Source of the DNA: an uncultured delta proteobacterium
Lineage (GTDB): Bacteria; Desulfobacterota; Desulfobacteria; Desulfobacterales; JAFDCJ01
Reading direction: 5' to 3'
DNA: 64,000 bases
Assembly (NCBI GenBank): GCA_963769935.1
Contig: CAVYNY010000036.1
Coordinates: forward strand, 21,554 to 85,553
Shown here: in pieces, positions 1 through 64,000 of the stretch
Position numbering within the stretch: the first letter of the stretch is position 1
Layout: each line of letters starts with the position of its first letter
Notes under the pieces: generated by a model
Seen by the model: only the letters and a program-made list of their open reading frames with translations
What the model was told of the DNA's origin: nothing
Databases searched by the model: none
Made by a program: the position numbers and the translations under genes

Positions 1-687
1 TTGATAAACCTTGGTAATCGGCTGGCCGCGTCGGGCGGTTGCTTTCCAGTGGATATCTTCATAACTGTCGCCCGGAAGATATTCCCTTAACTGTTCGAAT
101 TCCTTTCCTTTGCCTACCTGCCGCTGGGCATGGATGCCGATGCCCCGGTTCAGAAACAGGCCGGTTAATTTTTTGCGTTCTCTTAAAACATCAGGGTAGA
201 CCCGAATTTCAGAACGAACGGTCTCGGTTCGACGCACGGACCAAAATCCCAGCCGGGAAGGCGTTTCCAGGTAACAATCGTTTATCCGATACAATCCTTG
301 TTTTAAGCCTTTAAAGGGCCATTCAACTACAGAATTCCCGGCCGCGGCCGGCAAATCGGTGCGCAAATCGGGGTGCCAAGAATAAATCTCCGGGGGGAAC
401 GCGAGGCCAAGCCTGATTTGTCTGACGGTTACAGCAGGATTTTCAACTGACAGGGGCATCCGGCCATCACGACCCACCGAAAGCCGCACGACCTCCGGCA
501 GGCTTACCCGGATGCCCGCCAGTCGGTGTCGTGAAGCCGCGGCGTCAGCCGCCGCAATTACCACCAGCAAAGCCGCCAGTCCAATCCCAGCACCGGAAGC
601 CGGCGGCACCATCGCGGCCATCACGGAAACAGGCAGCAAAACAAGGGCCGCCACGATGATAAGTTTTGTGCTGGGAACAAGTTTCAT
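1..687 (-). CDS. DUF58 family (MoxR-associated) protein, runs off window edge
   Basis: Not in ORF track. Manual translation from ATG at 687 is open to base 1: MKLVPSTKLII...GKGKEFEQLREYLPGDSYEDIHWKATARRGQPITKVYQ, the typical DUF58 motif; directly downstream of MoxR. Confidence 0.9.
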   Translation of the reverse strand, partial: MKLVPSTKLIIVAALVLLPVSVMAAMVPPASGAGIGLAALLVVIAAADAAASRHRLAGIRVSLPEVVRLSVGRDGRMPLSVENPAVTVRQIRLGLAFPPEIYSWHPDLRTDLPAAAGNSVVEWPFKGLKQGLYRINDCYLETPSRLGFWSVRRTETVRSEIRVYPDVLRERKKLTGLFLNRGIGIHAQRQVGKGKEFEQLREYLPGDSYEDIHWKATARRGQPITKVYQ

Positions 688-835
688 GGGTGTGGATGGT
701 TCAGTTCGTTATGATCGTTGAGATCGTTTTGTTCGTTTAGTTCGTTAGGATCGTTCACTGAAAGTGCCTTCCCTTAAATCACAGATCGCTTTTTTTTACG
801 CTAGCGCTATGCTCTCTGCCTAATGCCCCCCATGC

Positions 836-927
836 AACCCGCAGACCGTAGCCCCCATCCCGCAGCCCGCAACCCGCACCTCGCAACCCGCATCCCGCAA
901 CCCGCATCCCGCAACCCGCAACCCGTC
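836..927. repeat. Degenerate heptamer tandem repeat (CCCGCAA/CCCGCAT)
   Basis: About a dozen imperfect units; related shorter arrays near 10958-10985, 42066-42118, 45252-45297 and 54210-54232. Confidence 0.85.
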
Positions 928-929
928 TT

Positions 930-1895
930 TTACCTGGGCACCGCAATCTCCCTTAAAATCTCCTCGATCACTTCTTTGACCGTCAGACCTTCAATCTCAA
1001 ACTCCGGCCGCAGGATGAGGCGATGTTCCAGTACTGCCGGGGCCATGGTTTTGATGTCATCCGGAGTGATGAAATCGCGCCCGTTTATGGCGGCATACGT
1101 GCGGGCAGCCAGAATCAACGCCTGGGTGGCCCGCGGGCCGGCTCCCACCAGCACGCTGGAATGCTGCCGGGTCCGGCGCACAATATCAACAATATAGGCG
1201 GAGAGCTCGTCTTTCACCAGGATGTCTTCCAGGGACTCGCGCAGTTTGGCCAAAATATCAGGGGTTATTATCTGTTTGATCCGGCCGCTTGCCAGCACGC
1301 TTTCCGGCGAGTCCTTGCCCAGCATGCGCCTGGCCAGGGCCAATTCTTCCTCCCGGGCAGGATGGTCCATTGAAATTTTAAGCATGAAACGATCCTTTTG
1401 GGCTTCGGGCAGGGGATAGGTGCCCTCATATTCGATCGGGTTCTGGGTGGCAAAAACGGTAAAATTCGGCGACAGCTTATGGGTTTTGCGATCGATTGTC
1501 ACCGTTCTCTCCTGCATGGCCTGCAGCAGAGCGGACTGGGTCTTGGCCGGGGCGCGGTTGATTTCATCGGCCAGCAAAAAGGTAGTAAACACCGGCCCTT
1601 TCACGAGCGAGAACACATCTTTTTGCAGATTAAATACGTGGGTTCCCGTGATGTCGGTGGGCATCAAATCCGGGGTGAATTGAATTCTGGCAAAATCACA
1701 GCGCATGACATGCGCCAGGGTTCGAACCAGCAATGTCTTGGCCACGCCGGGAACACCCTCGACCAAAGCATGGTTGCCGGAAAAAATGGCGATCAACGCC
1801 TGGTCCACGACCGGCTCCTGGCCGATAATGACTTTAGCGACTTCCTGTTTGGTGAGCAGCAGTGCTTTCTTCAACATTTCCGTTTTTCCACTCAT
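930..1895 (-). CDS. moxR: MoxR family AAA+ ATPase
   Basis: Walker A GVPGVAKT, RIQFTPDLMPTD, LLADEINRAPAKTQSALL, ATQNPIEYEGTYPLPEAQKDRF. Confidence 0.95.
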   Translation of the reverse strand: MSGKTEMLKKALLLTKQEVAKVIIGQEPVVDQALIAIFSGNHALVEGVPGVAKTLLVRTLAHVMRCDFARIQFTPDLMPTDITGTHVFNLQKDVFSLVKGPVFTTFLLADEINRAPAKTQSALLQAMQERTVTIDRKTHKLSPNFTVFATQNPIEYEGTYPLPEAQKDRFMLKISMDHPAREEELALARRMLGKDSPESVLASGRIKQIITPDILAKLRESLEDILVKDELSAYIVDIVRRTRQHSSVLVGAGPRATQALILAARTYAAINGRDFITPDDIKTMAPAVLEHRLILRPEFEIEGLTVKEVIEEILREIAVPR

Positions 1896-3228
1896 AATCT
1901 ATTACCTCGTGAATATATTCCAAGACGTTTTATCGCACTGCTTATTTTCCGATATCCGGCCACGGAGTCCGTTTTCTTCTTGGAAGATTGCGATTCCGAA
2001 CGCAGAATGTTTTTAATAAGCTCGGCGGCGCCGGTTCGAAGGCGCTTGTCCTTTTTAAAGGTCTGTTCCCATTCCCGGATACAGATCGGCAGAACTTTGT
2101 TTTCCGCGAAGTTGCGGCGCAGCAAAGCGATAAGTCCGCTGGTAAAGTCTTTTTCAGATACGACATCGGCACCGGCCGGTGTGTCGGCCTGACGGGGCGG
2201 CACAAAATAGACTGCGTTTTTCCATACGAACAACAGCGCCAGAAAAGACAGCGACCCCAAAAACCACTTAAACCGGTAATGGCGCAAAAGGTCGGCAACA
2301 CCGGATTGTTTATAGATGCCGAAATGGGTTTCATCGAATATAATTTTAGCGGGGCGTCCGAGCAGCCATGCCAGCAGTTGCGGGTGCCGTTCAGACCGCA
2401 GGGCTTCATTGCTGATAAAAAATGAGTCGGCGCACAACACCAGGGTGCCCCGGCCCATCGGCCGCTCAACGATCACGGGGTTGCCATTGATCGCGTATAA
2501 GCGTCTGCCAGCTGTCATTCAGCAGCTCGAAGTAGAGATTCGAATGCCATGAAACGGCGGCCGGAAGATTCGGCCGGAGGCCAACCGCATCGAGGGCTGA
2601 GAGACTTTTCGTCCTTGACCGGCAAATTCTCGATAAAATTAAAGCCGATGCCCCACTTTTCCTTGATGGATACAAATTGAGTCTCCGCTGCGCTCTTTCG
2701 GGAAGCCGGCTTATCCGTTTTAGCCGGCGTCGATTCCCGTGATGTCCCGGATTTGTTTTCACAGGCCGGTTTTTGGGTGGGATTCTCAGCGCCGGGTTCC
2801 AAATCTTTTTTTCCCGCGGGGTTATCCTTATCGGACAGGCATGGGTTTTCTTCAACTTCTTTAATGACCGGCAGAAAGGAAAAAACCAGGCGTCCACCCG
2901 ATTGGGTCAGGCGTTCGAAGACTTTGCTCAAACTTTCCGGCAGCAAGTCGTTTGCGGCTGCCCCGGCGCCCAAATATAGCAAAGTGGTATGCGGCTCAAA
3001 TTTTAATAAAGACGGCAGTTGGAAGTTGCGCTGCACTGCAATATCTTTAAAATTCCCCAGGCTCTCATAAAAGGCCCGGCTTCCGAGCGGATCACTGCGC
3101 AGCGAAGAATAGGCCGGATATATGTCCCCGGCCTCAAAGCGCAAGATAAACAAATGGATCACGCCGGCCAGCAGACAAATAAGCAGCAGCGCCAGGGCGT
3201 ATGCTCGTATGGCCTTATTTTTCGGCAA
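1892..3228 (-). pseudogene. DUF4350-like membrane-anchored protein broken by two apparent +1 frameshifts (or sequencing errors)
   Basis: Three ORF pieces (2515-3312, 2466-2897, 1892-2518) join into one protein: YSSLRSDPLGSRAFYESL...VSWHSNLYFELLNDSWQTL/YAINGNPVIVERPMGRGTLVLCADSFFISNEAL...FDETHFG. Shifts at about 2600 and 2498; position before MoxR is typical. Confidence 0.7.
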
Positions 3229-4855
3229 ATGCCATAATCCTTTGATGGTCGGTTGCATAGCCGTCGAAGTCGGCTGGATCGATACGGTACATGCCGTACC
3301 AGGCACATTCAAAAAAATTTAAACTGCTGGAGAAAGTGAGCAGCAGCTCTTTATATTCATGAGCCCGTCGTTTCAGCTCCTGCTCGTATTCGCGATTTGA
3401 TTTATAGGCTTCAATGGTAAGCAGGTCGTGTTCAGCCAGCTTGGCCAACGTTGCCAGGTAAAGGGCGCGTGCTGCCAGGCGCAATTCTCCTTTTGCGGTC
3501 AATTCGCCGGCCAGCGCCAGCCAATGATTGGTCGAGAGATCATCGGCCGTCAGGCTTTCATCGTTCAAATCGGGTGTCAGTACCGGCGCGGCGCTGACCG
3601 TTTCGACCGCCTCGGTCCGGCGTCGCTGCCAGATTCGCACCAAAACATAGGCCAGCACGGTCAAAAGCAGAATCAAAAGCACAATCAACACAATCCGCAC
3701 GGAGGTTATCCAGTTGCCGCCGGCGGTGTCGGTTTGCTTATCCGGCCGTGGCGGCAGGCTCTTAAGCCACTCGACAAATTGTTTGATCCATTGACCGATC
3801 TTTTTGATGCCTTTACCAAGCATCTCTATCACCCATTCGACGGCAGCTTCGAGGGGGCCTTTGGCTGTCTTTTCATCAGGCCGGATGGTTTCCCGGGGCA
3901 TACGCCAGGTGAACTCCCGTTGTTGCAGGATTTCTTCAATGGAGCGATCAAGCTCGGCCGGCGCAACCCCTGCCGGCTGCGCGGCCAGGGAAGTAAATGG
4001 CGACATGCACAAGGCCATAATCAGCAGACCGCCTGCCACTTTTTTTCCGACGGTTGATATCTGATTCAGCTCCATCCTGAGATCATCACCGGACTGCAGC
4101 ACCGATCCGTAAAAGCATCGCAGGACATAGGTGGTTTTGATCAAGGGGTCCAGAAACAGATAAGTAATTCCCAGCATGGCAACCCAGAACGTTGTGTTAA
4201 GGATCATGTGAGATCCACTCAAGGTGAACCTGGAATGGACGCCCAACAGGGTTTTTATCAGCTGCGGAATAAATACCGCCGCCATGGATACATTCAGAAA
4301 AATTACAATACCGAAAAGCCAGTATATTCCGATCAGCAAATGATTTTGCTGCGGCCAGAGTTTAGCCTGGTGCCAGGCCCATCTGCAGGTCGACTTGACC
4401 TTTTGGCCTTCGGCTTCATCATGGACGGCAGCATTCTGATAAAATGCATAGCAACATCCGAACGGGATAATCATCAGGGATGCAATGGGTATCACAAAAA
4501 AGCGGGTGGATTGGATCAGACATTGGGTTGCGGCTATGGATGCGATTCGGCGCAGGGACCACGGATATTGCAGTTGACCGAACAGTTGGGTTTTCACTTG
4601 ATAAGCAAAAAGAGTGTGCCAGAATTTCATCCAGGCATACAGAAAGGCAAGCCCTAATGCGGCCGTGGTGTTGTATTTGAAGGCCTCGGCACTGCGGCTC
4701 ATATCCGCCCAGAAATACAGCAATCCAAGTACAAAAGGCACACCGCCGGCGTAGTAAACGCTAAGCAGAGCAACCGGCGCTGATCGCAGGATATGAACGG
4801 CCTCTTCGGCCATGCGGATCGCGCTTTTTTGGTGTATTCTTCGACCGGGTTTCAT
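3215..4855 (-). CDS. Multi-pass membrane protein with C-terminal DUF4129-like domain
   Basis: Several hydrophobic helices; C-terminal AARALYLATL...KSNREY...FFECAWYG. ATG at 4855 overlaps the upstream stop (ATGA). Confidence 0.8.
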   Translation of the reverse strand: MKPGRRIHQKSAIRMAEEAVHILRSAPVALLSVYYAGGVPFVLGLLYFWADMSRSAEAFKYNTTAALGLAFLYAWMKFWHTLFAYQVKTQLFGQLQYPWSLRRIASIAATQCLIQSTRFFVIPIASLMIIPFGCCYAFYQNAAVHDEAEGQKVKSTCRWAWHQAKLWPQQNHLLIGIYWLFGIVIFLNVSMAAVFIPQLIKTLLGVHSRFTLSGSHMILNTTFWVAMLGITYLFLDPLIKTTYVLRCFYGSVLQSGDDLRMELNQISTVGKKVAGGLLIMALCMSPFTSLAAQPAGVAPAELDRSIEEILQQREFTWRMPRETIRPDEKTAKGPLEAAVEWVIEMLGKGIKKIGQWIKQFVEWLKSLPPRPDKQTDTAGGNWITSVRIVLIVLLILLLTVLAYVLVRIWQRRRTEAVETVSAAPVLTPDLNDESLTADDLSTNHWLALAGELTAKGELRLAARALYLATLAKLAEHDLLTIEAYKSNREYEQELKRRAHEYKELLLTFSSSLNFFECAWYGMYRIDPADFDGYATDHQRIMAFAEK

Positions 4856-5178
4856 GATCCCGTCCACCATCCGCTCTGCCATAAGGTTCCCTCATGAAAG
4901 TCCGACGGCAGCGATAGTAAAATCTGGGCTGTATAGTAAAAAATAACGTATAAAATAATGATGCCGAGCAGAAACTGGCCCATTTGCAGCAACCCTTGAA
5001 ATCGGTTCGATCCAATGCCGGTCGGCTCGGACATTTTACGCAGGCAGGCGGCACACAGTACTTTATCTTCATGCTCCGTGATGCACTCCCGGCAGAAAAA
5101 CCGGCCGCACTCCGGACAGCAGGCCACTGCTTCCCGCAGCATGTGGTTGTGGCAACGTTGATGAGTGAGATCCTGCAT
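4852..5178 (-). CDS. B-box-type zinc-finger protein with C-terminal TM helix
   Basis: CHNH-x4-AVACCPECGRFFCREC...LCAAC followed by a hydrophobic segment. Confidence 0.8.
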   Translation of the reverse strand: MQDLTHQRCHNHMLREAVACCPECGRFFCRECITEHEDKVLCAACLRKMSEPTGIGSNRFQGLLQMGQFLLGIIILYVIFYYTAQILLSLPSDFHEGTLWQSGWWTGS

Positions 5179-5418
5179 AAAATTGATAATCCTGATTAGT
5201 TTAATTTTTTGTTTTTCGAATTTTGTATTTGTTTCGAATCTCGTGCCTCAAATCTCGTAATAAATCAGCCACTAAGACACTAAGCCCCAAAGATCGTAAT
5301 ACAATTCTATTGATGCCGTTTATAATTATGAAGCACATCAAAATTGAAAAGTTTAAATTTCAGATTCATTCTTCGCGTCTTCGTGACTTAGTGGCTGTAC
5401 TTTTGCCGAATTTGTTAC

Positions 5419-6474
5419 TTAAATTGTTTCGGTCTTTCTGGAAATAACCGGAGATCCGGGAGTCGAAGACCTTCTTGTCGCCGGCTTTTTGACCTTTTTC
5501 TCCGATCGCAGAAGTATAATCAATCCCGGGATACCGAGGAATAAGGCGCCGCAGATCGCCATAAAATTAAGGCTCATCATCAGAGGACTTTCCCAGGGTG
5601 AAATGCTGGATAGAGACTTAAATACTTCCCACTGGTTGTATGCGATTCTTGGATTTCTCATCGCAAATCCAATGCCGATGATATAGCCCACGGCAAAATT
5701 AGCACAAACGAGGCCCAGACAGGTCCAGGTTATGGCTCGGAGTGAAGCGGGCAGATTACTGTTATGTTGTTTTACCAGCGCCAGGATGACACATATCCCG
5801 ATGCCCATCCCGGCAACAGAGCCCAGAACGGTCGGAATCACGTGGGTGATAAAAAACTCCATTGCGGCCAGCACACCGTCAAACAGCAGCAGCCCGAACA
5901 GGATCATATGAACCCTGCCTGTTTCGCGCCCGGCGACAGTTGCCCCGGGGCCGCCGTGCGCCTTGCGCTCAGCCGGTCGCACCGGTATTTTATTTAAATC
6001 TTCCGGTTTCAGAGTTCCCTGGGCCAGTTGGATGAATGGCCGCACACGATCCATGACCCGGCCTGCAATCTTCAATCGGCTTAGCGAATGCAATCTCTCG
6101 GTTTGCACGGCGGTCAGGAGTCTGGTCTCGCAGGTAGGCCCCTTGTAGAGATTGATCAATAGAAAAAGGACCATCATGCCGCAAACAACGGCATAAAAGA
6201 TGGACCATCCTCCGCCAAAGAAAAAGACCGGCACCAGGAACATCAGAATAAAACAGCCCAGGACGATATTTTGAATCTTGCCGACTATGGTCTTGCGGGT
6301 AATGATCGCCTGGATATCATTAAAATAAAAGCGCTTGTAATCTTCGACACCAAACCGGGAAAAAATGTAAAGTAAATGATCCTTTCCCTGCCATAGCGTA
6401 TGCTTGCCGATTAGAAATCCCTTTTTGGTTCCCGGCAGTTTTTGATATGTTTTAACGCTATGCGCCATTTTCAT
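5419..6474 (-). CDS. Hypothetical integral membrane protein
   Basis: 351 aa with ~6 hydrophobic segments; EDYKRFYFNDIQAI motif; co-oriented within the cluster. Confidence 0.75.
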   Translation of the reverse strand: MKMAHSVKTYQKLPGTKKGFLIGKHTLWQGKDHLLYIFSRFGVEDYKRFYFNDIQAIITRKTIVGKIQNIVLGCFILMFLVPVFFFGGGWSIFYAVVCGMMVLFLLINLYKGPTCETRLLTAVQTERLHSLSRLKIAGRVMDRVRPFIQLAQGTLKPEDLNKIPVRPAERKAHGGPGATVAGRETGRVHMILFGLLLFDGVLAAMEFFITHVIPTVLGSVAGMGIGICVILALVKQHNSNLPASLRAITWTCLGLVCANFAVGYIIGIGFAMRNPRIAYNQWEVFKSLSSISPWESPLMMSLNFMAICGALFLGIPGLIILLRSEKKVKKPATRRSSTPGSPVISRKTETI

Positions 6475-6701
6475 GTGTGGTCGGGTAAAAATTCAATTTT
6501 CAGTCGTATAAGGCCATAAACCGTGGATTCTTTGCATTTTATAAACTATTTTTTTCCACCACGAATCCACGAAATTCAGAAAACACGAAATTTGTTTTCT
6601 CTTTTTTCGTGTTTTCGTCCTTTCGTGCTTTCGTGATTAATTTATAGCTTAATTTCCTGCTAAGCCGTGATTTCCACTGCTTTCCTTGCAGCTTTGCCGG
6701 T

Positions 6702-7268
6702 TTAGGCTCTTTGCGCCAGGTTGGTAAAAAACACAATCCAAGCCGTTATTTGAATCCCCGCCAGTATAAAAGCCAAAATAAAACGGATTTTGGTCCGGGG
6801 GATAATACTGGAAGGCGAATTCCAGTGTCTGACGGTCAAATAGATGACAAGCGGTGCCGCAAAGATCGTAAGCCAGTAAAATATAAGAGAAACCGTTGCC
6901 AGCAGCAGGGCAATGGTATCATAACAGGTACGGTGATTTTCCAGATTTTTGATTTTCCCATTGACCTTGGCTTTTTCAAGGCAGGCCGGACACAGATGCT
7001 GACCGTTGAGCGAAACATCACACAGGGCGCAAAGGAACCGGCCGCAGGCGGTGCAGGGCACCACAGCTTTTTTCCGGGGATGATAGAAGCACCCGGCCTC
7101 TTTGTCCATCTGCAGCGCGGCACCGGTCCGGCCCACGGGCAAGGGGCGCCTAAGCGCCGGATAAACATCCGCCCGCATCCGGCAGTTGCAAACACCACAG
7201 GCAACCAATGAATTGGTGTTGACCGCCTCGACTGCCAGCGGAGTATTGCAATTGGTACAGCTCAGCAC
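6702..7268 (-). CDS. Zinc-ribbon/B-box membrane protein
   Basis: CTNC...CGVC, then CFYH...CTACGRFLCALC...LCPAC, and two C-terminal TM segments. Confidence 0.8.
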   Translation of the reverse strand: MLSCTNCNTPLAVEAVNTNSLVACGVCNCRMRADVYPALRRPLPVGRTGAALQMDKEAGCFYHPRKKAVVPCTACGRFLCALCDVSLNGQHLCPACLEKAKVNGKIKNLENHRTCYDTIALLLATVSLIFYWLTIFAAPLVIYLTVRHWNSPSSIIPRTKIRFILAFILAGIQITAWIVFFTNLAQRA

Positions 7269-7513
7269 AAGGTGTTCCTCTGTATGCTAGTAATTAAATT
7301 TTGCCATTGGCCGGATAGGTGCTGACAGGCAGATCGTCAATTGAAAACTGGAGTGTTGGAGTATTGGAGTGTTGAAGGATTGAGAGCCTCCTAATGGAAA
7401 AAATTTGGACGCTCTTTTTTTCAATACTCCACTACTCCATTACTCCATCACTCCGAAAAAAAGTTCTAAGACGATGTACCCGCCAAACCACTTATTCCTA
7501 TTTTTCTTAATTC

Positions 7514-8272
7514 TCACTTCAGGACCACTCTTGTCTCGCAAATCCGATCATGCAGCGTTCGTTTTTGGTCATCAAATGCCGCCATGATAAAACCGATCGT
7601 CAGAATCATGGAGCTGAGCCATTTGGCAAAATGCCGGCCCAGGGCTCTGAGGTAGCTCAGGCGGCTGCGGTCTTCCACCACTATCTTCAGATTGCACGCC
7701 ATTTTGCCGGGTGTAGCGCCATATTTTCCGACAAACCATGTATCATAAACGGCCGGTACGGTGTACTGCAGCAGAATTATCAGCGGCATGAAGGAAAGAA
7801 ACGCCAACGGATTATCCGGGGACTTGGGCATTAAGATTCCGATCGGAACGAAAAAAAGCATATCCAGAATCCAAATGATGAATGCGTCAATCGCCAGAGC
7901 CGCAAAACGTATCCAGAAACCGGCATAATTCATGGTGCCGGCAACAGACAGCCCTTCTTTAATCTTCTGGATAAATACCGGTTTGCAGGCGGCGCAAACC
8001 CAGGACTTCTGAAACCGGATCATTTCATCTTCGGCAAAGGCCCGGCCGCATTCCGAACACGCTGCTTTTCTCATCGGCACCGCCGCTGACCCGTCTTGAG
8101 CACCCTTACCCGTCCGGCTGCGGATATAAACGCCCAACTCCTGCCAGCTTTCCATGCCGGATTGCCAGACAAGGGTCCTGGCAGTTACTTTCTTCTCTTT
8201 TACAAGGAAGAGAAGCTCGGTCTTGCCGATCGGCCCGATTTGTCGTTCGCCTTCGGCATAGTATAAATTCAT
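7514..8272 (-). CDS. RDD family protein with N-terminal GYF_2 (DUF4339) domain and zinc ribbon
   Basis: YY...QIGPI...TLVWQSGMESWQ; CSEC...CAAC; YAGFWIRFAALAID...GATPGKMA...KRTLHDRICETRVV. Confidence 0.9.
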   Translation of the reverse strand: MNLYYAEGERQIGPIGKTELLFLVKEKKVTARTLVWQSGMESWQELGVYIRSRTGKGAQDGSAAVPMRKAACSECGRAFAEDEMIRFQKSWVCAACKPVFIQKIKEGLSVAGTMNYAGFWIRFAALAIDAFIIWILDMLFFVPIGILMPKSPDNPLAFLSFMPLIILLQYTVPAVYDTWFVGKYGATPGKMACNLKIVVEDRSRLSYLRALGRHFAKWLSSMILTIGFIMAAFDDQKRTLHDRICETRVVLK

Positions 8273-8647
8273 AACAATCGCTCCTGCGCCTATGCAGTGC
8301 GTTTAGGCGTATTAGGAGCGCAGCACCTTCAAGGCCACGCGAACTATTCTAATAACTTGAGCCAAAGCACTCCTTCAATGCACCCCTTTTCGGGTAGAGT
8401 ACCGCCGAAAATACATAGGCCAATAATATATAGGCTTATATCGGCCGGGGATATTGAATACTTAACCCCAAATCGTTCAAATCATGCAAAAATTAGCTGA
8501 TTCATTAGAACGTTTGTCAGAATAGAGGTTTGCGCAACATCGCGCCATATCTTGATTCTTGCCGTGCCTTTTCCGGAGCATTGTCCACAGCGTCACAGCG
8601 AAATTTTTGTTTTAGGAGAGAATTGGAGGTGTGGATTGACAGCCACT

Positions 8648-8746
8648 GCCTGGAATTAGGCGCGAGGCCCCTCGCTTGCATGCAGCTAAACAGGCCAAGC
8701 CTGCTCAGCCTGAAATTAGATGCGAAGCATATAGTAATTAAGCCGC
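8648..8746 (-). ncRNA. Candidate structured non-coding element, copy 1
   Basis: ~80% identical by manual alignment to 56843-56940; hairpins on the minus strand; TTGACT-N18-TACTAT at 8760-8731. Confidence 0.4.
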
Positions 8747-8825
8747 GGCGCTTCAGTCAAATTAATTTCTCTAATTCAAATAGCAGTTCCCAACTCTGAA
8801 TATATTATTTTTCAGGGCGGATTAA

Positions 8826-9602
8826 TTAGTGTAAAATCTGGCTGAGAAACAGTTTTGTGCGATCGTGTTGGGGATTGTTAAAAAATTCATCCGGCGTGTT
8901 AGCCTCTACAATTTGACCATAGTCCATAAAAAGCACCCGGTGAGCGACACTCTTGGCAAACCCCATCTCATGCGATACGACAATCATCGTCATACCTTCC
9001 CGGGCAAGTTCGATCATAGAATCCAGTACTTCCTTGATCATTTCCGGGTCGAGGGCGGAGGTAGGTTCGTCAAAAAGCATCACTTTGGGATTCATGCAAA
9101 GGCTGCGGGCAATGGCAACGCGCTGTTGTTGCCCCCCGGAAAGTTGCCCGGGATATTTCAAGGCCTGGTCTGCAATCTGCACCTTGTTTAGAAAATACAT
9201 GGCAGTTTCTTCGGCTTTTTTTTTGGGGATTTTGCGGACCCAAATTGGACCCAGTGTCAGATTTTCTAAAATGGTCAAGTGTGGAAACAGATTAAAATGC
9301 TGGAAGACCATACCGACTTCAGCTCGGATTTTCTCGATATTTTTTAAGTCGTTGGTCAATTCCATCCCGTCGACGATAATCCTGCCCCGCTGGTGTTCTT
9401 CAAGGCGATTGATGCAGCGGATGAGTGTTGACTTGCCGGAACCCGAAGGTCCACAAATAACAATACGCTCCTGCTTTTTGACGGTAAGATTAATGCCTTT
9501 CAGCACATAAAAATCGCCGTACCACTTATGCATTTCGACAATTTCGATGATGGCGTCACCTGCCAAAGTATTTTCCTTATTACCGGATTTTTGCGTGTCC
9601 AT
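8826..9602 (-). CDS. aapP: Amino-acid ABC transporter ATP-binding protein (AapP/BztD type)
   Basis: [34 protein letters not shown]. Confidence 0.9.
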
Positions 9603-9622
9603 AAAAAGTCTCTCATGTCAGG

Positions 9623-10720
9623 TTATAAACCTGTTTCCAGTTCGCGTTCCAAACGTCGGCTGTAATTTGACATAAAAAAGCAGCACAGGAAATATATCAA
9701 GGCTGCAAAAATATAGGCTTCCGCTGAAAATCCCATCCACTGAGGGTCATTCAGGACCGTTTTTGTCGTTTTTAAAAAATCGAAAAGCGCTATGATGACA
9801 ACCAGAGATGTATCTTTAAACGCCGATATCAAAATGCTGACCGACGGCGGTATGACGATTTTTAGAGCCTGAGGCAAAACGATCTTTCGCATGGTCAAAT
9901 AATAATTCAGCCCCAGAGATTCGGCCGCCTCATACTGCCCGCGGGGGATGGCCTGCAATCCGCCCCTAACCACCTCGGCGATATAGGCTGCCGTAAAAAG
10001 AATGATGGCGACCTGGGCCCTTATTAGGGCGTTGACGTTAACTCCCTCGGGTAAAAATAAGGGAAAGACCACCGAAGACATGAACAGCAGACTGATGAGG
10101 GGCACGCCACGAATCAGCTCAATGTACATGACGCACAGTGTTTTTACCGCCGGCATTTTGGATCGGCGCCCAAGAGCCAATATAACCCCTAAAGGATACG
10201 CAGCGGTTAAGCCGAAAACAGACAGCAAAAGCGTCAGTGGAAGCCCGCCCCACTGGGTACTTTCCACGGACGTCAGACCCAATATCCCGCCTTTCATCAG
10301 CAAACCCATAAGACAAAGGCCCAAAATCCAGCCGTAAACCAGATGTTTCTTCCAGTGATTTCTGTTGCGGCTATAGAACAAAAGGGCGATCAATAGAACC
10401 ATCGCCACGAACGGACGCCATTGCTGGTCATAAGGAAAAAATCCAAAAGTAATAAATCTTATATTGGCGGGTATGATAGACCAGCAGGCACCATCGATCT
10501 GCTGGCATTGCGCCCCGGATGAGAGCCAAAGGCTGTCAATAAAGGCCCAACGTATCAACGGCGGGACAATTATCCACAAAAAATAAATCGTTATCAGGGT
10601 CAAAATGGAGTTTAGCCAACCCTTAAATAAATTGGCTCTAATCCATCCCACTATTCCCACTTGGGTTACAGGTGGTTTGATATCTTCGACTGGATTATTT
10701 TGAACTGCTGCTTCCATCAT
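9623..10720 (-). CDS. aapM: Amino-acid ABC transporter permease (AapM/BztC type)
   Basis: WGGLPLTL, IELIRGVPLI, AYIAEVVRGGLQAIPRGQYEAAESLG. Confidence 0.9.
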   Translation of the reverse strand: MMEAAVQNNPVEDIKPPVTQVGIVGWIRANLFKGWLNSILTLITIYFLWIIVPPLIRWAFIDSLWLSSGAQCQQIDGACWSIIPANIRFITFGFFPYDQQWRPFVAMVLLIALLFYSRNRNHWKKHLVYGWILGLCLMGLLMKGGILGLTSVESTQWGGLPLTLLLSVFGLTAAYPLGVILALGRRSKMPAVKTLCVMYIELIRGVPLISLLFMSSVVFPLFLPEGVNVNALIRAQVAIILFTAAYIAEVVRGGLQAIPRGQYEAAESLGLNYYLTMRKIVLPQALKIVIPPSVSILISAFKDTSLVVIIALFDFLKTTKTVLNDPQWMGFSAEAYIFAALIYFLCCFFMSNYSRRLERELETGL

Positions 10721-10988
10721 AGTCTTGATCGTTATGAGCTATTAGCCGCCACTGAAAGTGCCTTCCCGTAAACCACCGTCCGCCCTTTCTTTTTTTCCGC
10801 TATGCGCTCGATGGGCTCCGCTTAATGAGCGTTTTACTCGATGAGTGCTTCGCTTGAAGCAAAACAAAAGTTGGCTCGATGTATGGCTTCAATTTTTCTT
10901 AAATCGATAGAATATCTCAGTTCTGCATTCGACATTCAGCATTCGTCAATCCATTTAACCCCGCACCTTGCAACCCGCAACTCGTACT

Positions 10989-12182
10989 CTATCTTTCCAC
11001 CAGCGCCACTTTTTTGTTGTACCAGTTCATAAACGCCGAGGTCGAAAGACTGAAACACAGATAAACAATCATGATCATCGCGACACCTTCCAAGGCCTGA
11101 CCGGTTTGATTGATGGTGGTTCCGGCAACCGATACAAAATCGGGATAACCGATGGCCACGGCCAGCGAGCTGTTTTTCATAAGGTTCAGCATTTGGCTTG
11201 TCAGCGGCGGTATGATCACTCTCAAGGCTTGCGGCAATATGACCAGATTAAGAACCTGGGCAGGTTTAAGACCGATAGACATGGCTGCTTCTCTTTGTCT
11301 TTTGCTGACGGACTGAATACCGGCGCGGACAACTTCCGCCACAAAGGCTGCCGTGTAAAGCACCAACCCCAATAAGAGAGCAGTGAACTCGGGACTGATA
11401 TTCAGCCCGCCTTGAAAATTGAAACCTTTGAGTTGGGGAACACTCATAGCGCTTGGAGATCCCCCGGCCAGCCAGGCCAGCAGCGGCAGGACGATGAGGA
11501 GACCGATGGATACGCTGAAGACGGGAAAATACTCGCCTGTTTTCGCCTGTCGCTTGCGCGCCCAACGGCGCAGAAAATACACGCCCAAACAACCTGTCAG
11601 AAAGGCGATGGCCATGTACTTATGGGCAGGCGCATACTCCGGAACGGCAAAAACTAACCCGCGATTACTTATGAAAAAGCCGTAAAACGGACTCAGAGCC
11701 TGTCTGGGGGATGGGAGTGCCTCATAAAACAATGCATACCAGAAAAAAAGCTGCAGCAGGACCGGTATGTCCTGAAAGAACTCAATATAAACAGCCGCCA
11801 GTCTGGATACCAGCCAATTGGTTGATAAGCGCAATATACCGATGATGGTGCCCAGGATAATGGTCAGGATAATACCGATAAACGAAACCAACAGCGTATT
11901 TAATACACCAACCAGCAGAGCGCGCGCATAATTGTCCGCAGCCGAATAGGGAATAACGGATTCACCGATCTCAAAAGAGGCTTCCTTTTCAAGAAACCCG
12001 AATCCTGTGGCAATCGCTTGCCGATCAAGGTTGGCAAGGGTATTTGAAACAAGATAATACCCCAGCAGCCCCACCATTACCATAACGCCCAGCTGATAAA
12101 AAATGGATCGCTTGCGCGGATCGTACCAGAAAGCAACATTACCCGAAGGCGGCTTGTGCGGATCGCCTGTTTTTTTCTTCAT
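10989..12182 (-). CDS. aapQ: Amino-acid ABC transporter permease (AapQ/BztB type)
   Basis: GFGFL..ASFEIGES, GFNFQGG, AEVVRAGIQSVSKRQREAA, KNSSLAVAIGYPD. Confidence 0.9.
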   Translation of the reverse strand: MKKKTGDPHKPPSGNVAFWYDPRKRSIFYQLGVMVMVGLLGYYLVSNTLANLDRQAIATGFGFLEKEASFEIGESVIPYSAADNYARALLVGVLNTLLVSFIGIILTIILGTIIGILRLSTNWLVSRLAAVYIEFFQDIPVLLQLFFWYALFYEALPSPRQALSPFYGFFISNRGLVFAVPEYAPAHKYMAIAFLTGCLGVYFLRRWARKRQAKTGEYFPVFSVSIGLLIVLPLLAWLAGGSPSAMSVPQLKGFNFQGGLNISPEFTALLLGLVLYTAAFVAEVVRAGIQSVSKRQREAAMSIGLKPAQVLNLVILPQALRVIIPPLTSQMLNLMKNSSLAVAIGYPDFVSVAGTTINQTGQALEGVAMIMIVYLCFSLSTSAFMNWYNKKVALVER

Positions 12183-12211
12183 CGGCGTTTAAACTATTTT
12201 TTTTGTATAAT

Positions 12212-12244
12212 AAAAAAGGTGCCACCGTTAGTGGCACCTTTTTT
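12212..12244. terminator. Intrinsic terminator-like hairpin between binding-protein and permease genes
   Basis: AAAAAAGGTGCCAC-CGTTA-GTGGCACCTTTTTT: perfect stem with A/T tails. Confidence 0.85.
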
Positions 12245-12254
12245 AGATCAAAAC

Positions 12255-13274
12255 CTACTTAAACGGAGGTGAATACATAAGGCCACCGTTAGTCCACTGG
12301 GCATTCAAGCCACGTTCGAGTTTTAGAGGCGTATTGACACCGACATTTCGTTCAAAGACTTCGCCGTAATTGCCGACCTGTTTGACGATATTATAGGCCC
12401 ACTTTTCGTCCAGCCCCAGTGCTTTGCCGTTTCCGGGATTGACTCCCAGAAATCGCTGAATTTTGGGGTCCTTGCTGTTCAGCATTTCATCGACGTTTTT
12501 AGAAGTGATGCCAAGTTCTTCAGCGTCAATCATCGCCAGAACCGAAAAATTAACAATATCGTACCACTGATCGTCTCCGTGACGGACCGCCGGAGCCAGG
12601 GGTTCCTTGGAAATTATTTCCGGTAAGATAACGTAATCAGTCGGTGTGGGGGCAACGGCCCGGGTTGACGCCAGCTGGGATGCATCCGAAGTCAGGACGT
12701 CGCAGCGACCGGCAAAAAAGGCCTGGGCCAGTTCCGGTGTGCTCTCGATGACCACCGGTTTCATCTTCATGCCGTTGGCCCTGAAATAATCCGCCACGTT
12801 AAGTTCGGTGGTGGTTCCCGGCAATACACACACTGTGGCGCCATCGAGTTCTTTGGCACTTTTCAGGCCCAATTTCTTGGGCACCAGAAAGCCCTGGCCG
12901 TCATAATAGTTCACATGGGCAAAATTGAGCCCCAGTGCGGTTTCCCGGGTAAGTGTCTGGGTACAGTTACGGGTGAGAACGTCGATTTCACCGGACTGCA
13001 ACGCCGTAAAGCGGGTTTTTGCGGTCAGGGGCACAAATTTCAATTTATCCGGCGCGCCGAATACCGCTGCGGAAATGGCCCGAGCCGTATCGACATCAAG
13101 ACCGCGCCACTCGCCTTTTTCATCGGGTTTTGAGAATCCAAACAAGCCTTCATTGACACCGGCTGAAATGAAGCCTTTGGCCTTTACTTCGTCCAATGTT
13201 CCGGCTGCAGCAAAGCCGGCCGGGATAACCAGCGCTAAGATCAACGCAAGGACGCATAACTTTTTTAAATTCAT
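12255..13274 (-). CDS. aapJ: Amino-acid ABC transporter substrate-binding protein (AapJ/BztA type)
   Basis: Signal peptide from ATG 13274 after an AAGGAGG RBS; RFTALQSGEIDVL, YYDGQGF, ISKEPLAP, VGNYGEVFERN. Confidence 0.92.
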   Translation of the reverse strand: MNLKKLCVLALILALVIPAGFAAAGTLDEVKAKGFISAGVNEGLFGFSKPDEKGEWRGLDVDTARAISAAVFGAPDKLKFVPLTAKTRFTALQSGEIDVLTRNCTQTLTRETALGLNFAHVNYYDGQGFLVPKKLGLKSAKELDGATVCVLPGTTTELNVADYFRANGMKMKPVVIESTPELAQAFFAGRCDVLTSDASQLASTRAVAPTPTDYVILPEIISKEPLAPAVRHGDDQWYDIVNFSVLAMIDAEELGITSKNVDEMLNSKDPKIQRFLGVNPGNGKALGLDEKWAYNIVKQVGNYGEVFERNVGVNTPLKLERGLNAQWTNGGLMYSPPFK

Positions 13275-13772
13275 TTTTGATTCCTCCTTTTTTGATAGTT
13301 GACGATTTACTTTACCAGGCTTGCATCTGCGCAACCACCTCCGATTCAGCACGCTTCGATTTTTCCGAGGAAATCGAGGCGCCTTCCCCCGGTCAACGGA
13401 GATCGATGGAATCAGCCGCTGCGGGTTGATGAAGATACCTCATCAATTAATATTCCCCCTATTAAATGAAATGGCTATAGCAGAAAGCACGTGCGGTTGG
13501 CAAGGGAAATATAAAACCTCAAAATTGAATTTTTTATTGACACTCAAATAAAATTACCCTATGAAATCCATTACATCCATGGGTATTTACCGTTTCGGAG
13601 CGCATCCTGCACCCTGTGCGGCATATTTATTGTAGAATTGCAAAAAGATATTGAGAAGAATCCAAATTCAGCTGCTTTTCAACCTGATGCCATTGCTGCC
13701 GCTGTGACCGGCCTCGGAATTGAAATCTGACATGCTGACCGGCTACTGATCCTAAATACTCGAGGAATCTGT

Positions 13773-14015
13773 ATGAATGATATATTGATCAAAAATTCAA
13801 CCCCGATAGGACAGCTCCCTAATGATGACTGGGAAAAGCGTTCAGAGGAAGAGCGGCGCTCCGATATGGACAATCGCAACGGCCAGGATGCGTCATACTT
13901 TATAAATGGCGGCAAGGAAAGAAGAAAAATAAAAGAACGCAGGCTGAAGGAAGAACGCCGAGACGGGTGGCTGCGCGTTGGTCAATGGCGCAGCGAGTCT
14001 GTTTTCGACGATTAA
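13773..14015 (+). CDS. Small hypothetical protein with repeated ERR motifs
   Basis: GAGG RBS; EKRSEEERRS...ERRKIKERRLKEERRDGWLRVGQWRS. Confidence 0.65.
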   Translation: MNDILIKNSTPIGQLPNDDWEKRSEEERRSDMDNRNGQDASYFINGGKERRKIKERRLKEERRDGWLRVGQWRSESVFDD

Positions 14016-14109
14016 TGACAAATGAACACACCTCCAGTGCTTTGCCCTGGGCTATCTGCTCTATGCCCTCTGTGCTGTGCTCTCAGCGCTATGACCTATG
14101 CGCTTTGCG

Positions 14110-14877
14110 TTAGGCCCTCTGCGCCAGAAGGGCCGCTCCGATGGCACCCGTTAACTGGCTTTGCGGGGAGACCTCTATTTGCTGAGCAATTTTTTTCTCC
14201 AGCGCTTTAACAACACCGATGTTTCTAGCCACGCCGCCGGTCATCATGATCGGGGGTCTGAGACCGGTCCGGTTGGCCATGGCCGCAACCCGGGCGGCAA
14301 TGGATGCATGAATCCCGGCGATAATGTTTTCTCTTTTTTCACCCTTTGATATCAACGATATGACTTCCGATTCCGCAAACACGGTGCAAAGACTGCTTAT
14401 TTTTGATGGCTGATCGGCATTTAGCGAAAATGAACCAAAACTATCGAGATCAACTTCAAGCGCTTTTGCCATGACTTCCAGGAATCGGCCGGTTCCAGCC
14501 GCGCATTTATCGTTCATGGCAAAGTCTTTGACGTTTCCATTTTCATCCAGAGCAATGGCTTTGCTGTCCTGCCCTCCGATATCGATAACGGATCGAACGT
14601 CCGGGTTCAAATAATGGGCGCCTGCTGCGTGGCAGGTTATTTCTGTTACCGTCTTGTCGGCAATCATAACACTGTTGCGCCCGTAACCGGTTGAGATGAT
14701 CTTGGCGACCGAAGACGGATCGATGCCCGACTCCTTCATAATTGACTCAAACACATTTTCTCCGGCATGCCGCGCATTATACCCGGTCAGGATTAATTTA
14801 TCCGCAATGACCACACCATCCCTGACCACGGCGGCCTTAGCGGTTATCGACCCCACATCAATTCCAACGGTTATCAT
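14110..14877 (-). CDS. Acyl-CoA dehydratase activase (HgdC/BadF-G/BcrA-D ASKHA [4Fe-4S] ATPase)
   Basis: GIDVGS, TGYGR, EITCHA, DIGGQDSK, MNDKCAAGTGRFLE, CTVFAESE. Confidence 0.92.
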   Translation of the reverse strand: MITVGIDVGSITAKAAVVRDGVVIADKLILTGYNARHAGENVFESIMKESGIDPSSVAKIISTGYGRNSVMIADKTVTEITCHAAGAHYLNPDVRSVIDIGGQDSKAIALDENGNVKDFAMNDKCAAGTGRFLEVMAKALEVDLDSFGSFSLNADQPSKISSLCTVFAESEVISLISKGEKRENIIAGIHASIAARVAAMANRTGLRPPIMMTGGVARNIGVVKALEKKIAQQIEVSPQSQLTGAIGAALLAQRA

Positions 14878-15141
14878 AGCGACACCTTTGTCAAATAATA
14901 AACCCAGACAGCAACTTTAAAACCAACAATGAAGGACCTTGCACCTTGAACCCTGCTTGTGGGGTCGTAGCGCGTAGCGCGAAGCCCCAAACCCCAATTG
15001 CCTCTTTTTCCTTGACTCTGATACAATGTAGCTTTATTGTAGCTTTCAAGGCAATTTTTTACCGCATCCGGCAGCAACAATCAAGCTTCTTTATTTCCGG
15101 TAGCTATGAACTGTTCATTGAAAAATTAACATAGGACAGAA

Positions 15142-15363
15142 ATGAGGCAACTCACCGTGCCAGAAAGCAAAAATCAAATAAGTACCGAAAACAACGCTGA
15201 TGAGAAAGAGCCCGCAGCTGATGCTCTCAGCAACAGGGTCAAGTTCGAAATTTATGGCGAAGAGATGATCGAAAAGCGGGTCAAATCAAGTGGAAACAGC
15301 GGCAGGGTGTATCTGCCTCCCAACTGGGTGGGCCACAAGGTGAAAATCATCCGGACGGATTAA
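15142..15363 (+). CDS. DUF2080-like small AbrB-fold protein
   Basis: KFEIYGEEMIEKRVKSSGNSGRVYLPPNWVGHKVKIIR; start may be GTG at 15157. Confidence 0.75.
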   Translation: MRQLTVPESKNQISTENNADEKEPAADALSNRVKFEIYGEEMIEKRVKSSGNSGRVYLPPNWVGHKVKIIRTD

Positions 15364-15442
15364 GGCCGCCAAGCGGTCCGGCTTGAAAAAACAGTGACTG
15401 CCGGAACACCTCATCAATTTATGAACGAAAAGGGATTCATCT

Positions 15443-15880
15443 GTGGAGAAATTGCAAATCAGAAGGCTTCGAGAAGAAGATGCGGAAGCAATCAGTCGAA
15501 TCTATGCCGCCATCACCATGAAAGCTGCAGATCCGGACTTCAAACGGGTTGTTGAAGAGCATGCCCGAAGGGAAGATGAAGCCTGTTTTGTTGCTGAGCG
15601 GGGAGATAAGGTGGTGGGATTTATGATCAGCTACATCCTGACCGCCGGTTTCGGCATGGCCAAAAGCGCCTGGATTGCCACCCTGGGCGTCGATCCCAAT
15701 TGCATGGGACAAGGCATCGGCGCCCGTTTGGCTGAAGAGATATTTACCTATTACAGGGGCCAGGGCATCGAAAATGTTTACACCTCGGTGCGCTGGGATT
15801 CCACCGACATGCTTTCTTTTTTTAAAACCCTGGGTTTCGACCGCAGTAATTTTATTAATTTGAGAAAAATAGTTAAATGA
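15443..15880 (+). CDS. GNAT family N-acetyltransferase
   Basis: IRRLREED, CFVAE, LGVDPNCMGQGIG, FFKTLGF. Confidence 0.9.
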   Translation: MEKLQIRRLREEDAEAISRIYAAITMKAADPDFKRVVEEHARREDEACFVAERGDKVVGFMISYILTAGFGMAKSAWIATLGVDPNCMGQGIGARLAEEIFTYYRGQGIENVYTSVRWDSTDMLSFFKTLGFDRSNFINLRKIVK

Positions 15881-15886
15881 ACCTCC

Positions 15887-16555
15887 TTAACTTATGCCCC
15901 CGAAATATTTCATAAACTGCACCCGTTCATAGGCCGCGGGATTGCTGCTCTTGGCCTGACTCATCAATCCCCTGAAATCCGCCAGGCGGCTGTATCCTTT
16001 CTCGCCCATCCACTTCTCCAGGATTTTCAGCATTTCAGCAATTCGGCTTTTGCCGTTTTTATAGAGGGTGGAAGCCACCTGTACGGCATCGGCACCGGCC
16101 AGTAACTGTTTGATGAGCGCCACACCGTCATGGACACCGGTTGAAGCCGCCAGATCGCAACTGACTCTTTGCGCCATGATAGCAATCCAGCGCAGGGAAA
16201 TCGACAGGTCTGAGGGAAAGCTGAAAACGTTGGAGGATACAACCTCCATTTTATCGATATCAAAATCGGGGCTGTAAAACCGGTTGAAAAGCACCAGTCC
16301 GGCGATGCCGGTTTCCGACAATTTCTGAATCATGGGTCCCAGATTGGAGAAATAGTAGCTAATTTTCAAGGCGATCGGGATGGTAACCTCTTTTTGAATT
16401 TTTTCGATGATTTGGAAATAGGCTTTCTCCTTTTCTTCACTGGTGCGCCCGAATTCGGTCGGCAGAAAGAACATATTCAGTTCCAGGGCATCGGCGCCGG
16501 CGGTTTGAAGCTGCCTTGCAAAGGAAGTCCATTCGTGAGAATAAATGCAGTTTAT
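15887..16555 (-). pseudogene. 5'-truncated dihydroorotate dehydrogenase-like flavoprotein
   Basis: Frame extends upstream of the ORF to INCIYSHEWTSFARQLQTAGADALELN, then meets a TAA. Motifs IPIALKISYYF, LFNRF, STGVHDG and AYERVQFMKYF present; the N-terminal third is absent. Confidence 0.75.
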
Positions 16556-16582
16556 GAATGATTAATATCTTTTCAACCCGAG

Positions 16583-19105
16583 TCAATATAAATCAGCCAG
16601 ATCATCTGCACCGCCGCCGGGCATCTCACCATGCGCCTGCAGGTATTTCTGGATTAGTTCGCTTTCCCGCTTGGAATACATCTTATCTTCTTCAAATTCA
16701 AACCCGGCGGCATTAACATTTTCTTTCAGCGCAAGCCAAAGCGCCTGCTGCAGGTTGGCCGCCCCCTTGATGGTCAAAACATTGCGATCGGCATCGAGCA
16801 ATTGAAAGACGCCTTCGGTTTCCGTCACTTCACTGATGTGCGCCGCATCAAAGGGCCGCCATGTCGGTGGTGGTGCAGGGTTGCAATGGATTTGGAGGCG
16901 CAGATCGCACTGCAGACAGCGGCGGGCTTCCCTGATAGCCTGGGCATGGCTGAAACCGGTGGCAACTTCATCAAAGCCTTTGATGCGGGTTGCGCCGTCA
17001 AGCTCCGGCATCTCTACCCGGGATTGAGAGGCAAATCCCTCATCACGGCCCAGATACGGGTCCGGATTGCCGCGCGCAAACAGAACCTCATCGATGTGCC
17101 CGGTTCCTCCCAGGGCCCGGTCAATGGATTCGGCTGCCCGGCGACCGGCGGCGACGGCATGAATGACGGAGCCGGGCGCCCGGACAATATCCCCGCCGGC
17201 ATAAACACCCTGCATCCCGGTCTCCAGGGTATCCTCATTAACGATGATCAAACCTTTGGCCGTCTTAATCGGGCTGTTGTCTTCCAGAAACGATAGATCG
17301 GTCGTCTGGCCCACCGCCAGGATGACTTGATCCACCGCAATACACTCTTTTTTGTCACTGAACTCCGGACAAAGATTGCCCTGTTCATCAATGACGCAGC
17401 TACATTCTTTCATTGCCATGCCGGTCACCCTGCCGCCATCGCCGATAATTTTATCCGGTCCCCGGGAGGGCAGAATCTGCACGCCTTCCGCCCGGGCCCT
17501 TTCTATTTCCCAAGGGTCGGCCGGCATTTCATCCATGGTTTCCAGACAGGCCATCTTGACCTGTGCGGCGCCGCAGCGCAAAGCCGTCAGCGCCGCATCC
17601 ACGGCCAAGTTGCCCCCGCCGATCACGACCACGCGGCCCTCCAAGCGGACCGTTTCGCCCTCAGCTACCTGACGTAAAAATTCAACGCCCCCCAATACAT
17701 CGGGCAAACCGCCTCCTTCCAACGGAATGCGCCGGCTTTGCCGGGCGCCGATGGCTAAAAACACGGCGTCGAACCCGTCGATAGCCAGGCTGTCCAGCGA
17801 AAAATCGCACCCCAGGCATTGATTCGGTTTAAAATCAATACCCAGCTCCATGATATCTTTGATTTCACTGTCCAACAGTGTCCGGGGCAAGCGATATTGC
17901 GGAATGCCGTAGCGCAGCATGCCCCCGGCCTGACTGCTGGAATCAAAAAGAGATACGGCATGGCCCTGCTTGCGCAGATAAAAGGCAGCCGTCAAACCTG
18001 CCGGGCCGGCCCCGATCACTGCCGCTTTTTTGCCGCTGTCGGGTGCAACCTTGCTTTCCCTTTTCCAGAAGCCATTTTCGTGATCGGCGGCATATCTTTT
18101 CAGGGCGCAGATCGAAATGGGCTGGTTGACTTCACCGCGGCGGCAGGCTTGCTCACAGGGATGAATGCAAACGCGGCCCAGCACCCCCGGAAGTGGAACC
18201 TTTTCGCGAATAATCGCATTGGCCTCATCGGCTTTTCCCAAGGCGATCAGGCGCAGGTAGCCGGGCACATCGACCTGCACCGGGCAGGCGGCTTTGCAGG
18301 GCACAAGATCCTGCTCCCGGGTCGCGGTTCCCACCGCTTTGTCCACCAGGGCCCCGGTCGGACAAACCTCCACACAGGCAGTACAGAATTTACAGCCGGA
18401 ATCTTCCAAGGTTTCAGCAAGAGTTCCGATCTGGATCTGCCCTTTTTCATCATGCACGAAACCGAGTGCTTCAATGCCTCTCAAATCACGGCAGGCCCGC
18501 ACACAACGCGTGCAACCGATGCACAAATTATAATCTCTGGTGAACAGGGGATGATCTTTGAGCACGGCCAGGTCCGTGGGAATCCATCTGGGGGTTGAAT
18601 CCGGTAGGCCGGCATAAACGGCCACGTTCTGCAGCTCACAGTGGCCGAATTGCGGACAGCAGCGTTCATTTTCAGGCACATTGCCGGAACACTGGGTGCG
18701 GGAACACCCCTCCTGCTGGGCACAGGTCAGACAGGCGTGCCGGTGCCGGGCCATGATGGGGGCCAGTTTTTCCTGCCGCACCGCTTTGATGCGGCGACTA
18801 TGGGTAGTGACCGCCATCGATTCTGCAACCTCAGTGGCACAGGCACTCACCAGCTCGTCGATTCCCGCCACCTCCACGACACAAAGTCCGCAGCCCTGAC
18901 CGGTCTCGCCGGGCATGGCGTTTTGGATTTGCCGGCCATCCTGAAAAATTATCCGGGCCGCTTCGCGGCCCTTGGCGGGCGGCAGGTCCGGATGATAACA
19001 CAGGGTTGGGATGTAAATATCCAAGCTTCCGGCAGCCTCCAAAATAGTCATGCCCGCCCGCACCTTGACCTGCCGCCCGTCAATGCTCAAATTTACGGTA
19101 TCCAT
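16583..19105 (-). CDS. bzdV: BzdV-like NAD(P)H:ferredoxin oxidoreductase (2Fe-2S + 4Fe-4S + GltD-like FAD domain)
   Basis: IPTLC, CGLC, CIGCTRCVRAC, CKFCTACVEVCP, GRVCIHPCE, GAGPAG, GGMLRYGIP; C-terminal GVFQLLD...MYSKRESELIQKYLQAHGEMPGGG extension; directly downstream of bzdQ. Confidence 0.75.
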   Translation of the reverse strand: MDTVNLSIDGRQVKVRAGMTILEAAGSLDIYIPTLCYHPDLPPAKGREAARIIFQDGRQIQNAMPGETGQGCGLCVVEVAGIDELVSACATEVAESMAVTTHSRRIKAVRQEKLAPIMARHRHACLTCAQQEGCSRTQCSGNVPENERCCPQFGHCELQNVAVYAGLPDSTPRWIPTDLAVLKDHPLFTRDYNLCIGCTRCVRACRDLRGIEALGFVHDEKGQIQIGTLAETLEDSGCKFCTACVEVCPTGALVDKAVGTATREQDLVPCKAACPVQVDVPGYLRLIALGKADEANAIIREKVPLPGVLGRVCIHPCEQACRRGEVNQPISICALKRYAADHENGFWKRESKVAPDSGKKAAVIGAGPAGLTAAFYLRKQGHAVSLFDSSSQAGGMLRYGIPQYRLPRTLLDSEIKDIMELGIDFKPNQCLGCDFSLDSLAIDGFDAVFLAIGARQSRRIPLEGGGLPDVLGGVEFLRQVAEGETVRLEGRVVVIGGGNLAVDAALTALRCGAAQVKMACLETMDEMPADPWEIERARAEGVQILPSRGPDKIIGDGGRVTGMAMKECSCVIDEQGNLCPEFSDKKECIAVDQVILAVGQTTDLSFLEDNSPIKTAKGLIIVNEDTLETGMQGVYAGGDIVRAPGSVIHAVAAGRRAAESIDRALGGTGHIDEVLFARGNPDPYLGRDEGFASQSRVEMPELDGATRIKGFDEVATGFSHAQAIREARRCLQCDLRLQIHCNPAPPPTWRPFDAAHISEVTETEGVFQLLDADRNVLTIKGAANLQQALWLALKENVNAAGFEFEEDKMYSKRESELIQKYLQAHGEMPGGGADDLADLY

Positions 19106-19197
19106 TGAAATGAATTATTCTCGCTTCAACTCAATAACAAATAACTATTAACTATGTACCACTAACCAATTACTATGTACTATTCTCTATGTACTAT

Positions 19198-20088
19198 CTA
19201 CTTCTTCCTGCCTTTGCCTTTCAGACACACCGCATAACCGAACAGCGCGGCGCCGGCGGCACCTGCAATCTGGGTATCCCACTGGGTTGTCATACGCTCC
19301 ATGCCGATCTTCGCCATCAGGCGATCCATGACGCCTCGATTTTTGGCCATGCCGCCGGTTGCGGCAAATCCGGCTTTGATGCCGAGCCTCTCAACCAGGG
19401 AGAAAATTTGATCGGCCATCGCCCGGCAGTAGGCCGCAAGCACTTGCTCCTTGGGCCATCCTTGGCGCAGCAGGCCGGTGGCTTCAGATTTGGCATATAC
19501 CACGCAGGTGCTGGAAACCGCCTCGGGTTCTTCGCCCTGGTATTCAAAGGATTTATCCCCGGCTTCCTCGATGAATATTCCCAGCAAGTCGGCAAATACC
19601 TCCATGCCGCGACCGGTGCCGGCGGCGCATTTATCGTTCATCAGGAAATTGGTGACTTTGCCTTTTTCGTCGCACTGGATGGCTTTGATATCCTGTCCGC
19701 CGACATCTAAAACCGTCCGGACCCCGGGCCCGTAGATAAAGCGGGCGCCCCTTGCGTGACAGGCAATTTCCGTAACGGATCGATCCGCAAAAGGAACGTT
19801 GACCCGGCCGTAGCCGGTGCCGATGCAGTAATCCATACGATCTTCGGGCATATCGGTCGCCTCCAGGGCAAACTGCAAGGCCTTGCGGGCACTGTTGGAA
19901 CTGTCCGATCCGGTTCGCATATTGCCATAGGCAAATATTTGTCCGTCGATCAGGATGACGGCCTGTGAACTGACCGATCCCACATCGATGCCGATGGTAA
20001 CATACCGGGCGGCTTTCCAATCGAGATCAGGATTCTTCCAGTTGGATTCGGTCCACCGCCAGAAGTCCTGCCTTGGTTTGGCAGTCAT
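19198..20088 (-). CDS. bzdQ: Benzoyl-CoA reductase, bzd-type, subunit Q (ATPase/activase)
   Basis: N-terminal FWRWTESNW...DWK, GIDVGSVSSQAV, NMRTGSDS, FLMNDKCAAGTGRGMEV, CVVYAKSE. Confidence 0.88.
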   Translation of the reverse strand: MTAKPRQDFWRWTESNWKNPDLDWKAARYVTIGIDVGSVSSQAVILIDGQIFAYGNMRTGSDSSNSARKALQFALEATDMPEDRMDYCIGTGYGRVNVPFADRSVTEIACHARGARFIYGPGVRTVLDVGGQDIKAIQCDEKGKVTNFLMNDKCAAGTGRGMEVFADLLGIFIEEAGDKSFEYQGEEPEAVSSTCVVYAKSEATGLLRQGWPKEQVLAAYCRAMADQIFSLVERLGIKAGFAATGGMAKNRGVMDRLMAKIGMERMTTQWDTQIAGAAGAALFGYAVCLKGKGRKK

Positions 20089-20226
20089 TAACTTATACTC
20101 CCATAAGGTAATCGGTTGTTTGTTATTGGCTTTTTCACGGCGAAGCTGCCGCACTCAGAGTGAATTTGATTTAACAGGTTTCCGGGTGTTGCGTCTAATA
20201 ACAAACAATAACCAAAACCAATAACT

Positions 20227-21006
20227 TCAAAATCGGCCTTTTTCAACCGCCACCACCGCAGCTCCCACGGCCGCCCCATACTCCGGCTCATCGGGGATCA
20301 ATATATTTTCGATCTTAAGCTCCCGTCTCAAGGCCGCTATAAATCCCGGGTTGCACCCGACGCCGCCGAGCATGGCCATATCCTCATTGACGCCGATGCG
20401 CCGAATCATCGTTGCAATGCGGCCGGCCATGGCATCGTGAATGGCCTTGCTGATATCCGGTTTGTCCGTTTTGGCGTGAATCAAGCCGACGACCTCGGAT
20501 TCGGCAAAAATCACACACTGGGCGTTCATGGGGATCTTTTTATTCGATTGCAGACTCAGCGGGCCCATCTCTTCAATGCCGACTTCAAGAGCGCGGGCCA
20601 TGGCCTCGAAAAAGGCACCGGCACCGGCGGCACACTTTTCATTGACGGCAAAATCTACCGGGTTGCCTTTTTCATCGATTCGGGCGGCTCGGCCTTCCTC
20701 GGCCCCGACATCGATGACCGTCCGGGCCGTGGGGGAAAAAAAATTGGCGCCTTTGGCCATGGCCTTGATGTCGTCGACATCATCATCCGCCATTTTTATC
20801 GAATTTTTGCCGGAGCCGGTCCTACCGATCCTCAGGATGTCTTCCCGGGCAATACCGGCCGCCTGGACGGCTTTGTCCAGAGAATCTGCAACCGCTTTCT
20901 CCCGGTCAAATCCTGTCAGGACCTTACCCTGGCCGACGATTTTACCGTCCTTCAGAATAACCGTTTTGGTGGTTTTGGCTCCACAATCTATTCCTGCTGT
21001 TATCAC
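20227..21006 (-). CDS. bzdP: Benzoyl-CoA reductase, bzd-type, subunit P (ATPase/activase)
   Basis: GIDCGAK, DVGAEEGRA, NEKCAAGAGAF, MNAQCVIFAESEVVGLIH; adjacent to bzdQ. Confidence 0.82.
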   Translation of the reverse strand: MITAGIDCGAKTTKTVILKDGKIVGQGKVLTGFDREKAVADSLDKAVQAAGIAREDILRIGRTGSGKNSIKMADDDVDDIKAMAKGANFFSPTARTVIDVGAEEGRAARIDEKGNPVDFAVNEKCAAGAGAFFEAMARALEVGIEEMGPLSLQSNKKIPMNAQCVIFAESEVVGLIHAKTDKPDISKAIHDAMAGRIATMIRRIGVNEDMAMLGGVGCNPGFIAALRRELKIENILIPDEPEYGAAVGAAVVAVEKGRF

Positions 21007-21308
21007 TTTCTAAGCTCCATATTTTGAGGAAATGGAAACCGCCGGTAAAGATCACCCAAAAAACCGCTGAACCGAACCCCATGGATCGCACCCATTAAAT
21101 CACCGATGTCTGCAGCGGATTCGATAATCCGAACCGGCCGTTGGGTCTGATAAAAGCGTACTTCATCCCATTCAGCGATGTTCTTCAAATTCTCACAAAA
21201 ATTTTCGGTAAACAAAAATTAGCGGTCACAAAGCAGCATGTCGGATTCAATATTAAAGAATCCAAAAGCAATGGTTCCATGACTGAGAGAGCCAAAGGCC
21301 AGCGGCAT
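21003..21308 (-). pseudogene. Degraded hypothetical gene (internal TAA, probably 3'-truncated)
   Basis: AGGAG RBS, then MPLAFGSLSHGTIAFGFFNIESDMLLCDR*FLFTENFC...GFLGDLYRRFPFP. Stop at 21219-21221; the frame runs straight into the bzdP start. Confidence 0.6.
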
Positions 21309-21488
21309 CAGTCATACTCCTTTTTGGTTCAGGATAAAGAGGTCAGAAAAAAAGTGCTGCGTTTTGAGCACTCAGAGTATTGAAATCGCAAGACGAAATT
21401 GGGATTAATTAATATTGCCAACCGCCTTGAGCCGTGCGCCCTGCGCCTTTAGCCTTTTACCTTTTACTTTGCCTTTACCTTTTACCTT

Positions 21489-22022
21489 TCACAATTTCTG
21501 CCTACCGCCTGCCGCCTTCAAGAAAAACCGCCACCGACAATGCTCATGGGCTGGATGGGGATCCGGCGGGGCAAATAGACATTCGACTTGGATACGCGCG
21601 TCAATTTCCCGGGCAAAGGTGGAAAATTCGGCGCGGTGCATTTCCCGGCAGTCATATTCATCAAGGCCCCTTCTGGTGCGCGCCGCCTGGGTCGGGCACG
21701 ATGGAACCGAAATGAACACTTCATCCTGCTCCTGCCGGATTTGGTAACCCACCAGAATGCACCACGGAAAAAATTTTAAAGTCTTTACAAATCCATCCAG
21801 ACCTTTTTCACTGATATTAAACCGCTTGACAAGATCTTTGGCGGCCATTGCCGCCACTTTACCCCACACTCTTTCATTCAGCTGATCGGCGGTGGACTGG
21901 TCGGATTGCTCGGCACTATACAGATACCAGAAGGCATCAACCACGCGATAATGCCACAAAAGAAATTGGATATATTGACGAAGTTCCGGTGCTTCCATCT
22001 TTTCAAAGATTTCCAGTTCCAT
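21489..22022 (-). CDS. DUF6125-like (V4R-related) protein
   Basis: [33 protein letters not shown]...CRWRF. Confidence 0.75.
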
Positions 22023-22559
22023 AAAAGTCTCTCCTTTCATAACCCCATCCGAAAAAGATCACCCGGCAGGCTTTTTGCGGGTCGCGGCGGCCGATTAAGA
22101 TGTTCCCGATCGACCCCGCGGCATCGGCACCGACATACTGCTTATCACAGGAAGCGGCTGTAAACAAGTAAACCGAATTTTCAATAACTGAATCGAGGTC
22201 ATCACAGGTAGAACATACAGTTGTCGGAATTAGGGTGCACAACACAATATGAAACTTATCTAATAATCGTTATTCAGCAATTATGGTAAATTCACAATCT
22301 GTCCGGAATTAGTCGATAAACTAAATTTAGTTAATTATTTCAGTTTTTTACAAAATTACTATTGACTTGATTTCATTATTGTCTTACAGAGAAACCAAGC
22401 GGAAAAATTAGAAAATATATCTACTTTGGTACAAAAGCGAACCTTTATTAAATTGATTGTCACCAGTGTTCAACCGGTCGATTTGAGGAATTATCGGCAA
22501 CAACAAATGGAAAGTACACCTTTTGAAACGGTAAATCAAAAAAGGTATAGGGTTGAAAT

Positions 22560-24002
22560 ATGGAGACCGCAAAAGAGCAGCTTCAATTCATTGACGCACG
22601 CACTGAAGTAAGCCTGCAGGAAAAAACTTTCCTGGTGCAGGGAGCCGCAAAAATTCCCATCAATGCTGAACGCGCCTCGAAGTATTCGCTCTTCTTTCGG
22701 TATACGGAGGATAAACAACTCTACGACTCAAACCAGCCGGTCAACCTGCTGATTAATAACAATGGTGATAGCTTCGAGGTCGGCCCCTGCAGGATTCTTA
22801 CGGGATCCGATATGAACGGGTATTCCGGCTGCCTGGTCTTTACCCATGATACCTATGACGTCGAGAGTCTGCTTTCTAAAAATAAGGTTATAAGGCTGCA
22901 GCTCCCGATCAACGATCTTCACCTTGCATTGGCGCGTAAGAATAAGGTCCGGCCGGCGTTTAAAGAATATATTGCCAATCTTTCCTATGACTTGAGCGTA
23001 TATAAAAAACTGTTTGATGATCTGGATTTAAAATACAGCGAAGAACCTGACGTGGTAAAAATCGCCGTTCAAAAAGCCATTGTCGAGTCGGAAGGTCCGG
23101 ATTTTAGAGAATTCTTTGAAGAAAAACTGGACGAATTAAAAAAAATTGTGGAAGGATTCACTCCGGAAGAACATCAGCTTCATGGATTTTATTTCCGAAA
23201 ACAACTCTGGAATTATATCATCAGCTGTCCTTTTACAGCTCGCGCTGCATTAAAACCCAGAGGATACCCCGGAGATTCCGGATTGATGCGGATGGTATAC
23301 TTAAATAATTACCAGGGAGATTCGACCTTTTCAAAATTAGCCCATAAACACGCCGTTGAGCATACAGCGGCGCAATCGGTGCGATATAGAATAGCCCTAA
23401 TCCCACAAATGCTCAATAATTTAGCAATTTCTCCCCCGATGCCGGCCTCGGAAAGGCTCAAAGTTTTATCGGTAGGCTGTGGTCCTGCCTTTGAGCTTCA
23501 GCAAATCCTAAAATCTTCGCAGGATTGCGAAAAATATTATTTTAAATTATTTGACCAGGATCCTGCGGCCCTTGCCGAGGCAGCCGAGGTAGCAAGCGGA
23601 ATAGAGAAAAAATTAGGCGCCGCACCCGCAGTAGAATACGTACAGGGGTCTGTCAGATTAATGCTTTTCTCCCGCCAGCTCAAGCAGAAGTGGGGCCGAT
23701 TCCATTTTATTTATTCCATGGGTCTGTTTGACTACCTGAATTCCCGGGTAGCAGCTGCCGTGCTTGATCGCCTTTATCGATTACTGAAACCGGGCGGCGA
23801 GTTGGTAGTCGGAAACTTTCATGTATCGAACGCTTCAAGATATTATATGCAATACTGGGGCAATTGGGTCCTTTTGCATCGCACAGAAAAAGAATTCAAG
23901 AGTTTGTTCCAGAATAATTCATGCGCCGAAGTTTCCGTACTTTATGATAAAACAGGAAGTCAAATGTTTCTACACATCAAAAAGCCCAGAGCGAACGTCT
24001 AA
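22560..24002 (+). CDS. Class I SAM-dependent methyltransferase, PhcB-like (3-hydroxy fatty acid methyl ester synthase family)
   Basis: KPRGYPGDSGLM, AQSVRYR, VLSVGCGPAFE, FDQD, YSMGLFDYL, LKPGGELVVGNF, WVLLHRT. Confidence 0.8.
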   Translation: METAKEQLQFIDARTEVSLQEKTFLVQGAAKIPINAERASKYSLFFRYTEDKQLYDSNQPVNLLINNNGDSFEVGPCRILTGSDMNGYSGCLVFTHDTYDVESLLSKNKVIRLQLPINDLHLALARKNKVRPAFKEYIANLSYDLSVYKKLFDDLDLKYSEEPDVVKIAVQKAIVESEGPDFREFFEEKLDELKKIVEGFTPEEHQLHGFYFRKQLWNYIISCPFTARAALKPRGYPGDSGLMRMVYLNNYQGDSTFSKLAHKHAVEHTAAQSVRYRIALIPQMLNNLAISPPMPASERLKVLSVGCGPAFELQQILKSSQDCEKYYFKLFDQDPAALAEAAEVASGIEKKLGAAPAVEYVQGSVRLMLFSRQLKQKWGRFHFIYSMGLFDYLNSRVAAAVLDRLYRLLKPGGELVVGNFHVSNASRYYMQYWGNWVLLHRTEKEFKSLFQNNSCAEVSVLYDKTGSQMFLHIKKPRANV

Positions 24003-24277
24003 TTCAAAAAGCGGCCGGTAATCCGGTTTAACCCTGCTGACTTTCAATTCAATCCGAACCACCTCCGACCGTCTTGGGAACTTACCCGATAGCCACAAAA
24101 TTGATTCAAATCAGCTAATCGCCGACAGACGTCAATCCATTGACTGTGCCTGGTGTAAAAGCTTATCACAGATAAAATCTCTGCCTTCCGGAAGAGACTT
24201 AACAGATTCCCGGTATTCAGAATATAATAACTTCACGGCCGGTTGCAGCTTCCACAAATTCGATATAGCACTCATAC

Positions 24278-24293
24278 TGGCACATAAATTGCT
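24278..24293 (+). promoter_or_regulatory. Sigma54 (-24/-12) promoter
   Basis: TGGCAC-ATAAA-TTGCT, consensus match about 57 nt upstream of 24351. Confidence 0.75.
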
Positions 24294-24350
24294 TCGAATT
24301 ATAGTGCCAGTTCCATAATCTTCCGTAACTTAAAATAATCGGGAAAAAGG

Positions 24351-24866
24351 ATGCCTATGGACAAATCGATAGAGTTTGAATTAAAATATAACAGCGGCGA
24401 GACAGAAAAGTTGGAACAAAAATGCACTAAATTCTTGAAATATCACGGATGTCCGGATGTTACAATTCAAGCCCAGATTATGATACTCAGGGAACTCATC
24501 ATAAGCGGTGAGAAACTTGACGGCCGCAGGTCCGCCGAATTTGAAATGACCGTGCATTTGCACATGGAAAACGATTCGATCACAGTCGAAATAAGGAAGC
24601 CTGTTGACGAATCCACCTATGGCAAGTTGCAGGAGTTGGATAAAACAATTCAATGGATCCGGGGCTGTCAGGACCCGTTGGAGCCCTATATGTTGAAGCA
24701 GGACGCGACCGCCGATACCTCTCACATCTCGGGATCGAGCGGTTTTGCTCTCGCCCGCTTGGCACATGAAGCAAACGCAATTATTGACTTCTATGTCAGC
24801 GAGGACAATATTTTAAATTTGTCAGCCGTTAGAAACCTTGATGCCGACGGTATAAATGTTGGTTAG
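24351..24866 (+). CDS. Degenerate HATPase_c-like (anti-sigma/SiaB-like) small protein
   Basis: ILRELIISGEK at the N-box position; SGFALARLAHEA at the G-box position; immediately upstream of the kinase. Confidence 0.55.
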   Translation: MPMDKSIEFELKYNSGETEKLEQKCTKFLKYHGCPDVTIQAQIMILRELIISGEKLDGRRSAEFEMTVHLHMENDSITVEIRKPVDESTYGKLQELDKTIQWIRGCQDPLEPYMLKQDATADTSHISGSSGFALARLAHEANAIIDFYVSEDNILNLSAVRNLDADGINVG

Positions 24867-24883
24867 AATAGGGATATCGCTAA

Positions 24884-26854
24884 TTGGCGAACACGACATC
24901 CCCCCACCATAAATTTCAAATAAATTGGCTTACGCTTTCTTTTCCGAAAAATCTTGAAAAGGCCTTTCAGGACAGCTATTTCCAAAATTCCCTGCGGCAG
25001 GTTCGTATCGCATTGCTGTTGGGTTTATCACTTTACAGCGTTTTCGGAATCCTGGATGCATGGCTGGTGCCCGATGCAAAGTACAAGCTCTGGCTAATCC
25101 GCTATGCCATTTTCGCTCCCTATGTAATCGCCCTATACTTGCTGTCCTTCTCGCCGCATTTCAAAAAATACATGCAGCTGTCCATTGCCGTCGGGGTAAC
25201 GATCGCCGGCTTGGGTATCACCGTCATGATACTGGTCGCGCCTTTCCCGGCAAGCTACTCTTACTATGCTGGATTATTGCTTGTTTTTATTTACGGATAT
25301 ACCTTCGTTAAACTTAGGTTTGTATGGGCATCGTTTGCCGGGTGGCTAATCGTGTTGTCTTACGAGATTGCGGCCATTTGGTTAAGCCCGACACCGATTC
25401 CAATTCTCGTCAACAACAACTTCTTCTTTCTCTCCGGCAACATATTGGGGATGTTTGCCTGCTACTCGATAGAATTCTATTCGCGCCGTGATTTTATGCA
25501 GGCCCATCTATTGAAAGCCGAAAGGAAAAAAGTCACCGCCGTCAACCTGGAGCTGGAAAACAGAGTGCAGGAGCGTACCGCTCAACTGGTCAACACCAAC
25601 CAGGAGCTGAAACAAGAAATTGCAGAACGCAAACGGGCTGAAAATGAACGACGATATCTGGAAACTCAGCTGCGTAAATCTCAAAAAATGGAGGCGATCG
25701 GCACCCTGGCCGGCGGCGTGGCCCATGATCTCAACAACATCCTGTCCGGCCTGGTGAGCTACCCGGAGCTATTACTTCTGGATCTCCCCGCGGACAGCCC
25801 CTTGCAGCAGCCATTATTGACGATTCAGGAGTCCGGGCACAAAGCAGCCGCCATTGTTCAGGATTTATTGACCCTGGCCAGAAGGGGCGTCTCCGTCACC
25901 GAGGTGATGAACCTGAATCGGTTAATCGGTAAGTATTTAAACAGCCCCGAAAATTATAAGATTTTAGGATACCACCCTGCAATAAAAGTTACCGTCCGCC
26001 TGCAGGAAGATTTATTCAACATCATGGGATCACCCGTTCATCTTTCTAAGACGATTATGAATCTGGTCTGCAACGCAGCGGAAGCCATGCCCAACGGCGG
26101 AGAAATACTGATTGCCACCACCAATCGTTATCTCGATAAATCCATAAAAGGCTTTGAAGCTGTTGATGAAGGCGATTACGTGACGCTTACGGTTTCCGAC
26201 ACCGGCATCGGAATTTCTCCCCAGGACATCGAACGCATATTTGAACCCTTCTACACCAATAAAACCATGGGGCGCAGCGGAACCGGTCTGGGCATGGCCG
26301 TGGTTTGGGGAACCGTGAAAGATCATAACGGCTATATTGATGTGAAAAGCGAACTGGGCTTGGGAACCACCTTTACACTTTATTTTCCTGTCACCCGCCA
26401 AGCCATGGCTGAAGAAATACCCAGGATATCGCCGGAAAAATACAAAGGTCACGGCGAGTCGATTTTAATTGTTGACGATATTAAGCAGCAGAGGGATATC
26501 GCGTCGGAAATGCTCAAAAAATTGGGCTATAATGTGATATCGGTCCCCAGCGGTGAAGAAGCGCTCAAATACCTGAAAGAAAATGAAGCCGATCTGCTGG
26601 TGCTGGATATGATTATGAACCCCGGAATGAACGGTCTTGAAACCTACAAAAAAATTCTGCATTATCATCCCGAGCAAAGAGCCGTCATCGCCAGCGGGTT
26701 TTCGGATTCCGAGCTGGTAAGGGAAGCCCACAGCATGGGCGTTGGAACTTACGTTAAAAAGCCCTACTCCTTTGAAAAGATCGGCGTGGCCGTCAGGGAC
26801 GAGCTGGCGAGGCAGGATCCCCGCCGACGCAAATCGATCGTTTTTACAACCTGA
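24884..26854 (+). CDS. Hybrid sensor histidine kinase / response regulator with 6TM N-terminal anchor
   Basis: Six TM segments, coiled coil, GGVAHDLNN (H-box), NAAEAM, DTGIGI, GTGLGM, C-terminal receiver (VDD, LDMIMNPG, KP). Confidence 0.93.
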   Translation: MANTTSPHHKFQINWLTLSFPKNLEKAFQDSYFQNSLRQVRIALLLGLSLYSVFGILDAWLVPDAKYKLWLIRYAIFAPYVIALYLLSFSPHFKKYMQLSIAVGVTIAGLGITVMILVAPFPASYSYYAGLLLVFIYGYTFVKLRFVWASFAGWLIVLSYEIAAIWLSPTPIPILVNNNFFFLSGNILGMFACYSIEFYSRRDFMQAHLLKAERKKVTAVNLELENRVQERTAQLVNTNQELKQEIAERKRAENERRYLETQLRKSQKMEAIGTLAGGVAHDLNNILSGLVSYPELLLLDLPADSPLQQPLLTIQESGHKAAAIVQDLLTLARRGVSVTEVMNLNRLIGKYLNSPENYKILGYHPAIKVTVRLQEDLFNIMGSPVHLSKTIMNLVCNAAEAMPNGGEILIATTNRYLDKSIKGFEAVDEGDYVTLTVSDTGIGISPQDIERIFEPFYTNKTMGRSGTGLGMAVVWGTVKDHNGYIDVKSELGLGTTFTLYFPVTRQAMAEEIPRISPEKYKGHGESILIVDDIKQQRDIASEMLKKLGYNVISVPSGEEALKYLKENEADLLVLDMIMNPGMNGLETYKKILHYHPEQRAVIASGFSDSELVREAHSMGVGTYVKKPYSFEKIGVAVRDELARQDPRRRKSIVFTT

Positions 26855-28046
26855 TAAAGCCGCTAAAAATCGATCCAGCCATGATCAGCCCTCCCACAAG
26901 CGCAATGCCCAACCCGAATGAATAAAAATCTCCGATAATGCCGATCAGCATTGGTGCCGCTCCACCGCCCATCAAAAAAGCGAAGGGGACCGTGAATGAA
27001 ATCATAATGCTTCTCTCTTTGGCTGAACTGACCATGGACAACGCCGACAGTCCGGCGGGAAAAAAGCAAACCGCCATGGCCGGCTGCAGAAAGACGGCGA
27101 CGGTGACCCATGATGAAGATGCCAGACCGATGAAGATGGTCATGGTTCCGGTCAATACCAGGACAAGCCTTATAACTCGTTTCGGACCGAAATTATCCGC
27201 CGCCCACCCGCCGGCCAGCGCCATAAATGGCCCGGCTATTCTCGAAACAGCGATCAGAGTATTGGCCCAGTCCAGATCCAGACCGTGGTCGCTTACCAGG
27301 TAAAGCGGCAGCATGGTGTAAATCCCGAGGGTGCCGCTGATGCCCAGACTGAATAGAATCACCATAATCCAGAAGGAAGGGTTCGCTAAAATCTGCCGGA
27401 ATGATGAATACCCGACGGATTCACCGCAAAAGTCGCCGCCCCGCCCGAACCGGATAAAGATCAATGCCAGTAAAAGCGCGCCGATTCCGAGCACCAGGAA
27501 AACCGTGCGCCAGGAAAACCAGAGCAAAAAAATTTCAGCTATCACCGGCGCCAGCACGAAACTGAGATTGGGCGCCATTTCATGAATGGCGATCGCCTTG
27601 CCCCATTGCCGGGGCTTGATTAAAGTGGTCAGGGTGGCCAGCCCGGACGGTAAATAAGGGCCGGCCGCCATTCCCAGCGCGACTAATCCCAAGCGCATAC
27701 CCCACAAGCCCGAGCTGAAGGAAGTGAATAACAAGGCCACGCCCGAGGCGATGCTGGAAAAGATAATCGTTCTGCGATGGGTCAGGCGGGACGAAATAAA
27801 TCCCGATGCCAACAATGTCGTGAAGTATCCCACCGAAATCAAGAGAAAGAGAGAACCCGCTTCGGCATTGCTCAAGGCCAGATCGGATTTGACTCTGGGC
27901 ATCAGGGGGGCCAGGACAATGCGGGATAAAAAACTGACAAAAAAGATGGAAGTGAGAAGCAAAAGCGGCGGCAGCCGGGCAAAAAATGTCTCCCCGGCGT
28001 GAGGCTCGGTATCGTCGACGTCCGGCCGGGGCGAGCTAGTCGTCAT
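26844..28046 (-). CDS. MFS transporter
   Basis: About 12 hydrophobic segments; GFISSRLTHRR and GWAADNFGPKR MFS motifs. Confidence 0.88.
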   Translation of the reverse strand: MTTSSPRPDVDDTEPHAGETFFARLPPLLLLTSIFFVSFLSRIVLAPLMPRVKSDLALSNAEAGSLFLLISVGYFTTLLASGFISSRLTHRRTIIFSSIASGVALLFTSFSSGLWGMRLGLVALGMAAGPYLPSGLATLTTLIKPRQWGKAIAIHEMAPNLSFVLAPVIAEIFLLWFSWRTVFLVLGIGALLLALIFIRFGRGGDFCGESVGYSSFRQILANPSFWIMVILFSLGISGTLGIYTMLPLYLVSDHGLDLDWANTLIAVSRIAGPFMALAGGWAADNFGPKRVIRLVLVLTGTMTIFIGLASSSWVTVAVFLQPAMAVCFFPAGLSALSMVSSAKERSIMISFTVPFAFLMGGGAAPMLIGIIGDFYSFGLGIALVGGLIMAGSIFSGFIRL

Positions 28047-28836
28047 ATTCGCATTGCCCATTCAGATCATATACCTCTATAATCGGCGGATCAAACAGAA
28101 CCTGTCCGATAACAAGGCGCTTTAATCCGGTATTATCCAGCCTTCGCAAGATTCGGGCAATTCCTCGTCCTGCCGCAAGATTTTGGGGGACATCCGCCTG
28201 GTTGCAAAAAGCGATGCGCGCAGCTTCAACTGGTGCATTCTTAAATATCCCGTTTTTGTCGACCAGGAGATTTGCGACGGCGGTATCAGTGACATCCGCC
28301 CCCGGTTCAAGCCCTGTCACTTCAATAAATTGAGGCCGCCTGAAAACCCACTGATCGTTCAAGGGTTGGCCGAGGCCATTTAGACCCACAAGTCCCACCA
28401 GGTGTGTCGTACAACCCGGAATAACCGGTTCATGGTCGGCCGGCACTTTCAACGGTCGGCCGGCCGCCCCATCGGCTTCCACGATAATCCATCGAAACAA
28501 CCGACTCTTGCGGATATCATCGACAATTTCGGGTAAAAAACCGCCAAGTTTACCCTGCTCCGGCAGTCTTGCGGCAGCGGCGCAGATATGCGCCTGATTT
28601 TTCAGCAGTACCTGCGCCTGCGCCAGCAGCCCTGATGCGGATTCGGCCAATATCACCCGGGTCGCCTGATCCGGTGTAGGCTCAAAAATTTTAGTGGTTG
28701 TGGTGGTCAGAACGGTCTCCCCGGCTTTTGTCAATTCACGGGCCAGTCTGAACATCAGGCTGGTTTTACCGCCCGCCCCCACCAGGCTGACGACCCCGCC
28801 GTCCGCCAACATTAACCCTTCCTGCAGTGAAACCAA
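28036..28836 (-). CDS. yqeC: Selenium cofactor biosynthesis protein YqeC
   Basis: SLVGAGGKTSLM, TTTTKI, VEADGAAGRPLKVPADHEPVIP. Confidence 0.9.
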   Translation of the reverse strand: MVSLQEGLMLADGGVVSLVGAGGKTSLMFRLARELTKAGETVLTTTTTKIFEPTPDQATRVILAESASGLLAQAQVLLKNQAHICAAAARLPEQGKLGGFLPEIVDDIRKSRLFRWIIVEADGAAGRPLKVPADHEPVIPGCTTHLVGLVGLNGLGQPLNDQWVFRRPQFIEVTGLEPGADVTDTAVANLLVDKNGIFKNAPVEAARIAFCNQADVPQNLAAGRGIARILRRLDNTGLKRLVIGQVLFDPPIIEVYDLNGQCEYDD

Positions 28837-28888
28837 ATTTTGTTACCTTCATTCCCAGAGCAAAGAAGGCTGGCCCTGAGGAAAGTTC

Positions 28889-29695
28889 TCAATAATTATA
28901 CTTCCTTAAAATCGCTTCCAGCACTGACCCGGCAATCGCGCGGGCTTTATCAGAGATTGTGCAACAATAACCCGCCTCACCCCTTGGATCGATATCACCG
29001 ATTTTTAAACCTCGCGTAACCTCGATATCGGGACGAATAAGTCCGCGCAGAACACCATCTATCCGGGACCGAACATCATTTCCCCCAACTGAACCAACGA
29101 TTTGATCACAGCGGACGGAATCTCCGATTTTCAGTTTCGGCTGAAATCGACCGTCGGCCGGTGCCCGCAACACCCGCTCCTCGGCAAAACCGCCGATGGA
29201 GCCGGGAATTCCGGTATTGGGCGCAGCGCAGCCGGTCGTAATAATCCGGCCCAGATTGTGCCCCCGATTGGTTTCAACCACCATATGGACATCCTGGCCG
29301 GCATTGAAGCCGGGCCCCAGACCGATCACAAGCTCGGCATCGGTCATCCGGGTCCCCAGATTTCTTTTGGCCAAAAGGGCGTCTACAATTACATTGGGCC
29401 GGATCGAGCTTAATGCCAGCCACCTGGGATCCACAATGACGGCAATATTATTCTTTTCCCAGCATGTTTTAACCTCGACCGGATTAGCTGCCAGCACCGC
29501 CGTAACTTCTTCAACCTGCTTTTGTCCATCATGCACCGCCTCACAAAACGAAACCTCACGTCGCACAGCAAGCGGATGGTCGGTTTCCAGCATGACGATG
29601 TTTTTAAAATTGGCCCTGAATAACCGCCAGGCCACGGAGCTGCCCATTTCTCCGGCGCCTTTAACGGCAAAGATAAGGTCACGCAACTTGGTCAT
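28889..29695 (-). CDS. yqeB: Selenium-dependent molybdenum hydroxylase system protein YqeB
   Basis: KGAGEMGS, PLAVRREVSF, IGLGPGF, ETNRGHNLG, KIGDIDPR, ISDKARAIAGSVLEA. Confidence 0.92.
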   Translation of the reverse strand: MTKLRDLIFAVKGAGEMGSSVAWRLFRANFKNIVMLETDHPLAVRREVSFCEAVHDGQKQVEEVTAVLAANPVEVKTCWEKNNIAVIVDPRWLALSSIRPNVIVDALLAKRNLGTRMTDAELVIGLGPGFNAGQDVHMVVETNRGHNLGRIITTGCAAPNTGIPGSIGGFAEERVLRAPADGRFQPKLKIGDSVRCDQIVGSVGGNDVRSRIDGVLRGLIRPDIEVTRGLKIGDIDPRGEAGYCCTISDKARAIAGSVLEAILRKYNY

Positions 29696-29765
29696 TTGAG
29701 AGATCCTTTTTTAAATATAGAATGAAGCAGCCAAATGACATCGGAAAGAAGACGGAAGTCTGAAG

Positions 29766-30461
29766 TCAGAGAGCTTCTTCCTTGTCAAATTCACGGCCGG
29801 AAACACCCTTTTCCGCTTCATACTCTTGGATCCACCGTCGGATGCGTTCTTGTCCGTATTCTTTTTCCCAGGCTGCTACAATTTCTCCGACCGGAATATC
29901 GGGGTAGGCCCCATGGTCCGCTACATACTCCATAAACTGCTTATTGTCCGTGTTGAACGGTTGAAATATGGAGTCCTGACGGCCATCGAATTCTAAGGGG
30001 ATTACCCTGTGCCGCTTGCAAAGCTGGATGTTGAAGGCCGGGGTGGCTTTACACCACCGGCCGTTCAGATAAAACTCGGTAAAACCGTGATAGACGAACA
30101 GGTCGGATCCGAGAAACTCCAACAGCTGTTTGGTCGCCAGATGGTTGCGGACATCGGCAAATCCCACCCTTGAGGGAATACCGCAAGCCCGGCCCAGTGC
30201 GCAGAGGAGCGTCGCTTTGCCGACGCAAAACGCCCGGCCCTTTTTTAAAACATTGCTTGCACGGTAATGTTCCGGCCGGTAAAACGGCAGATATGGATCA
30301 TACCAGATGACGTCTCTGACAGCATAATATAGCTTTACGGCCATTGAAACCGGATCCGGGCCGGCGTCCTTAACCGCCGTGCCGGCATAGCTCACAATAG
30401 TTTCGTGATCACTATCGATAATCGGCGTGGGTGTGAGATAGACGCTATGTTCCGAACCCAT
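29766..30461 (-). CDS. Transglutaminase-like domain protein
   Basis: FCVGKATLLCALGRACGIPSR, DVRNHL, YHGFTEFYLNGRWCKATPAFN. Confidence 0.88.
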   Translation of the reverse strand: MGSEHSVYLTPTPIIDSDHETIVSYAGTAVKDAGPDPVSMAVKLYYAVRDVIWYDPYLPFYRPEHYRASNVLKKGRAFCVGKATLLCALGRACGIPSRVGFADVRNHLATKQLLEFLGSDLFVYHGFTEFYLNGRWCKATPAFNIQLCKRHRVIPLEFDGRQDSIFQPFNTDNKQFMEYVADHGAYPDIPVGEIVAAWEKEYGQERIRRWIQEYEAEKGVSGREFDKEEAL

Positions 30462-30524
30462 CTATTTCTTCCTTTACATCCTTGACCGCTTCGAAATTAG
30501 CGATAAAGGCAATCATTTCAGGCG

Positions 30525-30566
30525 TGCATACGTATACTGTATACCAGCAATAAAAGACTCCGTCAA
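30525..30566 (-). promoter_or_regulatory. Sigma70-like promoter overlapped by GTATAC-repeat operator (site 1)
   Basis: Minus strand TTGACG-N17-TATACA-GTATACGTATGCA, upstream of the transglutaminase-yqeB-yqeC-MFS run. Confidence 0.65.
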
Positions 30567-30691
30567 AGGAATGATGTTGGAAAATTTATAAAAAAATTTG
30601 ACTTATAAAAGGGTTGAACATTCGGTTGTAGATAATATAAGCGGGTTGTGGTAATATTGCCCCAAAAATATTTGAATGAAAGGAGCAACGG

Positions 30692-31024
30692 ATGGCATCA
30701 AAAGTTATGGTAATTATTTCGACGGCGGAAAAAAACAAGGCCTTGACCGGTATCATGTATGCGGTCAATGCCCAAAAAAACAAATGGGTCGAAGATCTCA
30801 AGGTAATATTCTTTGGACCGTTCGAAAACCTGCTGTGCGAGGATGAAGAGGTCGTACAGGCGGCATCCCGTCTGCTGGATTACGAAACCCCCATAGCCTG
30901 TAAATTTTTGTCGGATCGCGACGGCATCAGCGAAAAACTTGAAAAAATGGGCATCAACGTCGAATATGTGGGCTCACTGATTTCAGGCTATATTGAGGAA
31001 GGCTATACCCCCCTTGTGTTTTAA
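30692..31024 (+). CDS. DsrE-like small protein
   Basis: KVMVIIST, VIFFGPFE, PIACK, YVGSLISGYIEEGYTPLVF; AAGGAG RBS. Confidence 0.75.
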   Translation: MASKVMVIISTAEKNKALTGIMYAVNAQKNKWVEDLKVIFFGPFENLLCEDEEVVQAASRLLDYETPIACKFLSDRDGISEKLEKMGINVEYVGSLISGYIEEGYTPLVF

Positions 31025-31322
31025 TTGGACAATCAGGGTCTTCTATCCGGCAAAATTCCAGCGGACAAATCAGGTTTCAGGTGTCAGGTTTCGGGTGTCA
31101 GGTCTCAAAGACGTTAGACCCCGGTATCTGACATGGGGAACCTTAAGAAGCGCCTTGAATTATCCATATGTTGGCGATTCGCCGGCGCCTTCTTCATCCG
31201 AGCACAGTCATCATGGAAAAAACCTATAATTACGGCAAGGCTGCTGAAACAGCAGAATTACAGAATAACTTATGTCGACGGCTCCTGCGCGAACAATTTA
31301 TGCGTCTGACACGTGAAACCTC

Positions 31323-31499
31323 ATATGAAACTACATCTCACACAGAGCGCTCAGAGATCACAGAGGTCTGGGTTTACAACCGCCTGCGGCGAAAGAAAAA
31401 TGTTCTCTGCGGTCTCTGTGAGCTCTAACGGCTTGTCGGGTCGTAGCTCGAAGAGCGAAGCCTGAAAGTGGGCGTGATATTAAATCCAACTGTGTCCGA
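31323..31499 (+). repeat. 177-bp MITE/REP-like element, copy A
   Basis: Reverse complement of 44822-44998 with about 4 mismatches; internal inverted repeats. Confidence 0.9.
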
Positions 31500-31576
31500 T
31501 TTCCAAAAGTATCTTTTATGATCAGACCGGCCGTTGTTTTGGCCGGCGGCGGCGCTGACACCTGAAACCTTTTTTT

Positions 31577-32206
31577 ATGCCTCACAAAAAACAAACAGCC
31601 GGTATTATCTTAGCTGCCGGAATGTCGCTAAGGTTCGGGCAGCCCAAGCTGCTTATGAGGCTGGGCGACAAAAGTTTGCTTGAATGGGTGCTGGATGCTG
31701 CCCTGGCATCCCGTCTGGCCAAGGTTGTGCTGGTACTGGGGCATGAGCATCAGAAAATTTTGCAGACCCTGGGAACCAAAACCAGCCTGCCGCGCCTGCA
31801 AATTGTAATCAACCCTCGGTACCGGGAAGGCCAGAGCCGATCGCTTCAAGCCGGATTGTCAACTCTGCATAAAGCATTCCATTCGGTTATGTTTTTGCTC
31901 GGCGACCAGCCCCGGCTGCAATCAGATACGATAGATCTTCTGCTGGAAAGTTTCTGGAGTTCAGAAAAGGACATCTGTGTTCCGGTTTGCCGGAATAAAA
32001 GGGGCAATCCGACCATTTTCAGCCGCGCTCTTTATTCTAAGCTGATGGCGATCGAGGGTGATATCGGGGCCAGAGATATTATCCTGGAAAGTCCTGGCCA
32101 AGTGCTGTCCGTCGAAGTGGACGATCCACTGGGTTTTGTTGATATCGACTCGCAGGAAGACCTTGCTGGACTTCAAAAGCTTCTCTCGAAGCCCGCTCCA
32201 GTATAA
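31577..32206 (+). CDS. mocA: Molybdenum cofactor cytidylyltransferase (MocA/YgfJ family)
   Basis: ILAAGMSLRFGQPKLL, NPRYREGQSRSL, LGDQP, RGNPTIF, GDIGAR, DIDS. Confidence 0.88.
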   Translation: MPHKKQTAGIILAAGMSLRFGQPKLLMRLGDKSLLEWVLDAALASRLAKVVLVLGHEHQKILQTLGTKTSLPRLQIVINPRYREGQSRSLQAGLSTLHKAFHSVMFLLGDQPRLQSDTIDLLLESFWSSEKDICVPVCRNKRGNPTIFSRALYSKLMAIEGDIGARDIILESPGQVLSVEVDDPLGFVDIDSQEDLAGLQKLLSKPAPV

Positions 32207-32378
32207 ATAAGGAAAAGACGCATGAAAAAGCTGCCCTGCAAACTTATTGGACTTTTTTCTGTCACTATAGTTGTTGGGGTGCTGAGCTGCGCCGGCGGCA
32301 CCCGGGGAGGATTGCCTAGGGTGGAAAATCCCACGCAAGAATTAAGTGACATCGGTTAAATAGGAATAGGGTATTGTC

Positions 32379-32546
32379 CTAACACCCACATATTGTCAGC
32401 CCAAAAATAGCGCCAAAGAGAGCACCGCCTGTCCCACTGACTTTAAATCCGTAATAAGCGCAGGTGACAATCACAACCAGACCTGATAAGGATAATACAA
32501 CAAACGGTGTTCTCCGAAAAAATTTTTTGTCCGACCTTAGTTTCAT
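32379..32546 (-). CDS. Possible 55-aa membrane peptide or gene remnant
   Basis: G-rich RBS, then MKLRSDKKFFRRTPFVVLSLSGLVVIVTCAYYGFKVSGTGGALFGAIFGLTICGC*; below the ORF-track length cutoff. Confidence 0.35.
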   Translation of the reverse strand: MKLRSDKKFFRRTPFVVLSLSGLVVIVTCAYYGFKVSGTGGALFGAIFGLTICGC

Positions 32547-32602
32547 ATCCCCCCCGTAGTTGGAAGTAATGAATTAAGTATCGGCACTAGTTGCCGCTGA
32601 CT

Positions 32603-33799
32603 TTACCCTTTGGTTGCCAAATATTTATTGTAGGAGATGAAACTGGTCGGCAGCAAGATAAACCCGCTGGCAGCCAGAATGATGTTATGCGCAACGTATT
32701 CCATTAAGGAGCCGAAGATCAGCATCGCCAGTGGGATAGAAATGTTGCCGACGGATGAGACAAAACCGAATACGCGTCCCATCATTTTGTCCGGCACTTC
32801 TTTTTGAATCATGCTCCGAAAGCTGGTTCCGGCAAAGATGATCAAGCCCCCGATCGCCGGAAATATCATCAGATAAGGCATCAGCATTCTAATGCCCGAC
32901 ATGTGAATGCCGCCGATCAACAGCAGCGACAGACCGATTAGAAAAACACTGCCGAAAAGAATGAGCGCTTCATTGTGTTTTATATTTCGGATACTGATAA
33001 ACAAAGCTGCGAGCACCGTACCAAGCCCGAAACAGGTCTGTATGAAACCGATATTCTCAGCGCCGCCGCCCTTAAGCTCCGTAGCTAGAACCGGAATGAC
33101 GGCTTCAATGGAGCCCACGAAGAAATGGATTACTCCCACCATTACAAGAATGATCACCAGACTTTTGCTTCGATACACATACCGGCACCCTTCAAAGATA
33201 TCATCCACAATTTTAGTTTGACCTGACGCCGATTTTTCGAGTTTGGGGAGACGGATAAAGCTTTCAAATCCCGCCGAAAACAGATACGACCCGGCATTGA
33301 GAACAAATACCGGCAAATACCCCGCCCAGGCCACCATCAATCCACCCAACACGGGTCCGACAATAGTTGAAATACCGGACACAAACTGGGTCTGGGAATT
33401 GGCCCGGGTCAATTGCTCGCGCCGGACGATCTGGGGAATAATGGCCGGGACGGCAGGGTCAAAAAAGGCCGTGCATACTGAAATTAGAAACTGGACGGCA
33501 AGCAGGGCCGGAAAAGACAGGGCGCCCAGGTAGAATAATACCCCCACGCCCGCGACGATCAGCCCCCTGGCTATATCCGCACCGACGATAATGGCCTTGC
33601 GGCTGTAACGGTCCAGAAACGCACCGCTGATAAATCCTAAGATCATGCCGGGAAAGACCGAACAAAATAATACAAGTCCCATTTTGGCCGGCGACCCTGT
33701 GGTCTTCAGCACCAGGAAGGCCACCGCCAGCATGTGGAATTTGTCCCCAACCTGCGAGACCAGCTGCCCACTCAAAAGCAAGGCTAAGTTTCTGTTCAC
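32603..33799 (-). CDS. MFS transporter (DHA3/MefA-like)
   Basis: GQLVSQVGD, GAFLDRYSRK, FFDPAVPAIIPQIV, MMGRVFG. Confidence 0.9.
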   Translation of the reverse strand: MNRNLALLLSGQLVSQVGDKFHMLAVAFLVLKTTGSPAKMGLVLFCSVFPGMILGFISGAFLDRYSRKAIIVGADIARGLIVAGVGVLFYLGALSFPALLAVQFLISVCTAFFDPAVPAIIPQIVRREQLTRANSQTQFVSGISTIVGPVLGGLMVAWAGYLPVFVLNAGSYLFSAGFESFIRLPKLEKSASGQTKIVDDIFEGCRYVYRSKSLVIILVMVGVIHFFVGSIEAVIPVLATELKGGGAENIGFIQTCFGLGTVLAALFISIRNIKHNEALILFGSVFLIGLSLLLIGGIHMSGIRMLMPYLMIFPAIGGLIIFAGTSFRSMIQKEVPDKMMGRVFGFVSSVGNISIPLAMLIFGSLMEYVAHNIILAASGFILLPTSFISYNKYLATKG

Positions 33800-33864
33800 T
33801 AATTTTACCTTTCAGATAGTCAACTGATAATCAAAAACTAATTGCTTCCAATTGATTTTTAGTA

Positions 33865-34125
33865 TCAATTGGAATTCAATTCCGTCAGCTGGTGGCTGTG
33901 GCTGGGGTCCAGGTCCAGTTCGTAAACCTTTTTTAGCTCTTTGATTTTCTGCAGCGTAGTTTCGTTGAACGGGACCTTGCCGTCAAAGGCATGCAAAACA
34001 ATGCCTTCAATCAGGTCTCCCAGAGTCATGTCCAGGTATTCAGCCAGAGCCTTCAACACCTTGACCATACGTTTTTCAATGCGCATGCCGGTTTGCATCC
34101 GTACTATTTGCGTTTTATCTTTCAT
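33865..34125 (-). CDS. Small ribbon-helix-helix-like hypothetical protein
   Basis: RMQTGMRIEKRMVKVLKALAEYLDMTLGDLIEGIVLHAFDG; GGAG RBS before ATG 34125. Confidence 0.7.
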   Translation of the reverse strand: MKDKTQIVRMQTGMRIEKRMVKVLKALAEYLDMTLGDLIEGIVLHAFDGKVPFNETTLQKIKELKKVYELDLDPSHSHQLTELNSN

Positions 34126-34460
34126 ATCTGCTCCCGTATAATAATACTTTGGTACATTGGTAACTAAAAATCCAAATGCTGTCAATCAAAAAATGTTGGT
34201 ATTTTTCTTGGCATAGGAGGATCTTCAAAATATCAACTATCCGTAAATACATACTTTATTTCGCCTTCGGTCACTAAATCAGGTCGCTGTTGAAAAACTT
34301 CTCTCCTGCTCAGTCAATCTGCACTGTAACGAAAATTCTATAGCCTGGTCTCATATAGTCACGGATGATCTAAGAATAGTGAAATTTTATGCGAAAGGAG
34401 GGCTATTATGCGCGTCACGAAACCGAATGACGGTCTGAAAGTTCATGCGGGCGCCTGAAT

Positions 34461-34688
34461 CTATTCGGCGTTAAGGCAGTTAAAAAACGTTTTGCGGTGG
34501 GAAAGCACCGCTCCTTTAGGTTGTCCGGTCGTACCCGAAGTATACATAATCACATGCGGCTCTTCCGGAACCGCCGGCGCCAGCAAATCAGAGGGAAAAG
34601 GCCACTGACCGCTGTAGGCTTTCACGCCCCCTTGATAATCCATGATGTCGCCGCCGGGCGGGCATGCATCGGCGTATAAAATGTGAAG
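34461..34688 (-). pseudogene. Internal fragment of an AMP-binding acyl-CoA synthetase
   Basis: PHVIMYTSGTTGQPKGAVLSH AMP-binding signature in a ~75-codon stop-to-stop frame; the rest of the gene is absent. Confidence 0.8.
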
Positions 34689-34706
34689 TTATTTTTGAGT
34701 GAGCCC

Positions 34707-36011
34707 TTAGTGCATGGCATTGGGTATAATCAAAGCCAGCTGAGGAAAAAGGACTAGGATCACCATGCTGAGAATACAGGCCAACAAAAAGTAGGAGACG
34801 CTTTTAAAGATGGTCCCCAGCTCGATATCGGGTGCCAATGCTTTGACAACGTAGATGTTCACCCCCACCGGAGGGGTGATGGCACCCATGGTGGTTACCA
34901 TGGTGATGATAATGGAGTACCAGATGGGATCGAAACCAAGAGCGACTCCCAGCGGAAAAAATATCGGGATGGTGAGCACCAGAAACCCCAGTGAATCCAT
35001 AAAACAGCCCCCGATCAGATAAATGGTCAACACGAGGGCTAAGATAACGTAGCGCGACACTGGAAGTGCAGCCGCAAAATCAGCCACAATAAAGGGCAGC
35101 CGCGTCACCGCCAGGAAGCGCCCGAATATAATGGCTCCGGCCACCAGCATAAATACCATGCATGAAATCTTAAGAGTTTCTCCGATGGAATTAATCAATC
35201 CTGCCCAGGTCAACCTGCGACTGATGGCGCTGACGACCAGGGTAAAAAAAACGCCGACCGCCCCGGCCTCGGTAGGGGTAAATAATCCGATATACAGCCC
35301 CCCGATCACCAGTGTAAAAATAGTGATTGCCTCCACAACTCCGAAAAGCGATCTGATTTTTTCGCTCAGACTGGTTTTCGGGCCGGCCGGACCATAGTCC
35401 GGATGAAGCCGGCAAATAACAAAAATGGTCACAACGAATAAAAGTCCCAACAAAATGGCCGGAATGATTCCGGCCAGAAAAAGCTTGACGATGGATTGTT
35501 CGGTCTGCAGGCCGATGATAATTAGAACCACGCTGGGCGGCATCACAGTGCCCAGGGTACCGCCGGTGACCACTGTCCCGCTGCTCAGACGCGTGTCGTA
35601 ATTGTATTTTTTCATCTGGGGCAGCGCCACTGTTCCCATGGTTGCGGCCGTGGCTGTGTTGGAACCGCAGATGGCGGCAAAAAGTTCATCGGCTCCAATG
35701 GTGGCAATCGCCAGGCCTCCGCGCCAGTGTCCCATCCACTTGTAGGCGGCGTCGTAGAGCCGCTCGGCAATACCGGCATTGAAGGCCAGGTACCCCATGA
35801 GAATGAAAAGCGGGATGACGGTGAGTCCATATTTCGAAAAAGTGGTCCAAAGATCCGTGGCGATCATATTCAATGCTGCGTTAAAGGACACGACATATGC
35901 AAAGCCGCAAAACCCTGTGACTGCCATGGCAAAGCTAACGGGCATTCCCAAAAAAAACAGGACCAGAAGAAGGGCGATGATCCCTATGATTCCAACAATC
36001 GATGGATCCAA
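34707..36011 (-). CDS. dctM: TRAP transporter large permease
   Basis: IPLFILMG, FAAICGSNTATAA, GGTLGTVMPPS, FTPTEAGAVG, ITPPVG. Confidence 0.93.
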   Translation of the reverse strand: MDPSIVGIIGIIALLLVLFFLGMPVSFAMAVTGFCGFAYVVSFNAALNMIATDLWTTFSKYGLTVIPLFILMGYLAFNAGIAERLYDAAYKWMGHWRGGLAIATIGADELFAAICGSNTATAATMGTVALPQMKKYNYDTRLSSGTVVTGGTLGTVMPPSVVLIIIGLQTEQSIVKLFLAGIIPAILLGLLFVVTIFVICRLHPDYGPAGPKTSLSEKIRSLFGVVEAITIFTLVIGGLYIGLFTPTEAGAVGVFFTLVVSAISRRLTWAGLINSIGETLKISCMVFMLVAGAIIFGRFLAVTRLPFIVADFAAALPVSRYVILALVLTIYLIGGCFMDSLGFLVLTIPIFFPLGVALGFDPIWYSIIITMVTTMGAITPPVGVNIYVVKALAPDIELGTIFKSVSYFLLACILSMVILVLFPQLALIIPNAMH

Positions 36012-36500
36012 CTAAGTCGCTCCATTTTTGGCAGGAAATAATTTCAATAAATCAACCAGCAGTACGAGCGCAATCAGAAAGCAACCGAGGGCCACACCGT
36101 AAGTGAAGGGGTAATAGATAATCCTCAGCGTCTCGGTAACTTCACCGGTTTCCCGAATAGTTGCTGCCCAGCGGGCAATTTGCCAACCGGCAATGCAAAA
36201 AAATATCATACAGATAAAATAATTGATCCCGTTGAGAATGGTCTGGGTTCTCTTGGAAAATCGATTGACCAGGATGTCAACCGAAATATGGACTTTTTTC
36301 ATCTGAGTATAACCAAGCGCAGAAGCGGTGGCCACCGCACCAAAAAAGCCCATAAGTTCGAAGGTTCCTTTGATCGGCACCCAGACAAGGCGCGAAAAGA
36401 TATTGGCACAGGTCATCAGAATCATTGCCATCATAAACGCCCCTGCAATCAACAAAAAGGTAACACACAAAACCCGAACTGCTTTCTCCAAAATACTCAT
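36012..36500 (-). CDS. dctQ: TRAP transporter small permease
   Basis: 4 TM segments, HISVDIL motif, between dctP and dctM. Confidence 0.9.
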   Translation of the reverse strand: MSILEKAVRVLCVTFLLIAGAFMMAMILMTCANIFSRLVWVPIKGTFELMGFFGAVATASALGYTQMKKVHISVDILVNRFSKRTQTILNGINYFICMIFFCIAGWQIARWAATIRETGEVTETLRIIYYPFTYGVALGCFLIALVLLVDLLKLFPAKNGAT

Positions 36501-36719
36501 CTGCGGATCCCGAGATATGCCTAATATTTTTAGTAACCTGAGCCGGACAAGCCGCTTGGAGCGAAGTGTGGATTTGTCCGCGTGATGATCTCAATTAATT
36601 GAAGAACCCAACCCAAAGTGAACGCTTTATCAAGAAAGCAGAAATTTGGAGACGGATTACGGAATTTTGACAAACCGCAATCCGTCGGGTGCTTATCGGC
36701 GGCTTTTATCGCAAGGCAC

Positions 36720-37742
36720 CTATTTTGAGTATTTTTTAATGAGGGCCTTGATGTCCGCTACAATGGTCTCGCCCGGCAGGCCTTTGGCTTTGGCATCGGC
36801 AACCCATTTGTCGGTGAGCGGCTGCAGCTTGGCATCCCACTTGGCCATTTCTGCGGAAGAAAGTTTGATCACCTCGACCCCCTGTTCATCGACCGCCCAT
36901 TTCATGGCGTTTTTCACGTGGTTGTCCATGTATTCTCCCGTCCACTCCGATTGCTCCACTTTTAAATCGTCCAGTACCTTCTGGACATCTTCGGGCAGCT
37001 TGTTCCAGCTGTCCATGTTCATGATGACTGCAAAGGGATAGATCACCGTGTCGGTCAGCGTGACATATTTACAGCTCTCAGCAAATTTGAAGTCCTTCAT
37101 CACTTCAAGCGAGGAGTAAAGTCCCTTTACCACCCCCTTTTGCAGGGCTTCGACCGTTGCCGGCATCGGCATCCCCACGGGATTGGCGCCCCATGCCGCC
37201 AGAATCTGGGCTGCCCCCCCGGACGCTCTCAAATCCAGTCCCTTAATATCTTCCAGGGTTCTGACGGGAACCTTCGACATAATGTTGGTCGGCGCCGTGG
37301 CAAACATGGCCAAGACTTTGACCTTGGCAAATTCTTCGGGTTGATATTTTGCCCACAGATCCCACAGCACCAGGCTGCCCACGCGCGCATCCGGTATGCC
37401 AAGGGGCAGACTGGTGGAATTCGTAACGATAAACCGGCCCGGCTGGTAGGCCATGCATAAATTACCGATGTCAGCCTGGCCTGCGATCACCCCATCCATC
37501 ATATTTTTGGCGTCAAGCAGGGTGCTGCCCGGGAAGGTGTTCACCGTTACTTTGCCATTGGTGCGCGTTTCGACTTCTTTTTTCCAGCGCTCCATCTGAA
37601 CACAAGGGAAGGTGGGTGCCGGTGGAAAATTGGCATAGCTAAGCTTAATTGATTCGGCAGTCGCTGATACCGGCCCCAAGGCGGTGAAACATAAAGTGGC
37701 AATAAAAACTGCGACCAAGATAAGTCCTAATTTCTGTTTCAT
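36720..37742 (-). CDS. dctP: TRAP transporter substrate-binding protein
   Basis: Signal peptide; TNGKV...FPGSTL, DIKGLDLRA, GANPVGMP, ALQKGVVKG. Confidence 0.92.
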   Translation of the reverse strand: MKQKLGLILVAVFIATLCFTALGPVSATAESIKLSYANFPPAPTFPCVQMERWKKEVETRTNGKVTVNTFPGSTLLDAKNMMDGVIAGQADIGNLCMAYQPGRFIVTNSTSLPLGIPDARVGSLVLWDLWAKYQPEEFAKVKVLAMFATAPTNIMSKVPVRTLEDIKGLDLRASGGAAQILAAWGANPVGMPMPATVEALQKGVVKGLYSSLEVMKDFKFAESCKYVTLTDTVIYPFAVIMNMDSWNKLPEDVQKVLDDLKVEQSEWTGEYMDNHVKNAMKWAVDEQGVEVIKLSSAEMAKWDAKLQPLTDKWVADAKAKGLPGETIVADIKALIKKYSK

Positions 37743-37849
37743 TGTTGGTTTCTCCTTTTTTTAGGGGTAAAAAGCTTAACGTGACCTCAAGTCGATTTAG
37801 TCACCGGGTTAGTTGCGCAAGCTTCAATTCACGGCAGGCGCAGGGGGTT

Positions 37850-40177
37850 TTATTCCTCTATGATACAAGCGTCAGCGTCTTCTTTGCCCAATTCCCGTCC
37901 GCACAAATCCAACCCTTTTTTCTCGCGGAGCGCGGCCAGCACCTTTTCCGGCGTAATCGGCAAATCCTTGATGCGAACACCGATGGCGTCATAGATGGCA
38001 TTGGCAACAGCCGGGGCTGTCGGGACGCACCCCGGCTCGCCGATACCCTTGGCCCCGAACGGTCCGTCCTTGTCATAGGTTTCGAGCACGGGGGCTTCAA
38101 TGGGCACGGTATCTTTGGCGGTCAGAATTTTGTAGTCCCGGAAATTGGGATTCATATTTTGGCCTTTTTCCATAATTACCTGTTCGGTCAGGGCATAACC
38201 GAGCCCCATCATAACGCCGCCGTACACCTGCCCCTCCAGCAGCATGGGATTAATTGCTTTTCCCACATCGTGCGCCGCCACATATTTCAGGATTTGGACC
38301 TTGCCGGTATCCTGATCCACCTTGACCCGCACGCCATGGGAGCCGAAGGTATACGTCATGGACATATTACCCTTAAAATCTTTGCCCATATTCTCATTGA
38401 CGGGATCATAGAAATACTCGGCCATCAACATCTGGCCGCCGTGGCTGAAGTGCGCTTTTCTAAGGAGTTTGCCGAGCTCGATTCGGTTTTCGGAATTTTC
38501 CGTATCGATAATACAGCTGTCGTGCAGCACCAGCCTTTCCAACGGCGCTTCCAGCTGCTTGGCGCCCATCTCAAGCAGGCGCGCTTTTATTTTTTTTGCT
38601 GCACCGAGGGCCGAATTGCCGGCGATAAACGTTGTTCGGCTGGCATGGGCGCCAACATCCCAGGGGCAGACATCCGTGTCGGAGTGAATGACATGCACAC
38701 CGTCTACCGGCAGTCCAAGTTCTTCGGCCGTTATTTGGGCGATAACCGTGTCCGCCCCCTGCCCCATATCGGTGGCGCCGGTAAAAACGTCGACCTTGCC
38801 GAAATCATCCATTTTGATAATGGTCCCACAGCCATCCGATTTGTAGACCCTGGCACCACCCCCCACGTGAATCAGGGAAGCCATGCCAACCCCTTCCCCC
38901 TCCTTTTTTTCGGCATTCCACTGGAGGGTTTCTTTGATCGAATCCATGCACTCCTCCAACCCACAGGTAGTAATTCGCAAATCCTGGGGGGAAACATCGC
39001 CGGATTTATTGGCGTTAATCCGACGAAACTCAATCGGGTCGATACCCGCTTTTTCCGCCAGCATATCCATGGTGCATTCGATGGCAAAAGTCGCCTGGGG
39101 ATTGCCGTAGCCGCGCATGGCCTGGGCATAGGTATTATTGGTATAAACACACTTTGCCTCGTAGCGGACATTGGAAACACGATAGAGGGTTGTAATCGGC
39201 ATCATCATCACCGACGGCGTCGTGGCGCCCCAGGACGTATAAGCACCATTGTCCAGAATCATGGATATATCCCTGAAAAGCAGTTTGCCGTCCGCATCGC
39301 AGCCCTGTGAAATATAGGTGATCGTCGGCTGGCGGGTAGAGGTGGCGATGAATTCCTCGGCCCGGTTAAATTCAATTTTCACCGGCCGGCGCGCGTGAAA
39401 AGCAAGCAGAATGGCGATATATTCATACGCATAAGTGTCTAACTTGCTGCCGAATCCGCCGCCAATGCAGGGTTTGATGACCCTGACCCGTTTATCTTTG
39501 AGACCCATCGCCTTGAGGGCCTCTGAGAAATCCTTTTGGGCCAGGGACGGAATCTGGGTGTTGGAATAAATCGTAAGATTGTTGGTGGGATCAAACTCGG
39601 CAATCGCACCACTGGCACCCATACAGCAGTGCGTAACCCAGGTCGTGCTGAAGCGGTCTTGCACTACATAGGCTGCCTTTTGCCTGGCAGCATCGACATC
39701 ACCATAATGCAGTTTCCACGGCATTCGGAGCACATTGGTCTTATGCTCTTCGTGCACCAGCGGCGCACTTTTCTGCATCGCTTCCTCAGGATCGAAAACA
39801 CCGGGCAGCGGCTCATAGATCACCTCGATGAGGCTCAGGGCTTCCCGGGCGATATCGGGATCGGTTGCCGCCACGGCGGCGACTTCATCCCGGTAGGAGC
39901 ATACCTTGCCAACCTTCAGCGGCCGGTTGTCCTTATAAAACCCCATTTTTATATCCGGGACATCTTCACCGGTGATAACCGCCCTGACCCCCGGCAGCGA
40001 CCGGGCTCTGGATGTATCAATTTTAACGATCCGGGCATGCGGAAACTTGCTGTATAGGATTTTGCCGTAAAGCATTCTCGGAAGTTTCAAGTCCTGGATA
40101 TACTGAGCGCGACCTGTTGCCTTGTCGACAGCATCTAATTTAGGAACTCTCTTTCCGACTGAACATAGATTTTCCAT
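37850..40177 (-). CDS. Xanthine dehydrogenase family molybdopterin-binding large subunit (IaaI/J/K-like system)
   Basis: KATGRAQY, IGGGFGSK, AMRGYGNPQ, DMGQG, GQVYGG, GPFGAKGIGEPG. Confidence 0.93.
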   Translation of the reverse strand: MENLCSVGKRVPKLDAVDKATGRAQYIQDLKLPRMLYGKILYSKFPHARIVKIDTSRARSLPGVRAVITGEDVPDIKMGFYKDNRPLKVGKVCSYRDEVAAVAATDPDIAREALSLIEVIYEPLPGVFDPEEAMQKSAPLVHEEHKTNVLRMPWKLHYGDVDAARQKAAYVVQDRFSTTWVTHCCMGASGAIAEFDPTNNLTIYSNTQIPSLAQKDFSEALKAMGLKDKRVRVIKPCIGGGFGSKLDTYAYEYIAILLAFHARRPVKIEFNRAEEFIATSTRQPTITYISQGCDADGKLLFRDISMILDNGAYTSWGATTPSVMMMPITTLYRVSNVRYEAKCVYTNNTYAQAMRGYGNPQATFAIECTMDMLAEKAGIDPIEFRRINANKSGDVSPQDLRITTCGLEECMDSIKETLQWNAEKKEGEGVGMASLIHVGGGARVYKSDGCGTIIKMDDFGKVDVFTGATDMGQGADTVIAQITAEELGLPVDGVHVIHSDTDVCPWDVGAHASRTTFIAGNSALGAAKKIKARLLEMGAKQLEAPLERLVLHDSCIIDTENSENRIELGKLLRKAHFSHGGQMLMAEYFYDPVNENMGKDFKGNMSMTYTFGSHGVRVKVDQDTGKVQILKYVAAHDVGKAINPMLLEGQVYGGVMMGLGYALTEQVIMEKGQNMNPNFRDYKILTAKDTVPIEAPVLETYDKDGPFGAKGIGEPGCVPTAPAVANAIYDAIGVRIKDLPITPEKVLAALREKKGLDLCGRELGKEDADACIIEE

Positions 40178-40332
40178 CAGGAATTCTCCTTTGAAGACAA
40201 AAATATTGAAGATTGAAGATTGTATATTGAATATTTGAGGTCAGCCTTCGGCAGGTCGATTTTAAATAGATATTTCAAAAAATGACGGAGCGCAACGACC
40301 TCCATTAATATTCACTTATCAATTTTCAATAT

Positions 40333-40857
40333 TCAATCCTCTAACGCCCCATCATGACCATCCCAGGCTGCCATCGGTTTTTCTACTTTCTGGTAGAAAC
40401 CGCTGACCGACTTTATGGAATCTATAATTTGCACATAGCCGGTGCAGCGGCACAGATTGCCTGCAATGGCATGTTTTATTTCCTCTTCATCGGCATTGGG
40501 ATTTTTGTCAAGCAGGGCTTTGGCGGACATGATCATGCCCGGAGAGCAAAATCCGCATTGGATACCGCCGTTTTCTACAAAGGCCTGTTGTATCGGGTGC
40601 AGGGTACCATCGCCGGATGCCAGGCCTTCGATGGTCACCAATTCCTTGCCGTCGATTTCAGCCGCCAAATAAAGACAGGAATTAACCGCTGCCCCATTGA
40701 CAATAACGGTGCAGGCGCCGCACTCTCCGCCGCCGCATCCTTCTTTGGTGCCGGTATAGCCGAGCTCCTCGCGAATCAAATGCAGCAGCGTCCAATGATC
40801 CTCCACCGACATCGTCAGCGGATTCCCATTGAAAGTAAAGGATATATCTCGTGACAT
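40333..40857 (-). CDS. Xanthine dehydrogenase family 2x[2Fe-2S] subunit
   Basis: GTKEGCGGGECGACTV, QCGFCSPG, GNLCRCTGY. Confidence 0.95.
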   Translation of the reverse strand: MSRDISFTFNGNPLTMSVEDHWTLLHLIREELGYTGTKEGCGGGECGACTVIVNGAAVNSCLYLAAEIDGKELVTIEGLASGDGTLHPIQQAFVENGGIQCGFCSPGMIMSAKALLDKNPNADEEEIKHAIAGNLCRCTGYVQIIDSIKSVSGFYQKVEKPMAAWDGHDGALED

Positions 40858-40990
40858 CAACAACATCTCCTTTTCTTGTAAATTAGAGGAGTATGGGAGT
40901 ATGGGAGAGTTGGAGCATTGTTTTTTTCATTACTCCAGCAATCCATTACTCCATCAGGTATCTTCGCATTTGCAGCCTCTTATTAAAAAT

Positions 40991-41878
40991 CTATGAAGGC
41001 CCTTTTTGCTTCGCCCGCTGCAATGCGGTCAAACCCATACGTTTGACTAAAACCCCGACCATCTCCCGCCGGTACCAGGCAACGCCCCGGATGCTGTCTC
41101 TGACTTTCGATTCTTCGGCTGCAATTTTACCGGCCTCGGCCAGGGCGCTTTCATCGATGTGCCTGCCCACCAGGTGTTTTTCCGCCTGAAGACACCGCAG
41201 CGGCGTGGGAGCTGCCACCCCCAGGCAGATGCGGGCTCCGGCACAAGTTGCCATATCCTCTTGCAGGCTCAGCAAAACGCCGACCCCGAGCATGGGAAGC
41301 TCCATCGCCGATCGTCGACCGTGTTTGACATATGCCCCACCGGTGCGGGGAGCAGGCGGTGGGACCACGAGCTCGGTGAGAATTTCTCCCCGATCCAGAT
41401 CCGGCTGACCCGGCCCTAAAAAGAATCGACGAAGCTCCGCCGTGCGATGGCCTTTGGTGCCATATATATGCGCTTTGGCATCCAGCGCGATCAAAGGAAT
41501 TGCGCCATCGGCTGAAGGAAGGGCGTTGACCAGATTGCCCCCGATCGTGGCAACATTTCGAATCTGCACCGAGCCGATGTTGCTGACCGCATCATGGATG
41601 ATCGGATAGTTTTGCCGTATTATTGCTGAGGTCTCAATGCTGTGGTGGGTGACAAAGGCGCCGATAAACAGCTCGCCGGTTTCATGGTTCAGAAAAAGGC
41701 GATCCTGCGCAACTATGTGCTTCAGGGAGATTAAATAATCCGGCGTCATTTTGCCTTCCTTAATTTTCGCCAGTACATCGGTACCCCCGGCAACATATCG
41801 AGCCCGTTCGCCATAGGATTCGTGCAGCGAAATCGCTTCGTCAAGCGTTTTCGGAACGAGGTAAGTAAATTTTCTCAT
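40991..41878 (-). CDS. Xanthine dehydrogenase family FAD subunit
   Basis: AGGTD, QIRNVATIGGNLVNALPSADG; no HcrB-type [4Fe-4S] insertion. Confidence 0.93.
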   Translation of the reverse strand: MRKFTYLVPKTLDEAISLHESYGERARYVAGGTDVLAKIKEGKMTPDYLISLKHIVAQDRLFLNHETGELFIGAFVTHHSIETSAIIRQNYPIIHDAVSNIGSVQIRNVATIGGNLVNALPSADGAIPLIALDAKAHIYGTKGHRTAELRRFFLGPGQPDLDRGEILTELVVPPPAPRTGGAYVKHGRRSAMELPMLGVGVLLSLQEDMATCAGARICLGVAAPTPLRCLQAEKHLVGRHIDESALAEAGKIAAEESKVRDSIRGVAWYRREMVGVLVKRMGLTALQRAKQKGPS

Positions 41879-42118
41879 AAATACCCCTTTCTTGAAATGA
41901 ATACTGAACATTGACTATTGAAGATTGATGGAAGTCGCTGCGCTGCGTCATTTAGATTATAATTACCTTGAAAAGATAGAATTCCTTAATTCGCCATTCG
42001 TCATTCCGCACGCCGTGAGCCGTGAGCCGTGAGCCTTGCGCCGTAAACCTTCTGCCAAATTCCAGCCCCCGCAACACGCAACACGTAACACGCAACTCGC
42101 ACCCCGCAACACGAGACC

Positions 42119-43309
42119 CTACCCCACTTTCACCACCAGCGCTGCCGCCGTATCCCCCGCGGCACAGCCGGCAAAGAGCAGGTAGCCGCCGCCGCCCATG
42201 ACGACTTCTTCAATCCCTTCGATAATCAGACGACCTGCCGTGGGTCCCTGGGGGTGGCCGAAAATTAGTGAACAGCCGTAATTGTTCATGCGGTTGACGT
42301 CGAGCCCCAGTTTGTCGGCCAGAAATATATCATTGGCGGCAAAGGGATTGTGCGTTTTAACAGCCTTGACGTCGCTCGCTTTAATGCCGGCATTGTCCAG
42401 TGCCATTTGAGCGGCAGGATATACAGCAGCAGCCATGAAGGCCGGCTTGGTGCGGGCATACCCATAGGAAAGCACCTGGATTTCAACATCCGGATCAGCC
42501 GAGAGTTCTCTGGCTTTTTCACGGGTAGTGATGGTAACGGCACAATGGCCGTCCGCCGGATGGGTTTGTGCTCCGAAGGTGTGAACTCCGTTGGGCAGCA
42601 CGGGTTTGAGCTTGGCCAACCCCTCGGCCGTGCTTTCCATGATCCCTTCGTCGGCTTCCAGCATGATTGTCTGCTTCTTGGAAACTCTTAACATCACGGG
42701 GTACATGTAACGCTTTTGAAAGGCGCGACCATCGGCCAAAGCGTCCTGATACTGCTGGTAGCGTCTCAAAGTGACGGCATCGCACTGCTCCCGGGTAATG
42801 CCGGCTTCGGCGGATACATTTTCAGCCGTTTTAATCATGGCCTCACCGGCCCAGGGATCCCGGCCGAAGTTATCCATCAGCCAGTCTTCTGATATTACCT
42901 GGCCGCCCGGTCCCTGTGGATTGGGCCAAACGGCATGGGGTCCGTTGGAGCAACGGTCCGTCATCAGGCAAATGGGTGTCTTGAACAGGCCGGTCTCAAC
43001 TCCGGCACTGGCTTGATATATAGTGATGGTTGAGGTAGAGCAGGCCTGACTGACCAGAAGTCCGGGTATGCCGGCAGCTCCCATCATGGCCGCTGCCCAG
43101 GGGCCGCCGTAAAAGCCGTGAGGCTGGTGGACGGTGATTCCCAGAAAAAGATAATCAAAAATTTTCGGGTCCCAGCTTTTTTCCGCCAGCCATCTTTTTG
43201 CCGTCTCGGCTGCCAGCGAAATGGCATTCTCATTGGCCATACTTCCCTGCCAGCGTGCAAACGGTGAGCTGAAATAACCCCTGTACGGAATATACACTTT
43301 TGTCAACAT
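42119..43309 (-). CDS. Thiolase family protein (non-canonical motifs; IaaA-like)
   Basis: QACSTS, KTHNPF, GHPQGPT, GCAAGDT. Confidence 0.85.
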   Translation of the reverse strand: MLTKVYIPYRGYFSSPFARWQGSMANENAISLAAETAKRWLAEKSWDPKIFDYLFLGITVHQPHGFYGGPWAAAMMGAAGIPGLLVSQACSTSTITIYQASAGVETGLFKTPICLMTDRCSNGPHAVWPNPQGPGGQVISEDWLMDNFGRDPWAGEAMIKTAENVSAEAGITREQCDAVTLRRYQQYQDALADGRAFQKRYMYPVMLRVSKKQTIMLEADEGIMESTAEGLAKLKPVLPNGVHTFGAQTHPADGHCAVTITTREKARELSADPDVEIQVLSYGYARTKPAFMAAAVYPAAQMALDNAGIKASDVKAVKTHNPFAANDIFLADKLGLDVNRMNNYGCSLIFGHPQGPTAGRLIIEGIEEVVMGGGGYLLFAGCAAGDTAAALVVKVG

Positions 43310-43417
43310 CGCAAATTCCTCCCTAATAATTCTCGTTTTTATTTATAAGCAATTGATCTTTAAGAAACTATTTCCGTGGATTTTGGTATTTATTATGTCA
43401 CGCAACAAACACGAAAA

Positions 43418-44707
43418 TTAATATCGATGATCAAAAAAACGTTTTGCCTTCCGCTCCGAGCGGGGCAGGGAACAGTAATCGACTGCCTCTACGTCACAGC
43501 TGACCAATACTTTCTTTTTTATTTCTTTTTGCACTGTTGCGGCGAGCTCGGGTTTGCGGGACGGGTCAAAACTTTCGCAGCATTCCAGCCGGATGGTCAT
43601 ATAATCTCGGCCGTCCTCCTTTCTTTCCAGATGAACCTGGTACTCACAGCCGGTATTCGGAATCGCAGACAACACTTCATCGATTTGGCCCGGATAAATG
43701 TTCACCGCCCGGAAGATGATCATGTCATCTGAACGACCCAGCAGGCGGTCATGCAGGGGGAGGATGCTGCCGCAGGAACAGGGCTTTTCGATTGCACGCG
43801 TCAAATCCCGCGTCCGATACCGGATCAAGGGTGAGGCCTCCTTGCACAGGGTGGTGACCACCATCTCTCCGACCTCTCCTGCGGGAACCGGCTCCAGGGT
43901 CTCCGGGTCCAGAATCTCAAGGATGTAATAGTCCGCCCAATAATGAATCCCTTCATGCCTCGCGCAGTCAAGTCCGGTGCCCGGTCCGTACAATTCCGTC
44001 ATTCCCGGAATATCAAACATGTCTTCCAGGCCCAGCAGTGCCTTGATTCTTTGCCGCATGGCCTCGCTGCTTCTCTCCGAACCGAAGATCATTTTTTTAA
44101 GCGCAATTTGATCTTTAAGATTTCTGCGGTTGACCTCTTCGGCCATCAAAAGACCCATGGATGCCGTGCAGCACATTACGGTCGATTGAAGATCCACCAG
44201 AAACTGGCATTGCATATCAACATTGCCGGGGCCGGCCGGAATTGCCATAGCGCCAAACTTCTCACAGCCCAGTTGAAACCCCACTCCGGCTGTCCAGACA
44301 CCGTACCCCACCGCAATTTGCACTCGGTCTTCGGCGGTGAGCCCGGCCATCTCGTAACACCTGGCAAAAAAATGGATCCAGTCATCAATGTCTTTTTGGG
44401 TATAGCTTAATATCTTCCTTCTACCTGTGGTGCCCGAAGACGCATGGATTCTGACCACCTGAGATTCGGGAACCGATATCAGCGGAAAAGGGTACCCGTC
44501 TCGCAGATCATCGGCCGTGCTGAGCGGCAGTTTTCTGATATCTGCCAGAGTTTGAATGTCTCCGGGCTGAACACCGGCTTCATCCAGACGTTGGCGATAA
44601 AAAGTTGATCCCCGGTAGGCATGATCGATCGTCCACTGGAGCCCTTTTAACTGATGAGCGCGCAATTCAGCAGGATTCGCAAAGGACGGCATGAAAGTTT
44701 TTGACAT
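43418..44707 (-). CDS. Phenylacetate-CoA ligase family (PaaK/IaaB-like arylacetate-CoA ligase)
   Basis: RIHASSGTTG, YTQKDID, GMTELYGPG, PLIRYRTRD, GRSDDMII. Confidence 0.9.
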   Translation of the reverse strand: MSKTFMPSFANPAELRAHQLKGLQWTIDHAYRGSTFYRQRLDEAGVQPGDIQTLADIRKLPLSTADDLRDGYPFPLISVPESQVVRIHASSGTTGRRKILSYTQKDIDDWIHFFARCYEMAGLTAEDRVQIAVGYGVWTAGVGFQLGCEKFGAMAIPAGPGNVDMQCQFLVDLQSTVMCCTASMGLLMAEEVNRRNLKDQIALKKMIFGSERSSEAMRQRIKALLGLEDMFDIPGMTELYGPGTGLDCARHEGIHYWADYYILEILDPETLEPVPAGEVGEMVVTTLCKEASPLIRYRTRDLTRAIEKPCSCGSILPLHDRLLGRSDDMIIFRAVNIYPGQIDEVLSAIPNTGCEYQVHLERKEDGRDYMTIRLECCESFDPSRKPELAATVQKEIKKKVLVSCDVEAVDYCSLPRSERKAKRFFDHRY

Positions 44708-44821
44708 TGTCAGGTTCCTTGTGCTTCTCTCATTAGGTCTTTAAAAGGTTTCAGGTTTCATACGAGCACCGCCGCTGGCCGCGAGCGTCCAGTCTGATCG
44801 ATAAAAGAAACTTTTAGGAAC

Positions 44822-44998
44822 TCGGACACAGTTGGATTTAATATCACGCCCACTTTCAGGCTTCGCTCTTCGAGCTACGACCCGACAAGCCGTTAGAGCT
44901 CACAGAGACCGCGGAGAACATTTTTCTTTCGCCGCAGGCGGCTGTAACCCCAAACCTCTGTGATCTCTGAGCGCTCTGTGTGAGATGTAGTTTCATAT
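44822..44998 (-). repeat. 177-bp MITE/REP-like element, copy B
   Basis: Inverted copy of 31323-31499; bracketed by exact 21-bp direct repeats CTGGCCGCGAGCGTCCAGTCT at 44775-44795 and 45010-45030. Confidence 0.9.
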
Positions 44999-45298
44999 AA
45001 GCGCCGCCTCTGGCCGCGAGCGTCCAGTCTAAAGATAAACAACGTGGAAAGAAAAAAACTTAATGTAAGTTTCACACGAGGCGACAGGATATGAGCCGGA
45101 CAAAACTACAACCAGTCTGATCACAAACCCCCAAACTTAATTTCCTGAAAAGTCTGTAAATTTGCATAGGGGTCATAACCTTGTCAACTATCTGTCTTCT
45201 TCCATCTGGCATACGGTCGCTGACACCTGAAACCTGACACCCGAAACCTACCACACGCACCCCGCAACTCGCAACCCGTAACCCATAACCCGCAGTCC

Positions 45299-47053
45299 CT
45301 ACTTTCTTTCCGACCTCAATTTCTCCGTCGCGGCCCGGTCCACTCGCAGTGTTTCCCGATCAACCACCACTCCATAATCTGCCTGAGCCTTTTCGATGCT
45401 TACATATTCGTTGTGGACATCGGCTTGAACTGCTTCGGGATCCCGCTGCAGGGGATCACCATAGCCCCCGCCGCCGGCGCTGTGAAATTCGACGACATCT
45501 CCGTTGTGCACCAGAGTTAAACCAATGGGATCCCCGGCCTGTCCGTTGATTAAAAATTTGGCAATTGAACCCGGCTTGGCATTGAACAGGCCCTGGGGGG
45601 CATATTTGTAGCGGCCGGCTTGCACGGCTATGGATGTGGGTCCCTCAGGGGCGCGTTCATCGTCCGGGACGCGTATGACCATTTTGCGGCCCAAACCGCC
45701 CCGCATCTTTCCAGGGCCCCCGGAATCGCCGACCAGGCTGCGTTCCTCAACGATCAGCGGCGTGTCGCTTTCAAATATTTCCACCGGCGTGTTGGCGCCG
45801 TTGGCCGGGAAAATAGCACAATGATGGCCGTCCATGCGGCTGCCGGCCCCCAGACCTCCGCCGCGAATTATCATGGTCAACCAGGAATTTCCATTGTGAC
45901 GCTTACCGTAAAAAATATTGGTTTGGGCCGGCGTGCCGCCGCTTCCGGCAATAATATTGTCGGGGGTCGCTTGAGCCAGAGCCTTGAACACCATTTCGGT
46001 CATGAAATGCCCGATTTGCATGCGGGCAGCCACCGCTGCCGGAAATTTGCAGTTGACCACCGTTCCTTCAGGAGCAGTCATCTTAACCGGCCGAATGGCA
46101 CCTTCGTTGATCGGTATATCCGGATCGAACGCGCTTTTAACGGCCATGAAGACATAGGCGTAGGTAAAATTGTAGACCACGTTGCCGCCCCAATCCACCT
46201 GGGGAGAGGTCCCCGTAAAATCAACATGAATATCACTGTCCTTGACTGCCACCGTCAACTTGATGGTGATGTCCTTGCGCTGGCCGGCACCCTCGATAAC
46301 GCCTTCATAAGGATACACGCCGGCCGGAATCCGGGAAATAGCTTTCCGCATGCTTTTTTCGGTGCGGTCTATAATTTCATCAGCCAGATCATCGAGGGTA
46401 TCCAGGCCTTCATCCGTCATCATTTCGGCGACCTTCCGGGCACAGACATGATTGGCGGCGACCTGGGATCGAATGTCGCCGGTAACCTCCTCCGGCGTTC
46501 TCACGTTCCAGCGAATCAGCTTTAGAACCTCTTCATTGAGCACCCCGCCATCGTAGAGTTTCAGCGGCGGAATAAAAATTCCCTCTTCATAGACCTGGCG
46601 ATTGTCCGAGGCAACCCGACCGCCGATGTCGGAGTGATGGAACACACAGGCGGTAAATGCTACCGGCCGCTCTTTATAAAAAATCGGACTCATCACACAG
46701 ACATCATTCAGATGGCCGGCCAGAAGCCAGGGATCGTTAACGATAAAAACATCCCCGGGTTGATACCGGTCCAAAGGCCTGGCGTTGATCAACTTCTTGA
46801 CCCCCAGTGCCATGGCCCCGGCCTGTCCCGGTGTGCAGAATGTTCCCTGCACCAATTCCTGGCCGCGGCTGTCGGTAAACATGCAGGTGTAGTCATGCGC
46901 GTCACGCAAAAGGCTTGAAAACGCGGTGCGGGCCACGGAGGCGTCCGCCTCGTCAACAATCGAAATCAGCCTGCGCCAAAGAATCTCCAGCGTAATCGGA
47001 TCGAACTTGGTGGGATTCGAAATATTATTTCTTCCATCCCTATCCGGCATCAT
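45299..47053 (-). CDS. Hydantoinase B/oxoprolinase family subunit
   Basis: DPITLEILW, NDPWLLAGHLND, HHSDIGG, NTPVEIFE, DSGGPGKMRGGLG, GGGGYGDP. Confidence 0.93.
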   Translation of the reverse strand: MMPDRDGRNNISNPTKFDPITLEILWRRLISIVDEADASVARTAFSSLLRDAHDYTCMFTDSRGQELVQGTFCTPGQAGAMALGVKKLINARPLDRYQPGDVFIVNDPWLLAGHLNDVCVMSPIFYKERPVAFTACVFHHSDIGGRVASDNRQVYEEGIFIPPLKLYDGGVLNEEVLKLIRWNVRTPEEVTGDIRSQVAANHVCARKVAEMMTDEGLDTLDDLADEIIDRTEKSMRKAISRIPAGVYPYEGVIEGAGQRKDITIKLTVAVKDSDIHVDFTGTSPQVDWGGNVVYNFTYAYVFMAVKSAFDPDIPINEGAIRPVKMTAPEGTVVNCKFPAAVAARMQIGHFMTEMVFKALAQATPDNIIAGSGGTPAQTNIFYGKRHNGNSWLTMIIRGGGLGAGSRMDGHHCAIFPANGANTPVEIFESDTPLIVEERSLVGDSGGPGKMRGGLGRKMVIRVPDDERAPEGPTSIAVQAGRYKYAPQGLFNAKPGSIAKFLINGQAGDPIGLTLVHNGDVVEFHSAGGGGYGDPLQRDPEAVQADVHNEYVSIEKAQADYGVVVDRETLRVDRAATEKLRSERK

Positions 47054-47108
47054 CTAATTTCCTCCCATGATCCCTGTGAATTGAAAATTGAATAATTTAA
47101 ATTTCGCC

Positions 47109-49268
47109 CTATAAATTTAAATTAATCCAGACAAACCCATATTCATCAACACGGGCTTCAGCGTCTTCACCAACAACAGTGGTGGACTCTTTTTCTTCGA
47201 TGATCGCAGGACCATTGATTGATGCGCCCGGGAAAAGTTTGAAACGATCGTAAACCGTAAACGGGATAAATTCCCTGCGGACCAGAGAAAAGGCCGGGCG
47301 TTCACCTTTTATACAATCCGGCAGTCGGCCCTCGGTCTGCGGCAGGGGCGGTATGCGAAATTGTCGTTGGGGGAGACTGGCGCGAACCTTAAAGGTTACA
47401 AACTCTACCGGTGTATCCGGATAGGTTCGACCGTAAAGTTTTTTGTAAGCCTCATCGAACAGCTCCCGGATCTGCGCCTTTTCCCATTGGTCGAAAGGCT
47501 TGCCCTCAATGGGAAGGTCGGTTTCCGCACCCTGCCCCAAAAATCGCATCAGCAGCGTGCGCTCAAAGATAATGGTCGCATTCTGACCGGCCTGTTGAAG
47601 GATGGCGGCTCCTTCCTGCTCGAGGGCTTGGAATAGATGTTCAATTTCCCTGAAATCGGCGCCATTCAGGGCCACACGATGGCTGCGGGTCAAATCAAAA
47701 GCAACCGGGGCGGTAAAAAACCCCAGCGCGGATCCCACCCCGGCCAGGGGGGGGACCAGGATACGCGGGGCACCGATCTTTTTGGCCAGACCATAGGCAT
47801 GGACCGGCCCCGCACCGCCAAAAGCCGATATGGTAACGATCTTTGGATTGCCCCCTTTTTCGGCAATATGGGTTTTGGCCGCCGCGGCCATGGTTTCGTT
47901 GATCAGGTCGTGGATACCGAAAGCCGCCTCCACGAGCGTGGTGCCGAGGGGTCGGGCAGCCTTTTCCTCGATGGCTGTTTCCGATGCTGATTTGTCCAGC
48001 GGCATCGTACCGCCCAGGAAATAGTCGGGGTCCAGATATCCGAGGACCAGGTCGGCATCGGTCACCGTCGGATTTTGGCCGCCGCGGCCGTAACAGGCCG
48101 GTCCCGGATCGGCGCCGGCACTTTCCGGACCGACCTGCAAAAGGCCCATTTTGCTCATCCGGGCGATGCTTCCGCCGCCGGCCCCGATTTCCATCAAATC
48201 CACCACCGGCACCTGGATCGGCAGACCGCTGCCTTTTTTAAAACGCTGCACGCGCCCCACCTCAAATGTCGAAACCAGACCGGCTTGGCCTTTCTGGATT
48301 AAACAGGATTTGGCTGTTGTTCCGCCCATGTCGAAACAAAACATGTCCTTGATTTCGAACATCCGGCCGTAATGCTGAGACGCGATTACCGCGGCAGTGG
48401 GTCCGGATTCGATGATTCTTACCGGAAACTGCTGGGCGGTCTCAACCGACGTAATACCGCCGCTGGAGAGCATGATAAACAGTTTTCCCTTAAAGCCCAG
48501 AGATGCCAGGCGCGCGGAAAGTTTGGCCAGGTATTTGGCGGTAATCGGTTTGACGTAAGCATTGGTGACGGTGGTGCAGGTTCTTTCATATTCGCGTATC
48601 TGGGGCAAGACTTCAAAGGACGTCGACAAAGAAAGCTCCGGCGCCTGCTGAGCCACAATTTCCTTGATTCCCCTTTCGTGGGCCGGGTTTTCATATGAAT
48701 TAATCAGGCATACCGCCAGGGAATCAATGCCCCGGTCGCACAGTTCGGCTAGCACCCGCCGCACTTCCGGCTCATCCAGCTTCTGAATCACCCGCCCGTC
48801 GCTTGCAACACGCTCGGTCACCTCACAGCGCAGTGACCGAGGGACCAGGGGCAAGGGGTACTCGGCAAAAATGTCATAAGCATCATAGCGCAGCTCCCGA
48901 CCGAGCTCCAGCACATCACGAAAACCGCGGGTGGTGATCAAACCGGTTTTGGCGCCTTTTCTTTCAATGATGGCATTGATCACAAGGGTTGTGCCATGGA
49001 TGACCTCTTCGATGTGCGGCATGAATCCGGGTGTGCGCGCCAGCATTTCCTTGATGCCCTGTTCCACCGCATCGGAGGGATCTCCCGGTGTCGTCAAACA
49101 CTTATTAATCTGGAACTCACCCGTTTCATCGTTCACCAGAACAAAATCCGTAAATGTGCCGCCGATGTCACAACCCAGACGGTATTGCGGATTGTGGATT
49201 GCGGATTGCGGATTGTCCTGCTTCAATGGATGTTCTTTCATGTTCATTTTTCCGTTTTCAATAGCCAC
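47109..49268 (-). CDS. Hydantoinase A/oxoprolinase family ATP-binding subunit
   Basis: DIGGTFTD, HGTTLVINAII, ESGP, DMGGTT, IGAGGGS, GPESAGADPGPACY, FGGAGPVH; start could be 49247. Confidence 0.93.
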   Translation of the reverse strand: MAIENGKMNMKEHPLKQDNPQSAIHNPQYRLGCDIGGTFTDFVLVNDETGEFQINKCLTTPGDPSDAVEQGIKEMLARTPGFMPHIEEVIHGTTLVINAIIERKGAKTGLITTRGFRDVLELGRELRYDAYDIFAEYPLPLVPRSLRCEVTERVASDGRVIQKLDEPEVRRVLAELCDRGIDSLAVCLINSYENPAHERGIKEIVAQQAPELSLSTSFEVLPQIREYERTCTTVTNAYVKPITAKYLAKLSARLASLGFKGKLFIMLSSGGITSVETAQQFPVRIIESGPTAAVIASQHYGRMFEIKDMFCFDMGGTTAKSCLIQKGQAGLVSTFEVGRVQRFKKGSGLPIQVPVVDLMEIGAGGGSIARMSKMGLLQVGPESAGADPGPACYGRGGQNPTVTDADLVLGYLDPDYFLGGTMPLDKSASETAIEEKAARPLGTTLVEAAFGIHDLINETMAAAAKTHIAEKGGNPKIVTISAFGGAGPVHAYGLAKKIGAPRILVPPLAGVGSALGFFTAPVAFDLTRSHRVALNGADFREIEHLFQALEQEGAAILQQAGQNATIIFERTLLMRFLGQGAETDLPIEGKPFDQWEKAQIRELFDEAYKKLYGRTYPDTPVEFVTFKVRASLPQRQFRIPPLPQTEGRLPDCIKGERPAFSLVRREFIPFTVYDRFKLFPGASINGPAIIEEKESTTVVGEDAEARVDEYGFVWINLNL

Positions 49269-49335
49269 TCCTGTTCCCCCGAACCTTAGAAGGTTAGCTC
49301 AATTTTTGATTTAATCCGAAATCTGCAATCCGAAA

Positions 49336-50970
49336 TCAAAAAATGCTCGGTTCTTCCCACTCCCCGAAAATATCCCTGAATACCCCGGCCATCTCGCCCA
49401 CGGTGGCATAAGCCCGGCAGCAATCCATCAGCAGCGGCATCACGTTTTTACCGGCCCGCGTCCCCTGTTCCAGCTCTCGGAGGGTGCGCGCAACCTCGCG
49501 ATTGTCGCGGGTCCGCCGCAGCTCCTTAAGGTCTGCAATCTGCTGCGCAACACCTTCTTCATTGTATTCATGCAGCTCCACATCGGTTTGCTCCTCAGTT
49601 TCATCGACATATTTGTTGACGCCGACTTTAATGTATTCACCGCTTTGAACGCCTTTTTCATATTCATAGGCCTGGCGGGCGACTTTGCGCTGGATGAAAC
49701 CGGTGGCCACCGCGTGCACCATGCCTCCGATCTCCTGGATTTGCTTCATTTCGGCCAGAATTTTCTCTTCCATTTGTTTGGTCAGCGTCTCGATGAAATA
49801 GGAGCCGGCCAGCGGGTCCACCGTGTCACGCAGCCCGACCTCATCCATGATAATTTCAAGCGTGCGCAGCGACAGCAATGCGGCCCGCGGGGTGGGTATG
49901 GTATAGGCTTCGTCAAAAGAGCACAGGGCCGTGGTCTGGGCTCCGCTCAGCGCTGCGCCCAGGGCATAAAAGGCGCCGCGCATGATATTGTTTTCCGGTT
50001 GTTCTTTGGTGAGCCCGCTGCCGCCGCCGCCGAAAATGCCCCTTAAGAACAACTTTTTTTTATCCTGGACACCGTACTCTTCGCGCAGCATCCGGGCCCA
50101 CAATTTGCGGGCCGCCCTGAATTTAGCGATTTGCTCCCAGAGATTGCCGAAAACATTCAGGTTGAAGGAAAAGCGACCGACAAAATCATCGGCCGGCATG
50201 CCCCGTGCAATCACATTGTCCATATATGCTTTGGCAATCTCAAAAGCACAGGCAATTTCCTGGGCGGGTGTCGCACCGGATTCGCGGATGTGATAGCCGC
50301 AGATACTTACCGGATTGCAGCGCGGCAGCTCCTTGACGGAGTACATGATGCTGTCTCCCACCAGACGAACCGCATCTTCCACGGGATATATCCAAGCGCC
50401 GCGTCCGATCATTTCCTTGAGAATATCATTCTGGGGCGTCGCGCTGATTTTATCCCTGGCGTAGCCGAACTTTTCAGCCATGGACTGGTACATGGCCAGC
50501 ATGATGCAAGCCACCGCATTGATGGTCAGCCCGGAGCCGATTCGATCCAGCGGAATGCCCTCAAAGGCGATTTCAAAATCACGCAGGGAATCAACGGCCA
50601 TTCCAACCCGGCCGACTTCTCCCAACACCTTGGGATCATCCGAGTCATAACCCATCTGGGTGGGTAGATCGAAAGCAACATTCAAGCCCGTCTGCCCGTG
50701 GGAAATCATCAGCTTGAAGCGTCTGTTGCTTTCGTGCGGTGTGCCGAAGCCGGTGTATTGACGGGTGGTCCAGGCCCTGCTGCGATATCCCTGAGGATGG
50801 ATACCGCGGGTAAATGGATACTCTCCGGGATCGGCCAGATCCTTCTCATAATCAAACCCAGCCTCTTCAAGGTCCCGGGGCGTATAGACCGGCTTCACAC
50901 GAATGCCGGATTGATAGGTCACTTCCTCAATGGCATCTTTTTCATTTTTGGTATATTTCGCAACACCCAT
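49336..50970 (-). CDS. B12-dependent acyl-CoA mutase, substrate-binding subunit (methylmalonyl-CoA mutase family; IaaG/H-like system)
   Basis: PGEYPFTRG, WTTRQYTGF, AFDLPTQMGYDSD, QNDILKE, GYHIRE, AKFRAAR, DPLAGSY. Confidence 0.93.
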   Translation of the reverse strand: MGVAKYTKNEKDAIEEVTYQSGIRVKPVYTPRDLEEAGFDYEKDLADPGEYPFTRGIHPQGYRSRAWTTRQYTGFGTPHESNRRFKLMISHGQTGLNVAFDLPTQMGYDSDDPKVLGEVGRVGMAVDSLRDFEIAFEGIPLDRIGSGLTINAVACIMLAMYQSMAEKFGYARDKISATPQNDILKEMIGRGAWIYPVEDAVRLVGDSIMYSVKELPRCNPVSICGYHIRESGATPAQEIACAFEIAKAYMDNVIARGMPADDFVGRFSFNLNVFGNLWEQIAKFRAARKLWARMLREEYGVQDKKKLFLRGIFGGGGSGLTKEQPENNIMRGAFYALGAALSGAQTTALCSFDEAYTIPTPRAALLSLRTLEIIMDEVGLRDTVDPLAGSYFIETLTKQMEEKILAEMKQIQEIGGMVHAVATGFIQRKVARQAYEYEKGVQSGEYIKVGVNKYVDETEEQTDVELHEYNEEGVAQQIADLKELRRTRDNREVARTLRELEQGTRAGKNVMPLLMDCCRAYATVGEMAGVFRDIFGEWEEPSIF

Positions 50971-51173
50971 GGATTTATTCCTTACATAGCTGTTTAAGCG
51001 TTTAGGGGGTTTAAGAAAATTCTAAATGCTTATTTAATAATCAACTTAGCTCTTGAGCTGATAAGCTGCTAAGCTCGTAAGATTTTAATTAGGAGATAAT
51101 CGTTTTGAACTTAAAAACCTATCGGAAGGCCAGATCATGAACCTACGAGCTCACCAGCTTACGAACTCAGTGG

Positions 51174-51569
51174 CTAATTCACTATCTCCTGAATGCCGGC
51201 AATAATTTTATCAAACGGGGTCCCGCCGGGGTACACCCCTTTAATACCAAGCGATTTTAGTTTCGGGATGTCCTGTTTGGGAATCACACCGCCCACGACG
51301 ACCGGAATGTCTTCAATTGCCTGCTCTCTCATCAGCGCCAGCATTTTTTTGCTGATGGGAATATGCGCACCCGACATGATGCTGAGACCGATGATGTCCA
51401 CTGCTTCCTGCACGGCAGTCCTGACAATTTGTTCGATCGTTTGATGAAGACCAGTGTAAATAACCTCCATACCGGCATCCCGCAGGGCCAAAGCAATGAT
51501 TTTTGCCCCGCGATCATGCCCGTCCAATCCCGGTTTGCCGACAAGAATTTTTATTCTCTTTTGCGACAT
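51174..51569 (-). CDS. Cobalamin-binding small subunit of acyl-CoA mutase
   Basis: KPGLDGHDRGAK (DxHxxG), GLSIMSGAH, GGVIP. Confidence 0.95.
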   Translation of the reverse strand: MSQKRIKILVGKPGLDGHDRGAKIIALALRDAGMEVIYTGLHQTIEQIVRTAVQEAVDIIGLSIMSGAHIPISKKMLALMREQAIEDIPVVVGGVIPKQDIPKLKSLGIKGVYPGGTPFDKIIAGIQEIVN

Positions 51570-51675
51570 ATGCTTTAAATTCTCCCGCAGTAAGGGTTTG
51601 ACTTATTCTATTAGGGACACGGATAAACACGGATTTGAAGGACAATCATAAATTCTTCGCAAGCGGGTTCGGCCA

Positions 51676-52371
51676 CTATTTACCGAATTCCCGCAGGACA
51701 ACCTCACGTCCCCGCGAAATGTGCTCCCGCACCAGTCTCTCGACTCTCTCGGCATCCCGTTTCCGCATATACTTCAGCATTTGAATGTGATCTTCATTGC
51801 TCACATTGGCCAATTTTTCGTTTTTAAGAATCATTTGTCTGAATCTGTAAATCTGATCCCTGAGTCCGTTAATCATGTGAACCAGCCGGGGGCTTTTACT
51901 GAGATCATAGAGTAATTCGTGAAACTCCGTATTTATTTTCGGTAAGACATCCATCTGCCCTTTGTTCAGACATTGCTGAAATTCCTCGATCTTCCCTTCA
52001 AGTACTCTAAGTTCCTTCGGTTGATGCTTAATGGTCGCCAGACGGGCGGCATATCCTTCCAAAACACTGCGAATACCGAAAGTCTCTTCGATGTCATCCC
52101 GATTCAACCCCAGGACGGTAAATCCGCCCCGCGGCTGCCGCTCAATGAGTCTTTCACGTTCCAGCTTGTGAATGGCCTCTCTGACCGGGGTGCGACTGAT
52201 GCCCAGCATCTCGGCAATATGGCTTTCAACCAGCCATTCACCCGGCGCAATGTTGCCCCGGATAATGGCGTGTTTCAGATTATCGAAAACATGCTGGCCA
52301 AGGGGCTTTCGATCCTGAAGCACCTGCAACGGCCCAGGATCGAACCCTTTTAATTCAGCCTTTTTCTTCAT
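51676..52371 (-). CDS. GntR family transcriptional regulator (FCD domain)
   Basis: wHTH LGISRTPVREAIHKL; C-terminal INTEFHELL...EDH...H. Confidence 0.93.
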   Translation of the reverse strand: MKKKAELKGFDPGPLQVLQDRKPLGQHVFDNLKHAIIRGNIAPGEWLVESHIAEMLGISRTPVREAIHKLERERLIERQPRGGFTVLGLNRDDIEETFGIRSVLEGYAARLATIKHQPKELRVLEGKIEEFQQCLNKGQMDVLPKINTEFHELLYDLSKSPRLVHMINGLRDQIYRFRQMILKNEKLANVSNEDHIQMLKYMRKRDAERVERLVREHISRGREVVLREFGK

Positions 52372-52541
52372 TGCTGTTCCTTGCCCGCCGTCGCCTATGG
52401 CGGAGAGTTAACAATTGAATATTGAAAATTATTTTTCTGTGCCGGCCTTAGCCGGTGTGTGCTCCGTCTTTTTTATGAGCATTTTTATAATGGAAATAAT
52501 ACCGTAAATATTCAATTTGCAATCTTCAATATTCAATTTGT

Positions 52542-53732
52542 TTAGATAATCCCCTTTTCCTTAAGACCGGCAAGTTCAGACTCGGAGTAACCAAGCCGGG
52601 GGCCGTAAATTTCCCGATTGTGTTCTCCGAATCGCGGCGGAAATGAAAGCTGTCGCCGCGAGGCTTCCATAAACGGCGTCATATTGGGCGGCGGCGCCAG
52701 TGTAATGCGGATCCCGGTGACCGGGTCCTGAGCGTGCATCAGTCTTCTTTCCACCAGCGGATCGGTAATCACTTCGGCGATTGTATTAATTTTGGAGACG
52801 GGAACCGTAATTGAAGCGAACAGTTCAATCAGTTCTTCGGAAGTATAATTTCTGGTTATGGCAGTAATCGCAGCATTTAAATTAACGACATGCCCGATAC
52901 GGCCGGCGTTTTTGGCATATTCGGGTTTGCCCAGCGACCTGAAGATCTCCTGGGATACCATACTTTGCCACTGCCGATCGTTGCCAACCGCAAGATAAAT
53001 ATAGCCGTTGCTGGTCTGGTAGACGCTGACCGGACAAAAGAACTCGTGAGTGTTGCCGCGCCGGCTAATGGATCTACCGAAACTGTCCGTCAGGGTAATG
53101 GGAACGGTCAGCCATGACACCGAAGACTCAAACATGGCCATATTGATGCAGCTTCCCTCGCCGGTGGCCTGGCGTTTGAAAAGTGCTTTCATCACCAGGC
53201 CGTAGGCGTGTTCACTGGTGCCCATGTCCGGAAGTGGTATGCCCAGCACCTGCGGATCGCCGTCGTAATCGCCGGTAAGCTCCATCAAACCCGAACGGGC
53301 CTGTAGAATAGGATCATAGGCGGCTTCATTGCTGTCCGGTCCGAAACCGGTTACACCCAGCCAGATAATGTCCGGTCTCAAGGATTTTAGCGTATCGTAA
53401 TCAATGCCCAGCTTTTTGTAATTTCTCGGCAGCTGATTGGTGGCAAAGATATCCACCTTCAACTTCCGGATAAGGGCCTGAAAAATTTTCTGCCCTTCTG
53501 CTTCCGCCAGATTCAGGGTCAGGCTCTTTTTGCCGGCATTGATGCACAGATAGTAGGCATTCATCCGCTCCTCAGACAGGACGTTTTCTCCGACCATGCG
53601 ATTGGGGTCTCCGTAAACCGGATGCTCCAGCCGGATGACCGTCATGCCGTCCTGGGCCAGTCTGTAAGTCAAATAAGGTAAAACGGTGGCCTGTTCAAGG
53701 GATAATACGGTGAGGTTTTTGAATAATTCCAT
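52542..53732 (-). CDS. Family III CoA transferase (CaiB/BaiF; IaaL-like)
   Basis: GDPNR, NAGKKSLTLNL, TGFG, AYDPILQARSGLM, PLPD, PPRFGEHN. Confidence 0.92.
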   Translation of the reverse strand: MELFKNLTVLSLEQATVLPYLTYRLAQDGMTVIRLEHPVYGDPNRMVGENVLSEERMNAYYLCINAGKKSLTLNLAEAEGQKIFQALIRKLKVDIFATNQLPRNYKKLGIDYDTLKSLRPDIIWLGVTGFGPDSNEAAYDPILQARSGLMELTGDYDGDPQVLGIPLPDMGTSEHAYGLVMKALFKRQATGEGSCINMAMFESSVSWLTVPITLTDSFGRSISRRGNTHEFFCPVSVYQTSNGYIYLAVGNDRQWQSMVSQEIFRSLGKPEYAKNAGRIGHVVNLNAAITAITRNYTSEELIELFASITVPVSKINTIAEVITDPLVERRLMHAQDPVTGIRITLAPPPNMTPFMEASRRQLSFPPRFGEHNREIYGPRLGYSESELAGLKEKGII

Positions 53733-53824
53733 GTAGTTTCTCCATATCCCGGTTCGTTTGGAATTTATTGGATCTCATACGTGCGGATACCTTTCCCCAG
53801 GCTAACCTATCCATCCGGGTAAAC

Positions 53825-53860
53825 GAATACTGTATACGGTATACAAAGTAAAAATGTCAA
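53825..53860 (-). promoter_or_regulatory. Sigma70-like promoter overlapped by GTATAC-repeat operator (site 2)
   Basis: Minus strand TTGACA-tttttacttTGTATACCG-TATACA-GTATTC, heading the CoA-transferase/gntR/mutase run. Confidence 0.7.
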
Positions 53861-54230
53861 GAATTGTTTTCCCCTTAGATGACAGAGGTCAGAAGACATA
53901 GGACAGATGACAGAAAACAGATGACCGAAGTTAGAGGTCAGATGACGGAGGGCAGAAGTCAAAGGCCAGAAGTTAGGAAGCAGGGAAGTTAAGAAGCTGA
54001 GAAACTGGGGTGCTGGAGGCTGGTAGAATACTATTCGTGAGCGCATAAGTTCGTGATTCTCAAAGACCTTGAGCATTCAAAAAACTTATGGCTCGTCAAC
54101 CAAATCAACAATTCTTCCAACATCCAGCATCGAGTATCCAGCATCCGGAATCCTCTACCCGGCACTTACGCTATGCCCCATGCCCTAAGCGCTATGCCTT
54201 ACTCCCATGCCCCGCAACACGCACCTCGCA

Positions 54231-55388
54231 TCACTTGGCTGCATACATACTTGCCGCGCACTCATTTTTGCCGAGATCCATAATTTCCTGCTCTTCGGCA
54301 TCGACATCCAACAGCCCGGCATTGACTTTGCGAATTTGGGCATATTCCGGGGGCTGCTGTCGCATATTGTCTTTGATGAATTTGGCAAATTCGGCTTCTT
54401 CATCAATATCGTAGATAGCCGCATTTTTCTGTTTGATGCTGCCGAGCGTATCGATAAACATTTGATCCGGGTTGGCTTCACGCCACTCGATGTAATGGCC
54501 CGGCAGGATGATCAGATCATCATTTAATTCGGCAATCTTTGTTTTCAGGGTGTTAAAGAGCAGCTTCGACCATTGTTCGACTTTGCCGCCAAGGTCGGGT
54601 CGGCCGATGGACAAGATAAAAACGGTATCGCCGGTAACCATAAATTTATTGTCGATAAGGTACGAGGTGCTGCCGGGTGTGTGTCCCGGCATATGAATCG
54701 CTTTGATTTCAGGTCCGCCCTTGGAAAAATGAAAAACCTCCTGATCAGAAACAGCCTTGTAATTAAATGCCGCGCCTTGAAAATCGTTTATATGGCCTAC
54801 GATCCGAGCACCGGTAATCGACGAAATCTGACGGCTGCCGGAAATATAGTCGGCCTGTAGATGGGTTTCAAAGGTTTTGATCAGTTTACAGCCGTTTTCG
54901 GCGGCAAAATTTTGATAGAAATCAATGTTTCTGGAGGGGTCAAATACCGCCATTTCATTTTCATGAATCAGTCCGTAACTGCAGGATGCCTTGCCGGGTC
55001 GAATAAACTGGTATAATTGATACCCGTTTTCGGAGGCGACTAATTTAGGGGCCAGCATGTTGCCCCAGGTTTTAATGCCGCCTTTCAGATAGCGCACATC
55101 CGTCCATCCGTTATTCACGAGAATTTCACCCACGTATTTGGCGGAACCCTCCTTGGCACACACAATGCGGAGGCTTTCATCCTTGGGAACCTGGACCCTC
55201 GCGACCGACTCATCTTCCATCTCGATAAATTCAATGTAGGGAACATTGATCATCTTTGAAAGATTGGGTCCCTCAACCTTGAATCGACCGAACTCCTCGT
55301 TATTGCGAACATCCAGCAGGGTAAAATCGCTTCCTTCTTTGGTTACCCATTCGAATAAATCTTCTGCCCTGTAAGACTGCAGCTCCAT
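54231..55388 (-). CDS. Rhodanese + metallo-beta-lactamase fusion (persulfide dioxygenase-like)
   Basis: LLDVR...VCAKEGS rhodanese domain; THLQADYISG, PGHTPGS, TGD, GRPDL, LPGH. Confidence 0.85.
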   Translation of the reverse strand: MELQSYRAEDLFEWVTKEGSDFTLLDVRNNEEFGRFKVEGPNLSKMINVPYIEFIEMEDESVARVQVPKDESLRIVCAKEGSAKYVGEILVNNGWTDVRYLKGGIKTWGNMLAPKLVASENGYQLYQFIRPGKASCSYGLIHENEMAVFDPSRNIDFYQNFAAENGCKLIKTFETHLQADYISGSRQISSITGARIVGHINDFQGAAFNYKAVSDQEVFHFSKGGPEIKAIHMPGHTPGSTSYLIDNKFMVTGDTVFILSIGRPDLGGKVEQWSKLLFNTLKTKIAELNDDLIILPGHYIEWREANPDQMFIDTLGSIKQKNAAIYDIDEEAEFAKFIKDNMRQQPPEYAQIRKVNAGLLDVDAEEQEIMDLGKNECAASMYAAK

Positions 55389-55592
55389 GTTGTACCCCCT
55401 TTCTGATGGTTATGATGCAATATATTTTTGATAAAATGGACTTAGGGCTCACTGTTGAAATGAAGTCCATAGTTTGTATCATATAATCCAGTCAAATTGT
55501 AGAACTTCCGGTGTGGCAACTTTCATACTTTTGGAACCAGCTTTTTAATTATCGTTACGAATTATTTTAAATTTTTTATGCATTTTTGCACG

Positions 55593-56396
55593 CTACCGGC
55601 CCTGGAAATTTGGTTTTCTTTTCTCTATAAACGCCAGTTGACCTTCGTTTAAATCTTCACTTGAAAAAGCAGACTTCGTAATTGCTTCGGCTTCCTGCAG
55701 GCCGCTTGCCTGCAGCGGCGTTGACTGCAACAGCAGATTTATGACCCGCTTGGTGCCTTTGAGAGCCAGGGGTGCATTATCGGCAATCTCTTCCGCCATC
55801 CGGTAGGTAAAAGATTCCAGCTGATCCCCGGAGACAAGATAATCTATCAATCCGAGCTCCTTTAATCTCAGTCCCTGATAGGTGCGACCGGTAAAAAACA
55901 GCTCCCGGGTACTGCGGAGTCCAATGGTCTGGATAAATCGCTGCAGTCCCTGCCACGGATAAACCAGTCCGAGTTTGGCCGGCGGCATACCGATGCGGGT
56001 TTCATCATTGCCGATGCGAATATCGCAGCAGAGCGCCAGCTCGCATCCGGCACCCAATGCAACGCCATTCACCATGGCTATCACCGGATATGGATAGGTG
56101 ATAACGGATTGAAAAAGGGATTCAACCGGACCTAATTTCTTCAGCTTCTCATGGACATTGCCGTCGGGACCCGTGGGCAGGGAACGGATATCGTATCCCG
56201 AGCAAAATGCCTTCCTGCCGGCCCCTCGGATGACTATTGCCCGAATGGAAGCGTCTGCCGCAAGTTCCGGGAGAGTCTGCAACAGCAGTTGGACGAGTTC
56301 CGGTGAAAGGGAATTTTTTTTCTCCGGCCGGTTCAGGATCAAAGTAACCACCTTGTCTTTTCTTTTGACCAGCAGCGGTCTGTCTTCCATGGGCAT
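55593..56396 (-). CDS. Crotonase (enoyl-CoA hydratase/isomerase) superfamily protein
   Basis: LNRPEKKNSL, AFCSGYDI, GAGCELALCCD, GMPPAKLG, FIEKRKPNFQG. Confidence 0.9.
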   Translation of the reverse strand: MPMEDRPLLVKRKDKVVTLILNRPEKKNSLSPELVQLLLQTLPELAADASIRAIVIRGAGRKAFCSGYDIRSLPTGPDGNVHEKLKKLGPVESLFQSVITYPYPVIAMVNGVALGAGCELALCCDIRIGNDETRIGMPPAKLGLVYPWQGLQRFIQTIGLRSTRELFFTGRTYQGLRLKELGLIDYLVSGDQLESFTYRMAEEIADNAPLALKGTKRVINLLLQSTPLQASGLQEAEAITKSAFSSEDLNEGQLAFIEKRKPNFQGR

Positions 56397-56842
56397 CTCG
56401 TTACCTTTTAGAAATTAAGAGCTTAATTGTAGAAATTTGTCGTCTAACCCCGTATGTGACTACTCAAAGTCGAGAAAAGGTTTCCGGTGCCAGCTCCGCC
56501 GCCGGCCAAACCAACGGCCGGTCTGATCAAAATAGAAACATAATAGTTCACCGCGGAGCTCGCCGAGAACGCCGAGAAAGAAAATTTTAATTAGTCTCCG
56601 CGATCTCTGCGTTCTCAGCGGTGAGACCCTTCATAAAATGGCATAGAATCTTATTAAGTTTCATACGAGGTGTCAGCGGCGGCGCCGATACCCGAAAATT
56701 TTAACCTTTAGCCTTGAACCTTTTACATGAACCTCTGCTCCCTGAACCTCTCAACTCTGGCCGCTTTCTAATCTGGCATACAATAACGCATCGGTCGCCG
56801 GTATTCAATATGCTGTTACAGGATTTTCATGCAGATGATCTC

Positions 56843-56940
56843 GCCTGGATTAGATGCAAAGTCACTCGCTTGCATGCAGTCAAACAGACAAAAGCAGCTC
56901 AGCATTAAATAAAATGAGCAGCATATAGTAATTAATCCGC
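56843..56940 (-). ncRNA. Candidate structured non-coding element, copy 2
   Basis: Homologous to 8648-8746; shares CTCGCTTGCATGCAG and GCATATAGTAATTAA exactly. Confidence 0.4.
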
Positions 56941-57046
56941 CGGACCGTCGATCTGACAATTAGCTTCCGGTTTAGAAAGAACAGCTCAGAACCATAAATA
57001 TGCTATCTTTCAAGGCGGATTAATGCGGATTAATTAAGATTAACAT

Positions 57047-57082
57047 TTGACAGCAATTTTTGTGTACAGTATACAGTATGCA
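57047..57082 (+). promoter_or_regulatory. Sigma70-like promoter overlapped by GTATAC-repeat operator (site 3)
   Basis: TTGACA-gcaattttTGTGTACAG-TATACA-GTATGCA (17-nt spacer) upstream of the carboxyltransferase. Confidence 0.7.
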
Positions 57083-57136
57083 TTTAAATACCGAATGGTA
57101 GCGCTTTTTTATCTTAGCCGCAAAGGACGATGACGA

Positions 57137-58699
57137 ATGACTCAAAACAAGACTCACCAAAGCGAATTCGAGCGACTTGAAGCTCTCGAAAGAAGGGCCG
57201 AAACGGGCGGAGGCCCAAAAGCGATTGAGCGCCATCACCAGAGAGGCAAATTAACCGCCCGCGAACGGCTGGCACTGCTTTTCGATTCCGGCAGCTTTGT
57301 CGAGGTCAACAAGCTGGCTGAAAGCCAATCCGTTGATTTCGGCATGCAGGAGAAAAAGGTTCCCGGTGACGGTGTGGTCACGGGTTACGGAAATATTGCG
57401 GGACGCCTGGTCTTTGCCTATGCCCAGGACGTGACGGTGTTGGGCGGTTCGGTGGGTACGATTCATGGTCAAAAAATTTGCCGGATTATGGATGAAGCCA
57501 TAAAGGTTAAAGCGCCCCTGATCGCTTTGAACGATTCCGGCGGCGGCCGGCTGCACGAGGGCTTTTTTGCTTCCAAAGGAGTGGCCGGTATGTTTTATCG
57601 CAATACGGCCGCCTCGGGCTTGATCCCTCAAGTTACCGGAATGATGGGCTCCAGTGCCGGAGTTGCGGTGTACTCACCGGCGCTGACCGACTTTATTGTG
57701 ATGGTAAAAGGACGCAGCCACATGGTGATCACCGGTCCGGCAATCATCAAAGAGGTTACCGGCGAAGAAATCAGCCTTGAAGAACTCGGCGGTGCCAAAA
57801 TACACAGCGAAATCACCGGTCAGGCGCATTTTGTGGCTGAAAACGATGAGGAATGTATTGAAATCATCAAAAAGCTCCTCAGTTATCTGCCGTCCAACAA
57901 TGACGAGCCACCTCCTCATGTCAAAAGTGACGATGACCCCGACCGCGTCGATGACACCCTGGAAGCAATCGTTCCCGCTGATTTTAAAAAATCTTATGAT
58001 ATGCATCGGGTGATCATGCGGGTGGTGGACAGGGAGGATTTTTATGAAATCCTGCCGCGCTATGCCACCAACATCATCATCGGCTTTGCCCGCTTGGACG
58101 GCAGCACGGTCGGCATCGTGGCCAATCAGCCCAGAATCAAGGCCGGCTGTCTGGACGTGAATGCGTCCGACAAAGCCGCCCGCTTCATCCGGTTCTGCGA
58201 CGCATTCAACATTCCCTTAATCAACTTCGTGGATGTTCCGGGCTACTTTCCCGGCGTCGCCCAGGAGCATGCCGGCATCATCCGCCACGGCGCCAAAATG
58301 CTGTATGCCTATTCGGAGGCGACCGTGCCGAAAATAACGCTGGCCCTGCGCAAAGAGTACGGCGGCGCCGTGATGGGTATGTGCTGCGTGGGCATGGGCG
58401 TGGATCTCATGCTGGCCTGGCCCATCGCCCAGCTGGTGGTGCTGGACACCACGGCGGCGGTAAATCTTATCTTCCGCAGGGAAATCCAGGCAGCCGAGGA
58501 TCCTGATGCGTTCAGACTGCAGAAAATAAATGAATATGACTACAAGTATTCAAATCCCTATCACGCGGCCTCCAATATGCTGGTGGACTCCGTCATCAAA
58601 CCGCGTGAAACCCGGCCCCGGCTGATCAGGGCGTTAAAGATGCTCAGAAACAAAAAAAGACCGGAACCGAATAAAAGGCATGGAAACATGCCGTTATGA
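57137..58699 (+). CDS. Acyl-CoA carboxyltransferase/decarboxylase subunit (PccB/MmdA family)
   Basis: GKLTARERL, PGDGVVTG, DSGGGRLHEG, RFCDAFNIP, DVPGYFPG, IIRHGAK, KRHGNMPL. Confidence 0.93.
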   Translation: MTQNKTHQSEFERLEALERRAETGGGPKAIERHHQRGKLTARERLALLFDSGSFVEVNKLAESQSVDFGMQEKKVPGDGVVTGYGNIAGRLVFAYAQDVTVLGGSVGTIHGQKICRIMDEAIKVKAPLIALNDSGGGRLHEGFFASKGVAGMFYRNTAASGLIPQVTGMMGSSAGVAVYSPALTDFIVMVKGRSHMVITGPAIIKEVTGEEISLEELGGAKIHSEITGQAHFVAENDEECIEIIKKLLSYLPSNNDEPPPHVKSDDDPDRVDDTLEAIVPADFKKSYDMHRVIMRVVDREDFYEILPRYATNIIIGFARLDGSTVGIVANQPRIKAGCLDVNASDKAARFIRFCDAFNIPLINFVDVPGYFPGVAQEHAGIIRHGAKMLYAYSEATVPKITLALRKEYGGAVMGMCCVGMGVDLMLAWPIAQLVVLDTTAAVNLIFRREIQAAEDPDAFRLQKINEYDYKYSNPYHAASNMLVDSVIKPRETRPRLIRALKMLRNKKRPEPNKRHGNMPL

Positions 58700-58993
58700 A
58701 TCCGCAAATGCATTTAAATCAGAAGATTAAATGCTGAGATGAACTATTGAAAATTCCAAATCCCAAACCTCAAATCACAAACAAATCACAATGATCAAAA
58801 TTAAAAATTCCAAACAAATTGAATAAATCTTAATAACTTACAAATAAGTTTCGGTCATTGGTTGTTTGAATTTGAGATTTATTTGGAATTTGGTGCTTGA
58901 AATTTGGAATTTAATATTAACGCAGACGATCACAGAGTTGATGAAAATGCTGATCATTTACATTCAAGAATATAATTAGAAAGGATTGGTATC

Positions 58994-60142
58994 ATGAACT
59001 TCGATCTGACCAAAGAGCAGCAAATCATTCAAAAAGCCGCTCGGGAATTTGCCAGAGGCGAATTTACCGCCGTAGCCCGGGACCTTGATCTTAATGAAGC
59101 GTATCCCACTGAAATCGTCAAAAAAGCAAGAGAACTGGATCTGATCGGCCTTTTTATTCCCGAGGCGTATGGCGGACCGGGCTTGGGATTTTTGGAGCAG
59201 GCGATGGTGCTGGAGGAGTTTTGGAAAGTCGATCCGGGAATCGGCCAGCAGCTCAGTTCCATTACCTTCGGCGCCGAAGAGTTGATTCTATTTGGGACCG
59301 AGGCGCAGAAGAAAAAATGGCTGCCGCCCCTGTTCGACGGCGATGCGGTAATGGGCTTTGCCATTACCGAACCGGATGCCGGCAGCGACACGGCCGCAGC
59401 GACCACAACCGCCGTCAGGGAAGGCAACGAGTATGTAATCAACGGCAGCAAGGTCATGATCGGCAACGGCACGGTGGGCACCTTCATGCTGGTTTACTGC
59501 CTGACCAGTCCCGACGAGGAGCGCAAAACCGCCCGCCACAGTATTCTGATCGTCGAGACGGATCGCAAAGGGTATAAGGCCGATCCCATGCACGGCAAAA
59601 TGGGGCTGCGCGCCTCCGACACCTCGGCCGTGTATTTTAACAATGTCAGGGTCCCCAAGGAGAATTTGCTGGGTGCCGAGGGCAACGGGTTTATTCAATT
59701 AATGAAATTTTTCGACCACTCGCGAGCCTATGTTGCCGGCCACGGCGTCGGACTGGCCCAGGGTGCCCTGGACATGGCCATTAAACATGTCAAAGGCCGC
59801 AAGCAATTCGGCCGCCCCATCGGTTCTTTTCAGGCCACCCAGTTTAAAATAGCCGATATGGCAACCAAGGTCGAGACGGCCCGTGCCATGGTTTACAAAT
59901 CCGCCTGGCTGCTGGACCAGGGCAAACCCGACACCAAACTGACCGCCATGGCCAAGCTCTATGCCTGCCATACGGCCGTGGAAGTTGTGGACGAAGCCCT
60001 GCAGCTTCACGGCGGCTACGGCTATTTCAACGACTATGATATCGAACGCTTCTACCGCGCCGCCAAAGTGCTGGAGATTTATGAAGGCACCAAAGAGGTG
60101 GAAAAAATTGTCATATCGAGGGAGATTTTGGGGAAGCTGTGA
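58994..60142 (+). CDS. Acyl-CoA dehydrogenase
   Basis: FAITEPDAGSD, INGSK, KMGLRASDT, RKQFGRPI, QLHGGYGY, IYEGT. Confidence 0.95.
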   Translation: MNFDLTKEQQIIQKAAREFARGEFTAVARDLDLNEAYPTEIVKKARELDLIGLFIPEAYGGPGLGFLEQAMVLEEFWKVDPGIGQQLSSITFGAEELILFGTEAQKKKWLPPLFDGDAVMGFAITEPDAGSDTAAATTTAVREGNEYVINGSKVMIGNGTVGTFMLVYCLTSPDEERKTARHSILIVETDRKGYKADPMHGKMGLRASDTSAVYFNNVRVPKENLLGAEGNGFIQLMKFFDHSRAYVAGHGVGLAQGALDMAIKHVKGRKQFGRPIGSFQATQFKIADMATKVETARAMVYKSAWLLDQGKPDTKLTAMAKLYACHTAVEVVDEALQLHGGYGYFNDYDIERFYRAAKVLEIYEGTKEVEKIVISREILGKL

Positions 60143-60638
60143 ATTTTTGCATTTATAATTCCGGAGAAACATCGCTGAGAATTGATAGATGCCCCAACCT
60201 TTTTATGAGTAAAGAATCCTGGCCCAGAGGACCAAGCTTTGACTTCACCCCGGAGGAGTGGTTTTTAGCCATCTGATAGCCAGTGGAATAATGGAATGTC
60301 GGAGATCCGCCTTTGGGGAGTGAAATAATGGAGTATTGGGTGCCATAAGGCCATTACGGGCTTATTTTATTTTCTGATTTGCAGAATTAGACTTATCGCA
60401 GGTTATTGAGGTGGCTGCTATCCTGAGGCTCTGGATAGTATCACAGAATTAGCATCATCTATATTTTCCGGAAGTTTTTTATGCAAACGCGGCGGAAGCG
60501 GCCCACCAAACTACATAGGGGAGCATGGCAGGCGCAAATTGAAAAACGAATTGAATTGATCTTATAGCTGGGACAAATGGCAATGGTATTTAGTCAACTC
60601 AGTCAACAACGTCCCTGATTTTCCCGGGGCTTTAATTT

Positions 60639-63600
60639 ATGCATACTTCCATGATATTTGTCCGCCGGCAGCAGGGATCCAATGTCAGCTTTGGCTTGAT
60701 TTGCAGGCTGCATTTGTTTTTGCTGGCTTTTTTCTGCTTCTTTTTGTTCCATTCCCTGACTTACGGAGCTGAATTAAAAGAAGAAAAGCGGGTTCTGATC
60801 CTTTTTGATGGCCAGAGTGATCTGCCAGCGTACCCATTAGCAGAAAAAGGCATCAAGTCAAGCTTAAAGGCGGGCACGGATTTTCACATGGAATATTTCA
60901 TCGAATATTTGGATCTCTACCGCAATCCCGACCAGACTTACTATCAGTTTTTGCTTGATATATACCACCACAAGTTTTCCAGGCAAAAGATCGATTTGAT
61001 TATTGCGTACGGCACCCAGTCGCTGAGTTTGGTAGTCGCCCACGGTAATGACCTTTTTCCGCAAACCCCCGTTGTTTTTTCCGCAATCCCGCGGGAAAAA
61101 CTTAAGGAGCTGAATTTAAGTCCCATGGTTACCGGTGTCCTGGCAGATATCGATTACGCCGGGCTGCTGGAAACCGCGCTCAAGATCCATCCGCAGACCC
61201 GGCACGTTGCAATCGTGAATGGGGCCTCCCAAACCGATCTGTTGTTGGAAAAAGAATTTCGAGAAGCACTTCGCCCCTATACCAGGCGACTCGACTTCAT
61301 TTACCTGACGCGTCTGCCGCTGGGTAAAATTTTAGAAAAAGTCCGAGATCTACCGGAAAATACGGTCATTTTATTCTACCTCCTGACCCGGGACGGCGAC
61401 GGCAAAGGCTTCCCTCCCTGGCAGGCTGTTTCCATCGTGGCTGAGGCAGCCAATGCACCGGTGTATGGCTGCCTGGAAACGTATCTCGGGCATGGCATTG
61501 TCGGTGGGAGGCTGTCCAGTTTCGAAATGTTAGGCTTTAAGGCCGGCGAGATGGGGCTGCGTATTTTGAGAGGCGAAAAACCCTCAGATATTCCCATGTC
61601 GGGTCAGGGCACCATCATCAATCTGTATGACTGGCGTCAGCTAAAACGCTGGGGAATCCCTGAAGACCGGCTGCCCCCCGACAGCATCGTGCGGTTTAAA
61701 ACCCCGTCATCCTGGGAGCTCTACCGCTGGTACATTGTTGCCGCAATCTTAATTATCCTGGTTGAATTCGGGCTGATTTCTTTTTTGGTGAAGCAGCGGG
61801 CGCAGCGCCGCCGGGCTCAAGCCGAACTCGCAGAACGATTGGGTTTTGAGGAGATGCTGTCCGCGCTTTCGGCCCGTTTCGTGAACCTGCCCCCGGAGCG
61901 GGTGGATCCGGAAATAAGGCGCGTGTTGGAATCGATCGGTAAAGTCTTCGACCTGGATCGGGTCAGCATATTTGAAGTATCGGAAAATGACCAAAAGCTG
62001 CATCTCGTTCATTCTTACAAAGATGCCGATATTAAAGTGCCTCTCTCTGAAATCCCATTCGAGCAGCTTCCATGGGCCAGACAAAAGTTATTCAACGGTG
62101 AGACGCTTATTTTTTCCGATTCTGAAGACTTGCCCGCCGAAGCCGGGGCGGAAAAGAATTTCCTTCGTGCTCAAGGCATCATTTCGGTGGCTGCGATCCC
62201 CTTATCGACCGGCAAGAAAATGCTGGGTCTGATGTCACTCACAATGCTGAGGCACCGCCAAAAATGGCCGAATGAGCTCATTCGACAATGCCGGCTGGTC
62301 GCGGAGGTTTTTGCCAATGCACTGGTGCGCAAACAGCACGAAGAATCACTGATGCAGGCCGAGGCGAAATATCGAACAGTGGCCGATTTTACCTATGATT
62401 GGGAGTACTGGGCGAACTTTGACGATACGCTGGAATACGTCTCCCCAGCCTGTGAACGCATCAGTGGCTACACGACCCGGGATTTCGTTGATAACCCGTC
62501 ACTTTTCAGAGAGATTATCGCACCGGAGGATCGTGATATATGGGACAAGCATTATCGTGATTCTCGACAGGAGCCAAAAGCACACGAGATTCAATTTCGT
62601 ATTCAAAGACGGGACGGACAGATCCGCTGGATTGAACACAGCTGCCAGCCGGTGACAGACGATCAGGGCGGCCTGCGGGGTTTTCGCGCCAGCAACCGCG
62701 ATGTTACGTCCCGCAAACTCGGCAGAGATCGACAAGCTCAATGCCTACACGGAAATTGAGCAGTTGAAACACCAGCTGGAGGCTGAAACTGCTTACCTGC
62801 AGGAGGAAATCAAGCTGGAGCACAATTTTGAGAGTATCATCGGCCAAAGTGCCGCCCTCCAATATGTCCTTTACAAGGTAGAACAGGTCGCCGCTACCGA
62901 TTCCGCTGTTCTGGTTCTGGGCGAAACCGGTACCGGTAAGGAATTAATTTCCCGGGCTATCCACAACAACAGTCTGCGCAAGGCCCGCCCCCTGGTGAAA
63001 GTCAACTGCGCCACCCTGCCGTCACACCTTATCGAAAGCGAGCTGTTCGGCCACGAGCGCGGCGCTTTTACAGGGGCCCAGACCCGGCAAATGGGTCGGT
63101 TTGAAGTGGCCAACGGCACCAGTATTTTTCTGGATGAGATCGGCGAATTGCCATTGGAGCTGCAGACCAAGCTGCTGCGGGTGCTTCAGGACGGGGAATT
63201 CGAACGTCTGGGAAGTCCCCGCACGATCAAGGTCGATGTGCGGGTGATTGCCGCCACCAACCGGGACCTGGAAGCTGAAGTCCGCCAGGGCCGCTTCCGG
63301 GAAGATCTCTTCTACCGCTTAAATGTTTTTCCGATTACGGTGCCGCCGTTGCGGGATCGGATCGAAGACATTGCCCTGCTCGCCGACTTTTTCGTTGAGA
63401 AAGCGTCCAGAAGGATGGGCAAATCCATTGAACTCATACCGGAGGGTGTGATGAAGAAGTTACAGGATTACCCCTGGCCCGGCAACATCCGGGAGCTGGA
63501 AAACGTGATCGAGCGGGCGGTCATCAACAGCTCGGGGCCCAAACTGCGTTTGGCGGATGATCTGAGCCGGCCGGTTCATAAAGACATGCCAAAAGATTTG

Positions 63601-63756
63601 AAAAGTCTGGAAGAGATCGAACGGGACTATATAACCAGGGTCCTTGAGGAAACCCAATGGCGCATTGATGGACCCAACGGCGCTGCCCTGATTTTGGATA
63701 TGAACCCTTCCACCCTGCGCTCCCGTCTGCGCAAACTGGAGATTAAAAAACCATAG
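60639..63756 (+). pseudogene. Membrane-anchored sigma54-dependent activator (periplasmic ABC-binding-like sensor + GAF + PAS + AAA + HTH) split by a +1 frameshift
   Basis: ORF 60639-62759 ends ...RDVTSRKL; ORF 62701-63756 continues AEIDKLNAYTEIEQLK...GETGTGKE, GAFTGA, FLDEIGE, WPGNIREL. One extra base near 62720. Confidence 0.8.
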
Positions 63757-64000
63757 GGGTTTAGACGTTCAAAGGTTCAGTGCTCGGAGGTTTGAGTCTT
63801 CGCCTTCGGCTTTGCCCCCACGCGCAGGGTTCAGGGCAGCCTCTGGCCTGAAAAACGGCCAGTCTGATCGTAGAAGAAACTTACTGCAGAGCTTCATATT
63901 TAGTTTAGCATCAATAAAAAGATGAATGTCGAACATCGAACGTCCAACATCGAACGTCGCATGAATTAATTCTGCCCTGTTCGTGAGCTTTTGTGTCGAA

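Follow-up and report, generated by a model that had tools for sequence, protein, structure and literature searches.

The iaa operon for anaerobic indoleacetate degradation was reportedly the subject of Ebenau-Jehle 2012 and Schuhle 2016; IaaIJK designates its three-subunit Mo hydroxylase and IaaP its HAD/ECH fusion. The following systems serve as background here. Anaerobic indoleacetate degradation via the iaa operon is known from Aromatoleum and Azoarcus (PMC8360864, PMC8453981), and iaa clusters in sulfate reducers have already been predicted, with iaaF and a dedicated ETF in the operons of Desulfatiglans anilini, NaphS2, Desulfocarbo and Ferroglobus placidus (PMC8360864). An experimental test of any sulfate-reducer iaa cluster was not found in the literature searched.

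The island analysed here, in a 64,000-nucleotide stretch of an uncultured delta proteobacterium (the window), is itself not new; the real difference is its replaced decarboxylation step. We consider it fairly probable that the island belongs to a regulon, controlled by GntR, with which a Desulfobacterales bacterium degrades indole-3-acetate, or indoleacetyl-CoA from tryptophan, under anaerobic conditions, and in which a biotin-dependent decarboxylation and a dehydrogenation would replace IaaF. As in Aromatoleum aromaticum and Azoarcus evansii, it combines a Mo enzyme, an ATP-dependent lactamase, a CoA ligase, a GntR regulator, a family III CoA transferase, a split B12 mutase, a thiolase and a HAD/ECH protein (here encoded off-window), and the mutase pocket motifs, compared through a canonical-order proxy, are also alike. 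Unlike these operons, it has a carboxyltransferase and a YEG dehydrogenase and no GGG-type IaaF, its ligase is PaaK-type, its lactamase divergent and its gene order different, and the regulon adds yqeB/yqeC and trpB2-serA-iorAB. The match to the iaa gene combination claimed in a first-pass annotation stands for the core; that annotation did not notice that the dehydrogenase differs from IaaF, whose place is taken by the carboxyltransferase-dehydrogenase pair. TRAP uptake, already listed there as a difference, is indeed encoded by DctP/DctQ/DctM in place of an ABC binding protein.

Gene content and conservation of the island

A profile scan of the window's open reading frames recovered every gene previously named, with the core on the minus strand and the carboxyltransferase and acyl-CoA dehydrogenase divergent on the plus strand, as had been described:

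34707-37742, minus: TRAP transporter, DctP (36720-37742), DctQ (36012-36500) and DctM (34707-36011); profile matches
37850-40177, 40333-40866 and 40991-41911, minus: XDH-family Mo enzyme, Mo, 2Fe-2S and FAD subunits, respectively; profile matches
42119-43309, minus: thiolase, IaaA-like; 47% to the G364 thiolase
43418-44707, minus: PaaK-family aryl-acetate CoA ligase; TIGR02155, PDB matches
45299-47053, minus: hydantoinase/lactamase subunit B; PF02538
47109-49268, minus: ATP-dependent hydantoinase/lactamase subunit A; PF01968/PF05378
49336-50970, minus: mutase large subunit, IaaH-like; PF01642
51174-51569, minus: B12-binding mutase small subunit, IaaG-like; PF02310
51676-52371, minus: GntR/FCD regulator; PF00392 and PF07729
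52542-53732, minus: family III CoA transferase, IaaL-like, opening the core operon; PF02515
54231-55388, minus: rhodanese/metallo-beta-lactamase fusion; profile match
55593-56396, minus: crotonase without the second catalytic Glu; profile match
57137-58699, plus: PccB/12S-like carboxyltransferase; PF01039
58994-60142, plus: YEG-type acyl-CoA dehydrogenase; motif YEG

Among 80 fetched loci, many of them incomplete, the block around the mutase recurs with the hydantoinase in 70, GntR in 60, the CoA transferase in 59, the ligase in 48 and the Mo subunits in 42-45, and because of this recurrence the synteny of the island is not due to chance. DctP comes after the Mo enzyme in 19/80 loci, and iorA was found within 17/80. 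3-Hydroxyacyl-CoA dehydrogenase, MeaB and XdhC, noted earlier as absent from the window, had no family match among the 48 window ORFs scanned, and all three are present elsewhere in the genome. A promoter/terminator scan of 53600-60600 remained at chance level.

Comparison with a canonical iaa operon

The proxy operon of the Pseudomonadota genome G364 was used as canonical reference in place of the A. aromaticum Iaa proteins; it was the sole canonical operon in a phylum sample of 401 genomes, and 301 genomes of the G364 family gave none further. A plasmid search for the Iaa proteins yielded mutases of at most 45% only, and a metagenome scan with the published iaaF primer gave 32 loci, all unrelated. 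The homolog search returned close Desulfobacterota relatives only, among 120 matches listed. The compact G364 operon is ordered regulator-thiolase-ligase-hydantoinase A/B-GGG dehydrogenase-mutase S/L-Mo enzyme-CoA transferase-HAD/ECH-binding protein, and relatives of its dehydrogenase at 79-80% carry the JGI name benzylmalonyl-CoA dehydrogenase.

The earlier reading of an iaa-like pathway was borne out, as the genes of the canonical operon find window genes as their best matches in this genome. This was observed for the thiolase (47%, versus <=26% for the genome's other thiolases, as expected of IaaA), hydantoinase A/B, both mutase subunits, the CoA transferase (36%, in agreement with IaaL), and the large (50%) and FAD (33%) subunits of the Mo enzyme, consistent with the IaaIJK type. 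The small Mo-enzyme subunit was not the best match in the reverse search, and the Mo enzyme stays below every equivalog cut-off for XDH and 4-HBCR.

On these comparisons, neither the ligase nor the hydantoinase is a clear ortholog of its Iaa counterpart. The window's PaaK-type ligase (TIGR02155 389 bits, below the cut-off of 646; PDB matches 4R1L and 2Y27) gave no match to the long-chain-type ligase of G364; it is of a different family and not orthologous to the canonical IaaB-type enzyme. Its top PDB match is the Bacteroides ligase BT_0428, which reportedly activates indoleacetate, a role not confirmed in the literature searched. Hydantoinase A (34%) and B (31-32%) are reciprocal best matches with G364 at an identity level of unrelated lactamases; caprolactamase and IaaCE share 36-37%, and caprolactamase models scored the G364 proxy above the window hydantoinase (688 vs 546 and 377 vs 276 bits).

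Such divergence could mean that the same chemistry acts on another substrate, either an indoleacetate that carries a substituent, e.g., 5-hydroxy-indoleacetate, or some other N-heteroaryl acetate: the differing ligase family, the low identities of hydantoinase (31-34%), FAD subunit and CoA transferase, and a TRAP instead of an ABC transporter would then reflect changed specificity. However, the divergent parts also accompany GGG-IaaF orthologs in 14 loci, of the type listed as predicted sulfate-reducer iaa operons (PMC8360864), and trpB2 and iorAB stand under the same operator, so that we regard a changed substrate as quite unlikely. The window shares the sulfate-reducer core with these predicted strict-anaerobe operons, whose GGG+ETF clusters make up 14/80 loci with mutases 73-81% identical, but lacks their iaaF-etfAB cassette, which has been replaced.

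The mutase subunits are 56% (large) and 42% (small) identical to those of G364, while the identity of the large subunit to this genome's MCM, encoded on contig C19, is 38.5%. The large subunit keeps Tyr72, and a glycine-rich pocket segment (310-319), present in 76/79 aligned mutase rows, replaces the MCM His-Cys-Gln-Thr-Ser. These pocket motifs are common to the window and canonical iaa mutases and are absent from four other mutases of the genome. Together with the separate MCM, MeaB and 12S-5S-1.3S genes on C19, this sets the window mutase clearly apart from housekeeping MCM and assigns it to the IaaGH type. The family-level matches do name MCM, 5-oxoprolinase, purine XDH and propionyl-CoA carboxylase, as would a chance neighbourhood of housekeeping genes; given the separate C19 genes, the distinct motifs, the synteny conserved across dozens of genomes and the operator in common, such a neighbourhood is extremely improbable.

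Operator, regulon and selenium genes

An operator, its consensus derived from the sites in the window itself, links the core to further genes:

53831..53845, no strand: operator TGTATAC(A/C)GTATAC before the core operon; sequence match
57061..57082, plus: operator copy 76 nt upstream of the carboxyltransferase; sequence match
30532..30545, minus: operator copy before the transglutaminase-yqeB-yqeC-MFS operon; sequence match
26844..32206: Mo/Se cofactor block, MFS, yqeC, yqeB and transglutaminase-like (minus), MocA-like (plus); profile matches
28036-28836, minus: YqeC; passes the NCBIfam cut-off
28889-29695, minus: YqeB; passes the NCBIfam cut-off
31577-32206, plus: MocA-like gene; 173.6, below the cut-off of 186.45
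G000:C34:120729-122715, off-window: HAD/ECH fusion; 55-57% to G364, perfect operator upstream

In 48/60 related loci (0/60 after shuffling) the CoA transferase has the operator <=400 nt upstream, the carboxyltransferase has it upstream in 24/31, and the copy before the yqeB/yqeC operon is kept in 2/3 close relatives. We infer binding as at a GntR-type site, and the window's GntR/FCD regulator is the likely binder. A match at C10:85327 inside nuoBCD was dismissed as chance, shuffled genomes giving 2-3 one-mismatch matches.

On contig C34, one operator lies between the HAD/ECH gene, which supplies the hydroxyacyl-CoA dehydrogenase lacking in the window, is broken in the assembly by a frameshift and corresponds to the HAD/ECH fusion of the iaa operon, and a divergent trpB2-serA-iorA-iorB operon. 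The ends of C34 and C36 do not overlap, and their adjacency is taken from relatives only. TrpB2 stands alone, as neither trpA nor trpB1 was found in this genome.

The link to Se-cofactor genes proposed earlier was upheld by YqeC and YqeB scores over the cut-offs (TIGR03172 and TIGR03309) and by the operator shared with the core operon. The genome has a single yqeB, a single yqeC and two selD, which together with an XDH-family enzyme is the set expected for a Se-dependent Mo hydroxylase, and linkage of the Se genes with the cluster is seen in G001, G010, G016 and G036 (yqeB alone in G064 and G071). TIGR03311 is not passed by the window Mo enzyme, and the genome encodes several other XDH-family enzymes; the window enzyme is possibly Se-matured. 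Of the benzoyl-CoA reductase parts said to lie nearby (14110-21006), BzdQ passes TIGR03192, but the set comprises three ATPase/activator subunits and an FeS-flavoprotein only. BzdN and BzdO were not found over cut-off in the whole 96.7% complete genome, nor was a complete class I benzoyl-CoA reductase.

Dehydrogenase, carboxyltransferase and proposed route

The window acyl-CoA dehydrogenase has the motif YEG where IaaF has GGG. In this genome no GGG-type IaaF was found, the best match of a GGG query being YEG-type at 37% and none reaching E<=1e-95. In a dehydrogenase tree that took in every second YEG protein only, canonical IaaF has as its sister (SH-aLRT 100, flagged for long branches) a clade made up of GGG dehydrogenases from related sulfate-reducer clusters, and the window enzyme falls outside the IaaF clade. 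By its sequence, the dehydrogenase is thus not IaaF. IaaF is inactive on phenylpropionyl-CoA, and its decarboxylating activity is associated with the GGG motif (PMC8360864); therefore, the YEG enzyme, proposed to be a 3-(2-aminophenyl)propionyl-CoA dehydrogenase, would need a separate decarboxylase. It may also have a second use, because it is kept in G965, where the iaa core was not found.

The two modules exclude each other at locus and genome level. The 80 loci comprise 14 with GGG+ETF, 19 with YEG and 24 with the carboxyltransferase, and none with both; among 80 genomes chosen by mutase, 15 have GGG, 57 the carboxyltransferase, none both and 8 neither. An order-wide sample of 251 genomes, which overlaps with the former set, contains 48 with the mutase (carboxyltransferase 27, GGG 19, both 0, neither 2) and 203 without (carboxyltransferase 3, GGG 2); G907, G869, G892, G1009 and G851 proved on closer look to have fragmented or split clusters. 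In this sample the YEG enzyme occurs in 27/30 carboxyltransferase-positive but 0/21 GGG-positive genomes. The module was swapped 4 times on the mutase tree, 2 of them forced by well-supported branches; the tree left out L015, L078 and L079 (no intact ORF >=400 aa in the cluster set), and the swaps gave too few pairs for a sign test to reach significance. These patterns indicate that the carboxyltransferase-dehydrogenase pair systematically replaces IaaF.

The carboxyltransferase (PF01039, E 2.6e-181; best PDB matches 1VRG, 1X0U and 1ON3) belongs to the same family as PccB, transcarboxylase 12S and MmdA and keeps their biotin-side oxyanion pair (Gly410-Ala411), but has a remodelled acyl pocket with His140, Val149, Val176, Val412-Met413 and Leu436-Asp437 in place of PccB-conserved residues, and remains under the MmdA cut-off (732 vs 998.8). 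A single-sequence AlphaFold model was unusable (pLDDT 34.5). Like MccB, it is a dedicated paralog whose acyl pocket has changed and which would rely on a biotin carrier shared with others, whereas the Phe changed to Gly in MccB is kept here as Phe153 (PMC5187497). A biotin carrier lies directly upstream and co-oriented in 10 related loci. In this genome none was found beside the carboxyltransferase, and the window has no OadB-type pump, biotin carrier or anchor; two OadB genes and two biotin carriers are encoded elsewhere. The enzyme is probably a biotin-using (2-aminobenzyl)malonyl-CoA decarboxylase/transcarboxylase. According to PMC2996986, strict anaerobes similarly split a one-enzyme oxidative decarboxylation into a glutaryl-CoA dehydrogenase that does not decarboxylate and a biotin-dependent, carboxyltransferase-type glutaconyl-CoA decarboxylase; here, in contrast, decarboxylation would come first, on an alpha-carboxy (arylmalonyl) thioester, and the enzyme is PccB/12S-like, not GcdA-like.

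Alternatively, the pair may serve carboxylation or phenylpropionate use beside an iaa core, with decarboxylation by the crotonase or an unlinked enzyme. The crotonase, in which Pro139 replaces the second catalytic Glu, resembles a biotin-independent methylmalonyl-CoA decarboxylase (NF008506 191 bits, below cut-off), and the YEG enzyme kept in G965 and the missing adjoining biotin carrier would also fit. However, the crotonase occurs in 9/80 loci only and persists in G965, a genome in which no core was found and whose locus has lost the carboxyltransferase; it is therefore disfavoured as main decarboxylase and is probably a passenger or accessory decarboxylase. Given also that the carboxyltransferase and IaaF never occur together in either genome set and that the pair has its own operator copy, we rate this alternative as rather unlikely.

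From the observed gene content, synteny, motif differences, mutual exclusivity and shared operator we infer a route with all its substrates, decarboxylase chemistry, biotin partner and energy conservation. Indoleacetate would be taken up by the TRAP transporter and activated by the PaaK-type ligase, the possibly Se-matured Mo enzyme would hydroxylate C2 of the indole ring, and ATP-dependent lactam opening by the hydantoinase/lactamase would yield (2-aminophenyl)succinate or its CoA ester. The family III transferase would shift CoA (the phenylsuccinyl-CoA transferase step), and the B12 mutase would form (2-aminobenzyl)malonyl-CoA. In two steps replacing IaaF's one-step oxidative decarboxylation, the carboxyltransferase would then move the carboxyl group to a biotin carrier, leaving 3-(2-aminophenyl)propionyl-CoA, which the YEG dehydrogenase would oxidise to 2-aminocinnamoyl-CoA. 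The HAD/ECH fusion and the thiolase would complete beta-oxidation to 2-aminobenzoyl-CoA and acetyl-CoA. A Na+ pump or pyruvate may receive the carboxyl group, and the replacement may save energy for these energy-poor bacteria.

The cluster thus predicts a PccB-like decarboxylase/transcarboxylase for (amino)benzylmalonyl-CoA, none of which is described in the literature searched (Schuhle 2016 or its supplements may mention IaaF-less clusters); benzylmalonyl-CoA has already been made for IaaF work. Run in reverse, the predicted enzyme would turn arylpropionyl-CoA into a polyketide extender unit by carboxylation. As the replaced form is commoner than the published one in the sample of Desulfobacterales (27 genomes against 19, out of 251), it bears on the mineralisation of tryptophan-derived carbon in sediments. 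Anaerobic indole degradation was called a black box in a 2018 review (PMC6221969), and the trpB2-serA-iorAB block, being co-regulated, suggests a concrete hypothesis of how it may proceed. Stand-alone TrpB2 would join indole to (phospho)serine, IOR would yield indoleacetyl-CoA, a Se-matured Mo hydroxylase would open the ring, and a biotin-dependent arylmalonyl-CoA decarboxylase would make the carboxyl group available to either a Na+ pump or pyruvate, keeping the energy that IaaF wastes. Such a complete free-indole route in sediment sulfate reducers is a tentative and rather unlikely extension.

The cluster is covered by contigs from three sediment RNA runs, all belonging to one study, in which DNA carry-over is possible, and from one DNA run; this coverage was given no weight here. 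Depth peaks at 44255-45556, 55973-56623 and 58577-59227 represent dispersed intergenic repeats. The rhodanese/metallo-beta-lactamase fusion, found in 12/80 loci and kept in G965, is probably a passenger.

Correspondence to known iaa operons

In PMC8360864, IaaF is described as an oxidatively decarboxylating benzylmalonyl-CoA dehydrogenase that showed no activity with phenylpropionyl-CoA, and all IaaF orthologs carry GGG instead of YEG. According to the same source, iaaF is accompanied by a dedicated ETF in the iaa operons predicted for D. anilini, for further sulfate reducers and for F. placidus. An iaa cluster in the genome studied here (G000; 8.0 Mb, 96.7% complete) was therefore to be expected, and the question is in what respects it differs. 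The first-pass annotation had placed CoA activation after ring opening, whereas the Fig. 1 legend of PMC8360864 puts it first. In PMC8453981, IaaC and IaaE have 707 and 564 amino acids, and lactam opening is a proposed step.

The window spans C36:21554-85553 of G000. All genes listed in the first-pass annotation were recovered by ORF calling and Pfam/NCBIfam scans (48 window ORFs). Two additional genes, rhodanese/metallo-beta-lactamase and crotonase, separate the core operon from the divergent pair of carboxyltransferase and dehydrogenase:

52542-53732, minus strand, CoA transferase, from which the core operon starts
57137-58699, plus strand, carboxyltransferase
58994-60142, plus strand, acyl-CoA dehydrogenase with YEG motif

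In place of the A. aromaticum proteins, those of a Pseudomonadota genome with a canonical-order iaa operon (G364) were searched against G000. This compact operon encodes regulator, thiolase, ligase, hydantoinase A (709 aa) and B, GGG dehydrogenase, mutase S and L, Mo enzyme, CoA transferase, HAD/ECH and a binding protein; among the 120 relatives listed for its dehydrogenase, 3 bear the name benzylmalonyl-CoA dehydrogenase. Window genes were the best matches in G000 for thiolase (47%), hydantoinase A and B (34 and 31%), mutase S and L (42 and 56%), the Mo enzyme FAD and large subunits (33 and 50%) and CoA transferase (36%). For ligase, dehydrogenase, small FeS subunit and regulator, the best match in G000 was not a window gene. 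The window ligase is PaaK-type, whereas that of G364 is long-chain-type, and hydantoinase identity to G364 is no higher than that of unrelated lactamases; judged by sequence, ligase and hydantoinase may be non-orthologous parts.

At the sequence level, the mutase is the strongest evidence for iaa identity. Several pocket segments are common to the window and G364 mutases and absent from the four other mutases of G000; a glycine-rich stretch replaces the His-Cys-Gln-Thr-Ser of MCM, and the sulfate-reducer version of this stretch occurs in 76 of 79 aligned rows. The best matches and common pocket motifs support the iaa-like pathway initially proposed, and the cluster is a real, conserved and co-regulated pathway of iaa type.

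Among 181 confirmed mutase loci, the best 80 (73-91% identity) were compared; by record title, nearly all belong to Desulfobacterota. Most share the order CoA transferase, GntR, mutase S/L, hydantoinase A/B, PaaK ligase, Mo enzyme and TRAP. As crotonase and rhodanese genes occur in only 9 and 12 of the 80 loci, and both are kept in G965, a genome apparently lacking the core, they are probably passengers. The mutase of a genome titled Pseudodonghicola (L074; G074:C145) nests among Desulfobacula; it lies at the end of a contig, in a stretch of 52% GC, indicating misbinning or transfer.

Dehydrogenation and proposed decarboxylation

The window acyl-CoA dehydrogenase carries YEG, and no GGG ortholog was found in G000 (best match to the GGG query 37%). 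Within the 80 loci, a GGG dehydrogenase with ETF alpha/beta occurred in 14, sited between CoA transferase and GntR, the YEG enzyme in 19 and the carboxyltransferase in 24; no locus contained both modules. In the genomes behind these loci, GGG was present in 15 of 80 and a carboxyltransferase ortholog (71-91%) in 57, none having both and 8 neither. Across the order, 251 evenly sampled genomes with a completeness of 85% or more, a set that overlaps with the 80, contained the mutase in 48 cases, carboxyltransferase in 30, GGG in 21 and YEG in 28. The mutase occurred together with carboxyltransferase in 27 genomes and with GGG in 19, and YEG with carboxyltransferase in 27; neither carboxyltransferase nor YEG was ever found with GGG.

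The exceptions were inspected individually. In G851 the YEG gene is present and the carboxyltransferase is truncated by a contig end, G907 has carrier (biotin-carrier protein), carboxyltransferase, YEG and hydantoinase B genes, and G869 has an operator followed by carrier and carboxyltransferase. In G892 and G1009 the clusters are present with cut or split mutases, and in G855 (630 contigs) no module gene was found. In G965 the carboxyltransferase has been lost from between the crotonase and YEG genes; a paralog elsewhere (L129:10157-11713, 74%) has Asn at position 140 and neither operator nor iaa neighbours. The mutase tree implied 4 state changes, 2 across well-supported branches, including within Desulfobacula, the independent pairs being too few for a test. 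In a quick tree with a long-branch warning, sulfate-reducer GGG enzymes were sister to canonical IaaF, and YEG enzymes formed their own clade.

The distinctive feature of the pathway is the replacement of IaaF-ETF by carboxyltransferase and YEG dehydrogenase, and we consider the mechanism proposed for it probable. No description of this replacement was found in a literature search that missed most subscription papers, including Schuhle 2016. A similar split of dehydrogenation and decarboxylation is provided by the non-decarboxylating glutaryl-CoA dehydrogenase of strict anaerobes together with their glutaconyl-CoA decarboxylase (PMC2996986).

The carboxyltransferase is PccB/12S-like, with 54% identity to the 12S subunit of G000 itself, encoded on contig C19 with 5S, 1.3S, MCM, MeaB and epimerase. 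An alignment of 30 orthologs shows Val176, Val412-Met413 and Leu436-Asp437 without variation and His140 in 29 sequences, all unlike the PccB pattern. Mapped by alignment onto the acyl pocket of MccB and PccB, as given in PMC5187497, two Tyr would be replaced by Val and the Asp422 position by Met, changes which may provide room for an aryl group. A carrier gene lies directly upstream of the carboxyltransferase, co-oriented, in 10 loci (L007, L026-L033, L130); the window contains none. Candidate partners occur elsewhere in G000:

C19:45287-53607, Propionibacterium-like transcarboxylase set (12S, 5S, 1.3S) beside MCM
C10:244055-247585, cluster of 5S, OadB, gamma and stand-alone biotin carrier

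Given the two OadB pump genes, the C10 cluster and the C19 transcarboxylase, carboxybiotin could be used to power a Na+ pump or for the carboxylation of pyruvate, the link being putative either way. The second oadB is isolated on C22.

Operator and the block on contig C34

Three positions of the window carry the tandem heptamer TGTATAC(A/C)GTATAC: ahead of CoA transferase, of carboxyltransferase and of the transglutaminase-yqeB-yqeC-MFS operon. With a consensus derived from these same sites, 4 matches were counted where 0.01 would be expected. In relatives, it was found at most 400 nt upstream of CoA transferase in 48/60, carboxyltransferase in 24/31 and iorA in 10/20 cases, with none after shuffling, and of dctP, etfB and thiolase in 0/29, 0/14 and 0/13. 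Genome-wide, G000 has 8 matches (at most 1 mismatch) at 6 places; shuffled sequence gave 2-3, none perfect. An operator-like site also precedes a glutaryl-CoA dehydrogenase of the non-decarboxylating type (passing NF045552), ETF alpha/beta and ETF:quinone oxidoreductase (C22:760894-766067; L146:6895-12068).

A perfect operator lies on C34 between a HAD/ECH fusion and a divergent operon:

C34:122836-129363 (L139:12837-19363), trpB2, serA, iorA and iorB, divergent from the HAD/ECH gene

Hence the initially noted lack of a 3-hydroxyacyl-CoA dehydrogenase holds for the window but not for the genome, the fusion being 55-57% identical to that of G364. The trpB2 and HAD/ECH genes are frameshifted in the assembly. 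In G001, G010 and G851 the trpB2-serA-iorAB block is immediately next to the YEG and carboxyltransferase genes. It lies beside iaa genes in L026-L029, G892 and G1009 as well; in the last two, trpB2 is the neighbour of a GGG-type cluster. This trpB2-iorAB linkage speaks independently for a substrate of indole type. TrpB2 is the sole tryptophan synthase beta gene found in G000 (trpD was found, trpA and trpB1 were not), and the C34 serA the only full-length one, which means that the block may work in tryptophan provision no less than in catabolism. The anaerobic indole route known from D. indolicum via oxindole and isatin (PMC6221969) argues against assuming a TrpB2 route.

Selenium, benzoyl-CoA reductase-like and flanking genes

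As to the suggested selenium-cofactor link, yqeB and yqeC are single-copy, have the operator in common with the cluster and lie beside it in close relatives as well as in G036; in G064 and G071 this holds for yqeB. Two selD genes occur elsewhere in G000. The transglutaminase-like gene (29766-30461) heads the operator-bearing yqeB-yqeC-MFS operon, likewise in G001, G010 and G016. XdhC and MeaB are indeed absent from the window, but two xdhC genes occur elsewhere in G000 and MeaB is encoded on C34, and inside 28 of the 80 loci.

The reported benzoyl-CoA reductase parts were confirmed as ATPase subunits but not as catalytic subunits, none of which were found in this region:

window 14110-22040, three BcrAD/BadFG ATPases (one passes BzdQ), an 840-aa FeS-flavoprotein, a truncated-looking dihydroorotate dehydrogenase-like ORF and DUF6125

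This set of genes is found after the selenium block in G010 and G016 as well. Many iaa clusters of either type are accompanied by a second XDH-family enzyme, whose FAD subunit (~330 aa) is 4-HBCR-like (L126:4057-7874, L136, L034, L036, L040), this subunit occurring in 10 of the 80 loci; the enzyme is a candidate reductive deaminase of 2-aminobenzoyl-CoA, without an ortholog in G000 (best match 39%).

With a uniform GC content of ~47-55% and no tRNA found in the window, the term island used at first pass stands for function but not for a visible recent insertion. Dispersed repeats occupy intergenic regions at 31320-31573, 44743-45001, 56475-56539 and 58700-58993 (52-98 BLAST matches per region in the genome), the first two being inverted copies, 90% identical. 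PAS/GAF sensor and sigma-54 activator ORFs (60639-63756) overlap by 59 nt and are probably one frameshift-split gene; several further genes of the assembly are split in the same manner.
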